Sequence record: AP025670.1
DNA: 64,000 nt
Reading direction: 5' to 3' (one strand)
Source of the DNA: a plasmid
Below the pieces are notes generated by a model. It did no database searches. It was given only the letters and a program-made list of their open reading frames with translations, and was not told where the DNA came from. The translations under genes and the position numbers were made by a program. The number at the start of each line of letters is the position of its first letter. Positions within the stretch are counted from its first letter, which is position 1. This document shows, piece by piece, positions 1 through 64,000 of this stretch.

Positions 1-1101
1 ATGGACCACCAGCTAGAAAGTATCGACGGAACAATCATGAGCAAGAGAACCAAAGACAAAGACCTGGAGAAACTCGACGTAATCAAAGACTCACCGCAAA
101 TGAGCCTGTTTGAGATCATTGAATCTCCGGCCAAGAAAGACGACTATTCCAACACCATCGAGATCTACGATGCGCTGCCTAAGTACATTTGGGACCAAAA
201 GCGTGAGCATGAAGATTTGTCCAACGCTGTAGTGACGCGACAATGCTCCATCAGAGGCCAGCAGTTCACGGTGAAGGTGAAGCCAGCCATCATCGAGAAG
301 GATGACGGAAGAACCGTGCTGATCTACGCGGGACAGCGAGAGGAAATCCTTGAGGATGCTCTACGAAAGCTCGCAGTGAACGGGAAAGGCCATATCATCG
401 AGGGCAAGGCTGGAGTCATGTTCACTCTGTACGAACTCCAGAAAGAGCTCTCGAAGATGGGTCACGGGTACAACCTGAACGAAATCAAGGAAGCAATCCA
501 GGTTTGTCGTGGCGCAACACTCGAATGTATCAGTGATGACGGTGAAGCCTTCATCAGCTCCAGCTTCTTCCCGATGGTGGGACTGACCACCAGAGGTGAG
601 TTTCGCAAGAAAGGCGGGAACGCCAGGTGCTATGTGCAGTTCAACTCGCTGGTAAACGAATCGATCATGAATCTGTCGTTTCGTCAGTACAACTACAAAA
701 TCGGAATGCAAATCCGCTCCCCTCTTGCACGGTACATCTACAAGCGAATGAGCCACTACTGGACTCAAGCATCACCTGATTCGCCGTACACGCCATCGCT
801 TATCAGCTTCCTGACCCAGAGCCCTCGTGAATTGAGCCCACGGATGCCGGAGAACGTCAGAGCCATGAAGCTCGCTCTGGAGGCCCTCATCAAACAAGAG
901 GTCATAAGCGACTACGACGCGAACCAGATCAAGGATGGCCGCAGAGTCATCGACGTGCGGTACGTCATAAGGCCTCATGAGAACTTCGTGAAGCAGGTTA
1001 TGGCGTCCAACAAGCGTAAGCAGCAGACAGAGCTACGGGCCATCAAGCACGGCATGATCGACCACGACATCATTGATGAACCCCAGCGTAAGGGGAGATA
1101 G
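1..1101 (+). CDS. repA: Replication initiator RepA, IncA/C (IncC)-type as recalled; ORF starts at base 1, so the N-terminus may continue upstream
   Basis: 366-aa ORF immediately followed by a terminator and a long iteron array; the protein sequence matches my memory of IncA/C RepA. The 19-bp iterons plus DnaA boxes downstream are typical of an iteron-controlled Rep. Confidence 0.8.
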   Translation: MDHQLESIDGTIMSKRTKDKDLEKLDVIKDSPQMSLFEIIESPAKKDDYSNTIEIYDALPKYIWDQKREHEDLSNAVVTRQCSIRGQQFTVKVKPAIIEKDDGRTVLIYAGQREEILEDALRKLAVNGKGHIIEGKAGVMFTLYELQKELSKMGHGYNLNEIKEAIQVCRGATLECISDDGEAFISSSFFPMVGLTTRGEFRKKGGNARCYVQFNSLVNESIMNLSFRQYNYKIGMQIRSPLARYIYKRMSHYWTQASPDSPYTPSLISFLTQSPRELSPRMPENVRAMKLALEALIKQEVISDYDANQIKDGRRVIDVRYVIRPHENFVKQVMASNKRKQQTELRAIKHGMIDHDIIDEPQRKGR

Positions 1102-1140
1102 CCACCAGAAGCTCCCATCCCCCCAGGGAAAAGAAAGATA

Positions 1141-1162
1141 GGCGCGTCAGCGCCTTTTTTTA
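1141..1162 (+). terminator. Rho-independent terminator after repA
   Basis: GC stem GGCGCGTCAGCGCC followed by TTTTTTTA. Confidence 0.5.
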
Positions 1163-1224
1163 TGCCAGAAGAAAGCGCACAAGGTACGCCCCCCAGGCAG
1201 GACCGGAAACGGAATGCCTCCGCA

Positions 1225-1985
1225 TATGGGGGAGCTGCACGGATAGAGCGAACGTGACCCCAGATGCAGCGTGGGCTGGGGCTCTATATATGGGATCGCT
1301 GCACGGTAGTCGCAAGCTGAGTCTCAGTATCGTGCAAGCGTAAGCCACGACGAAGGATAAGTGCCATGCTGCTCCGGTGGTTCCCGTAGAGTGGTTCCCG
1401 TAAGGTATTGATAGTTAAAGGGTGAGGATGTGGGGGACCTGCACGTTATGAGATTTGATATGTGGGTACGTTGCACGGAAGCAGGTTCTGAACCTCTCGA
1501 TATATGGGAACTCTGCACGATTGACGAAGCAGAACAAAGATTGACAGATCAGGACAAACCTAAAAAAGCAGTCAAAATGACTCTAATAGTCCATAAAGTG
1601 ATCACGCGCACACAAAAAGAGGCCAAAAGTTATCCACATTTCCTGTGCATAAACGGGGTTTTGGTATATGGGAACGCTGCACGATCACATGTGGGTACAC
1701 TGCACGGTGCAAAAAACGACCAAAATTGACATGTGGGTACGTTGCACGTTCAGAAAATTGTATATGGGCCGACTGCACGTATGACCTTAGACATGTGGGA
1801 ACACTGCACGAACACCAGATCTGATATGTGGGAACGCTGCACGAAAGCTCTGTTTTGTAAGGATTTTGTGGAAAAAAGAGGGGTTCCGTGTGGATAACAG
1901 TGGATAAGATCCAAGGGTATGTGGGGACGTTGCACGGCAACCTATGGGAACGCTGCACGGCAACCTATGGGTTCGTTGCACGGAA
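1225..1985 (+). repeat. Iteron array, about 14 direct repeats, consensus (T)ATATGGGAACGCTGCACG
   Basis: Copies read at about 1232, 1286, 1425, 1456, 1500, 1666, 1691, 1731, 1762, 1791, 1823, 1919, 1942 and 1963. All share the TGGG(A/T)ACG(C/T)TGCACG core with irregular spacing. Confidence 0.85.
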
Positions 1986-2100
1986 TAAATAGGAAAATAC
2001 CAGTAATATCAATGTGTTGAGTAGTAATTTAGATCGCCTAACCTGTATTTAACCGTTTTTAATCCTTTATACAAAGATCTAAAGATCTTTATATTTATCC
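1225..2100 (+). other. oriV: oriV region: iterons, DnaA boxes (TTATCCACA at 1631-1639; TGTGGATAA at 1893-1901) and an AT-rich block 1981-2100 containing the palindrome AGATCTAAAGATCT
   Basis: Classic iteron-plasmid origin architecture downstream of rep. Confidence 0.7.
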
Positions 2101-2138
2101 TTTTGATCGCTGAACAAAAAATAATCAACACTGTTTTT

Positions 2139-2594
2139 TTAGAAAAAAGTCTCGTATGCAAGACCAAACAGGACGAGTATCACCAACAAGATAAGCATCG
2201 ACAGCACAAAGTAACCGGACTCGTACATCACAGCTTTGATCACAGAAACGACGCTGATCGATCTTCCAGAGATCCTCCCGATGATCCACTGAAACGCAAC
2301 GAACGAACCAAGCCCACAGATCAGCACCACCGCTACGGAGACAAGTGCATGTTCCCTCAGGACAGACTCACTCAGGAAACCATACTGCATCCCCATCAAT
2401 ACAAGCCTGCCGATGCCAAACCCCAGGCCCAATGCAACAGCTCCACGAACCAGCACGACCTTCAACGACTGGAGCCATGTCAGTTCAAGATCCATCCCCT
2501 TACGGGAAGACCGACGCACCAGCACCATAGATATGCCCAACCCCAAAAACACCAAAAAAACAAAATCCAACATTGCCACCTCTGCACAAATCAA
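2139..2594 (-). CDS. Small hydrophobic membrane protein (hypothetical)
   Basis: 151-aa ORF with several hydrophobic helices; it overlaps the stop of the upstream minus-strand gene by 4 bp (operon-like). The region is compositionally odd, with several overlapping ORFs. Confidence 0.35.
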   Translation of the reverse strand: MICAEVAMLDFVFLVFLGLGISMVLVRRSSRKGMDLELTWLQSLKVVLVRGAVALGLGFGIGRLVLMGMQYGFLSESVLREHALVSVAVVLICGLGSFVAFQWIIGRISGRSISVVSVIKAVMYESGYFVLSMLILLVILVLFGLAYETFF

Positions 2595-3706
2595 TCAGAA
2601 CCACAGGCCTCTCGGCCAAATGCGCCACCAGGGAGAACCCACTTCTGCCCCTCCGGCACAAAAATCGGGAGCGTGTAATCTTCTCTGGATACCTGCTCCA
2701 ATGCCTCAACATCACTAATCTGTATCGGCGCAACAGCAGAACCTAAATCTATTACGTCGATTTTTTTTCTTGATACCGTCACACCAAAGGTTTGTTCATA
2801 CTGAGCAATTTTCCCAGCTCGTTCAGGCCAGTAGTGACGGATCGTGGACCAGATACGCTGTGAGTTGTAGATGCAGGTCATACACGACGACCGGCTCCAG
2901 CCAAGGCGATAAGGGACTGGAGCCAGGATGCGGTGACGCTCGATTACTTCCCATACCTCCTCCTCAGTCCAATGAAGAACGGGCCTCCAGGCATCAACTA
3001 ACCGTGCAGTCTTCCCATATCTTCTGTCACAGGCATGAGCCTCAAGCTGGTTGTACTTGGATCTGTTTGCACTTTCCTCCCGGCGCTCACCAGTGATGAA
3101 AAGGATCTTCTTCCCCTTGAAGCGCTCCTGGTTATTAAGAGCTCTGCGTCCAACATCGATCTTCAAGGCTGATGAGCACCACCTTGTTTGGAGTGATGGC
3201 GATTGCTGAGGGAAACGAAGGCGCGTACCAGGCTTAGAGCGCTTATGGTCTCTAGGCAGCACCAGAAGCCCCTCAGGCGTCTCTACACGATGGGGGTGGC
3301 TATAGGCATTGTCTTTGAGCATTTCGCCCTCAAAGCCGCCCTCAAGCCACGAGAAGTACATTGGGATACCCAGTTCTTCCCCGAGCTGACGACAGTAATC
3401 ACGCATGAAGGCCCAATCCATCAACGAACTGCCTTCCTGACCATCAACATCATGGTGCCAGAACTCCACCTTTGACTTATCAACACCCATGTCCACCAGC
3501 CGCAAGTACGCAGCAATCGAGTCTTTGCCTCCAGACAGGCAAACAATGATGTGATCGTACAAACTCAGGTCCACATCCGGAGCGGAGAAGTACGTTGTTC
3601 TATCGTCACAACGCTGACTGGAAGATATGCCGGTAAGAACCGACTCCAGTGATGGCAACACCACCTGGTCATCGAACAAATCTCCTTGGTTTTCTCGTCT
3701 CAACAT
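2591..3706 (-). CDS. PAPS-reductase-like PP-loop ATP-pyrophosphatase family protein
   Basis: SGGKDS PP-loop motif at residues ~58-63; 371 aa; C-terminal extension of unknown function. Confidence 0.75.
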   Translation of the reverse strand: MLRRENQGDLFDDQVVLPSLESVLTGISSSQRCDDRTTYFSAPDVDLSLYDHIIVCLSGGKDSIAAYLRLVDMGVDKSKVEFWHHDVDGQEGSSLMDWAFMRDYCRQLGEELGIPMYFSWLEGGFEGEMLKDNAYSHPHRVETPEGLLVLPRDHKRSKPGTRLRFPQQSPSLQTRWCSSALKIDVGRRALNNQERFKGKKILFITGERREESANRSKYNQLEAHACDRRYGKTARLVDAWRPVLHWTEEEVWEVIERHRILAPVPYRLGWSRSSCMTCIYNSQRIWSTIRHYWPERAGKIAQYEQTFGVTVSRKKIDVIDLGSAVAPIQISDVEALEQVSREDYTLPIFVPEGQKWVLPGGAFGREACGSD

Positions 3707-3743
3707 AAGTCGCTCTTTTTTCTTTACTGGGTTGTTTTTATGA

Positions 3744-3773
3744 TTTACAGTATTATAAAATGATACTGTGAAA
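3744..3773. promoter_or_regulatory. Inverted-repeat operator family member (TTTACAGTATTATAAAATGATACTGTGAAA) upstream of the 3975 operon
   Basis: ACAGTAT-N9-ATACTGT dyad; the same motif recurs upstream of many operons. Confidence 0.55.
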
Positions 3774-3974
3774 AGTAAAGTTTTCAGAACGACTAATCAC
3801 TCAGGAGAACTTGATAAGCACCAGAAAGCAATCTAAAGGTGGTTTTTCGGTGAGGTTAGTTCAGGGGCAACCTGCCGCTGCTGATTGAAAATCATCAAGA
3901 AGTGGCTTTTTGGTGGGGTTACGGTTTGAAGGGGTGAGTATGTGGGAACGTTGCACGGTTAAAGGGGGCCGCAC

Positions 3975-4583
3975 ATGAAAACGATAAAGCGGTTCATCGT
4001 ATGGGTGAATTACGGTCTTGAGGGTTGGAGCATTTTCGGATCGAGCGATGACTGGGATGAAGCGGTATCCATCCGTTCGGAAGCGATAGACGAATGCAAT
4101 ATTGACGAGGAAGACATCATCTTGGCAGAAAACAAAAACGAGCTGGTGGTAAAACCTGCGGCCAAGCAAATGACGGAGTGGCACCGGGAACTGGAAGCCG
4201 TCCTTATGACCTTGGATGACTGCCAGATGGAATGTGACGGTATGACATGGGCAGTAAGCCACCTACTCAATGAAGCGGGTGTACCTCATGACTGCATGTA
4301 TGGCTTTGTGCGAAACGAACAGACCAAGGACATCGTGACACCGCATTTCTGGGTTGTCCTGGATGATGGGTGGCTGGTGGATCTGAGGCTACGCATGTGG
4401 CTTGGCGATCACGACAACATTCCTCACGGGGTATTCCATCCCGATAACGAGCCAGGACTTTTCTACAAGGGAGACCCGGTTCAAAACCATAAAGGGATGA
4501 GACTGGGCAAAGCCGTCCTGGACATCATGACCGACGGAAAACTTTCACATGTGAAAGTTCCTGAACGACAAGACGGAGAGTAA
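3975..4583 (+). CDS. Hypothetical protein
   Basis: 202-aa ORF preceded by the IR operator and a stray iteron copy; the 16-bp palindrome sits in its last codons. Confidence 0.55.
   Translation: MKTIKRFIVWVNYGLEGWSIFGSSDDWDEAVSIRSEAIDECNIDEEDIILAENKNELVVKPAAKQMTEWHRELEAVLMTLDDCQMECDGMTWAVSHLLNEAGVPHDCMYGFVRNEQTKDIVTPHFWVVLDDGWLVDLRLRMWLGDHDNIPHGVFHPDNEPGLFYKGDPVQNHKGMRLGKAVLDIMTDGKLSHVKVPERQDGE
4542..4557. promoter_or_regulatory. 16-bp perfect palindrome CTTTCACATGTGAAAG (copy 1 of 8)
   Basis: Exact palindrome with AA...T flanks, at a gene junction. Confidence 0.6.
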
Positions 4584-4587
4584 TAGC

Positions 4588-5109
4588 GTGGAATTTGATT
4601 ACGACAAGTCAGTATCAAACGCACATCTTGAGGCCGCAGGCTGGGGTATGGATGCCTTTAACCACTCCAACCCATTTGAGAGTCATGTCATCTATGTGCG
4701 TGACTACCGCAACGATCACATCCGCCTGTTCACCATCAAGCAGGCTGACTTCGACACGATAAAGCTGCCACTTCACCTTACCTCCGACATGCTGGCTTCG
4801 GTGATCGCTGAGTTCGTATCGAAGGCAGCAAAAGGAGAGTTGAATACGAAGGAGTCCGACACGCTGGCTCCTGCCTTGGTTGGCTATGCCAAATCAACAG
4901 AAACCTACCGGAGCTGGCGGAGAGTGTCTGGAGTAACAGAGCGATTGCATATGGTCATCAATATCTACGCGGGTTCTGGATTGCTGAGACCTTTCATCGC
5001 TCGGGCTCCTGAGACCGTCCTGACGACCCAAGAGCTACTGGTCTTCTCATCACAGGTTAAGAGCATGGATGTATCCAATCATCCAGAGTGGTTTAGGGGC
5101 CGGAGGTAG
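4588..5109 (+). CDS. Hypothetical protein (GTG start)
   Basis: 173-aa ORF starting 5 bp after the upstream stop. Confidence 0.5.
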   Translation: MEFDYDKSVSNAHLEAAGWGMDAFNHSNPFESHVIYVRDYRNDHIRLFTIKQADFDTIKLPLHLTSDMLASVIAEFVSKAAKGELNTKESDTLAPALVGYAKSTETYRSWRRVSGVTERLHMVINIYAGSGLLRPFIARAPETVLTTQELLVFSSQVKSMDVSNHPEWFRGRR

Positions 5110-5111
5110 TC

Positions 5112-5633
5112 ATGAAGCCAGTTCTCTGGATATTCGTCCTGATCATCGCCCCTTTCGTCATTGCGAAAGTGGACCAGTGGCGCAAACGCGGCATTGGAGA
5201 CACCTGGGCGTGGTGGAAATCAGAGAACATGCCTTATGAGCTGCGCTCGGCCACTCTGTTTTTGTCCGAACAGGACATATCAACCACACAGCCGGTGCCC
5301 ATGCACGGCAGGGTTGATCAGGTGTACCAAACCAAGAATGGGGTTCTCATTCCTTTGGACACCAAGCTGCGCCAGGTAAACCACATCTATGAGTCGGACA
5401 TTATCCAGCTCTCGGTTTACCGGGTAATTCTGTCACACAAGTACAAGGCACCCGTTGCCAAGTACGGCTATGTCCGAACCGTTGTTGAGACAGCGGACGG
5501 GGATAGAGTCCGTTACATCAAGACAAACCTTCTCAGCGAAAAAGAAGTGGTCAAGCTGTGGCACCGCTATCAATCCATCCGTTCTGGTCAGGTAAAAACC
5601 TCCTGTTCCTGTGGCGGAAAGTTTCACATGTGA
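5112..5633 (+). CDS. Hypothetical protein with N-terminal TM/signal segment
   Basis: 173-aa ORF, RBS GGAGG; C-terminal ...SCSCGGKFHM, whose last codons are encoded by the palindrome. Confidence 0.55.
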   Translation: MKPVLWIFVLIIAPFVIAKVDQWRKRGIGDTWAWWKSENMPYELRSATLFLSEQDISTTQPVPMHGRVDQVYQTKNGVLIPLDTKLRQVNHIYESDIIQLSVYRVILSHKYKAPVAKYGYVRTVVETADGDRVRYIKTNLLSEKEVVKLWHRYQSIRSGQVKTSCSCGGKFHM

Positions 5634-5636
5634 AAG
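5621..5636. promoter_or_regulatory. Palindrome GTTTCACATGTGAAAG (15/16 match, copy 2)
   Basis: Near-perfect copy at a gene junction. Confidence 0.5.
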
Positions 5637-5729
5637 TTCTGGATTGAATCAGGGTTGCCCGAATTGGGCAGCTAGGCGGGGTTGCATTTTTGAAAAGTCC
5701 TGTACGCTGGTTGGTATAGGAGGTGAATA

Positions 5730-6203
5730 GTGACCCAGCTTAAACATAACCGCTTCGTCATGTTGGGGGCCTTGGTAGCGACGGTCGTAGCTGCCGCCAA
5801 TGGCTTGAGTTTTCTCACCCTTATGGCTGGTGGAATGACCCTTCTCCAGTTCATGGCTTGGAAGCAACAAGATGCTGTCCGGAGCCGGTTTAAAGCTGCG
5901 AAGGATGCGTTTGAAGCGTTGAACGTCATTGCGTTCGACAAGCACTGGGTAGGTTCAACCGCGACGGTCGCCAAAGTGTCGAACATGATCACTCCGCCCG
6001 AACGACTGGATAAGCCCTGGGCGGTGCAAGTTCTGGCCGTAACCAAAGGTGGGACGTGGTTCGCGGTGGATCTGCAAGTGACCGGCACTGACAAGGTTCA
6101 GATGCTTAGCCTCCACCAGCTTAGTGAAAAGGCGGCAAAGACCATGCTGGCCTTCGACCTCGAAGTGTATGAGAAATTTTTCGGAAAACCTGATGTTGCA
6201 TGA
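5730..6203 (+). CDS. Hypothetical membrane-associated protein
   Basis: 157-aa ORF, GGAGG RBS before a GTG start, hydrophobic N-terminus. Confidence 0.5.
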   Translation: MTQLKHNRFVMLGALVATVVAAANGLSFLTLMAGGMTLLQFMAWKQQDAVRSRFKAAKDAFEALNVIAFDKHWVGSTATVAKVSNMITPPERLDKPWAVQVLAVTKGGTWFAVDLQVTGTDKVQMLSLHQLSEKAAKTMLAFDLEVYEKFFGKPDVA

Positions 6204-6213
6204 GGACAATGTG

Positions 6214-6507
6214 ATGGAAAAAGTCAAAAGCGTAGATGCCGTGGAGTTCACGGCAGCAGATAAGAAGGCGATGACCCATGCGGCATACGCCCAGTGTTTC
6301 TTCATTCTGGCCCAAGTGATGGCATTCCCTTCCCTGGGGGTGGCTGGCGCTATGGTTGCTGCTCTGTGCGGCATGATGCCGTGGTTGACCAAGTTCGCCA
6401 AAGAGGCTCCATCGAAAGCCTTTGGCATGGTGATGGCTTCACTCTGCCTTGCTCCTGTGTACGGGAAACTCTGTGAGCTGGTGGTCCACGCGATTCAGGG
6501 AGCTTGA
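6214..6507 (+). CDS. Small membrane protein
   Basis: ATG at 6214 after GAGGA; two predicted TM helices; the ORF-track start at 6124 overlaps the previous gene. Confidence 0.45.
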   Translation: MEKVKSVDAVEFTAADKKAMTHAAYAQCFFILAQVMAFPSLGVAGAMVAALCGMMPWLTKFAKEAPSKAFGMVMASLCLAPVYGKLCELVVHAIQGA

Positions 6508-6511
6508 GCTT

Positions 6512-7366
6512 ATGGGGGTAGTACGAGTTCCCTACCTCTTGGCTGAGCTGAAAGAACGCGGATGTGCTGATGAATCTGCTCTGGCGCAGGTTATGCAGCC
6601 TGGATGCCGAATTGGAGAGGAAGACCTACGGAAGTTGGCCGCAAATTTAGGGCTTGAAGTGTCCGAGCTGGCACCAGCGCCAGAGAACGCGGCCAACACC
6701 CGGTTCAAAGCAAAGCTGAGAGGAGGTTTGGCCTCCTTTCTTTTTGAGTACGACGGCTGTTTCCGACATGCCGAAGGCTCCAGCCATGCAGAAATGTTGG
6801 GTATCGAGCAAGAAGACGACATAGGTCTTCCGAGTCGAGCTGCTGACGCCATGCTCCTGGAGAAGACGCTTTACCAGGTAATCGCTCGGGCTAAGTACAT
6901 GCTCGGCAAAATCGACAGCAAGTTTGTCAGGTCAGAACAAGCAATCGAGTTCCGTGAGCAACTTGCTCCTGGGATCTTCAAACCAGGTTACAGAGGTTTC
7001 CGATTCAAGGAGGCTGCCGCTGGTGATTTGCCTACTGTCATGATTGACGGTAGGAAGTTCAACTGCGTTGCCAGCATAGCCAGAGCACATGGACTTGATC
7101 CGGTAACGGTGCGTAGGCGCATTGCGGACACCGGGAAGGCCGCAGACAAACTCTCCAATGATGAGTGGAAGCTCATCCTCGCCAAGAAAAAAGGTAAAGG
7201 GAAACCCTTCACCTATCTGGACAGGACCTACAGCAACATTGCTCAGTTCTGTCGTGAGCATCAGCTCAACACCAACCTTGTTTACCAGAAAGTCAAAGAC
7301 CGGGCTGATAGCGCTGATGAAGAGTTCTGGGGACAGATAATCGAAACATGCAAAAGGAAAAACTAA
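6512..7366 (+). CDS. Hypothetical protein
   Basis: 284 aa from ATG 6512 (RBS GGAG); the ORF track extends to 6449. Confidence 0.55.
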   Translation: MGVVRVPYLLAELKERGCADESALAQVMQPGCRIGEEDLRKLAANLGLEVSELAPAPENAANTRFKAKLRGGLASFLFEYDGCFRHAEGSSHAEMLGIEQEDDIGLPSRAADAMLLEKTLYQVIARAKYMLGKIDSKFVRSEQAIEFREQLAPGIFKPGYRGFRFKEAAAGDLPTVMIDGRKFNCVASIARAHGLDPVTVRRRIADTGKAADKLSNDEWKLILAKKKGKGKPFTYLDRTYSNIAQFCREHQLNTNLVYQKVKDRADSADEEFWGQIIETCKRKN

Positions 7367-8325
7367 TGGCAGAAAACAAAGAGATCCCCTGGGAGAAAGA
7401 ACTCATTGAGAAGTACATGTTCACCCTGCATAAAGAGCAGGTGAAAGACCGGCGCTGGCGGACCATGTTGCGTGTGCTTCGCGCATCGGGTTTCGTGCTT
7501 CTCATGATCGGCTTCATCATTTTGGCATCTAATCCGGGTGGGATGCCGTGGCAAAGCGCCAAGGCAGGAGCCCCTCACACCGCGTATATCAACATCCGTG
7601 GTGAAATTGCTGCTGGCACCCTGGCCGATGCTGATCACCTTATCCCGTCCATCCAAGCTGCATTCGACAACCCGAACTCACAAGCTATCGTGCTTCGCAT
7701 AAACAGCCCTGGCGGTAGCCCGGTTCAAGCAGGACGGATTTATGACGAAGTGAAGGCGCAGCGAGCCCTTCATCCGGAGAAAAAGGTCTACGCCATCATT
7801 GATGACATCGGTGCCTCTGGCGGTTACTACATCGCCTCTGCTGCGGATGAAATCTATGCTGACCGCGCCAGTCTTGTCGGTTCTATCGGCGTCATCAGCT
7901 CGGGGTTTGGATTCACCGGCTTGATGGACAAGCTCGGCATCGAGCGCCGGGCTATCACTTCCGGAGAGCACAAAGCGCTTCTCGACCCATTCTCCCCTCT
8001 TACCTCTGACATGAAGAAATTCTGGGAGGGCGTTCTATCGAAAACCCACCAGCAGTTCATCGAACGAGTGAAGGCTGGGCGGGGTGATCGACTGAAAGAC
8101 GACCCAGAGGTGTTTTCTGGATTGCTCTGGAACGGGGAGCAGGCCAAAGACATTGGGCTGATTGATGGCCTGGGTAGTTTGAACTCCGTGGCGCGAGACG
8201 TCATCCACCAGAGCAACTTGGTGGACTACACACCAACCGAAGACATCATCCGGCGACTGACCCAACGAGCGAAGCTCGAAGCCAGTTCCTTCGTGCAAGA
8301 ACTCAGCGCTGTGAAAGTTTACTGA
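7366..8325 (+). CDS. sppA: Signal peptide peptidase SppA (S49 family, 36K type)
   Basis: S49 motifs ...GASGGYYIASAADEIYA...SIGV...; N-terminal TM helix; TAATG start overlap. Confidence 0.8.
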   Translation: MAENKEIPWEKELIEKYMFTLHKEQVKDRRWRTMLRVLRASGFVLLMIGFIILASNPGGMPWQSAKAGAPHTAYINIRGEIAAGTLADADHLIPSIQAAFDNPNSQAIVLRINSPGGSPVQAGRIYDEVKAQRALHPEKKVYAIIDDIGASGGYYIASAADEIYADRASLVGSIGVISSGFGFTGLMDKLGIERRAITSGEHKALLDPFSPLTSDMKKFWEGVLSKTHQQFIERVKAGRGDRLKDDPEVFSGLLWNGEQAKDIGLIDGLGSLNSVARDVIHQSNLVDYTPTEDIIRRLTQRAKLEASSFVQELSAVKVY

Positions 8326-8340
8326 TAGGAGCAGTTTGAT

Positions 8341-9201
8341 ATGACAGAACAAAGTACCAAATCACTACGTCTCGGGGTTGTTGCCGCCATTCTTTTGGGG
8401 CTCGTAGGAACCGGGTTCGGGATCTACCAGTTCGTGAAAGAGAAGGATCTGGCGCAAGAGATCGCCAACGTGAAGTCTACGGTCAACCAGGTGAAGGATG
8501 CCGAAGGCGTCACCTTCAAAAGCAAGGCAGAGTTTGAAGCTGCTGTGGCCGAAAGCATCAACAAGTTTGTCGCGCAGAAACAACAAGCCGACATCGATCA
8601 GAAGTATGCCCAGTTCGAGGCAGCACCTGAGAAGGTCGAAGAAGGCAAACACATCTACGGGGACCTTGGTGCTCGGTTCACGCTGGTGGAGTTCTCCGAT
8701 ATGGAGTGCCCATTCTGCAAGCGATTCCACGACACACCCAAACAAATTGTGGATGCCAGCAAAGGCAATGTGAATTGGCAGTGGAAGCACATGCCTCTCG
8801 ATTTCCATAACCCGGCAGCTCACAAGGAAGCTCTGGCCGCTGAATGTATTGCTGAGCAGAAGGGCAACCGTGGCTTCTGGGTCTTCGTTAACGACATTTT
8901 CCACCATACCCAGGGGAATGGTGGCGGTGTTGCTGACCTGGCCTCTGTTGTCACTGGTGTTGGTGCTGATCTGGATGCGTTCCGGGAGTGCCTCGGCTCA
9001 GGAAAGTACGAAGACAAGGTTGAAGCTGACATCCAGAAAGCCAAGAGCTATGGCGTCAACGGGACACCAGCCACTTTTGTAGTGGACAACCATACCGGCA
9101 AGAGCCAGCTTCTCGGCGGCGCTCAACCGGCGCAAGCCATCATGGCCGTGATGCGAAAAATGATGATTGAGTCGCAACAAGACGACTCCGCGAACCAATA
9201 A
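8341..9201 (+). CDS. Thiol:disulfide interchange protein, DsbA/DsbC-like thioredoxin fold
   Basis: CPFC active-site motif (…SDMECPFCKRFH…), N-terminal membrane anchor, 286 aa; this gene is usually labelled dsbC in IncC annotations. Confidence 0.75.
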   Translation: MTEQSTKSLRLGVVAAILLGLVGTGFGIYQFVKEKDLAQEIANVKSTVNQVKDAEGVTFKSKAEFEAAVAESINKFVAQKQQADIDQKYAQFEAAPEKVEEGKHIYGDLGARFTLVEFSDMECPFCKRFHDTPKQIVDASKGNVNWQWKHMPLDFHNPAAHKEALAAECIAEQKGNRGFWVFVNDIFHHTQGNGGGVADLASVVTGVGADLDAFRECLGSGKYEDKVEADIQKAKSYGVNGTPATFVVDNHTGKSQLLGGAQPAQAIMAVMRKMMIESQQDDSANQ

Positions 9202-9204
9202 AAA

Positions 9205-9220
9205 CTTTCACATGTGAAAG
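9205..9220. promoter_or_regulatory. Palindrome CTTTCACATGTGAAAG (copy 3)
   Basis: Exact copy immediately after the dsbA-like stop. Confidence 0.6.
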
Positions 9221-9234
9221 TGGAGTGAGAACTG

Positions 9235-9663
9235 ATGATCAAGATTACAACTAAATTGGGATGCCTTCTGGCGGGGCTGCTTGTCCTGTCGGCTTGCTCA
9301 AGCGTCCCTCAGCCAAACAACGAATACGCGAAGGCCTTGGATGATACCAAACAGGTATGCGCTGCCTGTGCCCTGGTTGGTAATGACCTGCTGGTTGCCC
9401 TCAACAAGTCATGCGATACACCCATGACCCCGGAGACTCTTACCGGCGTCATGAACAGTAACCCGATGTTTGCCGCCATGATGGCAATTAACTCCATTGG
9501 TGGAACTGACTTTTATCAGGTTTACCGTGATGCGGCCATAGACACCCTGCGGTGCAATGAAATGGACAGTTGGCCTGATCGGACCAAGGTGCGTTTCCAG
9601 CAGCCCGACATGCAAAAGGCGCTGGCCTTGAGGGTTTCTGCCAGACAGCAGAAGGCAAATTAA
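9235..9663 (+). CDS. Lipoprotein (hypothetical)
   Basis: Lipobox LLVLSAC S; 142 aa. Confidence 0.6.
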   Translation: MIKITTKLGCLLAGLLVLSACSSVPQPNNEYAKALDDTKQVCAACALVGNDLLVALNKSCDTPMTPETLTGVMNSNPMFAAMMAINSIGGTDFYQVYRDAAIDTLRCNEMDSWPDRTKVRFQQPDMQKALALRVSARQQKAN

Positions 9664-9679
9664 CTTTCACATGTGAAAG
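9664..9679. promoter_or_regulatory. Palindrome CTTTCACATGTGAAAG (copy 4)
   Basis: Exact copy, begins 1 bp after the stop codon. Confidence 0.6.
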
Positions 9680-9719
9680 TCAGGCTCTCCGGGGCCTGAT
9701 TTCACTATGAGGTGAATCT

Positions 9720-10082
9720 ATGGAGTTACAAGAAGCAAAAGAGGCTCTCGATAGCCTTCATCCACACAAGGCCTCAGCGCCTTTGAGGCTTGTCATCCAC
9801 CAGCCAGGTGGGATTGGTGGAACCCCTACTGTGGGGGTGAAAGCTATTCACGCAGGCTTTGACTGGGACAGCAACACCATCCTGATCTATCCGGAAGAGC
9901 AGCTCACCCGTTTGACGCCGGATGAGGTCGCCGCCATCACGAAGTCAGTATCGAAAGGACAGTCCTGGCATTCATATCAGCAGTTCAAGAAGTATCGGGA
10001 ACAGTTGGCCGAAGCTACAGAAGAAATTAGTAGGCTCAGGGCTGAGCTGGAGAAGCATTCTAAGGGAGGTAGCCATGATTAA
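9720..10082 (+). CDS. Hypothetical protein
   Basis: 120-aa ORF, coiled-coil C-terminus. Confidence 0.5.
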   Translation: MELQEAKEALDSLHPHKASAPLRLVIHQPGGIGGTPTVGVKAIHAGFDWDSNTILIYPEEQLTRLTPDEVAAITKSVSKGQSWHSYQQFKKYREQLAEATEEISRLRAELEKHSKGGSHD

Positions 10083-11073
10083 GAGCATAATTCAGCAGGG
10101 AGCTCGTCAGTTTGGCTACATGCCGGTGGAAAAGCTCAACTACGCGAGAAACATTGCCAAACGTCTTGATGAGCATCGGGAACTGGTCGAAGCCATAGCC
10201 AGCAAGACCACCTTATTGTCGCAGTGTGAATGGCACATAGGGCATCTTGCTACACAGGATGACTTCCTGATGCGACTCTACTACCAGGTGCATTCCAAGT
10301 GGCCTGAGGAAGATCCATTTGTAAGGCAGAGGCCTCCAATTCTTGGGCCTTCGACCCTCCCAGAATATCCCAGCGAACTTAATATTCACCTCCTCAATAG
10401 GGAAGGTAAAAAAAACTCGCACTTGGCGCAGGAAGCAGAATTTGACTATGGCGAAGCCAAGCAGGGGCACTTCTACTTTTACTACATCGGTGATGTGAAC
10501 GGTTTTGCTATTGGAAAGCGTGACTGGGTTCCTGTCAGCGTTCTGATCGGTTTGGTATCCGGTCGCCAATGGCTGCTCCAGAAGCTATCTGATGGGACTT
10601 GGATAGATAGAGAGTCTCCACTCTGGGTTGACTGGGTTAATGCCAATCTCGACGCGGTGATGAGGACTGTAGCCCCGAGCAGGGAAAGATTCTCTCGCAA
10701 CATTCCTGATGAGCTGCGCTTAGCAGAGGAGAACTATTACGCCGATGTTCAGGATGTTGATGTCGAAGAGCGCGTGATGGCCCACACCCGGTTCGACACA
10801 ATGACGCATGAATACCTTCGAGTGATGGCAATTACGTGCCCTGTAAAAGCCACTACAGCATTCGCTCTTGCGGTCCCTCCTGAAATTTATCGTTATCAGC
10901 AGACAGCGACGTCAAAGGCCCTGAACAAGGCCACTGGTGAGGCAATCGTCTCTGCCAACAAGATGGCTGTTGCCTGGTTCAAGCATAACGGTTTTGAAGT
11001 CGATGAAGAGCAGCAACTCGTGAAGGTCCCAGACTACCAGCCACTGTTCTTTGTCGGCAGTCAAGATTTATAG
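10075..11073 (+). CDS. Hypothetical protein
   Basis: 332 aa from ATG 10075 (RBS AAGGGAGG), overlapping the upstream stop; the ORF track extends to 9922. Confidence 0.55.
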   Translation: MIKSIIQQGARQFGYMPVEKLNYARNIAKRLDEHRELVEAIASKTTLLSQCEWHIGHLATQDDFLMRLYYQVHSKWPEEDPFVRQRPPILGPSTLPEYPSELNIHLLNREGKKNSHLAQEAEFDYGEAKQGHFYFYYIGDVNGFAIGKRDWVPVSVLIGLVSGRQWLLQKLSDGTWIDRESPLWVDWVNANLDAVMRTVAPSRERFSRNIPDELRLAEENYYADVQDVDVEERVMAHTRFDTMTHEYLRVMAITCPVKATTAFALAVPPEIYRYQQTATSKALNKATGEAIVSANKMAVAWFKHNGFEVDEEQQLVKVPDYQPLFFVGSQDL

Positions 11074-11082
11074 GAGGGGGCA

Positions 11083-11529
11083 ATGCTAAAACGCGGAATT
11101 ATCAATCTCGCTGCTAGTTACATCATTGTTGATGCCCTACTCCGGAATGCAGCAATTTGGATCTTTGGCTTGTCCTTCTCCGTTGGTGGCACTTACGTCA
11201 CTGGCGAGGCCAGTACATGGGTCGTTTACCTAGCCACTTCTGGTGCCATGACACTCTGTTCTGTCGTAACAGCCTACCTGCTCGTGACCTATCACCGCTG
11301 GGGGCTGATGACGGCCAGGGTCTGGTTGCTATTGAGTGCCTGCCTAAACGGCTATGCCGTCTATTTGAGTAGCCACAACATCCAGTTGGTGGTGGCACTG
11401 CTTTCCAGCCTGTTTATTGCTTTGTGGATGCTCAAGACCCTTGAGCAACCAGCAGTGAAGGGGACGTACAAGGTAATCGCTGATCTTCACCGTCAGCTAT
11501 GGGGAATGTTGAAGGGGCAAACACAATGA
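11083..11529 (+). CDS. Integral membrane protein
   Basis: 148 aa, 4 hydrophobic helices. Confidence 0.5.
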
Positions 11530-12044
11530 CGACGAATACTCAAAACGCGAACGCCAACCAGGTTCGGTCTTTACGCGACATGCTTGTCCCCGCCCTGTTG
11601 TTCTATGTGGTGATGACGGCCATGTTTGTGGGTCTTGACGCATTCATGGATAAACCCACCAGCATGAACCTGCCATTTATGCCGTTCCTTGTCTCGATGG
11701 TGAGTTTTACCAGTGACGCACGTCGAGCGTGGGACTGGCGAAACGGGACCAAGGTTGTAGCCGTATTGACTGCGGTAGCCATGCTGTTGGCATTCATCTA
11801 TCAGCTCGCGGTCGGAGAGATGAATCTCTTAGGGGTTGGTATATACCCGGCCACAGCCATCCTTCTGTTGGCAATCACCTGGGTGATTCGCACTATCGGA
11901 AAGACGGCACCTTTCCAGTTCCTGGGGAGACACCTGGCGCGGTTTGGTGCATCGAAGTGGGTCCAGCGTACCGCCGCAGTCATTGTGCTCGCGGGAGGCC
12001 TTGCCATCACTGTCTATGCCTACTGGCTTAACCACGGGAGCTGA
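11526..12044 (+). CDS. Integral membrane protein
   Basis: ATGA overlap with the upstream stop; about 5 TM helices. Confidence 0.5.
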
Positions 12045-12274
12045 TGATGATCATTGCAACGAAGAACGGCTTGCTGGTGGCCGCAGAACTAATCAAGGAA
12101 GAGGCCGGGTACTGGCTACTACAGCCTCGTGACCAAAAGACGCCGGTCAGGGTGAATAAGCAGGATGACAATAAACGCGCTTTCACGCATATGGGAGACG
12201 CCCTTCGCTGGGCCGGTGATCCTGAGCTTGCAAAGCAATTCGATGCCGAGGGGGAAGAACATGCAAATTCGTGA
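12044..12274 (+). CDS. Small hypothetical protein
   Basis: 76 aa, ATG overlapping the upstream TGA. Confidence 0.4.
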   Translation: MMIIATKNGLLVAAELIKEEAGYWLLQPRDQKTPVRVNKQDDNKRAFTHMGDALRWAGDPELAKQFDAEGEEHANS

Positions 12275-13118
12275 CTACATGACAAAGTTGTTTGACGCAT
12301 TTGGTGATGTGGAGGAAGTCACCCGAGAAATGCTTCTGGAGCAGGCGGAGCTCATTCATACGATCAGCGATAAGTGTCAGAGCACAGGCCTGTTTCTGGA
12401 TAGTCAGGTTCGTTTCAACCAGTTCGTTCAAGAGATTGAGGCTGACGACAAGGTAGAGGATCGGTTGCTTCATGCTTGGTGCTGGGTAATGGACCGAATA
12501 GTGAAGGCTCCAACATCCTTTCACATGGATGGGGCTGTGATTTTGACAATGCCTCTGGTCGCCAGATACCTGCCACCGGTTGAACGGGAGCCGGAAACCA
12601 TCGTGGTGAATCTCGATGAGGACTACAAGGCTCCTGTAGGCAACCAAACGCTCTGCGAGCTCGTTATGGAACGGAGGCATTGGCCGCAAGGTGCAACCTG
12701 TGCGACCCAAGAAGCGGACGGGGGAGTCCTCTACTGGGACGCCCCGGTTGATGTGGTAGAGGAAGGCAGAAAGGTCGCCGGTAAGCACAGCATGATGGCC
12801 GAGATCGGATTGAAACATCAGGTTGATGCCTGGTATGCAGATATGGACGAAACACGGCTCGCAACCGATTGGAACACCGCCGTCATTACGCCTCACTGCT
12901 TGCTGCTTTCCTATCTGGATGTGCTTCAAAAGAACAAAGTTCCCTTTGATGAAGGTGTGCAGCTCGCTGCCGAATGGGTGAAGCAACTTGGCGGGGAATT
13001 TCGTGAAGACACTGAGGAAGCGCCGGAAGCTGAGGCTACAGTGCTTTCCCTGGGGAGAGCCACGGCTCATTGCTTTAAACCCTATCCGGACACAAAAAAT
13101 TTCTATTACGAGGCCTAA
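12261..13118 (+). CDS. Hypothetical protein
   Basis: 285 aa from ATG 12261 (RBS GAGGGGGAAG); a 295-aa antisense ORF exists but lacks operon context. Confidence 0.5.
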   Translation: MQIRDYMTKLFDAFGDVEEVTREMLLEQAELIHTISDKCQSTGLFLDSQVRFNQFVQEIEADDKVEDRLLHAWCWVMDRIVKAPTSFHMDGAVILTMPLVARYLPPVEREPETIVVNLDEDYKAPVGNQTLCELVMERRHWPQGATCATQEADGGVLYWDAPVDVVEEGRKVAGKHSMMAEIGLKHQVDAWYADMDETRLATDWNTAVITPHCLLLSYLDVLQKNKVPFDEGVQLAAEWVKQLGGEFREDTEEAPEAEATVLSLGRATAHCFKPYPDTKNFYYEA

Positions 13119-13142
13119 GCCTCACCCAAACAGGAGGATCAA

Positions 13143-13332
13143 CATGCGATACCAGGTATTTAAAACGAAGGAAGGGGGCCAGCCGGTGTTTACGGCACCG
13201 TGGTACTGGTTGGCCTCTGCCATTGCTCACTGGTCATCTCTTAACTGGGATGCCTGTCGAATCGTAGACAGCAAGGTGGATGAAACAAGGCTCTGTTGGG
13301 CCAAGGCTCTACCGGCTGGGAAAAACAAGTAA
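13143..13332 (+). CDS. Small hypothetical protein
   Basis: 62 aa, strong RBS CAGGAGG. Confidence 0.4.
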
Positions 13333-13348
13333 TTTGGATGGAGTGATT

Positions 13349-13876
13349 ATGAGGTTAGGTTTTGTGAAAAATACGGGGGTTTCAGCGTTCCTGGTAGCCA
13401 TGCTGGTGGTGGCCCCTCAGGTATGGGCAGAAACCTTTACTGCGAAGGTTGTGGGGGTGTCTGACGGTGATACGGTCAAGGTCCTGACTGAACAAAGCTG
13501 TGACTCCGGGAAAGATTGCCGGAGCGGCAAAGTCCAGTACCGGGTAAGGCTGGCGGAAATCGACACCCCAGAGAAGAAACAACCCTACGGCTCAAAGGCG
13601 AAACAGGCGTTATCCGATCTGGTGTTTGGTCGAATGATTAAAGTCGAGCAAATCGACAAAGACCGTTATGGCCGTCTGGTCGCCAACCTTTATGTCGATG
13701 GCAAATGGGTCAATGCCGAAATGGTCCGTTCTGGGAGTGCGTGGGTGTACCGGCAGTACGCCAAAACACCGGAGCTGTTCAAGCTGGAGGCCGAAGCCAA
13801 AGCCGATAAGCGAGGTCTCTGGGCATTACCGGAATCGGAGAGAACTCCCCCTTGGGAGTGGCGAAGAAAGCACTAA
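13349..13876 (+). CDS. nuc: Secreted thermonuclease (SNase / micrococcal nuclease family)
   Basis: Signal peptide; SNase motifs …DGDTVKV…RLAEIDTPE…YGRLVANLYVDG…. Confidence 0.8.
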   Translation: MRLGFVKNTGVSAFLVAMLVVAPQVWAETFTAKVVGVSDGDTVKVLTEQSCDSGKDCRSGKVQYRVRLAEIDTPEKKQPYGSKAKQALSDLVFGRMIKVEQIDKDRYGRLVANLYVDGKWVNAEMVRSGSAWVYRQYAKTPELFKLEAEAKADKRGLWALPESERTPPWEWRRKH

Positions 13877-13933
13877 CCACACCCCAGAGTATGCAGGTGT
13901 AAACAGTAACCAAGAAAACAAACAGGAATAACG

Positions 13934-14206
13934 ATGAACAAAAGTGAACTGATTATGAAAGTGGCCGAAGACGCTGACATTAGCAAAGCAAAGGCCGAAG
14001 CTGCGGTAAATGCGCTGATCAACTCAGTGACAGAGGAGCTTAAAGCGGGTGGGACAGTAGCGCTCACTGGGTTTGGTACTTTCCACGTTAAGGAACGCGC
14101 AGCGCGAACCGGGCGGAATCCCCAGACTGGAGAGAACATCCAGATCGCGGCGGCCAACATTCCTGGGTTCAAAGCTGGTAAGGGGTTGAAAGACTCCGTG
14201 AACTAG
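13934..14206 (+). CDS. hup: DNA-binding protein HU family
   Basis: 90-aa HU/IHF-fold protein; MNKSELI…GFGTF…RNPQTGE…. Confidence 0.85.
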
Positions 14207-14294
14207 ATCTTAATCATGTGACACATGAATAAGGTTTACATAAGGCTCCTTTCGTGGGAGCCTTATTCATATCAGACATGAATAAGGGGAAGGG

Positions 14295-14588
14295 ATGAGA
14301 TTGTCGTCAACTCAAAAGGACGTTTTGTTCATTCTATACGCAATTGAGGCCGGTGGAAAAGCCGAGCCTGTACCAGGTGTAAAAATACTGGAGATGATCA
14401 ACTCAGCTCGCCAGAGCGGTATTCATGGAACGAACTTCCGAACGTCATGCCACACGCTGGTGGAGAACGGCCTGTTGAACAAGTACCGGAATGCTTCTCT
14501 AAAGCTGGCCTTTAGGCTGACCGACGATGGCAGGGAACGTGCAGGAGAGATATACCGAAAACGGCTGGAAGAAGAGCAAGAGAAGTAA
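14295..14588 (+). CDS. Putative winged-helix DNA-binding protein
   Basis: 97 aa, basic, helix-rich; a terminator-like hairpin follows. Confidence 0.45.
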   Translation: MRLSSTQKDVLFILYAIEAGGKAEPVPGVKILEMINSARQSGIHGTNFRTSCHTLVENGLLNKYRNASLKLAFRLTDDGRERAGEIYRKRLEEEQEK

Positions 14589-14614
14589 TACGCCCCATAA
14601 CGGGGCGTATCGAG

Positions 14615-14917
14615 TTAAACGGCAAAGCCGTAGTGGGTGCCGTCCGGAAGTTCAACATCGAGGCGTAGCTTGCCACCGGAGGCCTCAACGTACCGCTTAA
14701 TGGACGACAGCTTGAGATCTCGTCCAGGTTTTTCCATCTCGGAGACTGTCGGCTGTCTCACACCCAGAGATGCAGCAATTTCCCCCTGGGTAAGGTTCAT
14801 GCGATCACGAAGCTCTGCCAAGTGGATGTTCAGTAACATCTCAGTGGCCGCTTTCTGTGCTTTGGCAACAACCTCAGGCTTTTCTGTTGCCAGCATTTGG
14901 TCAAGAGTTCTTGCCAT
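14615..14917 (-). CDS. higA: HigA-like antitoxin (XRE-family HTH)
   Basis: 100 aa with HTH …LTQGEIAASLGVRQPTVSEME…; lies downstream of the toxin gene. Confidence 0.75.
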   Translation of the reverse strand: MARTLDQMLATEKPEVVAKAQKAATEMLLNIHLAELRDRMNLTQGEIAASLGVRQPTVSEMEKPGRDLKLSSIKRYVEASGGKLRLDVELPDGTHYGFAV

Positions 14918-14921
14918 AACG

Positions 14922-15272
14922 TCACTCCTTCTTCAATTTATCCAAGTGCGCCGCAAACTCACGGTCTGCAATTGGGATCATTACTTCATAAAACCTTTTC
15001 TCGTCCCCGGTCTTGTTACCGGCGCAGAGAAGAATCCCCTTACGCTTTGGATCGAACGCAAAGAACGCTCTGATAGGATCTCCTTTGCTTTGGACCCGAA
15101 GCTCTTTCATGTTGCTGTAGGATGAACCGTTAACAGTATCCGCGTATGGCCTCGACAGCATGGGGCCTCTATCTCGCAGCACCATCATCGAAGCCAGCAC
15201 GTTTGCTCTATCGGTATCATCCAGAGCATCGAACCACTCATCAAAGGTGTCGGTTGTCTCGATGACCCACAT
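14922..15272 (-). CDS. higB: HigB-like toxin (RelE/ParE superfamily addiction-module killer)
   Basis: 116 aa; the toxin-first, 4-bp-spaced gene pair is typical of higBA. Confidence 0.7.
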   Translation of the reverse strand: MWVIETTDTFDEWFDALDDTDRANVLASMMVLRDRGPMLSRPYADTVNGSSYSNMKELRVQSKGDPIRAFFAFDPKRKGILLCAGNKTGDEKRFYEVMIPIADREFAAHLDKLKKE

Positions 15273-15367
15273 GATTTCTCCTTACTTAATATAGGTGCAA
15301 TCCTATATAGATTCAAACCTATAATCAAGAAAAATCGGCGGCGATGGGGGCCGAAATGTCGGTAAGT

Positions 15368-15423
15368 AGTCATGTGACTAAAATAGGGGGTAGAATAAGC
15401 CTCGATATAGTCATGTGACTAAA
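15368..15423. promoter_or_regulatory. Two copies of TAGTCATGTGACTAAAA (palindrome AGTCATGTGACT) in the divergent higB / 15435 promoter region
   Basis: Direct repeat of a 12-bp perfect palindrome spaced 39 bp; a plausible HigA or other repressor operator. Confidence 0.45.
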
Positions 15424-15434
15424 AGGTGTCCTGA

Positions 15435-15983
15435 ATGAACAACCTGCCCCTACTGCTCGATGCAAGAGAAGCCATTGACTACTACCACCAGCATCCAGGC
15501 ATGACTGATGCAGAAAAGGCCTATGTGGTCGCGTTCCTAAGCGGAGAGGGGCGTTCAAACAGTCAGATCAGAGAGGATCTGGGTATTGAGAAGGTCTATA
15601 CGGTTACACACCTGAAACGCGCCGGTACGCTATCGGAGGAAGAGCTAACACTCTGGCTCAGAAATCCACGCAAGATCACCCTGGGGCATGTGAGGGCCGT
15701 GGCTAAGTTACCTTTCAGCAAGAGAGAAAAGCTCCTGAGGGATCTCCTGCATACCAGGACACCGGTTCATAAATTTGAGGCGATAGCGAAGGGCAAAGAA
15801 GTGGACAGGGATGCAGACATTAAGCGCCTGGAGACCCTGATGAGCGATGCTACGGGTAGGCCTATCAAAGTTCGCTATAACCCCGCGAAGCGCTCCGGGG
15901 AACTGACGCTGGGATTCTTCACGCTCGATGACCTGGATGACGTGTGCAAGGCTTTGGGGTTTGATCCAAGCGAGCAGATGTAA
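15435..15983 (+). CDS. Hypothetical protein, possible DNA-binding
   Basis: 182-aa ORF. Confidence 0.5.
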   Translation: MNNLPLLLDAREAIDYYHQHPGMTDAEKAYVVAFLSGEGRSNSQIREDLGIEKVYTVTHLKRAGTLSEEELTLWLRNPRKITLGHVRAVAKLPFSKREKLLRDLLHTRTPVHKFEAIAKGKEVDRDADIKRLETLMSDATGRPIKVRYNPAKRSGELTLGFFTLDDLDDVCKALGFDPSEQM

Positions 15984-15992
15984 ACCAGAAAA

Positions 15993-16008
15993 CTTTCACA
16001 TGTGAAAG
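15993..16008. promoter_or_regulatory. Palindrome CTTTCACATGTGAAAG (copy 5)
   Basis: Exact copy after the stop; 23 bp upstream of IR operator 16031. Confidence 0.6.
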
Positions 16009-16030
16009 TCTTGCAAGGTGTCTTTTTATT

Positions 16031-16060
16031 GTTTACAGTATCATAAAATGAATCTGTAAA
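16031..16060. promoter_or_regulatory. IR operator family member (GTTTACAGTATCATAAAATGAATCTGTAAA)
   Basis: Same dyad family; upstream of the 16073 gene. Confidence 0.55.
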
Positions 16061-16072
16061 GGTGCGCGATGA

Positions 16073-16324
16073 ATGTGCTTCCAACGAAAAGCTGGCCTTG
16101 GGCGTTATAACTCAACCAGACCTGAGTGGCTGGCGGCGTACCGAAACGCAAGATGTATGAGAAGCTCAGGTAAAGAACCTGATGCTTCTCTTTCCGGGAT
16201 AGCTTGGAAGGCGCAACTCATTGTTGCCCATGAAAGAGGCAGAATTGACAGCCTGGCTGTCCCTTTGGATGCCAGATTGATAGCAAAGAACCTCATCGAC
16301 GAGATCCTTGCTGAGGAGAACTGA
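16073..16324 (+). CDS. Small hypothetical protein
   Basis: 83-aa ORF. Confidence 0.35.
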   Translation: MCFQRKAGLGRYNSTRPEWLAAYRNARCMRSSGKEPDASLSGIAWKAQLIVAHERGRIDSLAVPLDARLIAKNLIDEILAEEN

Positions 16325-16518
16325 TGGACGAAAAAATTACCTACGAAGAAATGCTTGAACAACTCGACCAGAAAGGCATCCGCGTCACCAACGGGGCGAG
16401 ACGGCTTTATGTCGCGTTGAACAACGGAGTCAAAGCTGAGGTGCTGGGTAACTGCGGTCCCGCCACAATCAGCTTGGTTGACGGGATGATTGTTGTGGAA
16501 GAGCAGACTCTCCACTAA
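16324..16518 (+). CDS. Small hypothetical protein
   Basis: 64 aa, ATGA coupling. Confidence 0.4.
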   Translation: MDEKITYEEMLEQLDQKGIRVTNGARRLYVALNNGVKAEVLGNCGPATISLVDGMIVVEEQTLH

Positions 16519-16528
16519 GGGCAGCAGC

Positions 16529-16900
16529 ATGGGCAAAAAAGTACACATCATTTGTGGAAAGTGCGGCAGTGACGAGATGAACTTTGTCATCAATGAACAC
16601 TGTCCAGACGATCCCCAGAATGTTGCCAGTATGTCCTGCTCAAATTGTTGCGAACTGACAGGCATAGTCGAGTGGTCGGAATTTAATGGACGTGAGCTGA
16701 AAGGTGAAGCCGTCGCCCTATCAACACCGGCAAACGTGAATGCTCTTCTAGGATTGCTTCGCCAGGCGATGGACAGCGTTGAGTATCGCCTCTATGGCGG
16801 GGGCATGTCATTGAGCGGTAATGATGCTGCCGAACTCATAGACCTCCAGGAGCGAGCTGAGAAGGTCTTGTCTGTTCTTCGGAGTGATCAGCATGAGTGA
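16529..16900 (+). CDS. Zinc-ribbon protein (CxxC…CxxCC)
   Basis: 123 aa from ATG 16529; CGKCGS … CSNCC. Confidence 0.5.
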   Translation: MGKKVHIICGKCGSDEMNFVINEHCPDDPQNVASMSCSNCCELTGIVEWSEFNGRELKGEAVALSTPANVNALLGLLRQAMDSVEYRLYGGGMSLSGNDAAELIDLQERAEKVLSVLRSDQHE

Positions 16901-17363
16901 TTTATACGAACCGCTTGAGTTTGTGTTCTGCGGCTTTAGGAAAGGGGACGCTGGGCTCTTTATCTCGGTAGCCACTTTGCGCGATGGTGTTTTAGGCCGT
17001 GAGATGTATTTCTCAAAGGGAAAAAGCAAAAGGCGCTGGGTTGTCGGTGGCATTTACTCAGGGGCCTCGTTTTCGGACAACGGAGCAAAAGGTCTGGATG
17101 ATGCTCATTACGTTAAAGCATGGGAAGTGCAAGGCGACAAGATAGAGTGGCAAGCAAAAAGCGAGCAAGCCGAAGCCTTGGCGCGAAGCGAGAAACTTGA
17201 AGCCGACGATAGGAAGCGCAATGAACTCGAAGAGCTGATGCTACCCATCAGGAAGCAATATGGGGCATTAACAAAGCGACGTGATAGGGCAGGGGCCGCA
17301 GCTCTTGAAGAAGCTGTCCTGAGAGCGCTGAGAGCGCCCATCAGGAAGGCTGAGGAGAAATAA
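16893..17363 (+). CDS. Hypothetical protein
   Basis: 156 aa from ATG 16893 (GGAG RBS), overlapping the upstream stop. Confidence 0.5.
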   Translation: MSDLYEPLEFVFCGFRKGDAGLFISVATLRDGVLGREMYFSKGKSKRRWVVGGIYSGASFSDNGAKGLDDAHYVKAWEVQGDKIEWQAKSEQAEALARSEKLEADDRKRNELEELMLPIRKQYGALTKRRDRAGAAALEEAVLRALRAPIRKAEEK

Positions 17364-17377
17364 CCGTGGAGCCAGTC

Positions 17378-17719
17378 TTAGCTAAAGCATTCGCCGCTTT
17401 TAAAGTCGTAGCTGTAAGTACCCATCAGATTGGCTTTTCGGCTTTTCTTGCCATTGGTGTTTGCTGGCGCTTTAGGGGTCGCAAGTACGCCATAGAACAG
17501 GATACCAACAAGTGCCGCTTGCCACGCGAAAACAGCAACCAGAATCCAAAAAGCAGCAGCCAGAACCGGCAGTTTGTGCAGAAGGTTGAGCACCGGCTTG
17601 ACCCAAATCACTGCCGGGATAGCCAGCACTGCGTAACCCCAGTTGGTGGCCTCAAGCATAGCCAGGCCAAGAACAACAACAGCCATCAGCGCGATATTCA
17701 GTACATGTTTCATGGTCAT
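17378..17719 (-). CDS. Small integral membrane protein
   Basis: 113 aa, 3-4 TM helices; the only minus-strand gene in this block. Confidence 0.5.
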   Translation of the reverse strand: MTMKHVLNIALMAVVVLGLAMLEATNWGYAVLAIPAVIWVKPVLNLLHKLPVLAAAFWILVAVFAWQAALVGILFYGVLATPKAPANTNGKKSRKANLMGTYSYDFKSGECFS

Positions 17720-17751
17720 CTCTCCTTTTCAACTTACACTTTTATCCTATC

Positions 17752-17779
17752 ACAGTATTAAAAAATGCAACTGTGAAAG
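17752..17779. promoter_or_regulatory. IR operator family member (TCACAGTATTAAAAAATGCAACTGTGAA)
   Basis: Dyad ACAGTAT…ACTGT upstream of 17810. Confidence 0.45.
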
Positions 17780-17809
17780 GGCGTTTTTCATTCAAAAAGA
17801 GGTGACACT

Positions 17810-18298
17810 TTGAGTGCAATTATCAGCAAGTGCGGCATGTACAGATACCGTCTGGAAAGGGATGTGCAACCCGAAGGCCTTGTGTTCGGTTATTTTGGTG
17901 TAAACGGCTCTACGGCCACGGCCACCGAGGACGATCACACGGTCAGAAAGTGGATAGGGTTTACTAAGGTCAACGGAGGGAGGCGATTCATAGTCGGTAA
18001 TGCTTTTGCTTTTCGGGCGACCGACGTTCGAGAGCTGGCTACGGCGGTTGATCCTGTCGGGCCTGAAAATGAAATCCACTTGGAAAGGATTATTCGGGAT
18101 GCTGATGTCTTGGTGCCCTGCTGGGGGAGCCGAACTAAGTTGCCTAAGTCTTTGCATGTTCATTTGGACAGGCTTTTAGAGCAGCTCGTTGCATCTGGGA
18201 AGCCGGTATTGGCATTTGGCGTGACTGGTTCGGGGGACCCGAAGCACCCACTAATGCTTGGATATTCGACAAAACTTGTGCCCTGGGGAGGAAAATAA
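17810..18298 (+). CDS. DUF1643-like protein (TTG start)
   Basis: N-terminal C-GMYRY-L-R motif as I recall for DUF1643; RBS AGAGG. Confidence 0.55.
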   Translation: MSAIISKCGMYRYRLERDVQPEGLVFGYFGVNGSTATATEDDHTVRKWIGFTKVNGGRRFIVGNAFAFRATDVRELATAVDPVGPENEIHLERIIRDADVLVPCWGSRTKLPKSLHVHLDRLLEQLVASGKPVLAFGVTGSGDPKHPLMLGYSTKLVPWGGK

Positions 18299-18300
18299 TT

Positions 18301-18798
18301 ATGTCGATGCTTGAAGCACGTTACTTCGTGGCAAAGATAAGCGATGCACAGGCCGTGCTCTGCGATGAGGAGCTGGCGACACTGGAAAGGCTGATCCGGA
18401 AGGTTGATGATGGCCGCAGAGCAAATGGCAAGAGCTCGCTTACTTGCGTTGTTGTCGAAGAAGATTGGCCGAACTGGCAGCAAACGGTTGACTCTGTACT
18501 TTCACTTGCTGACGGGAAAGACAACGATTGGACCAATGCCACACCAGAACAAATCAAGGCCTTTTGGGTCGATGACTCAGTTTGGAAAACTCTGGATGGC
18601 CGGGATAAATGGATTGAAGATCTCGACCTGCTGGTGGACGGTTCCCCGGTGGCTTCTGAGTGGGAACCTTTTGGCTTGGAATCAGGGCAGTCTGTCGTCA
18701 TACGAGGCGGATGGATAGAAGGGAATGCCTTGAGTGATGATGGCGTACCGCTAGTGCAGGCATTCGTCGCTTGGAAACAGGGCCAAGACAACCACTAA
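18301..18798 (+). CDS. Hypothetical protein (acidic, Trp-rich)
   Basis: 165 aa, 3-bp spacing from the upstream gene; a terminator follows (18816-18846). Confidence 0.5.
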   Translation: MSMLEARYFVAKISDAQAVLCDEELATLERLIRKVDDGRRANGKSSLTCVVVEEDWPNWQQTVDSVLSLADGKDNDWTNATPEQIKAFWVDDSVWKTLDGRDKWIEDLDLLVDGSPVASEWEPFGLESGQSVVIRGGWIEGNALSDDGVPLVQAFVAWKQGQDNH

Positions 18799-18845
18799 AG
18801 GAAAATTACTTCGGAAGGGCGGCTATGGCCGCTTTCTTTTTAATA

Positions 18846-18872
18846 TTTACAGTATCACATAATGATACTATG
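18846..18872. promoter_or_regulatory. IR operator family member (TTTACAGTATCACATAATGATACTATG)
   Basis: Dyad family. Confidence 0.5.
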
Positions 18873-18901
18873 ATGTTGTTAATTTACTTGGGGAGGCGCT
18901 T

Positions 18902-19165
18902 ATGCTCACTGCTAAATGTATAGGGTGCGGATGCACCGATGATCACGCTTGTGTTGAAAACGGTCAACCGTGTCACTGGCTTCGCGTGAATAGAGTGGAA
19001 GGTATCGGGGTCTGCTCTTCGTGCCCGGATGCTCTCAATCAATTCGCATCGACCAGCCAGGAACAAGCAACTGGACAGGATGACTACCGGAACAGTCCAG
19101 AATGGAAGGATTTTTCATCACGCATTGGTAATGCACTATGCGGGGGCCGGAGCAAAGCAAAGTAA
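18902..19165 (+). CDS. Small Cys-rich protein
   Basis: 87 aa, CIGCGC…C…C…CSSC; a terminator follows (19170-19196). Confidence 0.5.
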   Translation: MLTAKCIGCGCTDDHACVENGQPCHWLRVNRVEGIGVCSSCPDALNQFASTSQEQATGQDDYRNSPEWKDFSSRIGNALCGGRSKAK

Positions 19166-19328
19166 GGTAAAAACGGCTATGCCGTTTTTTATTTGTCTAT
19201 TACGGCATCACATTATAAGCCTGTAAATGCTGAATCTGTAATTGCCCAAAATGGGCGTGAGCAGGGGCGGGGTGTGAGGTCGTTCTAAGGCAAAATACTT
19301 TGTACTGGCAGAACAAAGAAAGAATGAA

Positions 19329-19344
19329 CTTTCACATGTGAAAG
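19329..19344. promoter_or_regulatory. Palindrome CTTTCACATGTGAAAG (copy 6)
   Basis: Exact copy 16 bp upstream of ATG 19360. Confidence 0.6.
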
Positions 19345-19359
19345 TTTTTGGGGTACGGG

Positions 19360-20292
19360 ATGGAACAAGCAATTCAAAGTTACTTGGCTGACGACCGGCA
19401 ATATCAAGACAGGATTACCGCAGCTCTCAGCCAGGTTGAAGAGAAAGGTGCAGAGTACGAAGCTCTTTGCCAACAGCGTGCTCAGTTGGGGATCTGGCAA
19501 AAAATTATAACGTTCTGGCAGTTTCGTCGAGACATCGCCGTTATACGTTCAGCACTAAAAGGCCATAACAGCGATTTGCGGTATTTGCGCCGTGGGAGAG
19601 ACCAGCTCAAAGAGGGATTGGTTTCTCGGGCCGTGAAGCAAGCGATTGACGGTAGCCAGATTCTGGAACGAATCACCCAAGCTCAAGATAGGCTTGACGC
19701 CGCATCTCGACTCCACGAGAGCAACAAGCGACTGGTGGACATGGGGCAAAAAGCCTTACGTGAAATCAGTGAGGCCTCTTCCAGTGTTTCATCAGCACAA
19801 ACAATGGAGGTTCTCGACCTTGTGACTGACAACAAGGGCATTTCCGTCATGTCGTCGATGTCAAACTCCTCGGCCAGCAGTGAAATAGACGATGCGAAGA
19901 GAGCTGTGAAAGCCTTCGCAAATGCGCTGGGGGATCATCGTGACATTGTGGGTTCACTGCACCACTCAATGGCAACTGAGTTTATCGATCTGGGTATGGA
20001 CTTTGCCGGTTTGAATGATGGTTTCGACTTTGGGAGCGTCTTCTCGCTGTTCAGCTTGTCGTCTGCCAGTTCCTCTCTGGACAAAGTAGAGTCTCGCGTT
20101 GAATCTCTGATGCCAGATCTAAGACGAGCCGCCTCCAATTCGGCAGCAGAGTATGCCCGTGTTAACGAAGAGTTCTTTGGCCTAAAACAACAGGCCTGTT
20201 GCCAAGTGCGTGAGTTGCTGGTGACAAATGGTATAGACGTGTCAGTCAAGCGCGTTGAGTCCGCCGTGAACAGCTACAGAGTTGGAAGGTGA
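19360..20292 (+). CDS. Hypothetical coiled-coil protein
   Basis: 310 aa, Ser-rich segments. Confidence 0.5.
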   Translation: MEQAIQSYLADDRQYQDRITAALSQVEEKGAEYEALCQQRAQLGIWQKIITFWQFRRDIAVIRSALKGHNSDLRYLRRGRDQLKEGLVSRAVKQAIDGSQILERITQAQDRLDAASRLHESNKRLVDMGQKALREISEASSSVSSAQTMEVLDLVTDNKGISVMSSMSNSSASSEIDDAKRAVKAFANALGDHRDIVGSLHHSMATEFIDLGMDFAGLNDGFDFGSVFSLFSLSSASSSLDKVESRVESLMPDLRRAASNSAAEYARVNEEFFGLKQQACCQVRELLVTNGIDVSVKRVESAVNSYRVGR

Positions 20293-20293
20293 T

Positions 20294-20324
20294 ATTTACA
20301 GCATCATAAAATGAACTTATGATG
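20294..20324. promoter_or_regulatory. IR operator family member (ATTTACAGCATCATAAAATGAACTTATGATG)
   Basis: Dyad family, upstream of the AAA ATPase gene. Confidence 0.5.
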
Positions 20325-20365
20325 TGGAGTGATCAACAAGTCGAAATTTATTTAAAGGATAAGCG

Positions 20366-21829
20366 ATGAGCGATATTACACAGCAAATGGACAAACTTGA
20401 GATTCCAATCAAGTTGTCCTTTCCAGTCATCAACGTTAGCACTTTTGAGCTGGGCCGCGCAGAGAGCGTTTTCTCTGACATTGCAAAGAAAGTCGGCAAG
20501 CACTTTATTGTAATGCCATTCAAGAAGCTGCCTGATCCAGGCACGATGAAGGCAATGGTGGACGAGTCCAAGAAGTCCTCCAAAAACGGAGTTGTCGTGT
20601 TCGACACTTTCTTTTTCGACCGCCAACGTGCAAACCCGGAAACACTCCCAGCCCTCAAGTCATCACTGACCTATCTGGAGAATGAGGGGATCAACTACAT
20701 CATCGCTGGCAAAGACGTCTTCAATGAAGAGTTCGTTTATCACATCGATCTCCCGGCTATGAGCAATCAGGAAATCCTGAAACTGCTCCAGACCTGTGAA
20801 GATAACGTGAAAGATGGTGGAGTCTTCGAGAGCAACGAACGTGCTGTCATCGCAAACCACGCCTTGGGCTTGTCACACACCCAGATGAAGAACGTCTTCA
20901 CCTACTCCGCTTACTTGAAATTCAAGGGTGAAGAATACCTGGGCGAGATCCGAAAAGAAAAAGCTCACATCTTGCGTGATGTCGGCCTCGATGTGCTTGA
21001 GGCCATTGATATTGGGAATGTCGGTGGTCTCGAAAACCTCAAGGAGTTCCTCCAGATACGTAAAGCCGGTTGGGACAAAGACCTTCCGGTAAAAGGTGTC
21101 CTTCTGGCCGGTGTACCTGGTGGTGGTAAATCGCTGACGGCAAAAGCCGCTGCCGGTGTACTTGGCACTACCTTGGTTCGCCTGGATATGGGCCGTTTCT
21201 ATAGCAAGTATCTCGGTGAAACCGAGCGCCAGTTCAATCGTGCATTGCAGACCATTGAGCAGATCGCACCCGTTGTTGTGTTGATTGACGAGATGGAGAA
21301 GTTTTTTGGTAATGCCGATGGCGAACACGAAGTATCCAAGCGCCTGCTGGGCTCTTTCCTCTACTGGCTTCAAGAGCGCAAGAAGAAGATCTTCATTGTG
21401 GCGACGGCCAACCGGGTTCAGTCGCTGCCTCCTGAATTGATGCGAGCTGGCCGCTGGGACCGAGCATTCTTCATTGATCTGCCAAGTGTGGCTGAGCGCC
21501 AGAAGATTTTTGAGATCCACCTCGCCAAGCAGAAGGCCAACATCGCCGCGTTCGATATGCCTACGCTACTTCGTACCACCGAGGGATACACCGGGGCAGA
21601 GATTGAACAGGCCGTCATTGACGCGATGTATCTGGCGAACGCTCAGGACAAAGAGCTCAACAATGAAGCGCTGGTGGATGCGGTCACTCGCATTACCCCG
21701 ACCAGTGAAACTCGCCGGGAAGACATCAACCAGATTCGCAGTTTGCGGGATCAAGGCTTCTATCCGGCCAATAACTTCGATGTTCAAGAGCAGAATGGCT
21801 CTGGACGCAAACTTGCCATCGAGGACTAA
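20366..21829 (+). CDS. AAA+ ATPase (classic AAA, FtsH/Cdc48-like C-terminal domain) with a ~230-aa N-terminal domain of unknown function
   Basis: Walker A GVPGGGKS, Walker B VVLIDEME, second region of homology …ATANRVQSLPPELMRAGRWDRAF…. Confidence 0.85.
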   Translation: MSDITQQMDKLEIPIKLSFPVINVSTFELGRAESVFSDIAKKVGKHFIVMPFKKLPDPGTMKAMVDESKKSSKNGVVVFDTFFFDRQRANPETLPALKSSLTYLENEGINYIIAGKDVFNEEFVYHIDLPAMSNQEILKLLQTCEDNVKDGGVFESNERAVIANHALGLSHTQMKNVFTYSAYLKFKGEEYLGEIRKEKAHILRDVGLDVLEAIDIGNVGGLENLKEFLQIRKAGWDKDLPVKGVLLAGVPGGGKSLTAKAAAGVLGTTLVRLDMGRFYSKYLGETERQFNRALQTIEQIAPVVVLIDEMEKFFGNADGEHEVSKRLLGSFLYWLQERKKKIFIVATANRVQSLPPELMRAGRWDRAFFIDLPSVAERQKIFEIHLAKQKANIAAFDMPTLLRTTEGYTGAEIEQAVIDAMYLANAQDKELNNEALVDAVTRITPTSETRREDINQIRSLRDQGFYPANNFDVQEQNGSGRKLAIED

Positions 21830-21975
21830 GCGATGGAGTGGATTTTTTGGACTGTTCTTGCTGTGTCATTGATATTCCACTCAGAAGTCAGCGACTTAAT
21901 CAATGCTCTAGCTGAGTGGGCTAGGGAGCGAGCAGGTGCGGCCAGGAGAGAGCATCAAAACGGCAGAGAGGAGAA

Positions 21976-22314
21976 TTGACCGTTATGTACAAACAAGACA
22001 TTGAGAAGGGGATTGAGCTGCTCAAGCTGTGCAGCAAACTCCAGTCAGAAAAAGATGGAGTGGATAGACCAGAGCCTCTGGTTATCGACAAGAGTAAGGT
22101 GCTGGACCAGTTCGCCCGAGACGTTTCCACATCGATCACCTACATGAGTTCGTTGTTCAAGCTCATCCCCATGATGGAAAACCTTACCGAGCTTGGCCGA
22201 AAGCTGGAGAAAGAAGGAAAGATCGAAGTTTCTCTCGGGCAAGACTATTCCATTGCCGCGCTTAACTTTGTTATGTCGGAACACGGCATGACACCCGAAA
22301 CAACTCAGGAGTGA
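21976..22314 (+). CDS. Hypothetical protein
   Basis: 112 aa; the start is uncertain (TTG 21976 or ATG 21985). Confidence 0.4.
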   Translation: MTVMYKQDIEKGIELLKLCSKLQSEKDGVDRPEPLVIDKSKVLDQFARDVSTSITYMSSLFKLIPMMENLTELGRKLEKEGKIEVSLGQDYSIAALNFVMSEHGMTPETTQE

Positions 22315-22318
22315 TGAG

Positions 22319-22711
22319 ATGAGCCATATCGTAAAAGGCAAGGTGCAGGTCGCCTACAAAGACAAAGAGCTGCTGTTGAAGGCTCTGGAGGGAGTTGGCG
22401 TCGTTGTTGAAAACGAAAAGCTGTACCGCGTGGGCGCTGGCTACACCTTCGAGAAATACCCGATTGTTCTGATCGACCAGAACAACAAGGAGCACCGGAT
22501 TGGCTACAAGGAAAAAAACGGTGTTTGGGAGCAGTACCAGGAAAACTACGGCTCTTATGGCCGCTGGACGCAGCAGGCAAGCAGCAAGGTGCAGGATCGC
22601 TACATTGCCTTCCACTACGAGCAACAGTTGAAAGAGGAAGGTTTCAGCGTGACGGTGAAGCAGCATCACGATGGCACTTTGGAACTGGAAGCTGAGGAAG
22701 CTGTTTGGTAA
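22319..22711 (+). CDS. DUF1257-like protein
   Basis: 130 aa; the N-terminus MSHIVKGKVQ…LLKALEGVG resembles the DUF1257 family signature as I recall it. Confidence 0.5.
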   Translation: MSHIVKGKVQVAYKDKELLLKALEGVGVVVENEKLYRVGAGYTFEKYPIVLIDQNNKEHRIGYKEKNGVWEQYQENYGSYGRWTQQASSKVQDRYIAFHYEQQLKEEGFSVTVKQHHDGTLELEAEEAVW

Positions 22712-22759
22712 TAGCGCCAAGGCAATCAGATTAGTTGAACTTAACGACGAGGTGACAAA

Positions 22760-22954
22760 GTGAAAAAGGTAAACATCAAGATCAAGGGCGGCAAGATTGC
22801 TGCCGATTTCACGGGGTTCCAGGGTAAGACCTGTGAAGCGCTGGAGCAGCGTATTCGCCCGGAAGAGCTTGAAGTCGAAGAAAAAGAGCTGAAACCCGAG
22901 TACCACTTCAATGCTGGTCAAACCCAGCACGAAACGGAACAGAACGAATGGTGA
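22760..22954 (+). CDS. DUF2997-like small protein (GTG start)
   Basis: 64 aa, MKKVNIKIKGGKI…FTGFQGKTCEALE, the pattern I associate with DUF2997. Confidence 0.45.
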   Translation: MKKVNIKIKGGKIAADFTGFQGKTCEALEQRIRPEELEVEEKELKPEYHFNAGQTQHETEQNEW

Positions 22955-24132
22955 TGAGAAGGACAGGGCGCGTCCCCCTTCTTTTGCTGGTTGGTCTCAT
23001 GGTCGCAGCTCCTGCGGCCTTTGCCAGTGACTTTGTGACTGGCGTAATGGTGGGGCAAATGCTCTCAGATGACTCAGGCAGCAAGAAGGCAGAAGACACA
23101 GGCCCGGAGAGTAAAACGGTCATTGATTACCATGAAGGTCAGCCGGTTGTGACCAAAGTGGAGGCCTTCAAAAGTAACAAATGGCGCAAGCTGGATGGCC
23201 CTCAGGGCGGCTATTTTGTTTGCCCAGGTGAATACCGTAGCTATTCGGGAAGGCTGCGTTGTCGCGTCCATGATGACGGGCTCAATGGTTTTATGGGCGG
23301 TATGACTGATGCTCAGGAGCTACCGCTTCAAGAAGCTCTGACCAAGTTGGAAGGTAAACCCATCTCCCTGCAAACCATTGAAGTCCACGGCAACAACCTG
23401 GCAGTCAAATACCAGTTAGCACCACCAGCACAAACGCACGTCAAAACTCAGGATCTGGGGGTGGTCAAGCAGGATGGTGAAACGCAGAAGTCTGCCAGTC
23501 AACAATCAGCGTCATCCACAGTGACTGCACCAAAGAGTGAACCTCCCAAGCAGATTAGTGCTGCACAAGACACCGACCGCAATACCAGTGCGTTTCAAAG
23601 TCCGTTCGAGGAGGTAAGTGACTCCATGATCGGTCTAATGGATAGCTCTTTCGTCAAAGTCATAGCGGGGTTGATGCTGGTGTTTGGGGTTGCTAGTGGA
23701 ATTATGAGGCAGAGCCCATCAGGAATTGTGATGGGGATAATGCCTGCAATTATGATCATGACCGCGCCAACGGTTATTCGTACCATGTTCGATACAGGCG
23801 CGGCCAGTACCAAGCCAGTGGAAGATAGCGGAAGCTCATTTCCTTTCTTCTTGGTGGCAATAGTGCCGGTGCTGATTTTCTTTGCCTATAGAGCTTTTAT
23901 GAACAACCGGAGCGACTCCGAAATTGATGAGTTGTTAAGAGAAGCCCGACGTGCTGAAAGGGCTGAACGACCAAGCAATGAGCCTCCCTCAGTGGATGAA
24001 CTCCGTGAGCGCCAGCAACAAAACCCAGAAAGAGAACCGGTGGTTGTCAGCTCATCAGCTCCGGCACCAAAGGTGCAAAAGGAAGAGCCAATCGAAGTAC
24101 AGCCAGGCAAGCGCAAAATTATTTTGGATTAG
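22948..24132 (+). CDS. Secreted/membrane protein with C-terminal KRKIILD tail
   Basis: Signal peptide, central TM hairpin, charged C-terminal region ending …QPGKRKIILD; its N-domain is paralogous to the 24488 product. Confidence 0.55.
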   Translation: MVMRRTGRVPLLLLVGLMVAAPAAFASDFVTGVMVGQMLSDDSGSKKAEDTGPESKTVIDYHEGQPVVTKVEAFKSNKWRKLDGPQGGYFVCPGEYRSYSGRLRCRVHDDGLNGFMGGMTDAQELPLQEALTKLEGKPISLQTIEVHGNNLAVKYQLAPPAQTHVKTQDLGVVKQDGETQKSASQQSASSTVTAPKSEPPKQISAAQDTDRNTSAFQSPFEEVSDSMIGLMDSSFVKVIAGLMLVFGVASGIMRQSPSGIVMGIMPAIMIMTAPTVIRTMFDTGAASTKPVEDSGSSFPFFLVAIVPVLIFFAYRAFMNNRSDSEIDELLREARRAERAERPSNEPPSVDELRERQQQNPEREPVVVSSSAPAPKVQKEEPIEVQPGKRKIILD

Positions 24133-24143
24133 TGGGGTAGGTT

Positions 24144-24491
24144 ATGAGCAAAAAGCGCATCGTAATCAAAAATGGTGAGGTCTGCGGGTTTGCCGATGAG
24201 GTTTCCTTCAAAGGCCTTGAAGTGCAGGAATACAGTAAAACAAGGGTTTCGCGCATCGTGCCGACGAGCGGCATTCTAATGATTGCGTTCTATGTTATTC
24301 GCGGACTTTGTTCAGACGAGTCAAAGATTGCGGCATGGACTCGTGTTTGGCGTTGCCAGTGGAAGGTGCTGATCGACGGTAAAAGCTATGGACCATTCAG
24401 CAGTCGTGCGGATGCTATCTCGTTCGAGAAGGACGAGATCTACAAACAAGGCAAATTCTTTGCCGATGCCACTCACGAGGCGGCAGTATGA
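24144..24491 (+). CDS. Hypothetical protein
   Basis: 115-aa ORF. Confidence 0.4.
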   Translation: MSKKRIVIKNGEVCGFADEVSFKGLEVQEYSKTRVSRIVPTSGILMIAFYVIRGLCSDESKIAAWTRVWRCQWKVLIDGKSYGPFSSRADAISFEKDEIYKQGKFFADATHEAAV

Positions 24492-24916
24492 TGACACGGG
24501 CGGCTATGGCCGCGCTGTTATCCGCGTTGGTAATAGGCCTTGTGTCTGATTTGTCCGCACAAGAGCTGGTGGTAAGCCAGGTGGCTATAGACAAGTCCAC
24601 TGAGGTGGAGAAAGAAGCTACCTTCCACAACCGCAAGTGGGTGTTAAGGACGGGGCAGGTTAGTGGATTCTTCATCTGCCAAGGAGATAACAAAGACATT
24701 TACTACCGGCATGACAGGGTGGGCGCTCACTGCCAGAAGACATCGACTGGGTGGCGCAATGTACTGGGTCTCAGGGACGATGTTCCGGAAGTTGAGCTGA
24801 GCGTGTACCTGGGGACCGTTGAAGGTGTCCCCGTGAAAGTCCTTCATCAGGAAGTGGATGGTTACGATCTGAAAGTGCAGTACAAGGTTGCACGTAAAGG
24901 GTCAGCAAATGAGTGA
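24488..24916 (+). CDS. Secreted protein, paralogous to the N-domain of the 22948 product
   Basis: Signal peptide; shared …KW-R-G…GFFICQGD / GYFVCPGE… segments. Confidence 0.5.
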   Translation: MMTRAAMAALLSALVIGLVSDLSAQELVVSQVAIDKSTEVEKEATFHNRKWVLRTGQVSGFFICQGDNKDIYYRHDRVGAHCQKTSTGWRNVLGLRDDVPEVELSVYLGTVEGVPVKVLHQEVDGYDLKVQYKVARKGSANE

Positions 24917-25472
24917 GAGTGTGCGTCGGTCAACGCCGATGGTAAAGATTAAAGTCCTGCCGAGTTTCGTAGGGGTTCCCTTCCCGTCGGTGCTACTTAT
25001 CGTTGCGGGGCTCCTTAATGGCCCTTTGTGGGGCTTTGCCGCATTCGTCTTTCATATCGTCATCAAGCGGTACATCTACAGAGAATACCGGAGGTTGCCA
25101 TATCCGATGCCAACCGGCTCAAGGCCTATGGATGAGTTGAGCGAGCTCCTTGTAAAGGGGATACCGGAGGAATTTTTCCGGCGGCTTGACGCAGCTTGCA
25201 GCTCTGATGCGTCAGTACAAATAACCTGCCCAAAGAAATACCGGATGCTCAAAATGTCGTTGAATCGCTATGCCAACCGCGCTGGTTGTTACCCGCAGTT
25301 CCGGGAGGGGGATGAAATAGCGATTGAGGTAACAGAGCAGAGACCAAGAAAAGCAGGAGCAGGGAAGGGCTTTCCAAGTATTCAAGATCTGAAAGCGTCA
25401 GAGGGTGTTCTGAGTGAACCGGAGCAGCCTATCGAAATTCAGAAAGATAAGCGCAAGATTATCTTGGATTGA
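24909..25472 (+). CDS. Membrane protein with C-terminal KRKIILD tail
   Basis: 2 TM helices then a cytoplasmic domain ending …QKDKRKIILD. Confidence 0.5.
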   Translation: MSESVRRSTPMVKIKVLPSFVGVPFPSVLLIVAGLLNGPLWGFAAFVFHIVIKRYIYREYRRLPYPMPTGSRPMDELSELLVKGIPEEFFRRLDAACSSDASVQITCPKKYRMLKMSLNRYANRAGCYPQFREGDEIAIEVTEQRPRKAGAGKGFPSIQDLKASEGVLSEPEQPIEIQKDKRKIILD

Positions 25473-25483
25473 GGTGGGTTGGA

Positions 25484-26053
25484 ATGCGGTCATTTTTATA
25501 CAGAATATTGCTTCTTTGCTTCGTCATTATCGTCCAGATAGGGCTAATCGCCATTGATGCGAGCCCGTTGGTTGTTGCTATGTTCCTCTCGCTAACAGCT
25601 TTAGTCGCTGGGGTCTGGATGGCGTACCTTCATTCCCGATTTTTGATGGCGGTGACTCCAGTAGTTATCTCTGTGCTAATGGCGACCCTCGCCATGAAAA
25701 TGTTTGAGCCGAGACTCTTTGTTTCTGCCAGCGAAAAAGGCTGGTTCCCTTTGTCATTGTTCGTCTCGATACCGTTTTACTTCTACTTGAGTTACTTGCT
25801 TGAGATAGAGGAGAAGAGACGTACATTCCGGGCCAATGTGATTGGGTTTTTGCGTGGAGTTTCGGAAGAGATCCGTCGTTCAACCAGAGAGCATAGAGAT
25901 CAAGGTGAGATAAGACACGGTGGAACAGAGCTGGGGAGTATTGACGAACTACAAAGGGGCGAGGCCAAAGAGCCAGAAGTCATCAGCTCTACATCGGACC
26001 AGAAAGAACAAGGCACTCCCAAGCGAGACAAGAGAAAAATCATTCTGGACTGA
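25484..26053 (+). CDS. Polytopic membrane protein with C-terminal KRKIILD tail
   Basis: 4 TM helices, ends …KRDKRKIILD. Confidence 0.5.
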   Translation: MRSFLYRILLLCFVIIVQIGLIAIDASPLVVAMFLSLTALVAGVWMAYLHSRFLMAVTPVVISVLMATLAMKMFEPRLFVSASEKGWFPLSLFVSIPFYFYLSYLLEIEEKRRTFRANVIGFLRGVSEEIRRSTREHRDQGEIRHGGTELGSIDELQRGEAKEPEVISSTSDQKEQGTPKRDKRKIILD

Positions 26054-26055
26054 AC

Positions 26056-26601
26056 ATGGAACAAATCAGAAAAGGCTTAACCCTCGAATACGCAAAAGAG
26101 AAGCGTGAGAAGCTCTTGGCGGAGCTCAAATCAGATGAACACTACAGCCAGACTGAAACAGTAGCCTATGGGCACCACGACCCGCTCAGCGTTCCTGTGG
26201 CAGCCTGCGATAGTTGTCATGGCCGGGCGCAAATGCAGAAGGTTATAGGTCCTCCTGTGCGCTGGAATATGGTCTGCCTGGGTTGTGGGAAGGCGATCCA
26301 GCAAATCCAGAAACGACCGTGGCAAGCAGCAATGGCGTGGAACCAAATTAACTTGGGAACACAGGACTACAGACAACTGCCCCTCTTTGGACTTGGGAGT
26401 CTGTCTCCTGAATCAGCAAGACAGAGAATGGTGGGAATACGCAGAAACCTGGAGCTGAGAAAGAGCCTCGCCGGTATCGAGAGGACGATAGCCCACAAGG
26501 AAGGTCAACGCCCACCAGGGAAAGAGTACCAGCAACGACTGGAAGCATATCTGCAATGGGCCATGCTGGCGCTGAGGTTGCTCAAAGTCAAAACAAGTTA
26601 G
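26056..26601 (+). CDS. Zinc-ribbon protein
   Basis: 181 aa, CDSCHG…CLGCG; a terminator follows (26622-26650). Confidence 0.5.
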   Translation: MEQIRKGLTLEYAKEKREKLLAELKSDEHYSQTETVAYGHHDPLSVPVAACDSCHGRAQMQKVIGPPVRWNMVCLGCGKAIQQIQKRPWQAAMAWNQINLGTQDYRQLPLFGLGSLSPESARQRMVGIRRNLELRKSLAGIERTIAHKEGQRPPGKEYQQRLEAYLQWAMLALRLLKVKTS

Positions 26602-26658
26602 TGGTGAGAAGGAAGAGAGAACCCGGTACTGTAAAGCGCCGGGTTTTTTATGCCGCCC

Positions 26659-26689
26659 TGTTTACAGTATCAAAAAGTGATGCTATAAA
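26659..26689. promoter_or_regulatory. IR operator family member (TGTTTACAGTATCAAAAAGTGATGCTATAAA)
   Basis: Dyad family upstream of the ParB-like gene. Confidence 0.5.
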
Positions 26690-26717
26690 GTGAGCAAGTC
26701 ACAAGGAGAACCAACGA

Positions 26718-27656
26718 ATGGCTGTTATCAACTCACTCCGCGCTCTCAAAGGCGTAACCGCCCCCGAAGAACTGAAAAAAGGGGATGGATTCACTATCTC
26801 TCCTCAGCTTCTGCTGGAGGAAGAAGGGTTTAACACCCGTGGCGCTTTCTGCGAGAACTACTACGAGCGCCCGGACATCAAAGCTGGTATTCGAGTGCTG
26901 GCCGATGCTTACAAGCGTGGCGACTATGTTCCGCCGATCATCGTCAAAGTTATCGACGGAAAGGTGTATGTCCGTGAAGGTCATCGCCGTCGCCGCGCCA
27001 TCCTGCTTGCTATCGAGGAAGGTGCCGACATCCAGTTCGTGCAGGTCGTAGAGCACAAGGGCGATGAAGCCGAACAGAGCCTTCTGATCGCCACCAGCAA
27101 CGATGGGCTCCCTCTTTCTCCACTTGAGCGAGCCGTGATCTACGCTCGGCTTGCAAACTGGGGGTGGAGCGACCAGATGATTGCCCAACGTGTTGGCCGC
27201 TCGGCTGAGCACGTTCGTATCGCCCGTGCCCTTCTGGAGATGCCTCTGGAACTGAAACGGATGATTCAGGAAGGCTCTGTGGCTGCCACCTACGCTCAGG
27301 AGCTCTACAACGAGCACGGCACCAACGCTGTTGAGATCCTGAAAAAGGCGCAGGAAGAACAGGCCAATGGCAATGACGGCAAGAAGGCCCCGAAAAAACT
27401 GACCAAAAAGTCTGTCGAGAAAGGTCCCCGCCTGGGCAAAAAGGTGGTTGAAGCCATGCACCGAGGCGTGAGCTCTATTACCAGTCGTCTGGACAACATC
27501 AAGCCGAACGATGACGGTGAAACGTTCACCCTTACCCTGAGCCGGGAAGATGTTGATGCGTTTCAGGAGCTGAAAGCCAAGCTGGCGGAGCTGGAGCCCA
27601 AAACTGACGAGTCCAATGAAGACCAGCAAGAGCTGGATTTGGCGGGTAATCAGTAA
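26718..27656 (+). CDS. ParB/Srx-domain protein (ParB-like nuclease domain; KorB/ParB paralogue)
   Basis: ParB box II-like GHRRRRA; 312 aa; lysine-rich linker. Confidence 0.7.
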   Translation: MAVINSLRALKGVTAPEELKKGDGFTISPQLLLEEEGFNTRGAFCENYYERPDIKAGIRVLADAYKRGDYVPPIIVKVIDGKVYVREGHRRRRAILLAIEEGADIQFVQVVEHKGDEAEQSLLIATSNDGLPLSPLERAVIYARLANWGWSDQMIAQRVGRSAEHVRIARALLEMPLELKRMIQEGSVAATYAQELYNEHGTNAVEILKKAQEEQANGNDGKKAPKKLTKKSVEKGPRLGKKVVEAMHRGVSSITSRLDNIKPNDDGETFTLTLSREDVDAFQELKAKLAELEPKTDESNEDQQELDLAGNQ

Positions 27657-27853
27657 TGGGGCGCTGTACTGTTGAGGATGCCATCCAGTTGCTGGAAGGG
27701 GGAACCATTGTTGCGGTCGTACCGGCGTCATCCGGACCAGATACGCTGGTGGTTTCCTCTATCAGGCTTGAATCCGGACTGACAGTACAGTTTTCCCCTC
27801 CAGCGGCAGCCAGTGTCAGTGTTCAGCTCGCGGAGATCGATGATGAACAGTGA
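27656..27853 (+). CDS. Small hypothetical protein
   Basis: 65-aa ORF coupled to the upstream stop. Confidence 0.3.
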   Translation: MGRCTVEDAIQLLEGGTIVAVVPASSGPDTLVVSSIRLESGLTVQFSPPAAASVSVQLAEIDDEQ

Positions 27854-28091
27854 CAAGAAATCGTCTGAACTAGCCAGGCTGAGGCGTCAGCATCAGCTAG
27901 TTTGCTCTGTCATCGCAGCCTTGCTCATCTGTGCAGGTATATATGGGACCGTTGCACGTTTGGGCTTCATCCTGATGGCGCCATTGTTTGTTATCGCCTT
28001 AGGTGTGTTAGTCGATGCGTTCCTGCCAAGGGTAAGTTGGTTCTTCTGTGTGCGGGACGTGAGAGACATATTTGGGTGGAGAAAACGATAG
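27840..28091 (+). CDS. Small membrane protein
   Basis: about 83 aa, 2 TM helices; contains a stray iteron-like sequence at about 27940. Confidence 0.35.
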   Translation: MMNSDKKSSELARLRRQHQLVCSVIAALLICAGIYGTVARLGFILMAPLFVIALGVLVDAFLPRVSWFFCVRDVRDIFGWRKR

Positions 28092-28333
28092 TGGCGAAGT
28101 TGAAGGTTTATGGCGGGATCACTTATGGGGCCGAGGGGCAGTTCAGAACTGTCGTTGCGGCCACAAGTAAGAGCAAGGCTGCTTCAATTCTGAATATCAC
28201 GATTTACCAGATGAATAGCTGGTGGACGGAGACTTTTAACAAGTACGAGGTCGAGGCGGCGATGTCTGAGCCGGGGGCTATTTTTTCAAAGCCTCTCGAT
28301 GGCAGAGGCCCATTTGTAAAGCAGGAAGGATAA
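28091..28333 (+). CDS. Small hypothetical protein (GTG start)
   Basis: The in-frame GTG overlaps the upstream TAG; the ORF-track version (27902) overlaps the previous gene. Confidence 0.3.
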   Translation: MAKLKVYGGITYGAEGQFRTVVAATSKSKAASILNITIYQMNSWWTETFNKYEVEAAMSEPGAIFSKPLDGRGPFVKQEG

Positions 28334-28335
28334 TT

Positions 28336-28698
28336 GTGAGAAGTGTTTTTGTATGGTTGAAGGCCGGGGCAATACTGGCTTTCCTATTCATCGGTATTGC
28401 TGGTGCTGTCAACCGGGTCTATTGGGTTAACAGCCAAGGTTTGAGCCAGGGGTCGATGTCATCCACATGGGTTAAAGAAAAGTTTGGCCTAGACCTTGGT
28501 GCAATGTGCCGTTATGACAAACCCCAGCATGTCGAGTTCAAAGTCCTTCCTGATCAGACAATCCAGTTCCGCTGCTCATGGTTTGAAGGTGGCGGATTAA
28601 CCTGGTGGCCTTTCTACACCGAGCATGATGTAAAGAGCGCCGAGGCGACCTCTGTGCTCAATGACATCTTCCAGGGTACGGAGGGGCATGATGAGTAG
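28336..28698 (+). CDS. Secreted hypothetical protein
   Basis: 120 aa, signal peptide, RBS AGGAAGGA, GTG start. Confidence 0.45.
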   Translation: MRSVFVWLKAGAILAFLFIGIAGAVNRVYWVNSQGLSQGSMSSTWVKEKFGLDLGAMCRYDKPQHVEFKVLPDQTIQFRCSWFEGGGLTWWPFYTEHDVKSAEATSVLNDIFQGTEGHDE

Positions 28699-29935
28699 CC
28701 AGCTAGAACTTTTTCATGTCCAAGAGGCGTATGCCAAGGCCGATAAGCCGCTATCGAATGAGGAGCTCTACGATTCAGTGGCAGAGCTCGCTGGAATCCC
28801 GAAAAGCGCTCTGAATGAACAAAGTGAAATTGGCAAGGCAAAGGTCAAGCGGAGCAAGCTGAAAAGACAGATACGCTGGTATCAGCAAACCCTCAAGTCG
28901 ATGAACCTTCTCCAGAAGGTGGACGGCGAGCGGGGTGTCTGGGAGCTCTCAAGCAAAACCAAGAAGGGCCTGCATGAAGCGCTTGGTGGCATTCGACTTG
29001 TCGCCTATTCAACAAATCTTGGGCTGGCGGTGTGGTCAAACAACAAGAGCTTTTTCTCTGACCTCGATGAGCCGGTGCATCTGTGTGTGACATCTCCGCC
29101 GTTTCCGCTCCGAATACAGCGTGGCTATGGAAACGTTGATGAAGCCAAATGGGTGGATTTCATAACCCAGGCGCTCGAACCGATAGTCAAGAACCTGGTG
29201 CCAGGAGGAAGCGTTGTCCTGAATGTCAGCAATGACATCTTCGAGGCCAAGAGCCCCTCCAGATCTCTCTATGTTGAAAGAATGGTGCTGGCGCTCCATG
29301 ATCGGCTCGGGCTGTCTCTCATGGATAGATGGCCGTGGATCAACCTGTCAAAACCACCAAGTCCAACCCACTGGGCTTGTGTGAACCGTTACCAGTTGTG
29401 TGCCGGGTGGGAGCCTGTTTATTGGTTCACCAACGACCCTGACAGGGTGCGTTCTGACAACAGAAGGGTCCTGATCCCTCATACAGAGAAACATCAGAAG
29501 CTGATGGCTCAAGGGGGGGATAACCGAGTGGTCAGTTATGGTGACGGGGCATATCGACTGAGAGGGAACGCATTCTCTAATGTCACAGAAGGACGGATAC
29601 CGAAAAACGTTATCCAGCGCGGCCACCGTTGTGCGGATACGCTGGAGCTTCGGAGAATCGCTAGAGAACTGGGGTTGCCACCGCACCCGGCAATGTTCCC
29701 AACAGACATACCTGAGATGGCTATCCGCTTTCTGACGGAAGAGGGCGACCTTGTTGTTGATCCGTTCAGTGGGTCGAATAAGAGCGGGTTGGCCGCAGAA
29801 AGGAATAACCGGCGCTGGATCGCCTGTGACATCATTCTTGAGTACATTCGTACCCAGGCGGAAATGTTCACCGGCTTTGATGGATTTTGGATTAACCCAG
29901 CCATAGCAACAGTGGGCGGGGGAGCGTTGAATTAA
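28688..29935 (+). CDS. DNA methyltransferase, N6-adenine/N4-cytosine type (beta-class order), orphan
   Basis: Catalytic motif IV (TSPPF) lies N-terminal to the AdoMet motif I (VVDPFSGSN). Confidence 0.75.
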   Translation: MMSSQLELFHVQEAYAKADKPLSNEELYDSVAELAGIPKSALNEQSEIGKAKVKRSKLKRQIRWYQQTLKSMNLLQKVDGERGVWELSSKTKKGLHEALGGIRLVAYSTNLGLAVWSNNKSFFSDLDEPVHLCVTSPPFPLRIQRGYGNVDEAKWVDFITQALEPIVKNLVPGGSVVLNVSNDIFEAKSPSRSLYVERMVLALHDRLGLSLMDRWPWINLSKPPSPTHWACVNRYQLCAGWEPVYWFTNDPDRVRSDNRRVLIPHTEKHQKLMAQGGDNRVVSYGDGAYRLRGNAFSNVTEGRIPKNVIQRGHRCADTLELRRIARELGLPPHPAMFPTDIPEMAIRFLTEEGDLVVDPFSGSNKSGLAAERNNRRWIACDIILEYIRTQAEMFTGFDGFWINPAIATVGGGALN

Positions 29936-29948
29936 GAGAACAATACCT

Positions 29949-30398
29949 ATGAGTTTAAGTTTTATCGCAAGAGTCTTGCGCCAATTGGCAATTATGTTTG
30001 TCCTCTCCGTGCTTATTATGGCCGGATATATCTACTATGCCGGTAAACAGCATCAGCAGGCAGCAATCAACTTTTGGGGTGATCAATACCAGCCTGATGC
30101 CATCTCGACGCAAATTGATTGGGGGTTTATCGGTAACTGGGTTATTCCTCGCGGGGGGCCAATTATTTCTCCGGGCATTGCTGGAGTGTGTCCCAATACA
30201 CCACTTCCCGTTGTGCCTCTTAAAATTGGTCCTGATGGCCGGGGTTACGTTCTCTGTGGTATTGGAAGTGAGGCTGTCGCTACCAGCTTTGATGTCAATG
30301 ACATCCAGGATGAAGAGATACGAAACACATTAAAAACGATGTTTGAGGAAGAATTTGAAAAAACTGGTAAGGGGGATAAATGGACGCTCAAGAACTGA
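29949..30398 (+). CDS. Secreted/membrane hypothetical protein
   Basis: 149 aa, N-terminal TM. Confidence 0.45.
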   Translation: MSLSFIARVLRQLAIMFVLSVLIMAGYIYYAGKQHQQAAINFWGDQYQPDAISTQIDWGFIGNWVIPRGGPIISPGIAGVCPNTPLPVVPLKIGPDGRGYVLCGIGSEAVATSFDVNDIQDEEIRNTLKTMFEEEFEKTGKGDKWTLKN

Positions 30399-30691
30399 AC
30401 CATATGATAGCTGAGGCCTACAGCCGGGATCTGCAAAAGCCTGAGCTGGTATCGTTCAAAGAGGTGAGTCGCTGGGGGCGTAAGTACGGTTTCCCCGTCG
30501 TATGCACCCTAGCCGATGAAAGTGAAGAAAAGCAGATTCACTGGGCTGCCAGTTTGCTCATTCAAGTAGCCGGTACTTGGCCGCGAGAAGATATGCCGGA
30601 ATTGCTCACACCGGAACAGGGCTCCGCGCTGCTCAACGATGCGAAGCAGTTATTGGCGAATGGGCTTGGGGCAGCAAATCAAATGCGCTGA
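30380..30691 (+). CDS. Hypothetical protein
   Basis: 103 aa; a terminator follows (30710-30737). Confidence 0.45.
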   Translation: MDAQELNHMIAEAYSRDLQKPELVSFKEVSRWGRKYGFPVVCTLADESEEKQIHWAASLLIQVAGTWPREDMPELLTPEQGSALLNDAKQLLANGLGAANQMR

Positions 30692-30770
30692 CAGCACAAT
30701 CTTTGTCAACAAGCGGCCTTTATGGCCGTTTTTTTGTTTCAAGTTTGTTTTGACAGAACCATAATTAGAT

Positions 30771-30800
30771 ATTGCAGTATCATTTTATGATCGCTACAAT
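30771..30800. promoter_or_regulatory. IR operator family member (ATTGCAGTATCATTTTATGATCGCTACAAT) in the parA promoter
   Basis: Dyad family, immediately followed by palindrome copy 7. Confidence 0.5.
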
Positions 30801-30802
30801 CT

Positions 30803-30818
30803 TTCACATGTGAAAGTT
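30803..30818. promoter_or_regulatory. Palindrome CTTTCACATGTGAAAG (copy 7), about 45 bp upstream of parA
   Basis: Exact copy. Confidence 0.6.
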
Positions 30819-30864
30819 TGGGGGTGGTCTGGATCACCTGCGAGAAACCAAAATAGAGGTGGGT

Positions 30865-31650
30865 ATGGCAAAAGTAATCAGCTTCGCCAACCAGAAAGGC
30901 GGAGTGGGTAAGAGTACCCTCTGTATCCAGCAGGCCTTTTATCTGGCGTTACAGAAGAAAAAGAAAGTGCTGGTCTTGGATATGGATGGTCAGGGGAACA
31001 CGTCCTCTCGACTGGCCCCCAGACGAGAGCTTGAGGATGGTGACTACGAGCCCATCCTCACAGGAACCAAAACCGCAGAGCTGTTCGCTTACGAGCTGGA
31101 CGGCATTGAGGTCATGCACTGCCCTTGCGGTGCAGACCTCATTCATACGCCGAAAAACGACCCGGATCTGTTTGAGATGGAGGCTGTGCCTCTTGACCAA
31201 GCCATGAATCCGGCTCGCCATTTGGCTGAGCTGTTTGAGAACTACGACTACGTGCTGATTGATTGTCCGCCTAGCCTCGGCAGAAAGCTGGTGGCAGCGT
31301 TGGTGATGTCTACCCATGTAGCATGTCCGGTAAAGCTCTCTGGCTTCGCTGTGGACGGCGTAGAAGGTCTCCTGAACACGATTATTGGTGTGCGCGAGGC
31401 GTACAACCAAGATTTGGAGATCCTGGGCATCGTGATCAACGACATGGACCGCTCTGTCAATCACGACAAAGCCCTCAAGTCGCTGGAGAACACAGTTCCG
31501 GATCTGCTGTTTGAGAACAAAATTATGCACCGGCCTCCGCTCGATACGGCGACGACTGATGGCATCCCTGTCTGGGAGCTTCGCTATGGACATGTCGCGG
31601 CCAAAGAGGTTGAGGCGGTGTTGGAAGAACTATTAGAGAAGGTGGGCTAA
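30865..31650 (+). CDS. parA: Partition ATPase ParA
   Basis: Deviant Walker A KGGVGKST; 261 aa; followed by parB. Confidence 0.9.
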   Translation: MAKVISFANQKGGVGKSTLCIQQAFYLALQKKKKVLVLDMDGQGNTSSRLAPRRELEDGDYEPILTGTKTAELFAYELDGIEVMHCPCGADLIHTPKNDPDLFEMEAVPLDQAMNPARHLAELFENYDYVLIDCPPSLGRKLVAALVMSTHVACPVKLSGFAVDGVEGLLNTIIGVREAYNQDLEILGIVINDMDRSVNHDKALKSLENTVPDLLFENKIMHRPPLDTATTDGIPVWELRYGHVAAKEVEAVLEELLEKVG

Positions 31651-31653
31651 GCG

Positions 31654-32835
31654 ATGGCATTGAACAATTTAAAAGGCCTGTCCGAACTTGCTAAAGCCGC
31701 CAAAGGCAAGAAAGGCAAAGAGGTTCTTACCGTACCTGTTGACGACGTTGTATCCAAGGTCCAGGTTCGTAAGCGCTTCCGTAACATTGAAGAGCTGGCG
31801 GCAACCTTGCTGACCGAAGGGCAGCAGTCTCCGATCATCGTGTTCCCGAAGAACGAAGAAGGCAAGTTCGTCATCCAGAAAGGGGAGCGGCGTTGGAGAG
31901 CATGTAAACACGCTGGTATCGAGACCATTGACCTGGTGGTGAATGATAAGGTCCAGAACAACTTGGACGAGACTGCTGGTGAGCTGATCGAAAACATCCA
32001 GCGGGATGACTTGACTCCGGTAGAGATTGCCGAGGCGTTAAACCTGTTTATTGAAGAAGGTTGGAAGCAAAAGGATATTGCTGATCGGCTCGGTAAGAAT
32101 ATCACTTTCGTATCTACGCATCTGTCGTTGCTCAAGCTACCTGACTGTGTGCGTGAGTTATACGATAATGAAGTATGTTCTGATACAGAGACCTTGAATA
32201 ACCTTCGTCTCTTGTTCGATCTGAATGAAGAAAGATGTCGCGCCGTCTGCGCGGTGGCTATGTCTGACGGGATTACTCGTAAACAAAGCCGTGAGCTGCT
32301 GAATGATGCCAAACGTATCAAAGACGAAATGGAAAAAGGCCCACTGACTGGCTCCCACCAGAATGATGAGCTTGGCGCTGGCAACACCGACGAGCAATCC
32401 CTCAACTCGGGTGGGGATGGTACGTCGGAACAAACCGGGAATGACGACCTGAACCTTGCCCAGGAGGAACTGGAAGGGGGTAAAAATTCCAATGGTCAGG
32501 ACGATGATGACGAAGACCCTTTGCGTGATGAAGAGGGTGAGCACAAAGATCCTGTCAAGCAGCCAGATAACAGCGGCAAGGACAAAGATGAAGAAGGCGG
32601 TGATGCTCTTCCTCCTCTGCCGAAGGACAAGGAATGGAAGAACGTCCGGGCTGACAGTTTGATTTTTGCTGTCAACGTTAACCTGGATGGCGAGACCAAA
32701 CGTGGAGTCATCATGACCGACCGTGTTGCTCTGGTTCCGTCTACTGTCTGGGTTAAAACGCTCGATGGCGAAGGCAAGGAAAAGCATGTTCATGTGCCTG
32801 TGTCAGACATTGAACTCCTGAGTGTCGAAGGCTAA
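31654..32835 (+). CDS. parB: Partition protein ParB
   Basis: ParB box II GERRWRA, HTH, acidic Asp/Glu-rich linker; 393 aa. Confidence 0.9.
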   Translation: MALNNLKGLSELAKAAKGKKGKEVLTVPVDDVVSKVQVRKRFRNIEELAATLLTEGQQSPIIVFPKNEEGKFVIQKGERRWRACKHAGIETIDLVVNDKVQNNLDETAGELIENIQRDDLTPVEIAEALNLFIEEGWKQKDIADRLGKNITFVSTHLSLLKLPDCVRELYDNEVCSDTETLNNLRLLFDLNEERCRAVCAVAMSDGITRKQSRELLNDAKRIKDEMEKGPLTGSHQNDELGAGNTDEQSLNSGGDGTSEQTGNDDLNLAQEELEGGKNSNGQDDDDEDPLRDEEGEHKDPVKQPDNSGKDKDEEGGDALPPLPKDKEWKNVRADSLIFAVNVNLDGETKRGVIMTDRVALVPSTVWVKTLDGEGKEKHVHVPVSDIELLSVEG

Positions 32836-32877
32836 TAAAGGAGGCCCAGCCAGAGAGGTTGGGCCTGTCAAGAACAG

Positions 32878-33156
32878 GTGAATATGAAGATCTCACAGGA
32901 CATGAAAAGAAAATTTGCTTTGGTGAATGCCCTGTCTAAAACGGAGAAGCCAAGTCTCCAAGACCTTCACAAGGCAACAAATATTCCTGAATCAACGATC
33001 AAGAGACAGTTGTCTGCCCTGCGTGATGAGTTCGGAATGAATATCTTGTTCGTCAGGGAGTCTACCGGCGAACGAGGTGCCACCGGCTACTACATGCTGA
33101 CAGACTGGGGGATCTTAGACAGGTCTTCGTTCTTGAACCGGTACGGAAAACTGTAA
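32878..33156 (+). CDS. Small winged-helix protein downstream of parB (position corresponds to IncC '053')
   Basis: 92 aa, HTH-like …IPESTIKRQLSALR…; a bidirectional terminator follows. Confidence 0.55.
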   Translation: MNMKISQDMKRKFALVNALSKTEKPSLQDLHKATNIPESTIKRQLSALRDEFGMNILFVRESTGERGATGYYMLTDWGILDRSSFLNRYGKL

Positions 33157-33183
33157 GGTGCCATAGAGCAGCGCATTGAATGC

Positions 33184-33210
33184 AAAACCCGCCAATCGGC
33201 GGGTTTTTTT
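33184..33210. terminator. Bidirectional rho-independent terminator
   Basis: AAAACCCGCCAATCGGCGGGTTTTTTTA. Confidence 0.6.
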
Positions 33211-33844
33211 ATGCTGCCACGGTAGCGGCGGTTGCTGGAGGTTTTTCGGCGTAGTAGGCGATGTTCTTGGTTCGTCTGCTAAGGGTGTCTATGCCGACGA
33301 TACTCAGCGTTTTGGGAGTGGTATTGCGGGACTCGAAATAATGGAATAGCTGGATCATGCAGCACTTCACCATCAACGGATCGATGTCTTCCAGGTAGAT
33401 TGAGGCTTCTCTCAATGCTTCGGGACCGTGGTTCTCGATCAGGTTTTCCATCCAGTGAATGGCGTTGATGCCAGAACCACAGCAGGGCTCATAAAAGTCT
33501 GCCGAAGACTGTGAGCCAACAATGAGTGACATCAAGCGGCCAATCTCTGGAGGAGTGGGGAAGTAATTGGTGCCCTTCTTGTGGAAGCCAGACATGCTTA
33601 GGACGTAACCCAAAACATCGCTGGTGGGGTCGCGCTTAATGGCGGCAGACAGGACGTGAGAGAGCTCGAAGGCGACCGGCTGAAGTTCTTCCGGGATCTC
33701 CTCCTTGGCTGGGTATAGGCCAGTCTGCAAGTATGCCCACTGGTCAATAAAGGCCTCAACAAACCGAGATGTGCCCATTCTGTATCGGGACTGCTCGATG
33801 AGAGATAAAGCCTTGGATGTAAGTTGCTGTGTTTCTGGTGACAT
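33209..33844 (-). CDS. Short HsdM-like N6-adenine methyltransferase-domain protein that lacks the catalytic NPPF/Y motif
   Basis: Motif X-like NYFPTPPEIG and motif I YEPCCGSGINA are present; the protein ends before motif IV. Start chosen at ATG 33844 (GGAG RBS). Confidence 0.55.
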   Translation of the reverse strand: MSPETQQLTSKALSLIEQSRYRMGTSRFVEAFIDQWAYLQTGLYPAKEEIPEELQPVAFELSHVLSAAIKRDPTSDVLGYVLSMSGFHKKGTNYFPTPPEIGRLMSLIVGSQSSADFYEPCCGSGINAIHWMENLIENHGPEALREASIYLEDIDPLMVKCCMIQLFHYFESRNTTPKTLSIVGIDTLSRRTKNIAYYAEKPPATAATVAA

Positions 33845-33935
33845 AAGCGCTCCAGTTTGTTCTGACGAAACATTCAAGAGGTAGAAACGAAGAACCCCGC
33901 CGAAGCGAGGTTCTTTGCTTTCCTGCCTGATCGCC

Positions 33936-34079
33936 TTAATGCCGAAGCAAAGACGTCTTGATAAAGTCGGGGCAACCGGACATTTCCCGGTCGATGAAGT
34001 CCTGACGTTTCGCCAGCGGCCATTTCATGAACGCCGCGAGCGGGATGCGCTTATTCGTGTTAGTATTGCCTTGCAGCAT
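33936..34079 (-). CDS. Unlisted 47-aa ORF with a strong RBS
   Basis: AAGGAG 7 nt before ATG; MLQGNTNTNKRIPLAAFMKWPLAKRQDFIDREMSGCPDFIKTSLLRH. Confidence 0.35.
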   Translation of the reverse strand: MLQGNTNTNKRIPLAAFMKWPLAKRQDFIDREMSGCPDFIKTSLLRH

Positions 34080-34158
34080 AACAAAGCTCCTTAATTGCTT
34101 GATTGTGTTGTAAGGGCTGCAACGAAGGTCGAAGAGCGATGCGGCCCTTATTTATGAT

Positions 34159-34185
34159 TATTACAGCATCATAAAATAATATCAA
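34159..34185. promoter_or_regulatory. IR operator family member (ATTACAGCATCATAAAATAATATCAAG)
   Basis: Half-site conserved. Confidence 0.4.
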
Positions 34186-34215
34186 GAGACAATAAAACGA
34201 TACCAAGAAACAAAA

Positions 34216-34231
34216 CTTTCACATGTGAAAG
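34216..34231. promoter_or_regulatory. Palindrome CTTTCACATGTGAAAG (copy 8)
   Basis: Exact copy between two IR operators upstream of 34398. Confidence 0.6.
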
Positions 34232-34357
34232 TCTCCCCGCTGTCCACCTCGCACACTCCAAACGCCCAAATAACTTGTCTATCTGCCCAAAATGGGCGCG
34301 TAAGCGTCCGATAGAAAGTAATTGTTAGTGAGATATTGACTACACGGAATATGGCTA

Positions 34358-34388
34358 TATCATAGAATCATAAAATGATGCTGTAAAA
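34358..34388. promoter_or_regulatory. IR operator family member (TATCATAGAATCATAAAATGATGCTGTAAAA)
   Basis: Dyad family, 10 bp upstream of the gene start. Confidence 0.5.
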
Positions 34389-34397
34389 GTGATATGT

Positions 34398-34775
34398 ATG
34401 CCAAAGCAAGCAAATCATCTCCGTTTGAAGAAACCTTGCGCCAACTGTCCATTCCGGAAGGAGGGCGCTATCGAGCTGGCCCCTGGGCGATTAGAAGGCA
34501 TCATCAACGACATCGTTGAAAACGACATGACGACGTTTCATTGCCACAAGACCGTGCATTCAAAGTCAGGTGGTGAATGGGATGAAGAGGGTAACTATGC
34601 ACCTTCGGGACAAGAGTCGATGTGTGCCGGTGCTGCGGCTTACTTGATGAAAATAGGCAGGCCGACAGTGGCTATGCGAATTGCCTTTGCGTTTGGTGAT
34701 GCAAAGGTGTCCGACTGGGACGAAGCTCAAGAGCTGGTTATCGAGCCTTTGGTACAAGGGGACCGAAATGAGTAA
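34398..34775 (+). CDS. Cys/His-rich hypothetical protein
   Basis: 125 aa, CANCPF…FHCHK…MCAG. Confidence 0.5.
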   Translation: MPKQANHLRLKKPCANCPFRKEGAIELAPGRLEGIINDIVENDMTTFHCHKTVHSKSGGEWDEEGNYAPSGQESMCAGAAAYLMKIGRPTVAMRIAFAFGDAKVSDWDEAQELVIEPLVQGDRNE

Positions 34776-35049
34776 GCGATATGCGGTAGTGCCGCATCCG
34801 AAACTGAAACGAGAGTACAAAGGTCGGCTGGTCAGAACTACTCGGGTACTAAAAAACGGCTGGGGGTTGATCCCTCTAGGGGCTGTGGCAACGGTCACGC
34901 ATCAGTCTCCCAAGGGATCAGAGCTGACCTTTGAACCATGCGACTGCTGCGGCCTGAAAGCCATTATCAGTCATGTAAGCATGGACTCCATTGAATTTAT
35001 CGAACCGATTACTGAGGAAGAAGATGGACGAGAACAAGCTCAACATTGA
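34768..35049 (+). CDS. Small hypothetical protein
   Basis: 93 aa from ATG 34768, overlapping the upstream stop. Confidence 0.4.
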   Translation: MSKRYAVVPHPKLKREYKGRLVRTTRVLKNGWGLIPLGAVATVTHQSPKGSELTFEPCDCCGLKAIISHVSMDSIEFIEPITEEEDGREQAQH

Positions 35050-35698
35050 AACGGTCGATGGGCACAACGAGCTGGTAGTCAGCTTTTTGTCCAGAATGGT
35101 AAGCCTGAGTGACGAGGAAAAGCAGACAGTATTGTCCTGCCTTCCGGACACCGGCAAACAAACAATCACCCAGCTCTATGAGGCGCTGCGTTCTCAAGGG
35201 CACCAGGATCTTGCAGAGAAAGTCGAACCATACCTCCAGCAGGGGGTGTTTGGGCCGATCTTCGATAACGCCAAGTCCAAGGTGTTCGTTCGGGACGAAG
35301 CGCCTTTTTTCCTCATGGATGAAAATCCTTTGAACTGGGATGACGCTAAAGCATTCAATCGCCTACGTATGAGTACGGCCTGTGTTCTTGGCCGTGGCGG
35401 CTGGACTATCGGTGAGCGCTTTGATGACCGCTTTGATACCGAGGTGGGCGGAACACAGCTTATCGTCACCCAGTCACTCAACGAAAAAGGTGAGATTGAA
35501 GGAGGACTTCCTACCTCGATGTCGCTGAATGACTTTGCTGAGTTCCCTAAACAGCCAAGGCCTCCTCAAATAGTCGATTACCAGGAAGACAAGCGATACA
35601 CGCTTGAGGAAGCGGAAGCTATCCCTGAGCTCGCACCAGTGGTTCAGCGTCTGAAAGAGCGCATCGAAGAGTATGAGGAGAGAAGAGCCCATGATTGA
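35024..35698 (+). CDS. Hypothetical protein
   Basis: 224 aa from ATG 35024 (RBS GAGGAAG). Confidence 0.5.
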   Translation: MDENKLNIETVDGHNELVVSFLSRMVSLSDEEKQTVLSCLPDTGKQTITQLYEALRSQGHQDLAEKVEPYLQQGVFGPIFDNAKSKVFVRDEAPFFLMDENPLNWDDAKAFNRLRMSTACVLGRGGWTIGERFDDRFDTEVGGTQLIVTQSLNEKGEIEGGLPTSMSLNDFAEFPKQPRPPQIVDYQEDKRYTLEEAEAIPELAPVVQRLKERIEEYEERRAHD

Positions 35699-36197
35699 CC
35701 TGACATGCCGCCTCTGTGCTGGTTCCGGTGTTTATGACTTTTCCCCTTCCAAAGAAACCTGCGGTATGTGCCAAGGGCATGGGAAATTTGCTGACGCCAA
35801 AGCAATGCTGGTGGCTGCCATCGAGCTGGCAAAGAAGCAACGCGAGCCGGTCATTGAGGTGGTAATGGGGTTGGTGCTCCAGGGTGTGGATGTTAGAGGG
35901 AAGGAGCCTGGAGAGCGGTTCAAGGCTGCTCAGGCCTTTAACGCCCCAGGGCACAACCTATTACGATACGGGTGGGATGCTTGGGAGCTCTATGCCCTAC
36001 ATGAGGGTGTAAGTCCAGAACTTGCATCGCTTGGCCGAAGTGTGATGCGCGAGTGGCATAGCCATTCATGGGGCCGGTTCAGTGGAGAGGTAGGCTTTAA
36101 CGCCGCCGAGATCATGATCAAACAGGCCAAAGACAACCCAGAAAAAGCAGAAGAGCGCTGGGCGTTCCTGCTTAGTGAAGAATGGATGGTGGAATAA
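35691..36197 (+). CDS. DnaJ-type zinc-finger (CxxCxGxG ×2) protein
   Basis: CRLCAGSG and CGMCQGHG within the first 40 aa; 168 aa. Confidence 0.55.
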   Translation: MIDLTCRLCAGSGVYDFSPSKETCGMCQGHGKFADAKAMLVAAIELAKKQREPVIEVVMGLVLQGVDVRGKEPGERFKAAQAFNAPGHNLLRYGWDAWELYALHEGVSPELASLGRSVMREWHSHSWGRFSGEVGFNAAEIMIKQAKDNPEKAEERWAFLLSEEWMVE

Positions 36198-36514
36198 TTG
36201 TCGTGACAGAACAAACCAATAAGAAATTGATGCTGGATGAGTCTCCAGATATGCCCCTGCAATTCAAGTGGAGAAAGTTTGGTGGTGCGATTTTTACTGC
36301 CACGCAAACAATGGAGCACGTCAAGGAAGGACGTAAGCTCGGGCCGACTCCAGCAGGGATGCTACCTCAAGAAGTGTGGCTGAACCGCCTGATCGCTATG
36401 GAAGAAACCCTGCCACGAGGGAAGTTTTTTGACAGATTCCGCCGCCGCGACAAAAACGAGCAGTATGACTTGGCCGCCGATCATCTCCGTCTTGTCGGAC
36501 AGAAAAAGCTATAG
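36182..36514 (+). CDS. Hypothetical protein (start uncertain: 36182, 36203 GTG or 36230)
   Basis: 110-aa ORF. Confidence 0.4.
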   Translation: MDGGIIVVTEQTNKKLMLDESPDMPLQFKWRKFGGAIFTATQTMEHVKEGRKLGPTPAGMLPQEVWLNRLIAMEETLPRGKFFDRFRRRDKNEQYDLAADHLRLVGQKKL

Positions 36515-36522
36515 GGGGATAG

Positions 36523-37023
36523 ATGAAAGCCCAGGCATACCCACCATCAGTCATTCGTAAAGGCGCTGTGTTGTACGCAGCCCTTTATTACATCTCTGAT
36601 GATGATAAAGCAAAGGTCGAGGTTACAGAGTGGATAGTTCGCTCTATTCAGAAACGACGCAACTCAACCAGCGATCAACGCTATGTCAATCTTGCCCAAA
36701 AGTTAGATGGGATTACGTGGGGGAAAAGGTCACGGAAGAATGGGGACTTTGGTTGGTTGCCATCTATACCGAGCTGGTGCTTGAAGCAGTTCCGGGAAGG
36801 TGGCGAATTGCCTTTTGGCGTTTATACGACTCGACTGGCCGCTCTCAAGTTTGCGAAAGTCAGCTTGCAGGAAGAGGTCCAATATTGCGAGGCCGAGCTG
36901 AAAAAGCCTCAGACAGAAGAGGATACTCAGGAACTCCAAGAGGAGCTGGCGGAGAACCAGAGACTTCTGAAAGCTGCTGGAGCAATGGTGAAGCGCGAGC
37001 AAAACAAGAAGAAAAGAGGTTGA
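36523..37023 (+). CDS. Hypothetical coiled-coil protein
   Basis: 166 aa. Confidence 0.5.
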   Translation: MKAQAYPPSVIRKGAVLYAALYYISDDDKAKVEVTEWIVRSIQKRRNSTSDQRYVNLAQKLDGITWGKRSRKNGDFGWLPSIPSWCLKQFREGGELPFGVYTTRLAALKFAKVSLQEEVQYCEAELKKPQTEEDTQELQEELAENQRLLKAAGAMVKREQNKKKRG

Positions 37024-37026
37024 CCA

Positions 37027-38454
37027 ATGTTACCGATCGTCTCCCCCTCCGTAGTAACCAAACAACTTGCGTTCAATCGAGTAGGCGATAAACGCAAGGT
37101 TAGGGTTTCGTCCAACTTTTTGGATGTTATGGGGTTCAAGCCAGGTATGGGCATCGCCGTTGAGCCAGGGGAGGGGATGGGCGGTTTTTCGGTGATCCCG
37201 GCGACCGATGAACTACAGACACACCAGGTTTATCAGCGCCGGTATCAACCAAAGAGTCGCTCCAACAACCCGCTGGAAACCGTTATTGAGTTTTCTGGAC
37301 AAGGGCTCATAGATAAGTGCTTCCCTCGCTATACAGAGCGTTTCCACGTCGAAATGCGAAAAGGCCGAGTAGTCTTCACTCCTGTCGCAAACAGAGCCTT
37401 TGCCATTGCTGATCGGTTCAGAAAAACCAGCCCTTTCCGTGCCTTTGTGGCATTGACTGGCGGGGTAGACATTCATGTTATGGAAGCGCTTGGCTGGAAG
37501 GCTGAGATTGTTTTGGAGCATCGTCCAGTTGAAGCCAGAGACAGAGCATCCGGGCGGAACCTGAGTGAAGTACATGCGCTCAATACGCTGGTTAACAGCT
37601 CCCCGCGTATCCTGCTGAATGAAGACATTCATCACCTGGAGCTGGATCGCCTTGGAGCCTTGCTGGCGGAGTGCCCACCAATTGGTTTGGCCCATTACTC
37701 GTTGGGGTGTGATGACCACTCAAACGCCAAAAGTCCAAGGGACAAAGAGCGTTCTCTTGAAGATCTCTCCACCATGCTCGACATGGTTTACCCGGCCCTA
37801 AAACAGATCGAGGTCGTGAACCCTGCCGTAGTGCTGGTGGAAAACGTCCCGAACTTCAAAGCATCCGGAGCTGGGGCGATGATGGGAACGACACTGCGGC
37901 GGATGGGGTACTTCCTCACTGAGATGGTCTTGAACGGTCTGAATTTCGGCGCTTACCAGGGGCGAGAACGCTATTACATGGTGGCGTCGGTATTCCCTGG
38001 GTTCGTTCCACCGAAACCTGAGCAGAGAGCTGGTGGACGATTGTGGCCGGTGATCGAGAAGCACCTCGGGGATTGTGCAGACGTCACAGCGTTGAAGTCA
38101 ATTCAGGCCAGAGAGTCAACTTCTCGCAGGATGCCTGCGTTCTTGACGAGAGAAAGCACCAGTTGCCCGACCATCCTCAAGTCTCAGGATCGTGGGGTAA
38201 AGGATGCAGTGTACATCCAAGACGGTGGCCGCATTTACAAGCCATCGGTCGATCTGGTTCAGGAGTTGATGTCGATACCTGATAGCTTTGATGTTTCGTG
38301 GATGGCAAAAGAACAAGCGACAGAAACGCTTGGGCAGAGTGTGGATTACAGATTGCATTCAGCGGTCATGGCCGCAGTTCGGGATCACCTGAATGTGAAT
38401 TGCGGTCGCCATACCGTGGTGCAGCACGGTATCAGAAGTAAGGAAGGGAAATAA
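37027..38454 (+). CDS. DNA (cytosine-5) methyltransferase-like protein, orphan, with a non-canonical motif IV
   Basis: Motif VI ENV (VLVENVPNF) and motif VIII QxRxR (YQGRERYY) are present; a GC dipeptide replaces the canonical PC at motif IV (SLGCDDHS). Confidence 0.65.
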   Translation: MLPIVSPSVVTKQLAFNRVGDKRKVRVSSNFLDVMGFKPGMGIAVEPGEGMGGFSVIPATDELQTHQVYQRRYQPKSRSNNPLETVIEFSGQGLIDKCFPRYTERFHVEMRKGRVVFTPVANRAFAIADRFRKTSPFRAFVALTGGVDIHVMEALGWKAEIVLEHRPVEARDRASGRNLSEVHALNTLVNSSPRILLNEDIHHLELDRLGALLAECPPIGLAHYSLGCDDHSNAKSPRDKERSLEDLSTMLDMVYPALKQIEVVNPAVVLVENVPNFKASGAGAMMGTTLRRMGYFLTEMVLNGLNFGAYQGRERYYMVASVFPGFVPPKPEQRAGGRLWPVIEKHLGDCADVTALKSIQARESTSRRMPAFLTRESTSCPTILKSQDRGVKDAVYIQDGGRIYKPSVDLVQELMSIPDSFDVSWMAKEQATETLGQSVDYRLHSAVMAAVRDHLNVNCGRHTVVQHGIRSKEGK

Positions 38455-39110
38455 TGGCAGTCATTTACTACGGCGAGGGAACCCATGACGCCGGTTTCGT
38501 CGGGTTCCGTGTCGCACGAACAGTTGGGGTGGCGGATGATTACCGGCAGGAATACTTCTCCTTGAGAGAGTATTCCTACGCAACAGCTCACCGGCTGGCC
38601 TACAGCTTGGACCGAAAGTGGGAAGCTGAGGCAGAAGAGGTGAAGCGTCAGAATAAGACTTGTAAGCGGCGACGCAACTCCGGGCCAAACATCATTGCTG
38701 AGGGGCTGAGGGCTTATATCAGCATTGAGAACCGGAGCCGGATGGGGGTGAAGAGAACCTACTTCGCGCCTTGTTTTCTCGTCACAAAGCCAGGCTACGG
38801 CAATGGGGATATTGCTTTCAGGATTTCCACTCATGGCTACGCAGAAGCCTACGAAAAGGCGGTGGAAAAATATTGTGAGATCCATGATTTGACGGATGAG
38901 CAGTATGTTGAGTTGCTTGACCGTATGCCGAGTACAGAGGTGTTCACTGGATACCTGCTGAATGCTCTTTTAATGCGCGGCCATCGCGCTACAAAAGCTG
39001 AAATACTGAGTAAGCTGGGGGCTGAGAAGAATGAAGAGGACATTGCCAATGGCAAAGGGAAAAGCGGCCAGAACAGAGTGCGTTGCCCAGAGTATCGGTG
39101 GGCGCAATAA
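38454..39110 (+). CDS. Hypothetical protein
   Basis: 218 aa, ATGG overlap with the upstream stop. Confidence 0.5.
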   Translation: MAVIYYGEGTHDAGFVGFRVARTVGVADDYRQEYFSLREYSYATAHRLAYSLDRKWEAEAEEVKRQNKTCKRRRNSGPNIIAEGLRAYISIENRSRMGVKRTYFAPCFLVTKPGYGNGDIAFRISTHGYAEAYEKAVEKYCEIHDLTDEQYVELLDRMPSTEVFTGYLLNALLMRGHRATKAEILSKLGAEKNEEDIANGKGKSGQNRVRCPEYRWAQ

Positions 39111-39312
39111 CAGCGCCACCAGCTTTTGGGACCGTATTTTAACAGTTGAGGAGACGGCCACACTCATTGGTGTCAGGATCTCTGAGCTCAAAGACTCGGT
39201 GCGCTATCAGAAACCTCTGAAAGGGAAGGTAGCTCCAGAAGTCCACTCGGTATCAGGAACTGGGAAACTGTTTTTTGATGGGCGATCCATTAAATCGTTC
39301 ATAGAGGGCTAA
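39049..39312 (+). CDS. Small putative HTH protein (start uncertain)
   Basis: …ILTVEETATLIGVRISEL… resembles AlpA/MerR-type HTH; overlaps the upstream gene. Confidence 0.3.
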   Translation: MAKGKAARTECVAQSIGGRNNSATSFWDRILTVEETATLIGVRISELKDSVRYQKPLKGKVAPEVHSVSGTGKLFFDGRSIKSFIEG

Positions 39313-39315
39313 CTG

Positions 39316-39534
39316 GTGGATCTGGATCAAAAGCAAGAACCGTGGATCAGCGTCAACGACAAAATGCCGGTCGTCGGTGTGCCTGTTCATTGCCAGCTTA
39401 AAGGATGTTGGTCGGGCAAAATTGTTGAGTACGACTTGATCCATGTTCAGGAAGATGATTGTTCGTGGCGAACGGCGGACGACAACTCGGAAGTCAGCTA
39501 TGACTTCGATGTCATCACCTGGAGACCTATTTAG
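39316..39534 (+). CDS. Small hypothetical protein (GTG start)
   Basis: 72-aa ORF. Confidence 0.3.
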   Translation: MDLDQKQEPWISVNDKMPVVGVPVHCQLKGCWSGKIVEYDLIHVQEDDCSWRTADDNSEVSYDFDVITWRPI

Positions 39535-39627
39535 GTTTGGGAGTCTTGCATTATCCGGCGGTTATTGCCGTGAAAATACGGATGTTCAAACCATGTTTTA
39601 TAGCAACACCTCCTTGGGGGCGGAATT

Positions 39628-40245
39628 ATGTTTTTTGATAACAAAGTAGAATCTCACTCGCTCGTAATGGGAGCCAGCGGGAAGGGTAAATCGGTCTTGT
39701 CCGAACAAGTGCGGAAAAATGCGAGGCTGCGCGGTGATCTGCTGGTGGATACTGAAATGTACCGTGAAGGTCGAGGGTTGAAACCATACGAGCATGAGTA
39801 CGCTCGTCGCTTAGTTCTGGGGCTAAGTGGACCGTTGCCGCGTGAACTGCGTGGGAAGCCGGTGACGGTTATCTCTGATGTGTCCAGGCCAAAAAAGGTA
39901 AAGCGTCAGCCAAAGCAATTTGTTAAGACCGTGAATGGCATAACCCTTGAACGCCAATTGGTGGCCGATGCAAGAGAACAGTTGGAAATGCAAACAGGCG
40001 TCTGGCTCAAACAACCTCAGCTCATCGAGCTGATGGAAGAGTCGGGCATAGACGAAACTCTGGCCGATTTTGGTGAGGCTGAAACACAGATCCGAGAAAT
40101 GCTGGCGGATGCGTTGGCGATGAAACTGGTAGGGCGCTCATGGCCCAAGTGTGGAGCCCTCTATAACGCGGCAGAAAAGTCCGACGTTAACTTTTCCTCC
40201 GAGCTTGATGCTGCGGCCAAAGAAGCTGGATACATGGTTCGCTAA
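39628..40245 (+). CDS. Hypothetical protein, possible P-loop (GASGKGKS)
   Basis: 205 aa. Confidence 0.45.
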   Translation: MFFDNKVESHSLVMGASGKGKSVLSEQVRKNARLRGDLLVDTEMYREGRGLKPYEHEYARRLVLGLSGPLPRELRGKPVTVISDVSRPKKVKRQPKQFVKTVNGITLERQLVADAREQLEMQTGVWLKQPQLIELMEESGIDETLADFGEAETQIREMLADALAMKLVGRSWPKCGALYNAAEKSDVNFSSELDAAAKEAGYMVR

Positions 40246-40452
40246 ATGGGATTTGGTGTGGACAAGATAGATCGGCAAAGTTGGCTCGTTAAATTCAGAC
40301 GAGCGAAGTGTCAGGACACTTTAGACACGATGCGGGATGCGGCCATTCGCAACTATGAAGGGAATATTCGTGTTATCGCGGATATTGTATTGGCCCATGA
40401 GGCGAGAGAGACAGAAATTGAAAAAGGGATGTTTTGTCGAATAGTTAGATAG
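40246..40452 (+). CDS. Small hypothetical protein
   Basis: 68 aa, TAAATG coupling. Confidence 0.35.
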   Translation: MGFGVDKIDRQSWLVKFRRAKCQDTLDTMRDAAIRNYEGNIRVIADIVLAHEARETEIEKGMFCRIVR

Positions 40453-40478
40453 CGTTGATGGGCTATCAGGTGGTGATT

Positions 40479-40763
40479 ATGAAAAAGAGAATACTTCATC
40501 TGCCCGTAAAAAAGATTTACTTCGATCAGATTAAGTCTGGAGAAAAGCCAGATGAATATCGCCTCGTTACAGACTACTGGATAAAAAGGCTTGAAGGGCG
40601 TGATTATGATGAAGTCCATGTTAAATGTGGCTACCCAAAGGCTGGAGATATGTCAAGGGTAGAAATTCGCCCCTGGCGTGGCTTCTCAAGAATTTACATA
40701 ACGCACCCGCACTTTGGGCCTGACCAAGTAGAGGTTTTTGCTATACATCTCAGCTTGCGATGA
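40479..40763 (+). CDS. ASCH-domain (PUA-like) protein
   Basis: …ILHLPVKKIYFDQIKSGEKPDEYR… resembles the ASCH N-terminal strand pattern; 94 aa from ATG 40479. Confidence 0.45.
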   Translation: MKKRILHLPVKKIYFDQIKSGEKPDEYRLVTDYWIKRLEGRDYDEVHVKCGYPKAGDMSRVEIRPWRGFSRIYITHPHFGPDQVEVFAIHLSLR

Positions 40764-40869
40764 GATGTCAACGATAAACAATTTGACCGAAAAGGGCAGT
40801 TTGGCATACCGAAATACGGTGCCTCTTAATGGTTATATTATTGCGTCATAACCAAAAGGAGAGGCACTG

Positions 40870-41637
40870 ATGAAGCTCATAAAAATATCTTTATTGTCAA
40901 TAGTTCTCGCTGGCTGCGCCAGCAAGGCTCCTACAGTTCTCACGAACCCAGATCCAAGTCTTTCACCAAAGGAAGTTGCTTACCATGCTATTGGTAAGGA
41001 GTTAGTTGAAACTCCGCTTAAAATGCCAGAGTCTGGCGTTGACACTGGGGGGATTTATATATACAGAGTTCCCTTCGAGCAGGAAGGAGAAATCTCAATA
41101 AAAAGGTCATTTGCCGAACACTGCTTTAGTGCTGGCGGCCAAATTGTTGATGGGGCAATAGGGTTTGCCTGTGAAGCGCCAGATCATGGCGTTCTTTACT
41201 CGTACCAAACAAAATGGAACAACAAACTAAACAAGTTGGATTTGTTTATTTATTTCGTCCGTGGGTGGAACTTTAGTGATCCTGTTTATATTAAATACGC
41301 AAAGGAGAAGATGGCTAATTTCAGATCAGGCGTTGCGATGGTGAAGGCAGGTAATGTTAGGTATGAACAACAAAAAACAAATGAAGCAGCAATGTCTATG
41401 TTGAGCGACTATAACAAAGAGCGCCCTCTGATCGAATCCATAGGTGCAAGGATATGTATGAATGTGAACGGGGTCCCTGTTTATGGCATTTCTCAAGGAA
41501 CAGTTGGGCGAGACGGTAATATTCAAATACAAATTGCTCGCGTGAACAGTTTTGTTCCGGTGGCATACAAAAATCAGAGGTTGATACCTGGTGTTCTCAT
41601 CATAGATTCAGGGATTAACTGGAAGATGTGCGATTAG
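40870..41637 (+). CDS. Lipoprotein (hypothetical)
   Basis: Lipobox LAGCAS; 255 aa; a hairpin terminator follows (41641-41668). Confidence 0.6.
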   Translation: MKLIKISLLSIVLAGCASKAPTVLTNPDPSLSPKEVAYHAIGKELVETPLKMPESGVDTGGIYIYRVPFEQEGEISIKRSFAEHCFSAGGQIVDGAIGFACEAPDHGVLYSYQTKWNNKLNKLDLFIYFVRGWNFSDPVYIKYAKEKMANFRSGVAMVKAGNVRYEQQKTNEAAMSMLSDYNKERPLIESIGARICMNVNGVPVYGISQGTVGRDGNIQIQIARVNSFVPVAYKNQRLIPGVLIIDSGINWKMCD

Positions 41638-41665
41638 AGAACCGGGGCCGATGGCCCCGTTATTA

Positions 41666-42154
41666 TTACTTGCTGAAACTTGAACAATTGAGGTGGGATA
41701 GTGCTTGTTCGTAGCTGCCTTTTTTGTTCGTCTTACGCAGTTCCACCAGCTCAACAATCACTGGGCTTAAAGCCAGAGATTGGGGCTCCCAGACGCGCTT
41801 GCATTTGACCGCCATGTTGGCATTTACGTCTGTAACAACGTAGAGAAACTCAGGCGCTTCTTTCAATGTCCCCAGGCCCTTTGCCATATCCACAGCCTCA
41901 GAGTTCTTATAGCTTCGAGTAAAGCTCAGCTCGTCTTGGGGAATGTAGCTGGCAGTCGCCGCAGCCAAACCTGACGCCATGCCTTTACCTGCGCTTTTTG
42001 CAATGGCCGAGCTGGTAGCTAGAGTTGGCATGATGGCCTGGCCCATTTGGCTGGCGGATGCCGCCGCCAAGCCAGAGGCGATGTTCTTCCCTGCATCTTC
42101 GGCAATGGCTGAGCTGGTGGTGAGCATCGCAGTTAAAATGATTGTTCCAAACAT
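41666..42154 (-). CDS. Secreted Ala/Ser/Gly-rich repeat protein
   Basis: Start chosen at MFGTIIL… (RBS AGAGGA); internal tandem repeat …SSAIAxxAGKxxASGLAAAxAS… ×2. Confidence 0.45.
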   Translation of the reverse strand: MFGTIILTAMLTTSSAIAEDAGKNIASGLAAASASQMGQAIMPTLATSSAIAKSAGKGMASGLAAATASYIPQDELSFTRSYKNSEAVDMAKGLGTLKEAPEFLYVVTDVNANMAVKCKRVWEPQSLALSPVIVELVELRKTNKKGSYEQALSHLNCSSFSK

Positions 42155-42168
42155 ACTTAATTCCTCTA

Positions 42169-44361
42169 TCAATCCATAAAGTCCGATTTTTTGAAGGGCA
42201 TAGTGCCTTTGCAATCGGGATAGGCGGTGCAGCCCCAGAACTTAGACGCTCGCTTCTTGCCTGGTGCTTTTCCTTTCCTGAGACGCATCGGGCTACCGCA
42301 ATCTGGGCAGTCTGGACAATCCTCAGCCGCGATACGCTTCTCGGGTTTCCCTCGGTTGTCTGGGAACGTCTTCTTGCAAGCCTCGTTCTGGCAGCCCCAG
42401 AAAAAACCGTTCTTCCCTTTGATCCGGTGCATCTCTCCACCGCAGTTGAAGCATTCGTGTGAAGGAGGCTTCGCGCCCTCGAAGGCTTTAGCCATCGCGC
42501 CACCTTCTTTGGTCAGAACCGGTGCGGCCACTTTGAGCTGCTCAACCATTTGGCAGATCCAGGAGGAAATCTGCTTCATGAAGACAGACATGTTCCCGGA
42601 GCCGGAGGCAACTTTCTCAAGCTCCTGTTCCCAAGCCGCAGTCATGCCGGGTGATTTGATGGCTGGTGGAAGCACTGCGATAAGCGCATGAGCCTTATCA
42701 GTTGCAAGCAGTACCTTTTTCTGGCGTTTGAAGTAGCCTTTATCAACAGCGCCCTGGATGATGCTTGCGCGTGTTGCTGGAGTGCCTAAACCGGCTGTGT
42801 CTTTGAGAATTTGCTTGAACTTCTCCTCAGTCACGAACCGGGCAATGTTCTCCATCGCGGCAAGCAATGTGGCTTCGGTGAAGTGCGGTGCTGGCCGCGT
42901 CATTTTGTTTGCCAGCTCGGCACCATTAAGCAAAGCGGGTTCGCCCTGGCTAACCCTGGGGAGCTTCTCTTGTTCAACCGGCGCGTCGGTGTCTTCCCCC
43001 TCGTCCTTGGGACTGCTTTCACTATCAGAAGCAAACAAAACCTTCCAGCCTTGTTTGGCAGGTGTCTTACCAGAGGCCGCAAAGAGGTGACGCCCACACT
43101 GCACCTCGATGGAGGTTTTGGTGAACTCGAACTCGCTGTAGAACTGCGCGATGTAGAAACGACGGATGGCGTCGTAAAGATTGAACTCGATCTCAGACAT
43201 GGCACTGATGTCTGTTCTGGCCGGTGTTGGGATGATCGCGTGGTGCGCGGTCACTTTGGCGTCATTGAATACCCTGGCCTTGCGATGAGGATCTGCGCCA
43301 GCCACCAGCCCAGAGACGTTCTGATCGGACAAAATGAGCGCCTGGAGAATGTCCGGAATGTCTTCCTTTTGGCTCTCGGGTAGATAACGACTGTCAGTAC
43401 GAGGGTAGGTGGTCGCTTTGTGCGTCTCGTACAGAGCTTGAGCTGCATCCAGTACCTGCTGAGCGGTGTATCCCCATCGTTTGCTTGCGTATTGTTGCAG
43501 CGACGTTAGATCGAAGGGGAGGGGGGCTGACTCTTTACCTGGTTTGGTTTCTGCTTTGCTGATAACAGCATTGGCACCATTGACCTGGGAGGCTACCTGC
43601 TCGGCATAGGCCTTATTGACGCACCGGCCTTGCTCGTCACTGCACTCTTCTGGTGGTATCCATTGGGCGGCAAACTGTCCATTCTGTACGGACACGTTCA
43701 CACCCAGAGTCCAGTATGGTGAGGGGGTGAAACCGGCGATCTCTCGGTCCCGTTGACAAACAAGAGCGACGGTTGGGGTGATAACCCTGCCAACGTGAAG
43801 AGTGTGGTTGAAGCCGACATCTCGGGCCAGCACTGTGTAGAGGCGGCTCACGTTCATGCCTACCAACCAGTCAGCGCGTTGCCGTGCCAATGCGGCGTAG
43901 TAGAGTGAGACCGTATCCTTGCCATCCTTTACGTTGTTCAGCGCTTTCTTGATGCTTGACTCATCGAGAGCCGTCAAACAAACCCGGCGAATAGGGCCAG
44001 AGTAGCGGAATCGATCCAGAAGCGAACGGGCGATAGCCTCACCTTCGCGGTCGTAGTCCGTTGAGATGTAGATGGTGCTCGCCTTTTTGACCAGTCCCTC
44101 AACAATTTTGTACTGTTTGAACGCACTCTTGCGAACGTTGTACCGCCATGACTCTGGTGCAATAGGGAGGGTCTCCAGTGACCATGACTTGTAGCGTTCG
44201 TCATAATCGTCTGGCATATACAATTCCAGCAGGTGGCCGAACGCCCACGTAATAACGCGGTTTCCTCCATCATGGAGAAATCCATCACCTCGTTGGGAGG
44301 CCTTCATTACGCCAGCCAAATCTTTGGCCTGAGAAGGCTTCTCGCAGATATAAAGGTCCAT
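42169..44361 (-). CDS. topB: DNA topoisomerase III (type IA) with C-terminal zinc ribbons
   Basis: 730 aa; TOPRIM N-terminus MDLYICEKPSQAKD; type IA catalytic core; 3 CxxC…CxxC ribbons at the C-terminus. Confidence 0.9.
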   Translation of the reverse strand: MDLYICEKPSQAKDLAGVMKASQRGDGFLHDGGNRVITWAFGHLLELYMPDDYDERYKSWSLETLPIAPESWRYNVRKSAFKQYKIVEGLVKKASTIYISTDYDREGEAIARSLLDRFRYSGPIRRVCLTALDESSIKKALNNVKDGKDTVSLYYAALARQRADWLVGMNVSRLYTVLARDVGFNHTLHVGRVITPTVALVCQRDREIAGFTPSPYWTLGVNVSVQNGQFAAQWIPPEECSDEQGRCVNKAYAEQVASQVNGANAVISKAETKPGKESAPLPFDLTSLQQYASKRWGYTAQQVLDAAQALYETHKATTYPRTDSRYLPESQKEDIPDILQALILSDQNVSGLVAGADPHRKARVFNDAKVTAHHAIIPTPARTDISAMSEIEFNLYDAIRRFYIAQFYSEFEFTKTSIEVQCGRHLFAASGKTPAKQGWKVLFASDSESSPKDEGEDTDAPVEQEKLPRVSQGEPALLNGAELANKMTRPAPHFTEATLLAAMENIARFVTEEKFKQILKDTAGLGTPATRASIIQGAVDKGYFKRQKKVLLATDKAHALIAVLPPAIKSPGMTAAWEQELEKVASGSGNMSVFMKQISSWICQMVEQLKVAAPVLTKEGGAMAKAFEGAKPPSHECFNCGGEMHRIKGKNGFFWGCQNEACKKTFPDNRGKPEKRIAAEDCPDCPDCGSPMRLRKGKAPGKKRASKFWGCTAYPDCKGTMPFKKSDFMD

Positions 44362-44594
44362 TAAGCAGCTCCTCTCATCTTTGATTCCAGATTCGCCAGC
44401 TCAGCCCAGCTTTGGGCCAGACCTTTGACTTCGGGGTAGTCTCTGGAGAGGTTTTCGAGGACTCCAGAAATGACATAGGCCGCTTCGCGGGAATTACCCC
44501 TCGAACCGGCCTCCTGGAGCATGATTGATAAAGCGTCGAAGAGCTCAGCCTTACGGCTTGGCTCTGTCTGGTTTCTTATTTCAGAGCTTTGCAT
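44361..44594 (-). CDS. Small hypothetical protein
   Basis: 77 aa, ATGA-coupled to topB. Confidence 0.4.
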   Translation of the reverse strand: MQSSEIRNQTEPSRKAELFDALSIMLQEAGSRGNSREAAYVISGVLENLSRDYPEVKGLAQSWAELANLESKMRGAA

Positions 44595-45193
44595 GGGTTC
44601 ACCACTGAATAGGGACGCACGGACTCGCGCACAATGCGGCGATCTGCGTCAGTTACAGCCTGGCTGGTGCAAAAGTGCGTCCAGGCATTCAGATAATCTT
44701 GATAGGTGTGGGTAGGTGGTATGCAGCCGGTTACAACATCCTTGGGGATGTTTGTAGTCCCCTCGGCTTCCACAAAGCGCCAATCGTGCTCGTCCATACC
44801 TTTGCCGCCATCGCAATAGCGTTCCCAGCGTGACAACTCGTACAGCGAGTAGCCTTTGCCTTTATTCATGGACTTGAAGGTATTGATGGCTTCGTTCACA
44901 TCCCCGTGCTGCTTGATCCCTGCTGGAGTTTTATCTGAACCAGCGGAGTCATCTTTGACCTTGTTCATCGTTGCGCTGACATTACCGTCGCCCAGCACAT
45001 GGATATAACCAGGTTGACGTAATGCAGCACCACCGCGCCCCATGTTGTCCCATGCCATCGACAGTTCCCGGCTAACTCGGGCAGGTTTGTCATTTTCGGC
45101 AGGGGCAGTCTGGGGCTGAGGCTTTTGCTCGGGGGCGTTAGAGGCACACCCGGCCAGAATTGCCACTCCCAGAATTGCTATCAGTTGTCTCAT
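44576..45193 (-). CDS. Lipoprotein (hypothetical)
   Basis: Start chosen at MRQLIAILGVAILAGCAS (lipobox; RBS GAGGAA). Confidence 0.55.
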   Translation of the reverse strand: MRQLIAILGVAILAGCASNAPEQKPQPQTAPAENDKPARVSRELSMAWDNMGRGGAALRQPGYIHVLGDGNVSATMNKVKDDSAGSDKTPAGIKQHGDVNEAINTFKSMNKGKGYSLYELSRWERYCDGGKGMDEHDWRFVEAEGTTNIPKDVVTGCIPPTHTYQDYLNAWTHFCTSQAVTDADRRIVRESVRPYSVVNPCKALK

Positions 45194-45316
45194 CGTGTCG
45201 TTCCTCATCAAAAATTGTCGATGAGCCCATTCTAAAAGGGGGGGGATGGAAAGCTGGTTTCTCAAACTGCCCAAATTGGACAGATAGGCGTGTGTGCGAT
45301 CTAAAGGTGTTTTGAG

Positions 45317-46759
<1,443 letters not shown>

Positions 46760-46769
46760 TCAGATTGAC

Positions 46770-46816
46770 ACTCTATCATTGATAGGGATATATTCCAACT
46801 CTATCAATGATAGGGA
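46770..46816. promoter_or_regulatory. tet operators O1/O2 (ACTCTATCATTGATAGGGA and ACTCTATCAATGATAGGGA)
   Basis: Two 19-bp TetR palindromes in the tetR-tetA intergenic region. Confidence 0.85.
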
Positions 46817-46836
46817 ATTAACACAGGATCTGAAAA

Positions 46837-48021
46837 ATGAATAAACCCGCTGTCATCGCGCTGGTGATTACACTGCTGGACGCGATGGGAATTGGTCTGA
46901 TCATGCCGGTATTACCGTCACTGCTGCGGGAATATCTCCCGGAAGCGGATGTGGCAAACCATTACGGCATTCTGCTGGCGCTGTATGCGGTGATGCAGGT
47001 CTGTTTTGCTCCGCTGCTGGGCAGATGGTCAGATAAGCTGGGGCGCAGACCGGTGCTGCTGTTATCCCTGGCGGGTGCCGCGTTTGATTACACACTGCTG
47101 GCACTGTCCAATGTGCTGTGGATGTTGTATCTCGGGCGGATTATCTCCGGGATCACTGGTGCCACCGGCGCGGTTGCGGCTTCGGTAGTGGCGGACAGCA
47201 CGGCGGTCAGCGAGCGTACCGCCTGGTTCGGCCGTCTCGGTGCGGCCTTTGGTGCCGGGCTGATTGCCGGGCCGGCTATCGGCGGACTGGCGGGGGATAT
47301 CTCACCGCATCTGCCGTTTGTCATTGCGGCAATACTGAATGCCTGCACCTTTCTGATGGTCTTTTTTATCTTTAAACCGGCGGTACAGACAGAAGAAAAA
47401 CCGGCGGAGCAGAAACAAGAAAGCGCAGGTATCAGCTTTATCACACTGCTTAAACCTCTGGCGCTGTTGCTGTTTGTCTTTTTTACCGCGCAGCTTATCG
47501 GGCAGATCCCGGCCACTGTCTGGGTATTGTTTACGGAGAGCCGCTTTGCCTGGGACAGCGCGGCGGTCGGTTTTTCACTGGCGGGACTCGGGGCGATGCA
47601 TGCACTGTTTCAGGCGGTGGTTGCCGGGGCGCTGGCAAAACGGCTGAGTGAGAAAACCATTATTTTCGCCGGATTTATTGCCGATGCCACCGCGTTTTTA
47701 CTGATGTCTGCTATCACTTCCGGATGGATGGTGTATCCGGTCCTGATCCTGCTGGCAGGCGGCGGAATTGCACTGCCTGCATTGCAGGGCATTATCTCTG
47801 CCGGGGCATCGGCGGCAAATCAGGGAAAACTACAGGGTGTGCTGGTCAGCCTGACCAATCTGACCGGCGTGGCGGGCCCGCTGCTGTTTGCTTTTATTTT
47901 CAGTCAGACACAGCAGAGTGCGGACGGTACGGTGTGGCTGATTGGCACGGCACTGTACGGTCTGCTGCTGGCAATCTGTCTGCTGATCAGAAAACCGGCA
48001 CCGGTGGCGGCCACCTGCTGA
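46837..48021 (+). CDS. tet(D): Tetracycline efflux MFS transporter TetA, class D as recalled
   Basis: 12-TM MFS; N-terminus MNKPAVIALVITLLDAMGIGLIMPVLP; paired with TetR(D). Confidence 0.85.
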   Translation: MNKPAVIALVITLLDAMGIGLIMPVLPSLLREYLPEADVANHYGILLALYAVMQVCFAPLLGRWSDKLGRRPVLLLSLAGAAFDYTLLALSNVLWMLYLGRIISGITGATGAVAASVVADSTAVSERTAWFGRLGAAFGAGLIAGPAIGGLAGDISPHLPFVIAAILNACTFLMVFFIFKPAVQTEEKPAEQKQESAGISFITLLKPLALLLFVFFTAQLIGQIPATVWVLFTESRFAWDSAAVGFSLAGLGAMHALFQAVVAGALAKRLSEKTIIFAGFIADATAFLLMSAITSGWMVYPVLILLAGGGIALPALQGIISAGASAANQGKLQGVLVSLTNLTGVAGPLLFAFIFSQTQQSADGTVWLIGTALYGLLLAICLLIRKPAPVAATC

Positions 48022-48117
48022 CCGGCGCTATACGGGAGAGCATAAAAATGTGTGGGGTATCCCTTTAATCAATTAATATGATCGTTCTCGTATTGATTGT
48101 GACTAAGAGGAAAAATC

Positions 48118-48699
48118 ATGTCTGTCTATAAGGTCAAAGTGGCTATTCGAGATATTAGCCCGATGATTTGGCGACGTTTTCGTGTTCACAGTGACATGTC
48201 ACTTGGCGCTTTCCATTTTCTCCTGCAATTTGCATTTGGTTGGGATAATGGTCACCTTCATTCCTTTCATATTCATGGCAAAGACTACGGTATTAGCTAT
48301 GAAGGTGGATTGAGCTTTTATGATAATCCTTGGGCAATTTCGCTTGCCTCATTTCAGTTTGAAAATCGCGATAAATTTACTTATGAATATAATTTTTACC
48401 GACATTGGTTATTAGATATCCGTATTGAAGCAATTGAATCAAAAGGAAATAAAACCACGCCATTTTGTCTTGGTGGCGAAGGAATGCCCGATGCTACCGC
48501 ATATGATGAAACCGAAGCCACGATTAAACTTTTAGAAGCCATAGCAGAAAGTAATGACTACACGACCTGGGCAGATATTCAGGAGTTTATCGATGAATAC
48601 AACCGAGTCAAATTTAACCGCCAACGCCTCAATCAGTTATTAAAGCGTTATGATTTTGACACTCCGAACTATTCACAAGGCTTAGATTGGACTCTCTAA
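48118..48699 (+). CDS. pRiA4b ORF-3-like family protein (passenger of the IR-bounded element)
   Basis: 193 aa; family assignment from memory of the MSVYKVKV…RVHSDMSLGAFHF pattern. Confidence 0.5.
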   Translation: MSVYKVKVAIRDISPMIWRRFRVHSDMSLGAFHFLLQFAFGWDNGHLHSFHIHGKDYGISYEGGLSFYDNPWAISLASFQFENRDKFTYEYNFYRHWLLDIRIEAIESKGNKTTPFCLGGEGMPDATAYDETEATIKLLEAIAESNDYTTWADIQEFIDEYNRVKFNRQRLNQLLKRYDFDTPNYSQGLDWTL

Positions 48700-48812
48700 A
48701 GGTATACTTTTACGTAAATAGAGATCTCTGTCCTTAAATTGTCTCTAAAGGTGGTATAAATTGGGGTTTAGAGAGTATTATGAAAACCTCTATAACCTTT
48801 ATGGATTATTCT

Positions 48813-49373
48813 ATGATTTATGCTTACATTCGTATCAGTTCTGCTGAGCAGAATTCCGCACGACAAGAAATTGCGATTCAAAATTCAGGTTATAAAGTCA
48901 AAACCGTTTTTACTGATATTGCCAGCGGCAAAGATACGCATCGACCCAATTTACAACAATTATTAGCGTTACTCGTATCTGGAGATATGTTAATTGTTCA
49001 TTCTATTGATCGTTTATGCCGTAATATGATGGATATGTGTTATTTAACGTTAGATCTGAAACAGCGAGGAGTTTCACTAATTTTTCTCAAAGAAAATATT
49101 TGCTTTTCAGCGAATGAAAACAATCCATTACAAGAGCTTCAATTGCATATGATGTCCGCATTTAGTCAATTTGAACGAGCGCTAATTAGGGAACGCCAAG
49201 CGGAAGGAATTGCGGCTAAAAAACATCGAGGGGAACAAACGGGGCGCCCTCCTGCAGATAAGCGTAAGGTTGTCATGGTTGATGAATTAAAAGCGAAAGG
49301 CATTCGTCTTAAATTAGCCTGCGATAACGTTGGAATAGGTGTTTCAACTTACTATAAGTTAAGGAAAAAATAA
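48813..49373 (+). CDS. Serine recombinase (resolvase/invertase family)
   Basis: …IYAYIRISSAEQ… catalytic Ser motif; C-terminal HTH; start set at MIYAY. Confidence 0.7.
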   Translation: MIYAYIRISSAEQNSARQEIAIQNSGYKVKTVFTDIASGKDTHRPNLQQLLALLVSGDMLIVHSIDRLCRNMMDMCYLTLDLKQRGVSLIFLKENICFSANENNPLQELQLHMMSAFSQFERALIRERQAEGIAAKKHRGEQTGRPPADKRKVVMVDELKAKGIRLKLACDNVGIGVSTYYKLRKK

Positions 49374-49394
49374 TCCATTAACTTTGGAGGTCGT

Positions 49395-50786
49395 ATGATG
49401 AAGATCGTAGTGACAGTAAAGGTTATACACGATGATGGTTCCGCCTATCAAGAAACCTTATTGACGTTACAGAAAACCGCCGAACAAGGTGAACCTTTGG
49501 GGTTATCCCTTAACGAATCAAAGATATTACTCAATAGTACTCAATTAGCCATTATACAGGCCCAAAGCCAATCCTACATGCAAGCGCATCGAGAATGCCC
49601 ACTCTGTCATCAACGTCGTCAAATAAAAGATCATCAGACCCGCCATTATCATACTTTATTTGGCGTCATTCCGATTAAAGGGCTTCGGCTTTACCGCTGT
49701 CGCTGTGAGACAAATAATACAAAATCAGTGAGTTTGCTCAGTGAATGGCTACCCGAAAATACCCATCCCGAACTAAAATATATTGAAGCTAAATGGGCGT
49801 CATTGATGTCTTATGATCTTACCGTCGATAGATTAAAAGATATTTTACCGATCAATAACGCGCTAAATGCTTCCACAGTACGTAATCACTTAATCAGCGT
49901 CGCTAAACGGCAAGAAGCTGAGTTAGCCGAGCAACCCGATTTTCTCGATAAATTCGCTTATGACAATAAGCAGTTGCCTCGTCCAGGAAAACCGATGGTG
50001 ATTGGGTTTGATGGTGGTTACGTCCGAGATTGCCATAACCGAAAAAACAATTTTGAAATCATTACAGGAAAAGCTTACGCTGAAAACCTTCAAGCAAAAC
50101 GGTTTGGCTATGTTCACACATTTGAAAACAACCCAAGAAAACGCTTGCTTTCTGTACTTAATGCTCAAGGAATGCAAACGAACCAACAGATATCATTTTT
50201 GTCGGATGGGGCTGATAATTTGAGAATGATGCAAATCGGTATTTATCCCGAGGCCGAGCATATTTTAGATTGGTTTCATATTAGTATGCGCCTAACAGTG
50301 CTTAACCAGTGTGCTAAAGGTCTTGGCTCACAATCCTCAGGGATTGGTATAGAATTAAGAGATTTACTTGAAAAAACAAAATGGTACTTATGGCATGGTA
50401 ATGTCGATGAGGCGTTAGATAAGCTAGATAGTTGTTTATATATTTGTGATGAAGAAGAAGATAGCCAAGTTTATAAAAACAGTAAAAAAATGGTACGGTA
50501 TTTAGGGGAAGTGATAACTTATATTGATAATAACCAAGCTATGATCCCAAATTATGGGGAACGGTATCGCTATGGTGAACCCATTTCAACGGCATTTGTG
50601 GAATCAACAGTAAATGAAGTTATTGCAAAACGAATGGCAAAAAAACAGCAAATGCAGTGGAGCCAAGAAGGCGCACATTATCTTTTACAAACCCGAGTGG
50701 CCGTTTTAAATGATGAATTAGAGGGCATCTTTTACCGTTGGTATCCTAAACTAAGTAGCACTAAGTTAGATACAATGGCTGCGTAA
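49395..50786 (+). CDS. DDE transposase, ISNCY (ISKra4-like) type
   Basis: 463 aa; N-terminal CxxC…C-C zinc-binding region then a DDE core; family assignment from recollection. Confidence 0.6.
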   Translation: MMKIVVTVKVIHDDGSAYQETLLTLQKTAEQGEPLGLSLNESKILLNSTQLAIIQAQSQSYMQAHRECPLCHQRRQIKDHQTRHYHTLFGVIPIKGLRLYRCRCETNNTKSVSLLSEWLPENTHPELKYIEAKWASLMSYDLTVDRLKDILPINNALNASTVRNHLISVAKRQEAELAEQPDFLDKFAYDNKQLPRPGKPMVIGFDGGYVRDCHNRKNNFEIITGKAYAENLQAKRFGYVHTFENNPRKRLLSVLNAQGMQTNQQISFLSDGADNLRMMQIGIYPEAEHILDWFHISMRLTVLNQCAKGLGSQSSGIGIELRDLLEKTKWYLWHGNVDEALDKLDSCLYICDEEEDSQVYKNSKKMVRYLGEVITYIDNNQAMIPNYGERYRYGEPISTAFVESTVNEVIAKRMAKKQQMQWSQEGAHYLLQTRVAVLNDELEGIFYRWYPKLSSTKLDTMAA

Positions 50787-50851
50787 ATACCCCACACATT
50801 TTTATGCTCTCGCTATACGGGGTCTGACGCTCAGTGGAACGAAAACTCACG

Positions 50852-53800
50852 TTAAGCAACGTTTTCTGCCTCTGACGCCTCTTTTAATGGTCTCAGATGT
50901 CCTTTGGTCACCAGTTCTGCCAGCGTGAAGGAATAATGGCCGAGCATATTGATATGTCCGTGGCAAAGCGGGGAGAGGCGTGCGATATCTTCATCATTCA
51001 GTGTTTCACCCTGCGCCCGGAGATGATCCAGGGCTGCCTGCATATAAATAGTGTTCCATAACACGACGGCGTTAGTGACCAGCCCCAGTGTGCCCAGTTG
51101 ATCTTCCTGACCGTCGGTATATCGTTTTCTTATCTCACCTTTTTGACCGTGACAGATGGCTCTGGCAACGGCATGGCGACTTTCTCCCCGATTAAGCTGG
51201 GTCAGAATGCGCCGGCGGTAATCTTCATCATCAATATAATTAAGCAGATACAGCGTTTTGTTGATGCGCCCCACTTCAATGATTGCCTGAGTCAGTCCGG
51301 AAGGACGTTCACTTTTCAGCAATGAACGGACCAGCACTGAAACCTGTACTTTGCCCAGCTTCAGGGAGCCAGCGGTCCGGATCATTTCGTCCCACTGAAG
51401 GACTATTTTTCGGGGATCTGATTGCCCTCTGGCAATATCATTCAGCACGCCATAGTCGGCATCATGGTCCATTCGCCAGAAAACCGAAGCACCGGCATCA
51501 GCCAGGCGTGGAGAAAACTGGTATCCCAGCAGCCAGAAAAGGCCAAAGACAAGTTCGCTGGCACCTGCTGTATCGGTCATAATTTCGGTTGGATTCAGCC
51601 CGGTCTCCTGTTCCAGAAGACCTTCCAGCACAAAGATAGAGTCCCTCAGCGTCCCCGGTATAACGATGCCATGAAAGCCGGAATACTGATCGGACACAAA
51701 GTTGTACCAGGTGATCCCTCTGTTATTACCAAAGTATTTGCGGTTCGGTCCGGCATTGATTGTTCTGACTGGCGTAACAAAGCGCATTCCATCTGCAGAT
51801 GCCACTTCTCCTCCACCCCATATCTGTGCCAGTGGCAGCGTTGCCTGAAAATCAACCAGTCTGGCATTAGCGCTGGTGATAGTTTCAGCCCGCAGATAGT
51901 TCGCTTTTGTCCAGTTCAGCCGGTGTCGGGTCAGTGCAGGAACATTTGATCTGATCAGTGGTTCCAGACCGATATTGCAGGCTTCAGCCATCAGCACGGC
52001 GCTGATGCTGACGGGCAGATCATCAACTCTGGCACTGGCTTCACTAGCATGGAAAAACTCATCAGCAAATCCGGTATGGGCGTTAATTTCGAGCAGCAAC
52101 TCCGTTAAATCCACCGGAGGGAGTAGATCACTGATCATTTTGCTCAGTCGTTTCAGACTGTCCGGCTCATCAAGACTGGCGAGGGGAGAAATTGTCAACC
52201 GGGGCTTCGGGCCAGAAACATCGAGTTCGACAGCCTCATTTTCGCAAAGACGTGCAGCAACCTGTCTGTAACGACTATCAAGCTGATGACCCAGAGATTT
52301 TATTGCTTCCTGCGGGTCTGTCGGGTGCCCCAAAGAACGATAAACCTTAATCCGGTTTGCCTGCCAGTCAGCACCCTGTAGTAATCTTGCACGAGGATCT
52401 CCCCACCGGTTACTGCCGGTAACGTAGACATCCCTCCGCCTCAGACTATCCTGCAGTTTACTGAGAAAGCAGAGCGTGTATCCCCTGCGGGTGATATGTT
52501 TTTCCTTGTTAATCACCAGCCGTTTCCATGACCGACTGATAATTTCCGTTGGTGCGTCGTCAAAAAACTGCCGCCGTGAGCTGAACTCCCGGCTGAGGTA
52601 GTCACAGGCATTCAGAGTGGTAACCCCGGCAGGTGCGGATGAAAATTTAACGGTATTCAGCAGATGGGGCAGGAAACGACGAACGCGCCCGTACTGCTCC
52701 ACCATTTCTTCATGAAAATTATCGTCTGAGGGCCGGGCAATTTCACGGACAAGCGTGATGATTTCAGCCAGCTTTTGCCTTGGGATGTAGCTGAACACCT
52801 CAGCACGAATCGATTCGTCCGGTGTTTCTTCTTTCAGCAGGTACGAACATGCGCTGGCGAGCGCCAATGCAGATTTATCCAGATCCTTCAGCGAGCGGAG
52901 CCGTTTTTTCTGCCCAATCTTTCTGGCGTCACGGATGATAACGGCCAGCATGGCGTCCAGAACGTCCAATGCATCATCCAGCGCCAGCGTTTCCCATGCA
53001 AGGACAAAGGCAACCAGAACCGCCATCCTTTTCTGCGGTGACATCCTGGCAATATTGAACACCGAAGTCATACCAGCATAACGTGCGAGATTTTTCAGGC
53101 GCACAGCCGGGAGTGTACTCAGGTTTTCAGCATGCAGGCCAAAATCGTTCAGAGTTTTCCAGCGTTCAATTGCTTCATTAAACGCCGGACCACTGATGGT
53201 CACAGGGCCCTTTTTCAGTGATTCCAGTAAAGACAGGCGGCTGCAATCAGTTGGCCCCAGCAGCATCTCCAGCTGTGAACGCTGTTCGGCTGACGGTATC
53301 AGTGCCAGTTTGTTCCACAGGCGCAACGTCGCCTTTTCCCTTACCTCTGAAATCAACCGGGTCAGCGTAGTGGCTCCGGGGAGAATAATACGATGTTGCA
53401 TAAGCCACCCTGTCGCCAGATCGAAAAGCAGGCCAGGACGTTCGTTGCTTATCCAGCTCCGGGTATATAAAAGACGGGTAAGGCGAAATGTCCAGGGCCA
53501 GGCAAATTCACGATACTGATAGTGCTGACGTATCAGCGCTGCATGCTCACGGCGGGTATTTTCCCTCTGACCGTATTCTGCAAGAACGGTGATATCACGA
53601 ATCCCGAGCTGTCTGGCGGTAAAATGCCGGACGCCGGAAGGAATATGATTCATATCGGTGAGGAAGGTGCCCAGAAAACGGACACATCCAATTTGCAGGG
53701 CAATGCCCAGACGGTTGTGATCACCTCTGCTTTTTCCGATAAATTCCTTGTCTGCTTCATCAAGGTGAAAATATCGTGCCAGCTGAAGCTCATCCGGTTC

Positions 53801-53857
53801 ACCGGTGAATCTGCCATAGCTTTCAGTCTGCTCAGTGGTCAGAAAGTCAACGGGCAT
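50852..53857 (-). CDS. tnpA: Tn3-family transposase TnpA
   Basis: Native start MPVDFLTTEQ…; 1001 aa. Confidence 0.95.
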   Translation of the reverse strand: MPVDFLTTEQTESYGRFTGEPDELQLARYFHLDEADKEFIGKSRGDHNRLGIALQIGCVRFLGTFLTDMNHIPSGVRHFTARQLGIRDITVLAEYGQRENTRREHAALIRQHYQYREFAWPWTFRLTRLLYTRSWISNERPGLLFDLATGWLMQHRIILPGATTLTRLISEVREKATLRLWNKLALIPSAEQRSQLEMLLGPTDCSRLSLLESLKKGPVTISGPAFNEAIERWKTLNDFGLHAENLSTLPAVRLKNLARYAGMTSVFNIARMSPQKRMAVLVAFVLAWETLALDDALDVLDAMLAVIIRDARKIGQKKRLRSLKDLDKSALALASACSYLLKEETPDESIRAEVFSYIPRQKLAEIITLVREIARPSDDNFHEEMVEQYGRVRRFLPHLLNTVKFSSAPAGVTTLNACDYLSREFSSRRQFFDDAPTEIISRSWKRLVINKEKHITRRGYTLCFLSKLQDSLRRRDVYVTGSNRWGDPRARLLQGADWQANRIKVYRSLGHPTDPQEAIKSLGHQLDSRYRQVAARLCENEAVELDVSGPKPRLTISPLASLDEPDSLKRLSKMISDLLPPVDLTELLLEINAHTGFADEFFHASEASARVDDLPVSISAVLMAEACNIGLEPLIRSNVPALTRHRLNWTKANYLRAETITSANARLVDFQATLPLAQIWGGGEVASADGMRFVTPVRTINAGPNRKYFGNNRGITWYNFVSDQYSGFHGIVIPGTLRDSIFVLEGLLEQETGLNPTEIMTDTAGASELVFGLFWLLGYQFSPRLADAGASVFWRMDHDADYGVLNDIARGQSDPRKIVLQWDEMIRTAGSLKLGKVQVSVLVRSLLKSERPSGLTQAIIEVGRINKTLYLLNYIDDEDYRRRILTQLNRGESRHAVARAICHGQKGEIRKRYTDGQEDQLGTLGLVTNAVVLWNTIYMQAALDHLRAQGETLNDEDIARLSPLCHGHINMLGHYSFTLAELVTKGHLRPLKEASEAENVA

Positions 53858-54578
<721 letters not shown>

Positions 54579-54690
54579 TACGCCTATTTTTATAGGTTAA
54601 TGTCATGATAATAATGGTTTCTTAGACGTCAGGTGGCACTTTTCGGGGAAATGTGCGCGGAACCCCTATTTGTTTATTTTTCTAAATACA

Positions 54691-54719
54691 TTCAAATATG
54701 TATCCGCTCATGAGACAAT
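54691..54719 (+). promoter_or_regulatory. blaTEM promoter (-35 TTCAAA, -10 GACAAT, 17-bp spacer; P3-type)
   Basis: Read directly upstream of bla. Confidence 0.7.
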
Positions 54720-54748
54720 AACCCTGGTAAATGCTTCAATAATATTGA

Positions 54749-55621
<873 letters not shown>

Positions 55622-55641
55622 CTGTCAGACCAAGTTTACTC

Positions 55642-56461
55642 GGCACTGTTGCAAAGTTAGCGATGAGGCAGCCTTTTGTCTTATTCAAAGGCCTTACATT
55701 TCAAAAACTCTGCTTACCAGGCGCATTTCGCCCAGGGGATCACCATAATAAAATGCTGAGGCCTGGCCTTTGCGTAGTGCACGCATCACCTCAATACCTT
55801 TGATGGTGGCGTAAGCCGTCTTCATGGATTTAAATCCCAGCGTGGCGCCGATTATCCGTTTCAGTTTGCCATGATCGCATTCAATCACGTTGTTCCGGTA
55901 CTTAATCTGTCGGTGTTCAACGTCAGACGGGCACCGGCCTTCGCGTTTGAGCAGAGCAAGCGCGCGACCATAGGCGGGCGCTTTATCCGTGTTGATGAAT
56001 CGCGGGATCTGCCACTTCTTCACGTTGTTGAGGATTTTACCCAGAAACCGGTATGCAGCTTTGCTGTTACGACGGGAGGAGAGATAAAAATCGACAGTGC
56101 GGCCCCGGCTGTCGACGGCCCGGTACAGATACGCCCAGCGGCCATTGACCTTCACGTAGGTTTCATCCATGTGCCACGGGCAAAGATCGGAAGGGTTACG
56201 CCAGTACCAGCGCAGCCGTTTTTCCATTTCAGGCGCATAACGCTGAACCCAGCGGTAAATCGTGGAGTGATCGACATTCACTCCGCGTTCAGCCAGCATC
56301 TCCTGCAGCTCACGGTAACTGATGCCGTATTTGCAGTACCAGCGTACGGCCCACAGAATGATGTCACGCTGAAAATGCCGGCCTTTGAATGGGTTCATGT
56401 GCAGCTCCATCAGCAAAAGGGGATGATAAGTTTATCACCACCGACTATTTGCAACAGTGCC
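55642..56461 (-). mobile_element. IS26 (820 bp, copy 2, same orientation as copy 1)
   Basis: Terminal IRs GGCACTGTTGCAAA; transposase sequence identical to copy 1. Confidence 0.95.
55694..56398 (-). CDS. tnpA: IS26 transposase Tnp26
   Basis: Identical protein to the 45369-46073 product. Confidence 0.95.
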   Translation of the reverse strand: MNPFKGRHFQRDIILWAVRWYCKYGISYRELQEMLAERGVNVDHSTIYRWVQRYAPEMEKRLRWYWRNPSDLCPWHMDETYVKVNGRWAYLYRAVDSRGRTVDFYLSSRRNSKAAYRFLGKILNNVKKWQIPRFINTDKAPAYGRALALLKREGRCPSDVEHRQIKYRNNVIECDHGKLKRIIGATLGFKSMKTAYATIKGIEVMRALRKGQASAFYYGDPLGEMRLVSRVFEM

Positions 56462-56829
56462 GACTCAGGGGCAAAGATTCTGTCTCAGTAAATCAGGCTC
56501 TTACCGACAAATTCCTGAGTTTACCGTCAGAACTCAGAAAATCACTGACATGGGACAGAGGAATGGAACTGGCCAGACATCTAGAATTTACTGTCAGCAC
56601 CGGCGTTAAAGTTTACTTCTGCGATCCTCAGAGTCCTTGGCAGCGGGGAACAAATGAGAACACAAATGGGCTAATTCGGCAGTACTTTCCTAAAAAGACA
56701 TGTCTTGCCCAATATACTCAACATGAACTAGATCTGGTTGCTGCTCAGCTAAACAACAGACCGAGAAAGACACTGAAGTTCAAAACACCGAAAGAGATAA
56801 TTGAAAGGGGTGTTGCATTGACAGATTGA
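56462..56829 (+). pseudogene. IS30-family transposase C-terminal fragment (5' part removed by IS26)
   Basis: …YFCDPQSPWQRGTNENTNGLIRQYFPKKT… DDE-core C-terminus; the ORF begins at the IS26 boundary. Confidence 0.6.
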
Positions 56830-57087
56830 ATCTACAGCGGCTTTTTTTAATATGTCCCGTTCGTCTGTAACCCGCTTCAGCTCTTTCTGGAGACGGCGGA
56901 TCTCGGCCTGAGCATCTGACTGTTCTTTATTAATGGAAGGATCCGGACCGTACATCTTTATCCAGGCGTAAAGGCTGTGGGTGGTGATATCGAGACGTGT
57001 TGCAACGCTGGCAACAGAATAACCGCGATCAACAACCTGTTTGACTGCTTCAGTTTTAAACTCTTCGGGATAACGCTTACCGCTCAT
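56830..57087 (-). pseudogene. IS3-family orfA (InsN-like HTH) fragment, 3' end interrupted by the IS30-family element
   Basis: MSGKRYPEEFKTEAVKQVVDRGYSVASVATRLDITTHSLYAWIK…; the reading frame runs into IS30-derived sequence. Confidence 0.55.
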
Positions 57088-57397
57088 GGGCACCTCTCTT
57101 TAAGCCATCTTAAATGACTCTGAGGTGTCTGTTAAACCCGTGGCGATTCAAGAGAAAGAACATTCTGAATTCATCCGCCAGTTCATCCGGGAATGGCTCT
57201 GGCAGGCAGTGCCCGCAGTCATACATGACCGACCTGATAACGTCTGGCCTTCTTCGCTCAGTAACGTTTTGTGTCCAGGACGTCAGTCTTCACAGCTGTC
57301 AAATCAACGCTATTTCATAAGGCGGCTCACGTTTTTATGTCATGAGCCGCGCTTTTCCGGCTGGAACGTTCCACCCACTCGGTCACTGTGATTTAAT

Positions 57398-57416
57398 ATG
57401 CTAAACCGGTTTAATT
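57398..57416. promoter_or_regulatory. ScrR-type operator (TAAACCGGTTTA) upstream of scrK
   Basis: LacI-family palindrome; two more copies at 58415-58430 and 58473-58488 upstream of scrY. Confidence 0.6.
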
Positions 57417-57441
57417 AAGTTTAGCTTTGGAGGGTTTTAGC

Positions 57442-58365
57442 ATGAATGCAAAAGTTTGGGTTCTGGGCGACGCGGTGGTGGACCTGCTGCCGGAGAGCGA
57501 AGGGCGCCTGCTGCAGTGCCCTGGAGGCGCGCCGGCTAACGTGGCGGTAGGGGTTGCCCGCCTTGGCGGCAACAGCGGATTTATCGGCCGCGTCGGCGGT
57601 GACCCGTTTGGCCGCTACATGCGTCATACCCTGCAACAGGAGCAGGTCGACGTCAGCCATATGTATCTCGACGATCAGCACCGCACGTCCACTGTGGTCG
57701 TCGACCTTGACGACCAGGGGGAACGCACCTTTACCTTTATGGTACGCCCCAGCGCGGACCTGTTCCTGGTTGAAGAAGACCTGCCACAGTTTGCCGCCGG
57801 ACAGTGGTTGCACGTCTGCTCCATCGCGCTCAGCGCCGAGCCCAGCCGTAGCACTACCTTCGCGGCGATGGAGAGCATCAGGTCTGCCGGCGGTCGGGTC
57901 AGCTTTGACCCTAATATTCGTCCCGATCTCTGGCAGGATCAGGCTTTGCTGCTAGCCTGCCTCGATCGCGCTTTGCACATGGCCAACGTGGTAAAGCTAT
58001 CGGAAGAGGAGCTGGTCTTCATCAGCAGCAGTAATGATTTAGCATACGGAATCGCCAGCGTAACGGAGCGCTATCAGCCAGAATTGCTACTGGTGACCCG
58101 GGGCAAAGCGGGGGTGCTTGCCGCGTTTCAGCAGAAGTTTACCCATTTCAACGCCCGGCCTGTGGCCAGCGTGGACACCACCGGCGCGGGAGACGCATTT
58201 GTCGCCGGACTGCTCGCCAGCCTTGCGGCTAACGGGATGCCAACGGACATGACCGCACTGGAACCGACACTCACGCTTGCACAGACCTGCGGCGCCCTGG
58301 CCACCACAGCCAAAGGTGCGATGACCGCCTTGCCTTATCAGCGCGATCTCAACCGTCAGTTTTAA
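57442..58365 (+). CDS. scrK: Fructokinase ScrK (PfkB family)
   Basis: MNAKVWVLGDAVVD…TGAGDAF; first gene of the scr regulon. Confidence 0.9.
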   Translation: MNAKVWVLGDAVVDLLPESEGRLLQCPGGAPANVAVGVARLGGNSGFIGRVGGDPFGRYMRHTLQQEQVDVSHMYLDDQHRTSTVVVDLDDQGERTFTFMVRPSADLFLVEEDLPQFAAGQWLHVCSIALSAEPSRSTTFAAMESIRSAGGRVSFDPNIRPDLWQDQALLLACLDRALHMANVVKLSEEELVFISSSNDLAYGIASVTERYQPELLLVTRGKAGVLAAFQQKFTHFNARPVASVDTTGAGDAFVAGLLASLAANGMPTDMTALEPTLTLAQTCGALATTAKGAMTALPYQRDLNRQF

Positions 58366-58414
58366 TCCTTAAAGCCGCTTTGCGCGGCTCACTTTGTTGC
58401 ATGCATCACATTTA

Positions 58415-60048
<1,634 letters not shown>

Positions 60049-60183
60049 CGGCTTACGCCTGATGACAGGAATAGCCGGGGGTCAGAGCATCTTTGTCACC
60101 CCGGACTCAACTAAGACGCAGAAAAAGCGCTCCCGTGAACGCGGGACGACAACATAAAAATGTTTAAGCCTTAAGAGGGTACT

Positions 60184-61554
60184 ATGGATTTTGAACAGAT
60201 TTCCTGCTCGCTGCTTCCGCTTCTTGGAGGCAAAGAAAATATCGCCAGCGCCGCGCACTGCGCCACGCGCCTGCGCCTGGTGCTGGTCGATGATTCGCTG
60301 GCCGACCAGCAGGCCATCGGCAAAGTTGAAGGGGTGAAGGGCTGTTTTCGTAATGCCGGACAGATGCAGATTATTTTCGGCACCGGGGTGGTAAATAAGG
60401 TCTACGCTGCCTTTACTCAGGCGGCGGGTATTAGCGAATCCAGCAAATCGGAAGCCGCCGACATCGCGGCAAAAAAGCTCAATCCGTTCCAGCGCATCGC
60501 CCGCCTGCTATCAAACATCTTCGTGCCGATAATCCCTGCCATCGTCGCCTCTGGTCTGCTGATGGGCCTGCTGGGAATGGTCAAAACATACGGCTGGGTT
60601 GACCCGGGCAACGCCATCTACATCATGCTGGATATGTGCAGCTCGGCGGCATTTATCATTCTGCCGATTCTGATTGGCTTTACCGCCGCCCGCGAATTCG
60701 GCGGTAATCCTTATCTCGGCGCGACGCTTGGCGGCATTCTGACTCATCCAGCGCTGACTAACGCCTGGGGCGTGGCCGCGGGTTTCCACACCATGAACTT
60801 TTTCGGCTTCGAAATTGCCATGATCGGCTATCAGGGTACGGTGTTCCCGGTACTGCTGGCAGTATGGTTTATGAGCATCGTTGAGAAGCAGTTGCGTCGC
60901 GCAATCCCCGATGCCCTGGATTTGATCCTGACGCCGTTCCTGACGGTGATTATATCCGGTTTTATCGCCCTGTTGATTATCGGCCCGGCCGGTCGCGCAC
61001 TGGGCGACGGTATCTCGTTTGTCCTCAGCACCCTGATTAGCCACGCCGGCTGGCTCGCCGGGTTACTGTTTGGCGGTCTCTATTCAGTTATCGTCATTAC
61101 CGGTATTCATCACAGCTTCCATGCGGTTGAAGCCGGGTTGCTGGGCAATCCCTCCATCGGCGTCAACTTCCTGCTGCCGATTTGGGCGATGGCCAACGTC
61201 GCTCAGGGCGGAGCCTGTCTGGCGGTGTGGTTCAAAACCAAAGATGCAAAAATTAAAGCCATTACTCTGCCCTCGGCGTTTTCCGCCATGCTGGGCATCA
61301 CCGAGGCGGCGATTTTTGGTATTAACCTGCGCTTTGTGAAGCCATTTATTGCGGCGCTGATTGGTGGTGCGGCGGGCGGCGCATGGGTGGTATCTGTACA
61401 CGTCTACATGACCGCGGTCGGCTTGACAGCGATCCCCGGCATGGCCATCGTGCAGGCCAGTTCGCTGTTGAACTACATTATCGGGATGGTTATCGCCTTT
61501 GGCGTCGCCTTTACGGTCTCCCTGGTTTTGAAATACAAAACGGACGCTGAATAA
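60184..61554 (+). CDS. scrA: PTS sucrose-specific EIIBC ScrA
   Basis: EIIB Cys motif HCATRLRL, followed by the polytopic EIIC domain. Confidence 0.9.
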   Translation: MDFEQISCSLLPLLGGKENIASAAHCATRLRLVLVDDSLADQQAIGKVEGVKGCFRNAGQMQIIFGTGVVNKVYAAFTQAAGISESSKSEAADIAAKKLNPFQRIARLLSNIFVPIIPAIVASGLLMGLLGMVKTYGWVDPGNAIYIMLDMCSSAAFIILPILIGFTAAREFGGNPYLGATLGGILTHPALTNAWGVAAGFHTMNFFGFEIAMIGYQGTVFPVLLAVWFMSIVEKQLRRAIPDALDLILTPFLTVIISGFIALLIIGPAGRALGDGISFVLSTLISHAGWLAGLLFGGLYSVIVITGIHHSFHAVEAGLLGNPSIGVNFLLPIWAMANVAQGGACLAVWFKTKDAKIKAITLPSAFSAMLGITEAAIFGINLRFVKPFIAALIGGAAGGAWVVSVHVYMTAVGLTAIPGMAIVQASSLLNYIIGMVIAFGVAFTVSLVLKYKTDAE

Positions 61555-62954
61555 TGTCTCTTCCATCACGACTGCCTGCGATTTTGCAGGCCGTAATGCA
61601 GGGCCAGCCGCGCGCGCTGGCCGATAGCCACTATCCGCGCTGGCACCATGCGCCGGTCACCGGGCTGATGAACGACCCCAACGGCTTTATCGAATTTGCC
61701 GGACGCTATCATCTGTTTTATCAGTGGAACCCGCTCGCCTGCGATCATACGTTTAAGTGCTGGGCGCACTGGAGTTCCATCGATCTGCTGCACTGGCAGC
61801 ATGAGCCCATTGCGCTGATGCCGGACGAAGAGTATGACCGTAACGGCTGCTACTCCGGCAGCGCGGTGGATAACAACGGTACGCTTACCCTGTGCTATAC
61901 CGGCAACGTGAAGTTTGCCGAGGGAGGGCGAACCGCCTGGCAATGCCTGGCAACGGAAAACGCTGACGGCACCTTCCGCAAAATCGGTCCGGTCCTGCCG
62001 CTGCCGGAGGGCTACACCGGCCACGTGCGCGACCCAAAAGTCTGGCGACACGAAGACCTGTGGTACATGGTGCTGGGCGCGCAGGATCGGCAAAAGCGCG
62101 GCAAGGTGCTGCTGTTCAGCTCTGCGGATCTCCATCAGTGGACGAGTATGGGTGAAATCGCCGGCCACGGCATCAATGGCCTCGACGACGTCGGCTATAT
62201 GTGGGAGTGCCCGGATCTTTTTCCACTCGGCGACCAGCATATTCTAATCTGCTGTCCGCAGGGGATTGCCCGTGAGGAAGAGTGCTACCTGAACACCTAC
62301 CCGGCAGTATGGATGGCGGGCGAGTTTGATTACGCTGCTGGCGCTTTCAGACACGGCGAACTGCACGAACTGGACGCCGGGTTTGAGTTCTACGCCCCGC
62401 AAACCATGCTTACCAGTGATGGCCGTCGTCTGCTGGTCGGCTGGATGGGCGTGCCGGAGGGCGAAGAGATGCTTCAGCCGACCCTGAACAACGGCTGGAT
62501 CCATCAGATGACCTGCCTGCGTGAGCTGGAGTTTATCAACGGTCAGCTCTATCAGCGTCCGCTACGGGAACTGAGCGCCCTGCGCGGTGAAGCGAACGGC
62601 TGGTCGGGGAACGCCCTGCCGCTGGCACCGATGGAAATCGATTTGCAAACCCGCGGGGGCGATATGTTGAGCCTCGATTTTGGCGGCGTATTAACCCTTG
62701 AGTGCGATGCCAGCGGACTCCGCCTGGCCCGACGCAGTCTCGCCAGTGACGAGATGCATTATCGTTACTGGCGCGGAAACGTCCGCTCGCTGCGTGTTTT
62801 CATCGACCAGTCGAGCGTGGAGATTTTCATAAACGGCGGTGAAGGGGTGATGAGCAGCCGCTACTTCCCGGCCTGCTCCGGTCAGCTAACATTCTCCGGC
62901 ATCACGCCGGACGCATTCTGCTACTGGCCGCTGCGAACTTGCATGGTAGAATAA
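61554..62954 (+). CDS. scrB: Sucrose-6-phosphate hydrolase ScrB (GH32)
   Basis: GH32 motifs …GLMNDPNGF…, …WECPD…. Confidence 0.9.
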
Positions 62955-62983
62955 GCGTTTTGCTTCAGGCTCATGGCGTCGTA

Positions 62984-63988
62984 ATGAAAACCAAACGCGT
63001 AACCATTAAAGATATAGCCGAACAGGCTGGCGTCTCCAAAGCGACCGCCAGCTTGGTACTGAATGGTCGTGGCAAGGAGCTGCGCGTGGCGCAGGAAACG
63101 CGTGAGCGCGTACTGTCGATTGCCCGTAAGCATCACTATCAGCCAAGCATTCATGCCCGCTCGCTGCGCAACAACCGCAGCCACACCATCGGGCTGGTGG
63201 TGCCGGAGATCACCAACCACGGCTTTGCGGTCTTTGCCCATGAGCTGGAGATGCTGTGCCGCGAGGCGGGCGTCCAGCTGTTGATCTCTTGTACTGATGA
63301 AAACCCCGGTCAGGAGAGCGTGGTGGTCAATAATATGATTGCCCGCCAGGTCGACGGGATGATCGTCGCTTCCTGTATGCACAACGATGCCGACTATCTC
63401 AAACTCAGCCAACAGCTGCCAGTGGTGCTGTTTGACCGGTGCCCCAATGAAAGCGCGCTGCCGCTGGTAATGACCGATTCGATTACCCCAACGGCGGAAC
63501 TGATTTCCCGCATCGCGCCTCAGCATAGCGATGAGTTCTGGTTTTTAGGCGGTCAGGCGCGTCTGTCGCCCTCCCGCGATCGTCTGACCGGGTTCACGCA
63601 GGGTTTGGCTCAGGCGGGTATTGCCCTGCGTCCGGAATGGGTGATCAACGGCAATTACCACCCCAGCTCCGGCTATGAGATGTTTGCCGCACTCTGCGCG
63701 CGCCTTGGGCGGCCGCCTAAGGCGCTATTCACCGCCGCCTGCGGGCTGCTCGAAGGGGTTCTGCGCTATATGAGCCAGCACCATTTACTCGATTCCGATA
63801 TTCATCTGACGAGCTTTGACGATCACTATCTTTATGATTCGCTGTCGCTGCGTATCGACACTGTCCAGCAGGATAATCGCCAGCTGGCCTGGCACTGCTA
63901 CGATCTGATAAGCCAGCTGATCGAGGGCGATACGCCCGAAACGCTACAACGCTACCTGCCCGCAACGCTGCAGTTTCGGCATCAGTAA
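62984..63988 (+). CDS. scrR: LacI-family sucrose repressor ScrR
   Basis: [31 protein letters not shown]; 334 aa. Confidence 0.85.
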
Positions 63989-64000
63989 TAACTGAGTATT

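What the first reader, a model, noticed from the sequence alone, without database searches (positions are those of the whole stretch)
3744..34388. A second operator family, a ~28-bp inverted repeat around TTTACAGTATCATAAAATGATACTGTAAA, sits upstream of about 10 operons
Recognisable copies lie at 3744, 16031, 17752, 18846, 19198 (weak), 20294, 26659, 30771, 34159 and 34358. All are in intergenic regions 10-60 bp upstream of plus-strand operon starts, and several are preceded by rho-independent terminators. The dyad half-site is ACAG(T/C)AT and the AT-rich centre resembles a -10/-35 spacer, so a repressor would occlude the promoter. Together with the 16-bp palindrome this implies a two-repressor global regulon, analogous to KorA/KorB. 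Candidate binders are the small winged-helix proteins at 14295 and 32878.
Basis: seen in the sequence. Interest (0 to 1): 0.65.

Follow-up and report, generated by a model that had tools for sequence, protein, structure and literature searches.

The report
Shared promoter-operator motif on IncC plasmid
A 29-bp near-palindrome built into at least 13 promoters of the IncC/IncA resistance-plasmid backbone (10 in this window) is real and conserved in distant relatives, and looks like the binding site of a not-yet-identified plasmid-wide repressor, most likely the small protein "053".

Summary
The window is the backbone of an IncC (A/C-type) conjugative resistance plasmid. All ten reported copies exist. 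In a common 29-bp register they read tTTACAGyATCAtAAAATGAtrCTgTaAA.

- **Not chance.** Leave-one-out scores are 15.5-39.7 bits, against a best score of 17.3 in random plasmids. All ten lie in the 10.6% of sequence that is non-coding.
- **More copies.** Three further copies sit outside the window, at the sfx, eexC and acr1 promoters.
- **Position.** The motif spans or overlaps sigma-70 -35/-10 elements. Four copies coincide with published AcaCD-independent promoters: PparA, Pacr1, Psfx and PeexC.
- **Conservation.** The same consensus recurs at matching promoters in IncA pRA1, pAhD4-1, pAQU-type pVPS91 and an Alcanivorax contig. A weaker form occurs on a Comamonas plasmid.
- **Not a hairpin.** The two arms vary independently, which fits a protein-binding dyad.
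- **The other palindrome.** The KorA/KorB analogy is therefore reasonable as a mechanism, though there is no KorA homologue.
- **The binder is unproven.** Presence/absence across plasmids argues against the proteins at 14295, 15435 and 26718, and against KfrA and Acr1. 053 (32884-33156) is left as the best candidate, at about 0.4.

I found no paper describing this motif.

The parts
3744..3772 (.). Motif copy 1, TTTACAGTATTATAAAATGATACTGTGAA. It is the best dyad (11 Watson-Crick plus 2 G-T of 13 arm pairs). It lies between the minus-strand PAPS-reductase-family gene (start at 3706) and the plus-strand operon starting at 3975.
   Evidence: (41.2 bits). The sigma-70 scan finds a minus-strand TTTACT-16-TATAAT at 3779-3752 that overlaps it. 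Flanking genes are near-silent in pVCR94 RNA-seq.
16032..16060 (+). Motif copy 2, TTTACAGTATCATAAAATGAATCTGTAAA. It lies 38 bp downstream of the parS at 15994 and heads the 16073/16324-17363 gene block.
   Evidence: (39.5 bits).
17749..17777 (.). Motif copy 3, ATCACAGTATTAAAAAATGCAACTGTGAA. It lies between the minus-strand membrane-protein gene 17378-17713 and the plus-strand DUF1643 gene at 17810. It belongs to the same subtype as the sfx and eexC copies.
   Evidence: (30.6 bits).
18846..18874 (+). Motif copy 4, which reads as the promoter TTTACA-17-TATGAT. It follows a terminator-like hairpin at 18816-18835 and lies 28 bp upstream of the ORF 18902-19165.
   Evidence: 38.9 bits; 10 of 12 sigma-70 match.
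19199..19227 (+). Motif copy 5, ATTACGGCATCACATTATAAGCCTGTAAA. It follows the hairpin at 19169-19189 and lies upstream of the gene at 19360. A parS lies at 19330.
   Evidence: (30.6 bits; leave-one-out 27.0).
20295..20323 (+). Motif copy 6, which reads as the promoter TTTACA-17-TATGAT, 43 bp upstream of the AAA-ATPase operon (20366-26601).
   Evidence: 33.4 bits; 10 of 12 match.
26661..26689 (+). Motif copy 7, TTTACAGTATCAAAAAGTGATGCTATAAA, 29 bp upstream of a second ParB-family gene (26718-27656).
   Evidence: (36.4 bits). The same position is kept in pRA1, pAhD4-1 and Alcanivorax.
30771..30799 (+). Motif copy 8, inside PparA: -35 TTGCAG, 17-bp spacer, -10 TACAAT. It is the weakest dyad. The parS at 30802-30815 follows immediately.
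   Evidence: (22.9 bits; leave-one-out 15.5). The published PparA prediction and lacZ data are in PMC10954446.
34160..34188 (-). Motif copy 9, ATTACAGCATCATAAAATAATATCAAGAG, 81 bp upstream of the minus-strand genes 33936-34079 and 33209-33844. A parS lies at 34217.
   Evidence: 26.7 bits; minus-strand TTGATA-17-AATAAT with TG. A near-identical copy occurs in Alcanivorax.
34359..34387 (.). Motif copy 10, ATCATAGAATCATAAAATGATGCTGTAAA, directly upstream of the operon starting at 34398.
   Evidence: 37.5 bits. One search finds a minus-strand TTTACA-17-TATGAT inside it and a plus-strand TTGACT-16-TATCAT overlapping its left arm.
32884..33156 (+). Gene 053: a 90-aa winged-helix protein (Pfam HTH_43) and third gene of parA-parB-053. 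It is the best candidate for the motif binder. This is an inference, not a demonstration.
   Evidence: PMC10954446 reports it as indispensable but not needed for ParAB-driven partition.
31654..32835 (+). ParB with a KorB domain. It binds the other palindrome (parS, TTTCACATGTGAAA) and is the likely partner in a two-layer repression circuit.
   Evidence: KorB domain, E = 1.7e-38. EMSA in PMC10954446.
30802..30815 (.). parS core at PparA. Other parS cores in the window start at 4543, 5622, 9206, 9665, 15994, 19330 and 34217.
   Evidence: PMC10954446.

Best explanation
The motif is a family of promoter-embedded operators on the A/C-type plasmid backbone.

**What the sequence is.** Each copy is an imperfect 13+3+13 dyad, tTTACAGyATCAt-AAA-aTGAtrCTGTAAa. 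Its outer parts double as, or overlap, the -35 and -10 hexamers of a host sigma-70 promoter. Its inner part (ATCA-N5-TGAT) lies in the 17-bp spacer, which RNA polymerase does not read.

**What it controls.** These promoters drive backbone operons that do not depend on the transfer activator AcaCD. They include partition (parAB053), exclusion (sfx, eexC), the acr1-acaDC regulatory operon, a second ParB-like gene, methylases and many genes of unknown function.

**How it would work.** A plasmid-encoded dimeric DNA-binding protein sits on the dyad and blocks RNA polymerase. Near-perfect dyads would be shut almost completely and degenerate ones only damped. Promoters would fire on entry into a new cell and close as the repressor accumulates. 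At five promoters a parS lies within 150 bp, so repression probably combines with the KorB-domain ParB, as KorA and KorB combine on IncP-1 plasmids.

**Which protein.** The most likely binder is 053, at a probability of about 0.4.

**Shown versus inferred.** Shown here: the family, its placement, its conservation and the independent variation of its arms. Taken from papers: promoter activity at four copies and extra plasmid-dependent repression at PparA. Inferred: that a repressor binds the motif, that it is 053, and that it cooperates with ParB.
For: - **A real family in the right place.** All 13 copies are intergenic and far above chance. All six of the best sigma-70 matches (10 of 12) in 3-42 kb fall on motif copies.
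- **Published promoters.** PparA is a strong promoter without the plasmid. Whole IncC plasmids repress it 8-11-fold, but parAB053 alone only about 1.5-fold. The authors therefore postulate an unknown backbone regulator (PMC10954446). Pacr1 is a constitutive, repressible promoter (PMC4207636). sfx and eexC are expressed constitutively from native promoters that work without the plasmid (PMC11493245).
- **Selection on the site.** IncC versus IncA differ at 11.9% of positions inside the sites and 24.5% in the 30-bp flanks. Spacer positions A9, T10, A12 and T18, which sigma-70 does not need, are nearly invariant.
- **Same consensus in distant relatives.** It recurs at orthologous promoters in pAhD4-1, pVPS91 and Alcanivorax. 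At Pacr1 the core survives where the flanks have diverged completely.
- **Placement varies.** The position of the motif relative to the best -35/-10 differs between copies, as expected of an operator rather than a plain promoter.
- **The arms vary independently.** 69.2% of arm positions pair, against 71.4% in shuffles.
- **Expression fits.** In pVCR94 lacking acaCD, genes beside the strongest dyads are silent (RPKM 0-7). Genes behind weak dyads are on: parB 867, sfx 320, eexC 598, acr1 133.
- **Evidence for 053.** It is the only small regulator-type HTH protein in the 46-gene core shared by all six complete plasmids examined, five of which carry the motif family clearly and one (Comamonas) in weaker form. 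Homologues also sit next to ParB or ParB2 in the Alcanivorax, Comamonas and marine contigs. Its predicted recognition helix, IPESTIKRQL, is the same, allowing one conservative L/I change in pAhD4-1, in the five lineages that share the consensus. It changes where the dyad changes. It is indispensable, yet not needed for ParAB-driven partition (PMC10954446).
Against: - No binding experiment exists for any protein.
- No transcription start sites are available for most copies.
- Several copies have a poor -10 (TGTAAA or TGTGAA, lacking the key A at position 2).
- Overexpressing parAB053 did not fully repress PparA. Either 053 binds that weak dyad poorly, or the missing regulator is something else.
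- The RNA-seq replicates are very noisy. The silent loci also have parS sites nearby, so ParB or the H-NS-like Acr2 could explain the silence.
- The link between the 053 helix and the operator is confounded by shared ancestry.
- Uncharacterised core proteins (for example 3975-4583 and 5112-5633) or a host factor are not excluded.
- On the Comamonas plasmid the copies are few and only 18-24 bits.
Confidence: 0.6

Rival explanations
1. Acr1 is the binder. Acr1 is the Ner-like 90-aa repressor encoded at the acr1-acaDC operon. It would be the unknown extra regulator of PparA, and the target of the SGI1 protein Sci.
For: Acr1 represses Pacr1 in trans without the plasmid (PMC4207636), and the motif lies between -35 and -10 of Pacr1 in five lineages. 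It is encoded outside parAB053, as the postulated regulator must be. Ner-family proteins bind bipartite sites of about 30 bp (my own knowledge). Its nearest solved relatives are EnrR and Mu Ner.
Against: The Comamonas A/C-like plasmid has no Acr1 (tblastn E up to 0.01). It still keeps a motif copy directly upstream of the SLT-acaDC genes, plus other copies. At Pacr1 in IncC and IncA only the left arm fits the family. A separate, unique dyad, TGTCAGTTTGTGACA, lies just downstream of the -10 and could be the true Acr1 site. Acr1 deletion mutants are viable with raised transfer.
Confidence: 0.12
2. There is no dedicated regulator. The copies are a family of related sigma-70 promoters. They look palindromic because TTTACA and TGTAAA mirror each other and some copies fire in both directions.
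For: The outer arms coincide with -35-like and -10-like hexamers. Several copies lie between divergent genes. The sfx, eexC and parA promoters work without plasmid factors.
Against: This does not explain the near-invariant ATCA...TGAT in the spacer, or its conservation where the flanks have diverged. It does not explain copies that overlap only one promoter element. It does not explain the plasmid-dependent repression of PparA beyond ParAB053, or the silence of genes next to a 10-of-12 promoter at 3744.
Confidence: 0.13
3. Some other protein binds the motif: a host factor, or an uncharacterised plasmid protein from the conserved core.
For: The motif is identical in plasmids of Enterobacterales, Vibrio, Aeromonas and Alcanivorax. 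The half-sites resemble everted LexA or TyrR half-sites (read directly from the sequence). The six-plasmid core contains proteins of unknown function.
Against: PparA is strong in plain E. coli and repressed only when the plasmid is present, so a host factor alone does not repress it. The arm order and spacing do not fit LexA (CTGT-N8-ACAG), CRP, Fur or TyrR boxes (read from the sequence; consensus sequences from my own knowledge). None of the unknown core proteins has a recognisable DNA-binding domain.
Confidence: 0.12
4. The palindrome acts as a hairpin in RNA or in transferred single-stranded DNA, for example as a processing site or a single-strand promoter.
For: The best copies could form a 13-bp stem. 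One symmetric double change occurs between IncC and IncA, ACAG..CTGT to ACGG..CCGT.
Against: Across 39 copies pairing is no better than in shuffles (69.2% against 71.4%; 487 of 500 shuffles are as high). Many copies have 4-7 mismatches in 13 pairs. Known single-strand promoters are folds of a few hundred nucleotides (PMC12672017). If the promoters work as predicted, the copies lie upstream of their own transcription starts.
Confidence: 0.03

Closest known systems
KorA/KorB (and TrbA) global regulon of IncP-1 plasmids RK2/RP4
   Same: A ParB-family protein with a KorB domain binds a short palindrome scattered over the backbone. A second palindrome sits inside core promoters of maintenance operons. 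The two site types lie side by side at some promoters. A small HTH protein is encoded in the partition operon (PMC10954446; PMC11790492 listed).
   Different: 053 is an HTH_43 winged-helix protein with no match to KorA. The operator sequence and length differ: 29 bp here against the 12-bp OA (my own knowledge). 053 follows parB rather than preceding or overlapping incC. Cooperation with ParB is untested. Binding itself is untested.
IncC parS/ParB system (Kiss laboratory, NAR 2024, PMC10954446)
   Same: Same plasmid and same promoters. That paper predicts the same PparA -35/-10 and shows that an additional, unidentified backbone regulator acts there.
   Different: parS is a different sequence (TTTCACATGTGAAA plus flanks). 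That paper does not mention the dyad studied here.
Repeated promoter operators of other broad-host-range plasmids (IncW R388 StbA/ArdK sites, IncU RA3 KorA/KorB/KfrA)
   Same: Short repeated operator motifs inside many backbone promoters, giving a burst of expression on entry followed by shut-down. This comparison rests on my own knowledge, plus the RA3 papers listed.
   Different: The proteins and sequences are unrelated. This was recalled, not tested here.
AcaCD boxes of A/C plasmids
   Same: The other plasmid-wide promoter motif on this backbone (PMC4207636).
   Different: AcaCD is an activator that binds upstream of -35 at transfer promoters. The dyad studied here marks AcaCD-independent promoters and overlaps the core promoter.

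Membership tests
Sigma-70 promoter | -35-like and -10-like hexamers 16-18 bp apart | tested here: met
   Six copies give 10-of-12 matches, and these are the only such matches in 3-42 kb. PparA reads TTGCAG-17-TACAAT. Several other copies have a weak -10 (TGTAAA or TGTGAA).
Sigma-70 promoter | Promoter activity and a transcription start just downstream | not testable with these tools
   Fragment-level activity is published for PparA, Pacr1, Psfx and PeexC. Start sites for these constitutive promoters are not tabulated in the supplements I could read.
Repressor operator (dyad bound by a dimeric protein) | Twofold sequence symmetry with each arm conserved towards a consensus | tested here: met
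   The consensus is 13+3+13. The arms vary independently, with no compensatory pairing.
Repressor operator (dyad bound by a dimeric protein) | Overlap with core promoter elements, at several promoters | tested here: met
   13 copies, all intergenic, spanning or overlapping -35/-10.
Repressor operator (dyad bound by a dimeric protein) | A protein that binds it and represses | not testable with these tools
   Support is indirect only: plasmid-dependent repression of PparA, Acr1/Acr2 repression of Pacr1, and silent genes beside the best dyads.
IncP-1 KorA/KorB regulon | A KorB-type ParB that binds palindromic sites across the backbone | tested here: met
   The KorB domain scores E = 1.7e-38. pBML2537 carries 15 parS cores, counting one with a single mismatch. 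ParB-parS EMSA is published.
IncP-1 KorA/KorB regulon | A KorA homologue and the OA operator sequence | tested here: not met
   No small protein of the region matches a KorA family. 053 matches HTH_43. The motif is unrelated in sequence to OA (OA recalled from my own knowledge).
LexA (SOS) box | CTGT-N8-ACAG arrangement | tested here: not met
   Here the order is ACAG-N15-CTGT, so the arms are everted and further apart.
IncC parS centromere | TTTCACATGTGAAA core | tested here: not met
   The sequence and positions differ. The two families are neighbours, not the same site.
Structured RNA or single-strand DNA hairpin element | Base pairing maintained by compensatory change | tested here: not met
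   69.2% of positions pair against 71.4% in shuffles. The covariation score is 0.162 against 0.194.

The most novel reading that the evidence does not exclude
The dyad is the operator of 053. On this reading 053 is a KorA-like global repressor from an uncharacterised winged-helix family (HTH_43). It would work with the CTP-type KorB-domain ParB loaded at nearby parS sites to silence about a third of the A/C backbone after establishment. The same circuit would contain the 'unknown regulator' that the SGI1 protein Sci disarms to destabilise its helper plasmid. That would explain why 053 is indispensable although it is not a partition factor.
Probability: 0.3. Interest if true: 0.75.

Novelty: new member of a known kind. 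Interest (0 to 1): 0.55.

Why it matters
IncC/IncA plasmids are major carriers of carbapenemase and multidrug resistance. Their transfer control (AcaCD, Acr1/2, AcaB) and their centromere (parS/ParB) are known. How the large block of maintenance, exclusion and probable anti-defence genes is controlled is not known.

- **A concrete target.** A defined operator present at 13 promoters gives a direct handle on that control. It offers an explanation for why 053 is essential. It also supplies a candidate site of action for the unidentified PparA regulator postulated in 2024, and for the SGI1 anti-plasmid protein Sci.
- **Cheap to test.** EMSA, ChIP and reporter fusions would settle it.
- **Possible use.** If confirmed, the operator or its binder could be used to destabilise these plasmids.
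- **Limit.** The principle itself, a plasmid-wide repressor with repeated promoter operators, is well established on other plasmids.

Tried and rejected
**Candidate binders**
1. The 182-aa 'ParB_C' regulator at 15435-15983 is absent from pRA1, pAhD4-1, pVPS91 and pVCR94deltaX, all of which keep the motif.
2. The protein at 14295-14588 has its own palindrome, TTCATGTGnCACATGAA. That palindrome is kept upstream of homologues that are 47-60% identical in unrelated contigs. The protein is absent from pVPS91 and the Comamonas plasmid.
3. The second ParB-like protein at 26718-27656 looked attractive, because the motif sits right upstream of it in four lineages and, in a diverged form, in two Comamonas plasmids. 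However, pVPS91 has about 13 motif copies and no such gene. pVCR94deltaX also lacks it.
4. KfrA gives no hit in pVPS91.
5. Acr1 is absent from the Comamonas plasmid, which keeps motif copies. I kept it as a minor rival.

**Other explanations**
6. The hairpin reading was rejected by the pair counts.
7. LexA, CRP, Fur, TyrR, IHF, Fis and Lrp sites were compared by eye and did not fit in arm order or spacing. The consensus sequences came from memory.

**Searches that led nowhere**
8. Contexts of ParB2 homologues at 50-63% identity showed no clear motif.
9. Exact 5-mer dyad counting finds parS but misses this degenerate family.
10. The protein-based scan of genome contigs returned only two loci.
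11. Ten literature searches found no description of the motif.

Full report
**Identity of the window.** Bases 15000-21000 match IncC plasmids at 99.7-100% identity. The window matches pBML2537 (NZ_AP022377) base for base, apart from two SNPs, up to position 45316. There an IS26 end begins and the two sequences part. The annotation gives repA at 1-1101, parA-parB-053 at 30865-33156 and higBA at 14615-15272. A long run of plus-strand genes of mostly unknown function fills 3975-41637.

**The observation.** All ten copies are present. They align without gaps in one 29-bp register, starting at 3744, 16032, 17749, 18846, 19199, 20295, 26661, 30771, 34160 and 34359. The consensus is tTTACAGyATCAtAAAATGAtrCTgTaAA, an imperfect 13+3+13 dyad.
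- The literal consensus finds only two copies at up to 3 mismatches, so the family is degenerate.
- A symmetric weight matrix gives leave-one-out scores of 15.5-39.7 bits. The best score in 30 random 153-kb sequences averaged 11.0 and reached 17.3 at most.
- All ten lie in non-coding DNA, which makes up only 10.6% of the first 45 kb (P about 2e-10).
- Scanning all of pBML2537 adds three copies and nothing inside genes. Position 74438 lies upstream of sfx, 147010 upstream of eexC, and 147562 upstream of acr1.

**Relation to promoters.** With -35 at positions 1-6 and -10 at positions 24-29, many copies read as sigma-70 promoters with a 17-bp spacer. Examples are TTTACA-17-TATGAT at 18846 and 20295, TATAAA at 26661, and TTGCAG-17-TACAAT at PparA.
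- An independent consensus scan finds six 10-of-12 matches in 3-42 kb. All six fall on motif copies.
- The geometry is not uniform. At 3744 the best promoter is on the minus strand, with its -10 at the centre of the dyad. At 34359 a plus-strand promoter uses the left arm as its -10. Copies 17749, 74438 and 147010 face minus-strand genes.
- Varied placement with a constant dyad is what one expects of an operator.

**Published support.**
- The Kiss laboratory predicted the same PparA hexamers. They showed that the 173-bp fragment is a strong promoter. Whole IncC plasmids repress it 8-11-fold, but parAB053 alone only about 1.5-fold. They concluded that an additional backbone regulator exists and is the probable target of the SGI1 protein Sci (PMC10954446).
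- Pacr1 is a constitutive promoter repressed by Acr1 and Acr2 (PMC4207636).
- sfx and eexC are expressed constitutively and independently of AcaCD, from native promoters that work without the plasmid (PMC11493245).
- So four of the 13 copies coincide with experimentally supported promoters. Five copies have a parS within 150 bp.

**Conservation.**
- IncA pRA1 keeps all 13 copies. Substitutions run at 11.9% inside the sites and 24.5% in the 30-bp flanks.
- pAhD4-1 from Aeromonas, whose proteins are about 60-72% identical, has about 12 copies with the same consensus at orthologous promoters.
- In three lineages with 65-72% identical Acr1, the Pacr1 core is conserved while the flanks are unalignable.
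- pVPS91, a pAQU-type Vibrio plasmid, has about 13 copies. By my reading of the annotation, all are intergenic apart from one that overlaps the annotated 5' end of the eexC-like gene. They include PparA with its parS and a full dyad at Pacr1.
- An Alcanivorax contig has two copies in 9 kb.
- A Comamonas (Betaproteobacteria) A/C-like plasmid has four copies at 18-24 bits, plus an eexC-like copy seen by eye.

**Hairpin or protein site.** Over 39 copies the arms pair in 69.2% of cells, against 71.4% when partners are shuffled, and covariation is below the shuffles. Many copies have 4-7 mismatches in 13 pairs. The arms therefore drift independently towards a consensus, which is the signature of a protein-binding dyad.

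**Expression.** pVCR94deltaX naturally lacks the equivalent of about 15.4-30.4 kb of the window and keeps seven copies. In its acaCD deletion mutant, genes beside the two strongest dyad loci are silent: vcrx006/007 at 7 and 0 RPKM, and vcrx008-011 and vcrx034-036 at 0. Genes behind degenerate dyads are on: parB 867, 053 1234, sfx 320, eexC 598, acr1 133. This fits graded repression. However, the replicates are noisy and parS sites lie near the silent loci.

**Who binds.** I used presence/absence and each candidate's own conserved upstream sequence.

| Candidate | Finding |
|---|---|
| 15435-15983 (182 aa) | Absent from pRA1, pAhD4-1, pVPS91 and pVCR94deltaX |
| 14295-14588 (97 aa) | Has its own conserved palindrome upstream of distant homologues; absent from pVPS91 and the Comamonas plasmid |
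| Second ParB-like gene, 26718-27656 | Motif directly upstream in several lineages, but gene absent from pVPS91 and pVCR94deltaX |
| KfrA | No hit in pVPS91 |
| Acr1 | Absent from the Comamonas plasmid, which keeps a copy directly upstream of SLT-acaDC |
| 053 | Present in every lineage examined |

The core shared by six complete plasmids is 46 annotated genes. Its only regulator-type DNA-binding proteins are ParB, AcaB, AcaCD and 053. ParB and AcaCD have known, different sites.

Further points on 053:
- It is a 90-aa HTH_43 winged-helix protein.
- Its predicted recognition helix, IPESTIKRQL, is the same, allowing one conservative L/I change in pAhD4-1, in the five lineages that share the consensus. 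It differs in Comamonas and in a marine contig, where the dyad also differs.
- It is reported as indispensable, yet not required for ParAB-driven stabilisation. That pattern fits a 'kil-override' repressor.
- Against it, overexpressed parAB053 did not fully repress PparA. PparA carries the weakest dyad, so this does not settle the matter.

I put 053 at about 0.4, Acr1 at about 0.12, and another protein or none for the remainder.

**Comparison with known systems.** Functionally the closest is the IncP-1 KorA/KorB circuit. The KorB-domain ParB and its scattered sites are present, but there is no KorA homologue and the operator is unrelated. So it works like that system without being a member of it. 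Ten literature searches found no description of this dyad. Several key subscription papers could not be read.

**Verdict.** The operator interpretation is well supported indirectly but unproven. It is a new member of a known kind, of moderate to good interest because it is immediately testable and connects to an open question about IncC-SGI1 biology.

Noticed in passing
window 14212-14290: The 97-aa protein at 14295-14588 is mis-annotated as 'ParM' and has no Pfam hit. Just upstream lie its own palindrome, AATCATGTGACACATGAAT, and a degenerate second copy, separated by a hairpin. The same TTCATGTGnCACATGAA sits upstream of homologues that are 47-60% identical in unrelated plasmid and phage contigs. 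The helix TNFRTSCHTL is invariant across the family. It is probably an autoregulator with a third type of operator.
   Followed up: yes
pBML2537 147602-147616 (outside the window); pRA1 139770: The dyad TGTCAGTTTGTGACA lies just downstream of the Pacr1 -10. It occurs once only in IncC and once in IncA. It is conserved in Photorhabdus and metagenome relatives but not in pAhD4-1. It may be the local Acr1 operator.
   Followed up: partly
window 26718-27656: This is a second ParB-family gene (HTH_ParB, GHRRRRA box). The motif lies directly upstream of it in IncC, IncA, pAhD4-1 and Alcanivorax. In two Comamonas plasmids the upstream sequence is a diverged form (CAGTACCATAAA), and in one of them (C. 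testosteroni) the parS core has also changed, to TTTCGCATGCGAAA. The function of the gene is unknown.
   Followed up: partly
window 19242-19257: TTGCCCAAAATGGGCG lies between motif copy 19199 and the parS at 19330. From memory it resembles an AcaCD/SetCD-type activator box. If so, the gene at 19360 has three regulatory inputs. A similar TGCCCGAAATGGGCA lies upstream of the ParB2 copy in the Alcanivorax contig.
   Followed up: no
window 45317-64000: The window departs from pBML2537 at an IS26 end (GGCACTGTTGCAAA), just upstream of where traI would start. The remaining sequence is an accessory region with a sucrose-utilisation operon and Tn3-type parts, and includes a stretch of 39.6% GC at 48-50 kb.
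   Followed up: partly
pVCR94deltaX (NC_023291) versus window 15.4-30.4 kb: The widely used model plasmid pVCR94deltaX lacks this whole segment. That removes six motif copies, the second ParB-like gene and the 182-aa regulator. Results obtained with it may not reflect regulation of the full backbone.
   Followed up: yes
L026 10001-11286 (Comamonas contig): Here the ParB2 homologue is followed directly by a 053-like HTH_43 gene. This suggests that the HTH_43 family is generally paired with ParB-type proteins.
   Followed up: partly
pVPS91 122352-128161; L025 17744-18295: pVPS91 carries a type IV CRISPR-Cas locus (csf1-5). A related metagenomic plasmid contig has a repeat array with about 61-bp spacing, next to Cas-like genes.
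   Followed up: no

Follow-up and report, generated by a model that had tools for sequence, protein, structure and literature searches.

Among the major vehicles of resistance genes, including those for carbapenemases, are the IncC plasmids, which rely on a ParABS system for their stable inheritance. The centromere of this system, parS, was identified in 2024 by Muranyi, Szabo, Acsai and Kiss in Nucleic Acids Research as a 22-bp inverted repeat, AAAC-TTTCACATGTGAAA-GTTT, which is present in 14 copies on plasmid R55 (PMC10954446). In gel shift assays with three sites and competition controls, parS was bound by ParB, the product of the second parAB053 gene, and the shifts were unusually high. 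A 4-bp insertion in the center of the site abolished binding, and the bare 14-bp core was not bound, the flanking bases being required. A minimal SGI1 replicon with one parS was stabilized only if ParA and ParB were both supplied, 053 being dispensable (PMC10954446). One R55 site shares bases with the -10 box of PparA, the parA promoter, which is repressed about 1.5- to 1.7-fold by ParAB053 alone; full repression of 8- to 11-fold requires an additional backbone factor, and the same authors inferred a missing backbone-encoded PparA regulator that is targeted by the SGI1 protein Sci (PMC10954446). SGI1-family genomic islands exploit the parS sites, first to travel with the plasmid and then to drive it out.

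The stretch of DNA analyzed here (the window) comprises 64,000 nucleotides of the plasmid record AP025670.1. Bases 1 to 45316 are IncC plasmid backbone, 2 SNPs from pBML2537. The initial annotation had described a 16-bp palindrome that recurs eight times and had interpreted it as a ParB/KorB-type centromere-operator network. Scanning the window, we found CTTTCACATGTGAAAG exactly at 4542, 9205, 9664, 15993, 19329, 30801, and 34216 and a single 15/16 copy, GTTTCACATGTGAAAG, with 1 mismatch at 5621. This is the count that had been reported, and the only error in that observation was the start of the seventh copy, which is 30801 and not 30803. No further match at up to 2 mismatches was found in the 64 kb, and the acquired DNA beyond 45316 holds no copy. 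By chance, 0.06 matches are expected; the 100 shuffles gave at most 2 and never 8, so the recurrence is not random. The proposed AA...T flanks were also recovered, with A at position -2 in 7 of the 8 copies and T right after the 3' G in all 8. A motif count over the whole of the near-identical pBML2537 gave 14 exact cores, the number published for R55. The window copies, given as 22-bp sites, are as follows.

4539..4560, parS copy 1: AAAC TTTCACATGTGAAA GTTC, within the 3' end of CDS 3975-4583
5618..5639, parS copy 2: AAAG TTTCACATGTGAAA GTTC, the 15/16 copy, overlapping the stop of CDS 5112-5633, 34 bp upstream of the AcaCD box at 5656
9202..9223, parS copy 3: between the DsbA-like ORF 8341-9201 (3 bp past its stop) and the ATG at 9235 (14 bp further on), with no promoter-like site predicted over it
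9661..9682, parS copy 4: directly next to the stop of CDS 9235-9663, with a G+C-rich hairpin after it
15990..16011, parS copy 5: 9 bp past the stop of the ParB_C-domain gene 15435-15983, with a second inverted repeat and a promoter-like site at 16035, 24 bp downstream
19326..19347, parS copy 6: 15 bp upstream of the ATG at 19360, in a predicted 5'-UTR position, 87 bp downstream of the AcaCD box at 19243
30798..30819, parS copy 7: overlapping the -10 box of PparA; its R55 counterpart is the copy tested by gel shift (PMC10954446)
34213..34234, parS copy 8: 67 bp upstream of the AcaCD box of a vcrx036-type operon (34398 onward)

Six of the eight copies are wholly intergenic, compared with 11.8% of the backbone (binomial P = 6e-5). 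Copy 2 encodes the final K-F-H-M and the TGA stop, and copy 1 reads L-S-H-V-K-V, followed by 8 more codons and then the stop; both coding readings were right, although SHVKV is not quite at the last codons. Copy 7, said to be about 45 bp upstream of parA, ends 48 bp ahead of the annotated parA ATG at 30865.

Beyond positions -4 to +16, the information content of the 14 copies does not exceed background (mean 0.18 bit), which makes the motif an isolated site, roughly 20 bp long, and not part of a longer mobile repeat. The plasmid encodes several DNA methyltransferases, the 22-mer RNA folds into a weak hairpin (-6.4 kcal/mol), and a T run follows some copies, as might be seen if the motif were a restriction-modification target, an RNA hairpin terminator, or a piece of a REP/MITE-like element. 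However, a target of 16 to 22 bp is much longer than the usual restriction-modification sites, and the hairpin, with two G-C pairs only, is far too weak for a terminator; none of the copies was called an intrinsic terminator. A protein has been shown to bind the site directly, and the site to act as a centromere; the flank analysis together with the published gel shifts refutes these identities, whose probability we consider negligible (PMC10954446). The palindrome is very probably the multicopy parS centromere of an IncA/IncC-type plasmid ParABS partition system. Published gel shifts and ParA/ParB-dependent stabilization agree with the centromere reading (PMC10954446), and no evidence against it was found in this analysis. 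The reading as a centromere with a KorB-like ParB is right but not new, because the element was already identified as the IncC parS in 2024; as given, the finding therefore adds nothing to the published parS story. What is added beyond that paper is a wider distribution, a half-site reading of the palindrome, a fifth AcaCD-adjacent copy, and a second, promoter-embedded motif.

The partition genes and the other ParB-family genes of the window are the following.

30865..31650, plus strand: parA, Walker-type partition ATPase (AAA_31/CbiA) with a deviant Walker A motif, KGGVGKS
31654..32835, plus strand: parB, KorB-like, with ParB_N (GERRWRA, ENIQR), HTH_ParB, and KorB domains
32884..33156, plus strand: ORF 053, winged-helix protein, third gene of the parAB053 operon
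26718..27656, plus strand: ParB-like protein with an HTH_ParB domain and a GHRRRRA motif; its promoter carries the second inverted repeat
15435..15983, plus strand: 182-amino-acid protein with a ParB C-terminal dimerization domain (Pfam), the third ParB-family protein, termed "parB-like regulator" R55_24 (PMC10954446)

The parB gene, the window equivalent of R55 parB, sits directly 3' of parA, which places the ATPase and the HTH-containing ParB in one operon. The best solved-structure match of its product is RK2 KorB (8qa8; E = 9e-21), and the N-terminal domain contains the CTP-binding motifs KGERRWRACK and IENIQRDDL, both of which can be aligned with the structures of KorB and Noc. Because ParB keeps these CTP-binding motifs of the ParB/KorB CTPase family, we infer that a ParB dimer most likely loads at each parS, closes into a clamp, and slides onto the flanking DNA. 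With loading at 14 scattered sites, partition complexes would form all along the backbone. On R55, the parS over the PparA -10 box goes with a modest autorepression of parAB053 (PMC10954446).

All eight window sites are exact and in place in a Vibrio rumoiensis plasmid of about 88% nucleotide identity, and pVAS19, with a ParB 58% identical, carries 13 exact copies, including the PparA copy and a copy inside the orf3975 homologue. In pVAS19 and in at least 10 other elements, the orf3975 homologue has a parS at the position of copy 1. PparA is conserved in IncC, the V. rumoiensis plasmid, and pVAS19, with parS immediately after its -10 box in all three, and two more loci, Thiothrix pTfr153 and a Cupriavidus contig whose ParB is 32% identical, also have parS upstream of parA. 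Since the sites are exact in both the V. rumoiensis plasmid and pVAS19, parS is clearly under strong purifying selection.

The same comparison bears on which protein binds the site. The initial annotation had named two ParB-family proteins, at 31654 and 26718, as possible binders. Pfam confirmed both as family members, but only the 31654 ParB is known to bind (PMC10954446), and nothing was found in support of the 26718 protein. The palindrome might still be mainly an operator of the 26718-27656 or the 15435-15983 protein acting as a global repressor, with ParB merely sharing the site. Both proteins have ParB-family domains, the 26718 protein is 97% conserved between plasmids with about 88% identical DNA, and an Alcanivorax contig has a 15435-like gene, a parS site, and a 26718-like gene in a row. 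However, pVAS19 has its 13 sites and a homologue of neither protein, the V. rumoiensis plasmid lacks the 15435 gene yet retains every site, including copy 5, and the 26718 protein is just 27 to 32% identical to ParB over part of its length. As ParB binding has been shown and ParB together with ParA suffices for stabilization (PMC10954446), we regard another principal binder as very unlikely and take the 31654 ParB to be the parS-binding protein.

Whether the sites also serve regulation depends on what surrounds them, and the relevant elements are these.

30772..30800, plus strand: PparA, -35 TTGCAG (30772-30777), 17-bp spacer, -10 TACAAT (30795-30800)
5656..5669, plus strand: AcaCD box, TGCCCGAATTGGGC, adjoining parS copy 2
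19243..19256, plus strand: AcaCD-type box, TGCCCAAAATGGGC, upstream of parS copy 6, a motif match only
34284..34297, plus strand: AcaCD box, adjoining parS copy 8
16035..16057: second inverted repeat, ACAGTATCAT-N3-ATGAATCTGT, the "IR operator" beside copy 5

The BProm prediction for the parA promoter agrees with our reading of the PparA hexamers (PMC10954446). Only one of the eight window copies, that of parA, overlaps a sigma-70-like promoter. The copies at 4542, 9205, 9664, and 15993 occupy gene junctions, and no promoter is predicted over any of the four; the first three of these fall within one transcription unit predicted from pVCR94 RNA-seq. The copies at 5621, 19329, and 34216 lie 34 to 87 bp from AcaCD activator boxes; the vcrx012 AcaCD motif and transcription start are listed in Table S3 of PMC4207636, and the 19243 region is absent from pVCR94, the plasmid used for AcaCD ChIP-exo. 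It is quite possible, if short of probable, that the copies are centromeric only: redundant ParB loading sites for partition, without regulation except at the parA promoter copy, and placed at gene boundaries where a 20-bp palindrome is tolerated. The scarcity of promoter-like sequences at most window copies fits this explanation, as do the 4 of 14 copies within coding sequence, copies 3 and 6 at 14 to 15 bp before start codons, copy 4 abutting a stop, and the less than 2-fold repression by ParAB053 alone even at PparA. It is harder to reconcile with the 5 of 14 sites that have an AcaCD box within 90 bp and with SGI1, where mutation of a parS 25 bp upstream of the PS004 AcaCD box lowered the copy number, which the authors took as a sign that ParB has a part in how the S004-repA operon is regulated (PMC10954446). 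The retention of site positions down to 58% ParB identity also argues for a regulatory role, though partition alone could explain it as well. As a hypothesis only, drawn from the arrangement of motifs, the dispersed parS sites may modulate neighboring promoters, and the best candidates would be the five AcaCD-dependent promoters with a site within 90 bp. A global regulatory role of ParB was also raised in 2024 and described as ongoing work (PMC10954446); in the searchable literature, we found no ParB transcriptome or ChIP data.

The adjacent inverted-repeat operators that had been noted are real: inverted repeats occupy 16032-16060 and 30774-30796, and related ones are found at 34163 and 34362. 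Further copies of the second inverted repeat start at 3747, 18849, 20298, 26664, 30774, and 34362, and it occupies the PparA spacer, as read from the sequence, and at least six other promoter-like backbone sites. In its fuller form, TTT-ACAGTATCAT-N3-ATGATACTGT, it lies between the -35 and -10 hexamers. This repeat is a candidate site for the extra PparA regulator, and its binder is a candidate main repressor of the partition operon. We tentatively suggest that IncC ParB may act like RK2 KorB, as a CTP-gated clamp at the 14 parS sites that needs a second repressor; this repressor would bind the second inverted repeat and would be both the missing PparA regulator and the target of SGI1 Sci. In the IncP-1 regulon, such a partner is KorA or TrbA, with an operator of its own beside the ParB site. 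Evidence that ParB tunes the AcaCD-controlled transfer genes, or the finding of the second-repeat binder, would show whether the RK2 two-repressor logic recurs in an unrelated, clinically dominant plasmid family.

The described IncC/IncA parS is the same element as that of the window, with the same 14-bp core, AAAC/GTTT flanks, and binder, and the same 14 backbone positions (near R55_6, _08, _13, _14, _24, _29, parA, _55, etc.); there is no difference in kind, the window being another IncC plasmid close to pBML2537 (PMC10954446). The DR1 and DR2 direct repeats of SGI1 are parS mimics with the same sequence, bound by the same ParB, by which the mobilizable island rides on and destabilizes the plasmid; they are absent from the window. 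The likeness to the KorB/OB system of IncP-1 plasmids (RK2/RP4) stands in part. The IncC ParB has a KorB domain and, among solved structures, matches RK2 KorB best; roughly a dozen palindromic sites are spread over the backbone (14 in pBML2537, 13 in pVAS19), one site is at the partition-operon promoter, and a second inverted repeat, a candidate operator, adjoins it at PparA, much as OA lies beside OB at korAp. In contrast, the IncC site is 18 to 22 bp and OB 13 bp, most IncC copies do not lie at promoters, and repression has been measured at PparA only, where it is weak without another backbone factor. An assignment of the IncC site as an OB operator was rejected, because its sequence is ACTTTCACATGTGAAAGT and the OB consensus is TTTAGCSGCTAAA (PMC10954446).

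The second comparison, with chromosomal parS, concerns the half-sites: TTTCAC and GTGAAA are identical in both, and both are bound by a CTPase-type ParB with GERRxRA. The consensus given for chromosomal sites in the established literature is tGTTNCACGTGAAACa, bound by Spo0J/ParB. The IncC half-sites are 2 bp further apart (TTTCAC-AT-GTGAAA), and the outer bases are AC/GT instead of TG/CA. The chromosomal 16-bp palindrome with abutting half-sites, TGTTNCACGTGAAACA, was rejected as a description of the IncC site, as the 2-bp spacer is present in 178 of the 178 sites examined and the zero-spacer version in none of the loci examined. The Cupriavidus array has AT, GT, AC, or GC at the two central positions, which therefore behave as a spacer. 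This parS class is widespread in marine Gammaproteobacteria, occurs in at least one betaproteobacterium, and appears to be used by diverse ParB proteins, and it reads as the chromosomal half-site pair pushed 2 bp apart, a relationship that is new as far as we could find.

When the 64-kb window was searched with CTTTCACATGTGAAAG at up to two mismatches, exactly eight places matched, while 100 dinucleotide-preserving shuffles gave a mean of 0.06 matches and none of them reached eight. The eight-copy list of the initial annotation was therefore correct apart from the start of copy 7, which had been given as 30803 and which the search places at 30801. The copies are as follows.

4542, copy 1: exact; within the final 42 bases of CDS 3975-4583, translated as LSHVKV
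5621, copy 2: GTTTCACATGTGAAAG, a single mismatch; encodes KFHM and the stop of CDS 5112-5633
9205, copy 3: exact
9664, copy 4: exact
15993, copy 5: exact
19329, copy 6: exact
30801, copy 7: exact; at PparA, the promoter of the parAB053 operon
34216, copy 8: exact

All eight share the 14-bp core TTTCACATGTGAAA, with a T after the 3' G in every copy and an A two bases 5' of the core in seven. Six are wholly intergenic, compared with an intergenic share of 11.8% in the backbone (P = 6e-5).

The element has already been described by Muranyi, Szabo, Acsai, and Kiss (Nucleic Acids Res 2024, PMC10954446), who asked why SGI1 destabilizes IncC plasmids. As they reported, the parA promoter of plasmid R55 contains a 22-bp inverted repeat that overlaps the -10 box; the backbone has 13 more copies, and SGI1 has two mimics. 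The eight window copies map one-to-one onto the site positions given there, which are inside R55_6 and R55_08 and near R55_13, R55_14, R55_24 (termed a "parB-like regulator"), R55_29, parAB053, and R55_55. In that study, purified ParB, encoded by the second gene of parAB053, shifted three different sites and did not bind the bare 14-bp core, and a one-site minimal replicon was stabilized only when ParA and ParB were both supplied. The proposal that the palindrome is a centromere, parS, read by a KorB-like ParB was thus right and has direct experimental support, and the centromere identity is not new. What our analysis contributes is a second dispersed motif, the wide distribution of this parS class, and its half-site architecture.

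Bases 28000-36000 match more than 1,000 plasmid records, nearly all of them conjugative IncC plasmids, with hosts in Enterobacterales, Vibrio, and Aeromonas. Up to 45316, the window differs by only two substitutions from pBML2537 of Providencia stuartii (NZ_AP022377.1, IncC, 152,754 bp). The two are not identical, since the match stops at 45316 where IS26 begins; p.BML2526 was also ruled out as an identical plasmid because it is not colinear. At 45317 the IncC backbone gives way to the IS26 terminal repeat (GGCACTGTTGCAAA), and the remainder of the window is acquired DNA that includes a sucrose phosphotransferase system (PTS) operon and further mobile-element genes; none of the eight parS copies lies in this acquired DNA. 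The junction corresponds to a position just upstream of the mobH/traI start in pBML2537. One substitution, at 8581, is CAA in the window and TAA in pBML2537, so a DsbA-like open reading frame (ORF; 8341-9201) is intact in the window; in pBML2537 it is interrupted and unannotated.

A whole-plasmid motif count, suggested in the initial annotation, was run on the reassembled pBML2537 and gave 14 exact cores.

pBML2537, cores 1 to 8: 4543, 5622, 9206, 9665, 15994, 19330, 30802, 34217
pBML2537, cores 9 to 14: 52916, 73986, 89376, 112202, 140380, 147107

None of the 14 is in the integron and transposon region, and clustering near repA was not significant (10 of 14 sites within 35 kb, about 7.5 expected). 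The 14 copies have an information content of about 2 bits in the core and of 1.3 to 1.9 bits at the adjoining C/G and A/T; outside positions -4 to +16 it is no higher than background (mean 0.18 bit). Because the flanks share no sequence, parS is an isolated site, about 20 bp long, and the longer mobile repeat considered in the initial annotation is ruled out. An RNA hairpin or terminator was likewise ruled out, because the palindrome would fold with only -6.4 kcal/mol and two G-C pairs; a terminator scan called no parS copy.

Three ParB-family proteins are encoded in the window, one of them in the parAB053 operon with ParA and 053.

30865-31650: parA, Walker-type ParA with motif KGGVGKS
31654-32835: parB, 393 amino acids (aa) with ParB_N, HTH_ParB, and KorB domains (KorB domain E = 1.7e-38)
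third gene of the operon: 053, 90-aa winged-helix protein
15435-15983: protein with a ParB C-terminal dimerization domain
26718-27656: protein with an HTH_ParB domain and the motif GHRRRRA

The top solved-structure match of the 31654 ParB is RK2 KorB (8qa8, E = 8.8e-21), with Noc and Spo0J next. It retains both CTP-binding motifs of the family, GERRWRA and ENIQR; CTP and sliding are not mentioned in PMC10954446. The 26718 protein, which had been put forward as another possible binder, is a genuine family member. However, neither it nor the 15435 protein is the general binder of parS, because pVAS19, a pAQU-type plasmid of Vibrio alginolyticus, holds 13 sites and has no homologues of 15435, 26718, orf16073, or orf18902. 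The 15435 gene is also missing from an IncC-like plasmid of V. rumoiensis (L133), which keeps both the neighboring parS and the neighboring copy of the second motif, so that its product was ruled out as a universal binder of either. In Alcanivorax nanhaiticus (L101, 23-1671), parS is flanked directly by a 15435-like gene on one side and a 26718-like gene (69% identical) on the other, whereas 11 kb separate the two ParB-like genes on the IncC plasmid. This arrangement hints that the two proteins work together with the parS site.

Whether the dispersed copies also act as operators is a separate question. Of the eight window copies, copy 7 alone overlaps a sigma-70-like promoter; no promoter-like signal was found over copies 1, 3, 4, or 5, and copies 1, 3, and 4 lie within a unit (vcrx008-vcrx026) predicted from transcriptome sequencing of pVCR94. 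Three window copies are close to AcaCD boxes (TGCCCRAAWTGGGC), and plasmid-wide 5 of the 14 sites are within 90 bp of one.

copy 2: 34 bp upstream of the vcrx012 AcaCD box
copy 8: 67 bp upstream of the vcrx036 AcaCD box
copy 6: 87 bp downstream of the box at 19243, hence in a predicted 5' untranslated region

The box at 19243-19256 (TGCCCAAAATGGGC), a motif match only, precedes the 19360 gene by about 115 bp. PMC10954446 names four AcaCD promoters with adjoining parS and does not include this one; pVCR94, on which the AcaCD ChIP-exo study was done, lacks the region. The same paper suggested, as ongoing work, that ParB may be a global regulator; no later paper on this was found in the literature searched. 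A regulatory network is a hypothesis, which the positions of the copies neither support nor exclude.

In the reporter assays of PMC10954446, PparA was repressed 8- to 11-fold by whole IncC plasmids but only about 1.5- to 1.7-fold by ParAB053 alone, whether provided on a mini-replicon or under an arabinose promoter; from this the authors inferred an additional backbone-encoded regulator. The inverted repeats that the initial annotation had called IR operators are real and form the second dispersed motif, with a pattern of roughly TTT-ACAGTATCAT-N3-ATGATACTGT-AAA (for example, TTTACAGTATCATAAAATGATACTGTAAA).

full copies: 3747-3769, 16035-16057, 18849-18871, 20298-20320, 26664-26686, 30774-30796, 34362-34384
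half copy: 34163; weaker copies elsewhere in the window
promoter-like sites on the repeat: 18846-18874, 20295-20323, 3779-3752, 34387-34359

The decamer ACAGYATCAT occurs 21 times in the window at up to one mismatch, compared with 6.6 expected. Five promoter-like sites in the region match 10 of 12 consensus positions, and four of them are on copies of the repeat. Where the repeat starts with TTTACA, these bases form the -35 hexamer, with the repeat occupying the spacer; among the best promoter-like backbone sites, the majority, PparA included, have it between -35 and -10. The order at PparA is -35 TTGCAG, GTATCATTTTATGATCG, -10 TACAAT, and parS. There, ATTGCAGTATCAT is kept in IncC, V. rumoiensis, and pVAS19, and also in a decayed remnant in Photorhabdus in which parA is lost and parS degenerate. 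Its place in the PparA spacer and its conservation make the repeat a good candidate operator for this additional regulator, and its pairing with parS resembles RK2, where KorA and KorB operators adjoin. Small ORFs 3' of the promoters on the repeat (16073, 18902, 34398, and 3975) gave no Pfam DNA-binding domain. By eye, likeness to a LexA box was dropped because the CTG/CAG arms are in opposite order, and likeness to a Fur box because the similarity is weak. A literature search with the repeat as a sequence string, which does not reach sequences printed only in figures, matched no plasmid paper.

Beyond IncC, parS is strongly conserved. The V. rumoiensis plasmid has about 88% DNA identity over the region, yet all eight sites are exact and in the same places, and the G variant of copy 2 is also kept. 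Since a given 16-mer would stay unchanged at this identity with a chance of about 13%, this argues for purifying selection. In pVAS19, ParB is only 58% and ParA 77% identical; all 13 exact copies extend to the 18-bp palindrome ACTTTCACATGTGAAAGT, and, as in the window, one follows the PparA -10 box and one is within the 3' end of the orf3975 homologue. The 3975-4583 product is a 202-aa protein of unknown function. Homologues 30 to 67% identical carry parS within the 3' end on many unrelated elements (L020, L052, L058, L082, L085, L096, L098, L117, and pVAS19 138269-138673), indicating that a DNA-binding site has been kept in coding sequence over a long evolutionary span. On the unrelated backbone of Thiothrix fructosivorans pTfr153 (L007), ParB is 63% identical over the N-terminal half, and the core is found upstream of parA and twice elsewhere. 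This plasmid also has a second, IncP-like parA-parB-trfB gene set and, at 23611 and 28627, a related palindrome, GTTTTACATGTAAAAC, with C to T in each half-site, to which the other ParB may bind.

We scanned one genome per species for exact copies of this 18-mer palindrome and obtained at least 120 stretches, compared with roughly nine expected by chance as estimated from collection size. Among the matches listed, most were from Vibrio, Shewanella, Marinobacter, Idiomarina, Pseudoalteromonas, Alcanivorax, and Photorhabdus; the Heimdallarchaeota and Firmicutes bin matches are probably due to chance. The Photorhabdus caribbeanensis remnant (L025, 5840-7585) has parB (65% identical) and 053 (88% identical) without parA; its PparA-like promoter is recognizable with a decayed parS (CCTTCACTATGAAAAAC), and about 330 bp further upstream comes an intact parS.

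In Cupriavidus pampae (L105, NZ_CAJZAG010000021.1, 4758-5681), a seven-site array, CTTTCAC-NN-GTGAAAG, is located upstream of parA-parB, and the ParB beside it is only 32% identical to that of IncC. Its two central bases are AT in three sites, GT in two, AC in one, and GC in one, so that they behave as a spacer. Overall, the recognized element consists of two ACTTTCAC half-sites with two bases between them. The chromosomal parS consensus is tGTTNCACGTGAAACa, in which the half-sites abut; this abutting version was seen in none of 178 sites in the loci examined. The relation to chromosomal parS, which PMC10954446 does not mention, is a small addition and no discovery: the TTTCAC/GTGAAA part is identical in the two, whereas IncC-type parS has a 2-bp gap between its half-sites.

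Follow-up and report, generated by a model that had tools for sequence, protein, structure and literature searches.

The AAA+ ATPase studied here is, with a probability that we put at roughly 0.5, an ATP-driven unfoldase that acts on, or is docked to, membrane proteins bearing a common C-terminal tail, with two small DUF1257- and DUF2997-like proteins as its cofactors. The motif G-[RK]-[RKQ]-h-x-h-[DE] stands at the C-terminal end of the ATPase and of its membrane neighbours alike, and was found on 4 of the 427 ORFs (>=60 aa) of the window, i.e., the whole 64,000-nucleotide stretch of plasmid sequence AP025670.1 that was analysed, and all four lie on the + strand within 20.3-26.1 kb.

The locus belongs to the IncC backbone and is 100% identical to pBML2537 here; methyltransferases and other host-evasion-type genes are abundant in the backbone around it. 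An earlier note on this DNA had described a 487-aa ATPase, an intervening ORF and proteins of 130 and 64 aa, and the ORF list confirmed each of them in place, with measured gaps of 4 bp (109-aa to 130-aa gene) and 48 bp (130-aa to 64-aa gene) against the 4 bp and approximately 50 bp given. While the trio was thereby located correctly, the span attributed to it reaches just a third of the way into the transcription unit, as the genes from 20366 to 26601 are tightly packed, with a copy of the D1 operator at each boundary, and probably constitute a single operon (Table 1). The three proteins are encoded by real genes under purifying selection, since dN/dS between IncC and IncA was 0.045 for the ATPase, 0.079 for the 130-aa protein and 0.053 for the 64-aa protein. 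No RNA families were detected by Rfam within 18.5-27.8 kb.

Table 1. Features of the locus and their positions in the window.
Feature	Position	Strand	Basis or remark
Control region 5' of the neighbouring 310-aa gene (19360-20292)	19243-19347		AcaCD-box-like 15-mer and parS
D1 operator copy	20284-20327		directly 5' of the ATPase gene, overlaps the promoter
Predicted sigma70-like promoter, TTTACA-17-TATGAT	20295-20323		hexamer search
AAA+ ATPase gene, 487 aa	20366-21829	+	ORF list, Pfam
48-aa ORF, unannotated, coding status doubtful	21833-21979	+	ORF list
109-aa gene, IncC-lineage insertion outside the conserved core	21985-22314	+	ORF list, comparison with relatives
Divergent DUF1257 (Ycf35-like) protein, 130 aa	22319-22711	+	profile searches
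DUF2997-like small protein, 64 aa, GTG start	22760-22954	+	sub-threshold Pfam match, motifs
Inner-membrane protein, 394 aa (annotated as 377 aa from 22999)	22948-24132	+	hydropathy, tail
115-aa protein, conserved fourth component in the mobile-element version	24144-24491	+	homologues in relatives
142-aa secreted protein	24488-24916	+	signal peptide, BLAST
187-aa membrane protein (TM hairpin)	24909-25472	+	hydropathy, tail
189-aa polytopic membrane protein	25484-26053	+	hydropathy, tail
181-aa protein, Cys4 zinc-ribbon-like motif, last before the next D1 copy	26056-26601	+	weak profile match
Next D1 copy	26650-26693		3' of the 181-aa gene

Residues 245-371 of the ATPase matched PF00004 (E 1.4e-27; 97.1 bits against a cut-off of 21.2), accompanied by AAA_lid_3, which bears out its initial description as a classic-AAA protein. 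The motifs GVPGGGKS, VLIDEMEK, KYLGE and RAGRWD are present, their key residues are invariant in alignment A2, and the Walker A, Walker B, pore loop 1 and second-region-of-homology arginines that characterise classic AAA proteins were all found. Judged by these motifs, residues ~240-470 are an active classic-clade AAA domain with Walker A and B intact, the pore loop K-Y-L-G-E and arginine fingers. The N-terminal domain (residues 1-232), which could not be placed previously, was modelled as a degenerate AAA fold devoid of a Walker A/P-loop, and the model superposed on the folds of p97/Cdc48/VAT, Vps4, FtsH, Msp1/ATAD1 and PAN; the ATPase is therefore a Ycf46-like tandem AAA protein. In agreement, it is 33-39% identical over 92-98% of its length to archaeal, cyanobacterial and planctomycete proteins, and source databases name its relatives 'ycf46' or 'SpoVK/Ycf46/Vps4 family'. 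Its size, close to the ~500 aa of the family, and the collinear full-length homology including the ~230-aa N-region likewise assign it to the Ycf46-like proteins, as judged against these archaeal, cyanobacterial and planctomycete sequences.

The proposal that the 130-aa protein belongs to DUF1257 missed the direct Pfam threshold but held at profile level over the full length of the protein. In a direct Pfam scan, neither the 130-aa protein nor its Vibrio homologue matched DUF1257 (PF06868, threshold 22.2 bits) at E<=1. A profile of the 130-aa family matched 48 representatives among 1.8 billion proteins, and 9 of 10 distant full-length matches tested exceed the Pfam DUF1257 threshold. Moreover, an HMM built from Pfam-positive DUF1257 proteins, its seeds being picked from the 130-aa profile's own matches, gave the 130-aa protein 69.8 bits, and hhalign of the family against archaeal DUF1257 aligned 108 collinear columns (E 3.5e-4, probability 37%). 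The protein has the invariant N-terminal MSHIV and a C-terminal Trp, and by profile search it is a divergent, Ycf35-like DUF1257 protein. Among solved structures, no informative relative of the DUF1257-like fold was found.

Assignment of the 64-aa protein to DUF2997 fared similarly, in that a direct Pfam match, motifs and gene order agree with it while the score is just under the Pfam threshold: PF11211 was matched at 21.1 bits (E 2.9e-4; gathering score 24.1) over model positions 8-47 of 47. An HMM built without the IncC lineage scored the protein at 21.4 bits, phrog_23133 was matched at 6e-4, and PGAP, the NCBI pipeline, names it DUF2997 domain-containing. Besides a C-terminal Trp it carries the motifs G-x-x-C and KPEY, and G-x-x-C and K-P-E-[YFW] are common to Pfam-positive DUF2997 proteins of phages and archaea. 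Its size (~65 aa) and its place directly 3' of the DUF1257 gene also fit this family, and the order DUF1257-then-DUF2997 recurs in an Asgard archaeon, in phages SM1 and L338C and in the mobile-element relatives.

The 48-aa ORF and the 109-aa protein had no family matches in Pfam, PADLOC, PHROG and NCBIfam scans; the former is absent from IncA and from every relative compared, and of the latter IncA retains only the last ~15 codons, while in the relatives L004, L091, L092 and L093 it is missing and a 130-135-aa gene lies directly 3' of the ATPase gene. The 115-aa protein represents a narrow family with no Pfam matches, of which 45-60% identical copies occur 3' of the trio in these four relatives, and its gene was present in all 21 metagenome loci reaching far enough (21/21). 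In gammaproteobacterial mobile elements, the trio is always accompanied by the 115-aa protein and by one to four membrane proteins. The 394-aa protein is predicted to comprise a signal peptide, a periplasmic domain, a TraA-pilin-like TM hairpin, a third TM segment and a disordered cytosolic C-region, and the 142-aa secreted protein, which has a signal peptide, is by BLAST a paralogue of its periplasmic domain. The 189-aa protein is absent from the IncA plasmid L200, and the 181-aa protein, encoded 2 bp after the preceding gene, weakly matched Lar_restr_allev (E 0.011).

The ATPase ends in ...GRKLAIED, the 394-aa protein in ...GKRKIILD, and the 187- and 189-aa proteins both in ...DKRKIILD. All tail bearers other than the ATPase are membrane proteins with long, low-complexity C-termini that hydropathy and the positive-inside rule predict to be cytosolic. 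These membrane proteins evolve fast, and the tail was kept while the rest of the protein diverged to 26-71% identity, the extremes being the L091 homologue of the 394-aa protein (26%) and the IncA orthologue of the 187-aa protein (71%). The pattern recurs, its tails co-varying, in L004, L091, L092, L093, the IncA plasmid and 21 metagenome loci. Of the non-ATPase ORFs, the strict tail was found on 52 of 1443 in these loci compared to 0 of 3873 in genome loci and 2 of 5080 in viral loci. Since tail-bearing neighbours are thus rare outside the gammaproteobacterial mobile-element clade, the membrane-client idea may hold only there.

By analogy with p97/Cdc48, Vps4, FtsH and Msp1, the ATPase would assemble into a hexameric ring and thread polypeptides through the central pore, driven by ATP. 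The common tail would be a docking or address peptide, either bringing the membrane proteins to the ATPase or tethering the ATPase to the membrane, and the DUF1257 and DUF2997 proteins would be dedicated cofactors, serving as adaptors or as the tail receptor. If ring, docking tail and cofactors cooperate in this way, the machine would remodel, extract or turn over the envelope proteins of its own module. At the loci of cellular genomes, the tail of the ATPase was present at 8 of 18 loci with DUF1257/DUF2997 neighbours and at 1 of 59 without them (Fisher p 1.6e-5), whereas viral contigs showed the opposite direction, with the tail at 6 of 37 loci having detectable small partners and at 13 of 35 lacking them (p 0.06); motif searches of the viral loci found no hidden small partners. 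Because the association failed to replicate in viral contigs, the small proteins are possibly not the tail receptor, a role that we do not claim for them. A bolder version, which we consider doubtful, is that G-[RK]-[RK]-h-x-h-[DE] acts as a portable address tag by which a Ycf46-type unfoldase, aided by DUF1257 and DUF2997 proteins, recognises inner-membrane proteins for extraction or remodelling. If true, resistance plasmids, ICE-like elements and phages (the latter minus the clients) would carry an undescribed tail-directed machine for membrane-protein quality or regulation, one IncC client would be a pilin-like protein, and a first mechanistic handle on Ycf46/Ycf35 of cyanobacteria and plastids would be obtained.

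The unit appears to have its own transcriptional control. The D1 inverted-repeat family (ACAGTATCAT-n3-ATGATACTGT) has eight copies in the window where none is expected by chance, and one of them adjoins the 5' side of the ATPase gene, as the earlier note had recognised; this operator also holds a unique local inverted repeat, CATCATAA-n7-TTATGATG. The shared operator makes it reasonable to suppose that the module is part of a set of genes under coordinate repression. The parS palindrome was considered as the recurring operator and rejected, since it fronts the 310-aa gene and the D1 family fronts the ATPase. ParB binding to IncC parS sites has been reported (PMC10954446); the site nearest to the module (19325-19347) belongs to the preceding 310-aa gene, no further parS palindromes occur between 19347 and 30797, and the ATPase unit accordingly falls outside the IncC ParB/parS (KorB-like) regulon. 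Upstream of the same gene, the AcaCD-box-like 15-mer at 19243-19257 has the sequence of the vcrx036 box at 34284-34298, which ChIP-exo has validated. Genes of the AcaCD regulon have a box ~35 nt 5' of the start of transcription and are induced by AcaCD; the published ChIP-exo and RNA-seq work was done on pVCR94, a plasmid without this region, and the 15-mer lies in front of the 310-aa gene rather than of the ATPase gene. It is uncertain if this control region is part of the module.

The 15-mer, located 1.1 kb upstream of the ATPase gene and preceding its neighbour, is one of the observations that would fit an accessory role in conjugation, in which the module controls the pilin-like and other envelope proteins and thereby tunes pilus dynamics, mating-pair formation or exclusion. 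Every tail bearer other than the ATPase is an envelope protein, and the hairpin of the 394-aa protein shares 29% identity with the TraA pilin encoded on the same plasmid (E 9e-9), the protein scoring 46.8 bits against NCBIfam TraA (cut-off 50). However, the hairpin was undetected in the tail proteins of related elements and was rejected as a general trait of such proteins, the ATPase has a promoter and operator of its own, separate from the AcaCD box, and the trio is likewise found where conjugation genes are lacking, in both organisms and phages. Moreover, the transfer-proficient model plasmid pVCR94, whose gene content we rebuilt from the supplementary coordinates of the published paper, is without the whole region and still transfers at ~3.5e-3. 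We therefore regard a conjugation function as improbable, even more so than the roles in defence and anti-defence discussed below.

The stretch was found in 584 PLSDB plasmids, corresponding to 584 of 1051 plasmids with IncA/C repA (~56%), and was missing from the other 467 (~44%). Natural deletions as in pVCR94 and IS interruptions of the region are tolerated, and the module is accessory, being dispensable for replication, partition and conjugation in laboratory conditions. Published TnSeq and ChIP data are uninformative on the operon because pVCR94, the main plasmid of functional work, does not carry it. These absences and tolerated losses contradict the suggestion that the module acts in addiction by post-segregational killing, for which the arrangement of small proteins plus an ATPase on a plasmid speaks, and none of the tool results. 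Similarity to toxin or antitoxin families was not found in Pfam, PADLOC and NCBIfam, a HigBA-type system is already located on the backbone at 14615-15272, and the addiction reading is close to refuted.

Beyond IncC, the trio was found in an Asgard archaeon (with Pfam-annotated neighbours), Planctomycetota, Actinomycetota, phages and plasmid-like or other mobile elements. Among the latter it was present in every gammaproteobacterial relative examined, be it a plasmid, an ICE-like island or a prophage-like element. The neighbourhood survey thus upheld the wide co-occurrence described in the earlier note, except that cyanobacteria showed only the ATPase-DUF1257 pair, DUF1257 lying immediately 3' of the ATPase in six genomes. 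Co-occurrence of the trio amounted to 18 of 80 genome loci and 37 of 73 viral loci. Phages frequently carry Ycf46-like ATPases, with no fewer than 469 stretches of IMG/VR encoding one, and DUF1257/DUF2997 accompany it at half of the distinct loci. Literature searches covering DUF1257, DUF2997, Ycf46 and functional screens of IncC plasmids turned up no work on what the module does, in line with the expectation that it has no assigned function.

Carriage on plasmids, ICE-like islands and prophage-like elements could point to anti-phage or anti-plasmid defence, where the ATPase and small proteins would sense infection and the tail-bearing proteins would cause abortive infection through membrane damage. 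Defence systems often use membrane proteins as effectors, the Vibrio copy has nucleases and a BrxR-like WHD gene in its vicinity, and the AAA domain resembles the PADLOC models IetA and TRIP13. Nevertheless, nothing tested supports the defence, anti-defence or addiction functions suggested before: in a PADLOC-DB 2.0 search of 19360-24132 only the generic AAA domain was matched, and the six other proteins gave nothing at E<=1. IetAS pairs the AAA ATPase IetA with the protease IetS; our ATPase matched IetA (PADLOC, 6.3e-21; NCBIfam IteA, 4.2e-18, far under the family cut-off of 510 bits) in residues 243-462 only, the N-domain and partners differ, and no IetS-like protease is encoded. Furthermore, phage genomes and viral contigs encode the trio, as do chromosomes of the Asgard archaeon and several bacterial phyla (the pair in cyanobacteria), with no defence-island context, and the membrane partners are not obviously toxic folds. 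A defence function is hence unlikely. We rate as unlikely to the same degree an anti-defence or establishment function, by which the unfoldase would dismantle host proteins, e.g., defence complexes or nucleoid proteins, on entry into a new cell. The frequency of Ycf46-like ATPases in phages and the host-evasion-type genes of the surrounding backbone favour it, as does vcrx089, another AAA-type protein of IncC plasmids and an anti-restriction factor (PMC7498323). On the other hand, homology to known anti-defence proteins is absent, the membrane proteins of the module bear specific tails that co-evolve, which suggests internal rather than host clients, and the promoter appears to be vegetative-type and operator-controlled, unlike the single-strand promoters typical of leading-region genes.

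Returning to the unfoldase reading, the best matches of the active domain among solved structures were the classic AAA+ unfoldases and segregases p97/Cdc48/VAT, Vps4, FtsH, Msp1/ATAD1 and PAN (E ~1e-45), which have Walker A/B, the pore loop K-[YW]-[LV]-G-E and the arginine fingers in common with the IncC ATPase. Several type II AAA proteins are two-tiered with one ring inactive, similarly to the arrangement predicted here. In contrast to these machines, the IncC ATPase has no p97-, Vps4-MIT- or PAN-type N-terminal substrate-binding domain, no protease domain and no transmembrane anchor, and its DUF1257/DUF2997 partners are unrelated to known cofactors. The shared tail resembles the HbYX tails of proteasome activators and the EEVD tails of Hsp70/Hsp90, where a system has several proteins with one short peptide in common at the extreme C-terminus, as is the case for the IncC ATPase and its membrane neighbours; however, the IncC motif differs (basic-basic-h-x-h-acidic), and its docking role is putative. 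Among phage Ycf46-like ATPases, phrog_8638 was matched at 3e-81, with identities of 28-31% and examples in Pseudomonas phage SM1 (gp026), Rhizobium phage L338C (gp050) and mycobacteriophage Corndog (gp96). In SM1 and L338C, the ATPase gene is followed by one or two genes and then by DUF1257 and DUF2997, both above Pfam thresholds, while tail-bearing neighbours and the 115-aa protein are absent from the phage loci, which are annotated as of unknown function.

The closest known system is Ycf46/Ycf35/DUF2997. Reports have linked ycf46 to stress and CO2 phenotypes, and a DUF2997-DUF1257(ycf35)-fed7 cluster is recorded in cyanobacteria (PMC4284462). The IncC copy differs in being plasmid-borne, in the divergence of its small proteins beyond Pfam thresholds, in having no nearby ferredoxin gene, and in its 115-aa and tail-bearing membrane proteins, which were not found in cyanobacterial loci. 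The ATPase itself is collinear over its full length, including the degenerate N-terminal AAA, is 30-39% identical to the cyanobacterial proteins, and has a 54%-identical Vibrio relative called 'ycf46' by UniRef. Ycf46, Ycf35/DUF1257 and DUF2997 are families without an assigned mechanism that are conserved across plastids, cyanobacteria, archaea and phages. For them the present analysis defines a probable ~6-kb accessory operon in Enterobacteria, which are amenable to genetics, on plasmids involved in the spread of carbapenemase genes. As this copy brings apparent built-in clients, membrane proteins with the tail of the ATPase, the function of a Ycf46-like system becomes experimentally addressable.

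The backbone of the window is that of an IncC (IncA/C2) conjugative plasmid, and the stretch 20294-22954 was 100% identical to the Providencia plasmid pBML2537 and matched by 584 PLSDB plasmids at 90-100% identity. The ATPase, 109-aa, 130-aa and 64-aa open reading frames described from the sequence in the earlier note were all recovered at exactly the positions it gave. When IncC was compared with an IncA plasmid, the ATPase had a dN/dS of 0.045, the 130-aa protein 0.079 and the 64-aa protein 0.053; strong purifying selection of this kind marks the trio as real genes. In IncC, a 48-aa ORF and the 109-aa gene separate the ATPase from the DUF1257-like gene; this insert is a peculiarity of IncC, missing in every relative, and only its last ~15 codons are left in IncA. 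The genes of 20366-26601 are tightly packed, overlapping or no more than 48 bp apart, and copies of the inverted repeat D1 flank them on both sides (20284-20327 and 26650-26693); the unit is thus longer than the 20294-22954 originally proposed. Elsewhere, the window diverges from pBML2537 beyond ~48 kb, for instance at 56389-58365, where transposase fragments and a sugar-kinase-like gene are found and pBML2537 carries traA; GC falls to 0.40 at 48-50 kb, compatible with an insertion. Downstream of repA, at 1279-1985, are iteron-like direct repeats (TGGGnACGyTGCACG), of which isolated copies recur at 3931-3981 and 27935-27965.

Coordinates of the principal genes of the unit and of the D1 repeats
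Feature	Position	Remark
AAA ATPase, 487 aa	20366-21829	
109-aa ORF	21985-22314	preceded by an unannotated 48-aa ORF
130-aa DUF1257-like ORF	22319-22711	4-bp gap before
64-aa DUF2997-like ORF	22760-22954	48-bp gap before
115-aa protein without known domain	24144-24491	conserved fourth protein
D1 inverted repeats (n=8)	3733-3776, 16021-16064, 17738-17781, 18835-18878, 19188-19231, 20284-20327, 26650-26693, 34348-34391	

In the ATPase, Pfam AAA covers residues 245-371 (E 1.4e-27) and an AAA lid comes next; the nearest solved relatives are VAT, p97/Cdc48, AFG2 and PAN/Rpt. Walker A (GVPGGGKS), Walker B (IDEMEK), the pore loop (KYLGE), the sensor asparagine and the arginine fingers are all present, and the key residues are invariant in a 21-sequence alignment covering plasmids, phages, bacteria and an archaeon. 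Since relatives are named 'ycf46' or 'SpoVK/Ycf46/Vps4 family' by their sources, and full-length homologues occur in cyanobacteria such as Prochlorococcus, Nostoc and Lyngbya, we refer to the protein as Ycf46-like.

The proposed description of the two small proteins as DUF1257-like and DUF2997-like was supported. The 64-aa protein matched Pfam DUF2997, but below the cut-off (E 2.9e-4; 21.1 bits against 24.1); an HMM from which its own lineage was left out gave it 21.4 bits, and its G-x-x-C and K-P-E-Y motifs are also found in above-threshold DUF2997 members. The Pfam scan gave no direct DUF1257 match for the 130-aa protein, and Pfam annotation is absent from its close family; the relationship emerged at the profile level. 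The family profile retrieved only 48 matches among 1.8 billion representative proteins, the distant ones full-length and nine of ten tested above the DUF1257 threshold, and the protein scored 69.8 bits against an HMM of Pfam-positive DUF1257 sequences whose seed set was picked from the profile's own matches.

The wide co-occurrence of the trio was borne out. An Asgard archaeon has the order DUF1257, DUF2997, ATPase (precomputed Pfam labels), and two cultured phages, Pseudomonas phage SM1 and Rhizobium phage L338C, have one or two genes between the ATPase and downstream DUF1257 and DUF2997 genes whose products exceed the Pfam thresholds. Among 80 loci from representative genomes encoding a Ycf46-like ATPase, 18 had at least one small gene within 6 kb (both in 9), covering Cyanobacteriota, Planctomycetota, Verrucomicrobiota, Actinomycetota, Thermodesulfobacteriota and others, and in viral contigs at least one was present in 37 of 73 distinct loci and both in 25. 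Gammaproteobacterial relatives, 45-87% identical to the IncC protein, carry 130-135-aa and 63-67-aa genes directly after the ATPase.

The analysis also revealed a short C-terminal motif common to the ATPase (...GRKLAIED) and the proteins encoded at 22948-24132, 24909-25472 and 25484-26053 (...KRKIILD), an observation that is new as far as the literature could be searched. Of the 427 ORFs (stop to stop, 60 aa or longer) in the 64-kb window, no others carry this tail, and all four are on the + strand at 20.3-26.1 kb. Every related element shows the pattern, with tails that vary together: in IncA RKLAIGD pairs with KRKIILD, in Vibrio RQINLN with RKISLD/S, and in a Pseudomonas element RQLTVD with both RKLHLD and RRLFID. 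In related mobile-element loci, 52 of 1443 non-ATPase ORFs end in the strict motif, 50 of them on the strand of the ATPase, as compared to 0/3873 in genome loci and 2/5080 in viral loci. The tail-bearing proteins have signal peptides or transmembrane segments and long, low-complexity C-terminal regions, which, judged by hydropathy and charge, should be cytosolic. These membrane proteins diverge fast (dN/dS 0.27-0.42; identity 26-77%), and their last 7-8 residues are kept.

Isolated parallels, in which the ATPase and one neighbour have similar ends, were found in two bacteria, a Microbacterium and one from the rumen, and in a satellite prophage of Streptococcus. In the two bacteria (L041:7729-9441 and L068:3431-4138 of our comparison loci), a ComEA-like helix-hairpin-helix motif directly precedes the tail of the neighbour. 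In the satellite prophage, Javan368 (L007:1625-5578), the ATPase ends in ...TRKVLV and an adjoining 573-aa protein with two transmembrane segments in ...NRKIKI; this locus has no DUF1257 or DUF2997 gene, so a shared tail is possible without the small partners. In cellular genomes the ATPase carries a tail in 8 of 18 loci with DUF1257/DUF2997 neighbours and in 1 of 59 without (p 1.6e-5), which had prompted the idea that the small proteins might be the tail receptor. We do not claim this, since the link is absent from viral loci (6/37 with, 13/35 without), in which motif searches found no hidden small partners. Each small protein itself has an acidic stretch at its C-terminus, closed by an aromatic residue (...EEAVW and ...EQNEW); the terminal Trp is invariant in an 18-sequence family alignment, the relatives examined have W, Y or F as their last residue, and these C-termini may constitute a second docking motif.

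Downstream of the trio, the four relatives studied in detail all encode the 115-aa protein, as do all 21 metagenome loci extending far enough, and beyond the mobile-element clade its family is narrow. The 142-aa secreted protein (24488-24916) and the periplasmic domain of the 394-aa membrane protein (22948-24132) are paralogous, with G-x-F-x-C ... C and V-x-Y-x-[LV] motifs in common, and the 181-aa protein (26056-26601) combines a zinc-ribbon-like Cys4 motif with weak similarity (E 0.011) to Lar, a restriction-alleviation protein. Residues 218-280 of the 394-aa protein form a hairpin that shares 29% identity with the TraA pilin of the same plasmid (E 9e-9); it is placed between the periplasmic domain and the third transmembrane segment with its cytosolic tail, making a pilin-like fusion. 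A core role in conjugation could be read from this hairpin; however, it was not found in related elements, and the model plasmid pVCR94 transfers at about 3.5e-3 without the module, which weakens that reading. The order vcrx028, sul2, vcrx030 (window 30380-30691), parA indicates that pVCR94 lacks ~15 kb including the module; the missing backbone block corresponds to window ~15400-30300, with the sul2 insertion in its place. Published IncC functional genomics consequently omits the module. Other IncC plasmids, R55, R16a and pAR060302 among them, do have the region. As only 584 of 1051 plasmids having this IncA/C repA (about 56%) carry it and pVCR94 transfers without it, the module is accessory. 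Its absence from pVCR94 and the other side of that count, 467 of 1051 plasmids, likewise argue against addiction, and neither PADLOC models nor phrog profiles revealed a defence or anti-defence signature; the conflict-system role suggested in the earlier note remains speculation, whereas its trio, co-occurrence and operator stand.

That operator, the recurring repeat behind which the ATPase had been placed, is D1, a palindrome with 10-bp arms, ACAGTATCAT-n3-ATGATACTGT, within TTTACAG...CTGTGAA. Each of the eight copies immediately precedes a + strand gene or operon, and the one before the ATPase (20284-20327) overlaps a sigma70-like promoter, supporting coordinated control. D1 is probably the operator of a plasmid-wide regulator, distinct from parS. 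The copy at vcrx036 lies directly downstream of the published transcription start. A second ParB-like protein of 312 aa (26718-27656), encoded right after the operon behind its own D1 copy, matches Pfam HTH_ParB (2.7e-8) and, weakly, KorB, and is a candidate regulator. The product of 15435-15983 is the other candidate for the D1-binding protein. IncC parS sites bind ParB (PMC10954446); parS was rejected as the element fronting the ATPase, since it differs from D1 and the nearest site (19325-19347) precedes the 310-aa gene before it (19360-20292). Also upstream of that gene, a 15-mer at 19243-19257 is identical to the ChIP-exo-validated AcaCD box of vcrx036. Together, the two sites would make up a so far unreported promoter under AcaCD/ParB control, hidden from published data by the absence of this region from pVCR94.

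In conclusion, the module represents the uncharacterised Ycf46/DUF1257/DUF2997 set in a plasmid version, to which the 115-aa protein and tail-copying membrane proteins are added, and the shared tail makes the function of this family directly testable. Every characterised member of this AAA clade (p97, Vps4, FtsH, Msp1, PAN) is a polypeptide-engaging, ATP-driven hexameric translocase, and by analogy the plasmid ATPase would be one too, with the DUF1257-like and DUF2997-like proteins as putative cofactors. The shared extreme C-terminal peptide could then serve as a docking or address signal, either recruiting the membrane proteins to the ATPase by their cytosolic ends or tethering the ATPase at the membrane. 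Unrelated proteasome activators have HbYX tails in common, and Hsp70 and Hsp90 have EEVD; the plasmid module resembles these systems in that one short extreme C-terminal peptide is found on several different proteins, here the ATPase and the membrane proteins.

Follow-up and report, generated by a model that had tools for sequence, protein, structure and literature searches.

C-terminal docking peptides are known from the HbYX/GQYL tails of the proteasome activators PAN, the Rpt subunits, Cdc48, Blm10, Mpa, and Bpa and from SspB, whose XB tail, LRVVK-COOH, docks on the N-domain of ClpX. C-terminal signals for ClpX itself are LAA of ssrA and RRKKAI of MuA, and ClpX with these C termini, FtsH, and Msp1 with membrane substrates are parallels for the reading of a tag. 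In the entry-exclusion proteins Eex of SXT and EexC of IncC, both of them small inner-membrane proteins, a cytoplasmic C terminus carries the specificity. IncC plasmids are major vehicles of carbapenemase and other resistance genes, and their backbone genes, including the roughly 6-kb operon described here, are mostly annotated as “hypothetical.” In cyanobacteria, the genes for DUF2997, ycf35, and fed7 form a cluster (PMC4284462), and Ycf46 was reported to interact with KaiC and to affect carbon concentration (bioRxiv 10.1101/2025.07.21.665879).

The window, which is the whole 64-kb stretch of DNA analyzed here, is the backbone of an IncC multidrug-resistance plasmid with a total size of 152 kb. 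It contains a Ycf46-type AAA+ ATPase gene and, downstream of it, genes for three inner-membrane proteins, T1, T2, and T3, with the same C-terminal heptapeptide, KRKIILD. By analogy, this tail resembles the HbYX/GQYL tails as a very short motif at the extreme C terminus of a flexible tail, present on a classical-clade AAA+ ATPase as well as on unrelated proteins and possibly addressed to one receptor. It differs from them in its sequence, R-K-hydrophobic-x-L-D with no penultimate Tyr, in that the other bearers are inner-membrane proteins, and in that docking is only proposed here. A proteasome tail of the HbYX type was rejected because the ends are I-L-D or I-E-D without a Tyr and the cluster contains no gene for a 20S proteasome, peptidase, or other protease, so that the likeness is one of principle only. 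The SspB/ClpX system would be similar in its basic and hydrophobic C-terminal peptide behind a long flexible linker and in an AAA+ unfoldase as the recognizing partner, but the ATPase is from another family, the motif of the IncC cluster ends in Asp and is carried by the ATPase too, and it is borne by many paralogous or unrelated membrane proteins of one operon. Like the entry-exclusion proteins, the T proteins should reside in the inner membrane with a cytoplasmic C terminus, but they have no sequence relation to Eex or EexC. The ATPase, a 130-aa protein, and a 64-aa protein belong or link to the Ycf46, Ycf35 (DUF1257), and DUF2997 families of cyanobacteria and plastids, with the difference that the plasmid clade adds a 115-aa protein and the tailed membrane proteins.

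The gene cluster and its core proteins

The features of the cluster, all on the plus strand, are as follows.

20295..20323, +, promoter-like site TTTACA-17-TATGAT preceding the ATPase gene (consensus match only)
20366..21829, +, Ycf46-family classical AAA+ ATPase, 487 aa (Pfam AAA, E = 1.4e-27)
21806..21826, +, ATPase C-terminal tail RKLAIED, core as in the membrane-protein tails (orthologue comparison)
22319..22711, +, putative divergent DUF1257 (Ycf35-like) protein, 130 aa, core (iterated HMM; in all orthologous loci)
22760..22954, +, probable DUF2997 protein, 64 aa, core (beside DUF1257 in all loci; RefSeq name DUF2997)
22948..24132, +, T1, tail-bearing inner-membrane protein, 394 aa (homologue ends, hydropathy, AF2)
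23101..23427, +, T1 periplasmic domain, aa ~52-160 (paralogue of the 24488-24916 protein; AF2 pLDDT 77-89)
23596..23790, +, TraA (conjugative pilin)-like two-helix hairpin in T1, aa 217-281 (NCBIfam, BLASTP, phmmer, tblastn)
23992..24021, +, putative second conserved motif of the linker, SVDELRERQQ (helix predicted; ~35-45 residues before the tail)
24109..24129, +, T1 tail KRKIILD (sequence)
24144..24491, +, fourth protein of the core, 115 aa, unknown fold (in all orthologous loci)
24488..24916, +, secreted protein without tail, 142 aa, paralogous to the periplasmic domain of T1 (BLASTP)
24909..25472, +, T2, tail-bearing inner-membrane protein, 187 aa, N-terminal transmembrane hairpin (tail 25449-25469)
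25484..26053, +, T3, tail-bearing inner-membrane protein, 189 aa, ~4 transmembrane segments (tail 26030-26050)

The genes between 21976 and 26601 overlap or are separated by gaps of at most 50 nt, which suggests one operon. Partition genes are located near the cluster in IncC and in some relatives. Among the PADLOC models of anti-phage defense, only the AAA domain gave a match, a generic one to IetA/TRIP13, and the other nine proteins gave none; an assignment to a known anti-phage defense system was rejected on this ground.

A core composed of the Ycf46-type AAA+ ATPase, DUF1257 (Ycf35-like), DUF2997, and the 115-aa protein was present in about 20 distinct related loci, accompanied in each locus by zero to six unrelated inner-membrane proteins with ends of the form R-[KR]-[ILV]-x-L-D. 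Some loci, such as L092 and L124, possess the core without a tailed membrane protein, indicating that the tailed proteins are accessory.

The N-terminal part of the ATPase, about 200 aa, is an uncharacterized alpha/beta domain; it is followed by a single AAA domain with Walker A (GVPGGGKS), pore loop (KYLG), Walker B (LIDEME), and the arginines R360 and R363. These motifs and the match to PF00004 place it in the classical clade of AAA+ proteins. In a PDB profile search, only residues ~190-450 gave a match, to the D2 domains of VAT/p97/Cdc48. Grouping with Ycf46 follows from relatives named “ycf46” or “SpoVK/Ycf46/Vps4” and from adjacent DUF1257-like and DUF2997 genes in 12 loci.

The 130-aa protein did not directly match the Pfam family PF06868 (DUF1257) at the gathering score. 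An iterated HMM tied it to proteins of two loci (L011 and L055) that match Pfam DUF1257 (E = 2.5e-11 and 3.7e-22), and it is treated here as a probable divergent DUF1257 relative by this transitive link only. For the 64-aa protein, the match to PF11211 (DUF2997) had an E value of 2.9e-4 and 21.1 bits at a cut-off of 24.1, and relatives pass this threshold. The 115-aa family comprises 296 representatives at 50% identity; in two informative distant members (L122 and L124), the AAA, DUF2997, and DUF1257 genes are still adjacent.

Occurrence and conservation of the C-terminal tail

The translated ends of the three adjacent open reading frames bear out the original prediction of an identical heptapeptide on consecutive proteins, and its statement that each gene uses different tail codons is also correct as quoted: of the 21 bases, 2 are different between the tails of T1 and T2 and 6 between those of T1 and T3, and every exchange is synonymous. 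A six-frame search of the 64-kb window for [KR]3[ILVM]3[DE] returned these three sites only. With a looser C-terminal pattern, the three tails, the ATPase, and one IstB (insertion sequence helper ATPase) were found among the approximately 1,219 six-frame open reading frames of the 152-kb plasmid; the IstB match is a chance event. The background of the looser pattern was 1 in 9,720 open reading frames from 76 unrelated loci. The strict motif occurred in 12 of 10,685 open reading frames in 83 loci, and 11 of these 12 were within 7 orthologous loci. A literature search gave no description of such a tail motif, in line with the earlier remark that no described motif of this kind was known.

The set of tail-bearing proteins comprises 72 membrane proteins, 60 of them nonredundant at 90% identity, from about 20 distinct loci. 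These 60 proteins form at least 19 unrelated sequence families, and in the loci examined they were positioned almost only beside the AAA+/DUF1257/DUF2997/115-aa module. All 60 have R at position −6, 56 have L at −2, and 57 have D at −1; the consensus is (G/x)-(K/x)-R-[KR]-[ILV]-x-L-D-COOH. Twelve different codon strings specify KRKIILD, which indicates selection at the protein level. In the cluster neighborhoods, the tail was found on 34 of 64 membrane open reading frames, with about half of them devoid of it, versus 1 of 139 nonmembrane open reading frames.

The tail is not absent from homologues, since intact ones keep it down to 40% identity. All intact T1 homologues in this range end in GKRK[IV]ILD, except one ending in KNKRKIVID, and in-frame deletion variants of T1 retain the linker and the tail. 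The T2 relatives in three loci (L087, L090, and L094) have kept the tail, and an IncA T2/T3 hybrid retains the linker and tail as well. Most T3 homologues down to 69% identity end in KRDKRKIILD; among the rest, several have a frameshift at the A-run within the codons of the tail, and others are either incomplete or divergent.

The ATPase ends in GRKLAIED and thereby has the same core as the tails of the neighboring membrane proteins, a similarity that had been missed before. The C-terminal 10 residues include R-[KRQN]-[LIVM]-x-[LIVMF] in 51 of 67 ATPase orthologues with at least 45% identity, and the core of the ATPase tail is G-R-[KRQ]-[LIV]-x-[LIV]-D/E. Compared to the membrane-protein tails, position −2 is I or V instead of L, an extra residue is sometimes present, and the terminal acid is sometimes missing.

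Topology of the tailed proteins and the pilin-like hairpin of T1

Hydropathy supports the earlier claim that all three are membrane proteins. T1 is composed of a signal peptide, a periplasmic beta-rich domain, the pilin-like hairpin, a third transmembrane segment, a disordered cytoplasmic linker, and the tail, so that three transmembrane segments are present in total; T2 has an N-terminal hairpin of two. Basic residues follow the transmembrane segments in T1, T2, and T3, so that the tails should be cytoplasmic. The linkers between the last transmembrane segment and the tail are 46 to 159 aa long, disordered, and enriched in Ser, Pro, Glu, and Arg. The region before the tail had been described as highly charged and of low complexity, which is true for T1 and T3; in T2, about 90 possibly folded residues are located between the membrane and the linker. 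Residues 349-358 of T1, which contain the second linker motif, are a helix in the AF2 prediction, and similar [LIV]-x-E-L-R/Q motifs are present in many tail proteins as judged by eye only.

The start of T1 at 22948, as given in the original prediction, is favored over the RefSeq start at 22999, since the former results in the signal peptide MVMRRTGRVPLLLLVGLMVAAPAAFA|SD, which is truncated by the latter. Paralogy of the T1 periplasmic domain and the 24488-24916 protein was confirmed by BLASTP (E = 4e-11, 30% identity over 96 residues), and a PDB fold search with this domain gave no significant match.

The hairpin of T1 matched NCBIfam NF041281 with an E value of 4.8e-12 and 45.7 bits, just below the cut-off of 50. 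It shares 30% identity with IncC TraA over 61 ungapped residues in BLASTP; a TraA query found an orthologue (L098) in phmmer at 3.7e-12, and a T1 query matched traA of pVCR94 in tblastn. Over residues 217-281, the alignment with mature IncC TraA, a pilin of the IncC/SXT type (MPF_F), has no gaps and includes the GI(A/M)RQS loop between the helices. Of 45 tail proteins, 5 matched NF041281 at an E value of ≤0.001, one orthologue is named “TraA family” by NCBI, and the Pseudomonas relatives of T1 do not have the hairpin. T1 itself was rejected as a small prepilin, which would be a leader followed by a two-helix pilin of about 70 aa with both ends in the periplasm: in contrast to TraA, the hairpin is an internal part of a protein of 394 aa and lies between the periplasmic domain and the third transmembrane segment with linker and cytoplasmic tail. 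One tailed protein of IncC-type plasmids, T1, would be derived from the TraA pilin, and this domain is a hint of a link to pilus or envelope biology.

Possible functions of the tail

In the favored reading, to which we assign about an even chance, the tail is a portable cytoplasmic short linear motif, with KRKIILD as its IncC version, by which the AAA+ module encoded alongside would be docked or recognized. Through this shared peptide, inner-membrane proteins that vary from locus to locus would be anchored at a receptor site of a cytosolic module, which comprises the Ycf46-type ATPase, DUF1257, DUF2997, and the 115-aa protein. The same core at the end of the ATPase suggests that the ATPase and the membrane proteins would share one pocket. 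In the AF2 model of the ATPase (pLDDT 85), residues 473-487 are disordered in the monomer, which would suit a peptide docking in trans. The net effect would be a Cdc48/VAT-like unfoldase machine wired to the inner membrane. Physical binding and a biological role are inferred from the comparative data, as is a receptor within the module, for which the N-domain of the ATPase, DUF1257/DUF2997, and the 115-aa protein are candidates. The shared tail turns a row of orphan genes into one testable hypothesis, that of a AAA+ machine in the cytosol to which particular inner-membrane proteins are coupled.

Docking of the envelope proteins to one partner had been proposed originally, with the AAA+ ATPase or a coupling or entry-exclusion factor as examples. 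Comparative evidence supports common docking to one partner, possibly the ATPase; a coupling or entry-exclusion factor as the partner is not supported. In the 120.6-kb record of pVCR94deltaX, the whole cluster is missing between 9 and 106 kb; this laboratory model of IncC transfer transfers normally (PMC4207636), and in pVCR94 derivatives, which likewise do not have the cluster, eexC and sfx together explain all exclusion (PMC11493245). Laboratory transfer does not require the cluster, and an essential role as a coupling or exclusion factor is not supported. This also weighs against a partner outside the module, such as the type IV secretion coupling protein, TraG of entry exclusion, ParA/ParB, or a host factor (protease adaptor or clamp). 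The pilin-like domain of T1 and the vicinity of partition genes in IncC and some relatives would agree with such a partner, the alternative of the original prediction, but tail proteins also occur in loci without adjacent par or tra genes and on one plasmid typed as nonmobilizable, the four core genes are the only constant neighbors of the tail genes, and the matching tail of the ATPase would be left unexplained. We regard an outside partner as improbable.

A degron-like recognition tag has a better, albeit still doubtful, standing. Gripping the long unstructured linker by way of the tail, the ATPase would then act on the membrane proteins, the pilin-like T1 among them, by threading, unfolding, or extraction. 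Its intact pore loop, Walker motifs, and arginine fingers, its grouping with the Cdc48/VAT/PAN unfoldases, and the length and disorder of the linkers, which suit the start of threading, are in agreement with this, and the basic and hydrophobic C terminus recalls the MuA-type signal of ClpX. A tail on the ATPase itself is odd for a degron, however, the cluster encodes no protease, and the tail is more strictly conserved than most degrons.

A C-terminal sorting signal of the PEP-CTERM, GlyGly-CTERM, or LPXTG type would also appear as a conserved motif on many envelope proteins of one locus. The anatomy is different: known signals have the order motif, transmembrane helix, and basic cluster, but here the helix is followed by the polar linker and a terminal cytoplasmic motif; neither a sortase, exosortase, nor rhombosortase gene is present, and the soluble ATPase is tailed, too. 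Sorting was rejected on tail anatomy and the missing enzyme and is very improbable. Least probable of all, to a degree that may be neglected, is chance or a functionless remnant of a recent local duplication, as the few base differences between the T1 and T2 tails and the apparent homology of the T1 and T3 linkers might suggest. The 12 codon strings, the constancy of the tail in 40%-identical homologues, the at least 19 unrelated families, and the low background refute this explanation and contradict the recent nucleotide duplication that had been considered at the outset.

Beyond docking of the tail to the co-encoded module, a larger and so far unrecognized tail-docking system, defined by the R-K-hydrophobic-x-L-D tails and the matching tail of Ycf46, may be considered as a tentative possibility. 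DUF1257 and DUF2997, in plasmids together with the 115-aa protein, might be the receptor platform of a Cdc48-like motor that mobile elements have wired to arrays of inner-membrane proteins, one of them pilin derived, yielding a machine, powered by ATP, by which envelope proteins would be pulled on, extracted, or remodeled from the cytoplasmic side. If true, this would be the first mechanistic handle on the orphan genes ycf46 and ycf35 of cyanobacteria and plastids. The tail core is present on orthologous and distant Ycf46 ATPases, often beside DUF1257/DUF2997, and may thereby bear on both genes, which are conserved in cyanobacteria and plastids. The more distant Ycf46 relatives also have basic-hydrophobic-x-hydrophobic ends. 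In five such loci with DUF1257 and DUF2997 neighbors, the ATPases possess a C-terminal extension, with a clear R-[KR]-hydrophobic-x-hydrophobic motif in L011, L053, and L083, a divergent one in L055, and an unclear one in L060. About 60 ATPases ending in LRxWAxxRxVxA have no DUF1257/DUF2997 neighbors, and for seven tailed ATPases (L017, L033, L037, L040, L042, L071, and L085), two of them on short contigs, no DUF1257/DUF2997 was detectable. The association of the ATPase tail with DUF1257/DUF2997 may simply reflect shared subfamily ancestry.

The C-terminal tail and its distribution

As stated in the original prediction, three open reading frames encoding inner-membrane proteins end with an identical heptapeptide:

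T1, 22948-24132, 394 aa, ends with KRKIILD followed by the stop codon
T2, 24909-25472, 187 aa, ends with KRKIILD followed by the stop codon
T3, 25484-26053, 189 aa, ends with KRKIILD followed by the stop codon

The codons of the tail differ from gene to gene, also as predicted, by synonymous changes only (2 of 21 bases between T1 and T2, 6 of 21 between T1 and T3), and KRKIILD is written by 12 different codon strings. A recent nucleotide duplication, which had been named as a point to be checked, was ruled out, and chance was rejected as the origin of the tail. Due to the synonymous variation, an RNA-level or translational-coupling element was rejected as well. Loss of the tail from homologues, the other point to be checked, was not the rule. 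The tail was kept in 26 of the 28 T1 homologues found in the databases down to 40% identity, the other two being truncated or frameshifted; nearly all of these homologues end with GKRK[IV]ILD and one with KNKRKIVID. In-frame deletion variants of T1 (250-287 aa) retain the tail. Most T3 homologues, down to 69% identity, also kept it; of the remainder, several had a frameshift within the A-run of the codons for the tail, and others were partial or divergent. These frameshifts fall exactly in the AAGAGAAAAATC stretch (A-run at window position 26035-26039) and are most likely assembly errors at a homopolymer.

A loose version of the tail pattern had no match in the six frames of the window beyond T1 to T3. 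An even looser C-terminal pattern, [RK][KRQN][LIVM]x[LIVMF][DE] followed by at most one additional residue, matched in the complete 152-kb plasmid (about 1,219 six-frame ORFs) only T1 to T3, the AAA+ ATPase and one IS21 helper ATPase, and the background was 1 of 9,720 ORFs in 76 unrelated loci.

Related loci were drawn from plasmids, species-representative genomes, contigs encoding ATPase homologues, and metagenomes. About 20 distinct loci have four core genes in common, which encode the ATPase, a 130-aa protein, a DUF2997 protein with a length of about 64 aa, and another of about 115 aa (window 24144-24491), and the number of tailed membrane proteins around this core ranged from zero to six per locus.

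Table. C-terminal tails of membrane proteins at related loci (L numbers are handles of the loci compared)
L087, Vibrio: NKRKIILD, NKRKVTLE, NKRKVILD
L088, P. aeruginosa: AKRKIILD, GRRRIVLD, GYRKVVLD
L089, Vibrio: VRKISLD three times (two on a divergent operon), VRKISLS
L090, metagenome: GKRKLILD, HKRKIILD, GKRRLILD
L091, metagenome: six tails, for example RKIQLD three times and RRRLELD
L005 and related loci, Pseudomonas plasmids: SRKLHLD, GRRLFID, GRRLFLD
L092 and L124, metagenome: no tails

The tail set contained 72 membrane proteins, of which 60 remained after removal of redundancy at 90% identity, and was distributed over at least 19 BLAST families. Among the 60 non-redundant tails, the arginine at position -6 was invariant, a leucine was present at -2 in 56 and an aspartate at -1 in 57. 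Around the clusters, the tail occurred on 34 of the 64 ORFs predicted to encode membrane proteins, compared to 1 of 139 non-membrane ORFs, and this single exception has an N-terminal hydrophobic segment. No Pfam domain was found in any of the 45 tail proteins scanned.

Core genes and the tail of the ATPase

The 130-aa protein had no direct Pfam match but was connected by an iterated HMM to proteins matching DUF1257/Ycf35. Neither this DUF1257-like protein nor the 115-aa protein had a relative in a PDB sequence search, and the former had none on viral contigs. The 115-aa family comprises 296 representatives at 50% identity. Of three distant members inspected, L122 adjoins DUF2997 and a DUF1257-like gene, L124 together with its short partner contig L125 adjoins an AAA ATPase, with DUF2997 and a candidate DUF1257-like gene also present on L124, and L123 is an uninformative 1.6-kb contig. 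On the strand opposite to these genes in L124 (4320-10395), ThiF, Prok-E2 and other ubiquitin-like conjugation genes are located. The C-termini of the DUF1257-like and DUF2997 proteins (window 22697-22708 and 22940-22951) show a conserved pattern that is different from the tail, in which acidic or polar residues precede a final Trp, Tyr or Phe, as in EEAVW, TEQNEW, TVTY, EKDSY and EEKSF, and this includes the same genes in L005, L008, L009 and L087 to L092.

The AAA+ ATPase (20366-21829) itself ends with GSGRKLAIED, which had escaped notice in the original prediction. In 51 of 67 orthologues with at least 45% identity and an intact C-terminus, R-[KRQN]-[LIVM]-x-[LIVMF] occurred in the last ten residues, for instance as GRKLAIED, GRQLTVD, GRQINVD, GRKVSV or GRRISV. 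The tail is preceded by a conserved QGFYPAN and a variable acidic spacer. In the AlphaFold2 monomer model (pLDDT 85), residues 473-487 were disordered and the protein's own tail was not docked.

The ATPase, relatives of which are named "ycf46" in the sources, belongs to the classical clade of AAA+ proteins. A PDB profile search aligned it to the D2 rings of VAT, p97/Cdc48 and AFG2, only over residues 190 to 450 approximately, and the N-terminal 200 residues form an alpha/beta domain without a family match. Walker A, the KYLG pore loop, Walker B and the arginine fingers are intact. Together with the similarity to the D2 rings, these motifs indicate that the ATPase looks like a competent protein translocase or unfoldase.

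The wider Ycf46 family was sampled with 80 loci from species genomes. About 60 of these ATPases terminate right after the conserved LRxWAxxRxVxA helix, and none of them has a DUF1257 or DUF2997 gene within 10 kb. All ATPases from five more distant loci with both DUF1257 and DUF2997 possess a C-terminal extension, with a clear R-[KR]-hydrophobic-x-hydrophobic motif in three (L011, GRRIAV; L053, GRKITS; L083, SRKLDLD plus seven residues), a divergent extension in L055, and a motif that was not clear-cut in L060. Seven tailed ATPases were without detectable DUF1257 or DUF2997 genes nearby (L017, L033, L037, L040, L042, L071, L085), two of these on short contigs. Thus, the ATPase tail is associated with DUF1257 and DUF2997 in an asymmetric manner, which could result from common descent. 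All in all, this suggests that the ATPase tail originally had a role connected with DUF1257/DUF2997, and that it was gained later by the membrane proteins of the plasmid clade.

DUF3150 proteins encoded in two of the distant loci end with ARRFTLAA (L011, 1857-2873) and VRRLSLADAA (L053, 3755-4549), which resembles the local ATPase tails, GRRIAV and GRKITS, respectively. Judged from this likeness, soluble tail-bearing partners may exist outside the plasmid clade. On the same plasmid outside the window (L120), the IncC DUF3150 protein ends with DDDDLFF (17320-18594) and a protein adjoining a MoxR-like AAA ATPase with EQEDHFF (13464-14372). Both ends resemble the C-terminal tail of SSB, and their genes flank ssb-bet-exo.

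Architecture of the tail-bearing proteins

The predicted membrane topology was borne out by hydropathy, which indicated a signal peptide, a periplasmic domain and three transmembrane segments for T1, an N-terminal hairpin for T2 and about four transmembrane segments for T3. Basic residues follow the last segment in each protein, so that all three tails should be cytoplasmic. Across the tail set, the linker between the last transmembrane segment and the tail had a median length of 72 residues (range 46-159) and a high content of Ser, Pro, Glu and Arg. In IncA plasmids, the body of T2 is joined in frame to the linker and tail of T3 within one gene (L004, CP082659.1, 7940-8515), while IncC plasmids have two separate genes, indicating that the linker-tail unit is modular.

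A putative second short motif was visible by eye 35-45 residues upstream of the tail in T1 (23992-24021), T3 (about 25916-25945) and many related loci, with PPSVDELRERQQQ, GSIDELQRGE, LEELREQ, LNELREK and LDELNRQ as examples. AlphaFold2 predicted a helix at this position in T1, and the C-terminal module may therefore be bipartite.

The paralogy claimed for the periplasmic domain of T1 and the secreted 142-aa protein (24488-24916) was verified by BLASTP (E = 4e-11). Residues 217-281 of T1 (window 23596-23790) matched the NCBIfam model of the gammaproteobacterial TraA conjugative pilin (E = 4.8e-12, 45.7 bits, below the cut-off of 50) and gave a gap-free alignment (30% identity) with the mature IncC pilin that the plasmid itself encodes, in which the GI(A/M)RQS inter-helix loop is included. 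With TraA as query, phmmer found a T1 orthologue at 3.7e-12, and one T1 orthologue carries the NCBI name "TraA family". This two-helix hairpin occurs only in T1 orthologues of the IncC/IncA-like group; the Pseudomonas relatives have one transmembrane segment instead. The AlphaFold2 model of T1 (overall pLDDT 57) had no PDB match at E <= 0.001 in Foldseek, and Pfam, PADLOC, PHROGs and NCBIfam gave nothing for T2, T3 and the 142-, 115- and 130-aa proteins.

Possible function and plasmid context

A portable docking peptide would be the best-supported reading of the tail, as far as can be judged from the sequences. The tail would tether the inner-membrane proteins to a receptor within the module of AAA+ ATPase, DUF1257-like, DUF2997 and 115-aa proteins, and the ATPase tail would use the same receptor site. 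The alternating hydrophobic-x-hydrophobic pattern of the tail, followed by a negative charge from Asp or the bare carboxylate, might allow binding by beta-strand addition in which the C-terminus is recognised. In principle, the HbYX tail, common to proteasomal ATPases and unrelated activators, comes closest as a precedent, and the SspB tail, which acts on ClpX, is another. The main rival explanation would treat the tail plus the long disordered linker as a recognition tag, by which the unfoldase threads or extracts the bearers; this is less probable, given that the ATPase has a tail too and that no protease is encoded in the cluster. A membrane-targeting amphipathic helix was rejected because the tail is not long enough for one and the proteins that carry it are membrane-embedded anyway, and a sorting signal because the anatomy does not fit.

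The alternative docking partner in the original prediction, a coupling or entry-exclusion factor, did not hold. The laboratory model for IncC transfer, pVCR94deltaX, runs straight from higBA and sul2, with sul2 directly after higBA, to the small gene upstream of parA, and lacks the 15-kb backbone segment with the cluster (window about 15400-30400). Apart from traA itself, its 120.6-kb record shows nothing homologous to the ATPase or T1 to T3 from 9 to 106 kb. This plasmid nevertheless transfers at about 4e-3 (PMC4207636), and all exclusion of pVCR94 derivatives is accounted for by eexC and sfx (PMC11493245). The cluster is consequently dispensable for conjugation, maintenance and exclusion under pVCR94 laboratory conditions. 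PADLOC assigned no known defence system to it, and this candidate was rejected.

That a motif of this kind had not been described was supported by the literature, in which no paper with "KRKIILD" and no description of the tail motif or a function for the operon was found. DUF1257 and DUF2997 are treated only in passing, Ycf46 papers give no mechanism, and the IncC literature examined does not mention these genes. While recognition of a short C-terminal peptide by an AAA+ machine is known in principle, novelty seems to lie in the motif, in its occurrence on numerous unrelated membrane proteins and on the ATPase as well, and in the system as such. The tail pattern is strong and directly testable, bears on a clinically important plasmid and touches the orphan genes ycf46 and ycf35.

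The 5 kb from 22000 to 27000 are identical, with matching coordinates, to the IncC plasmid pBML2537 of Providencia stuartii (NZ_AP022377.1) and 95-100% identical in more than 550 IncC and IncA plasmids. RefSeq labels every gene of this finding "hypothetical protein", and those upstream "AAA family ATPase" and "DUF2997 domain-containing protein". The RefSeq start of T1 at 22999 leaves a canonical signal peptide without its n-region and some of its h-region; a better start is the ATG at 22948, overlapping the DUF2997 stop codon. Downstream of T3, a 181-aa protein (window 26056-26601) that is conserved in IncA and located outside the core showed weak zinc-ribbon similarity to Lar restriction alleviation (E = 0.011).
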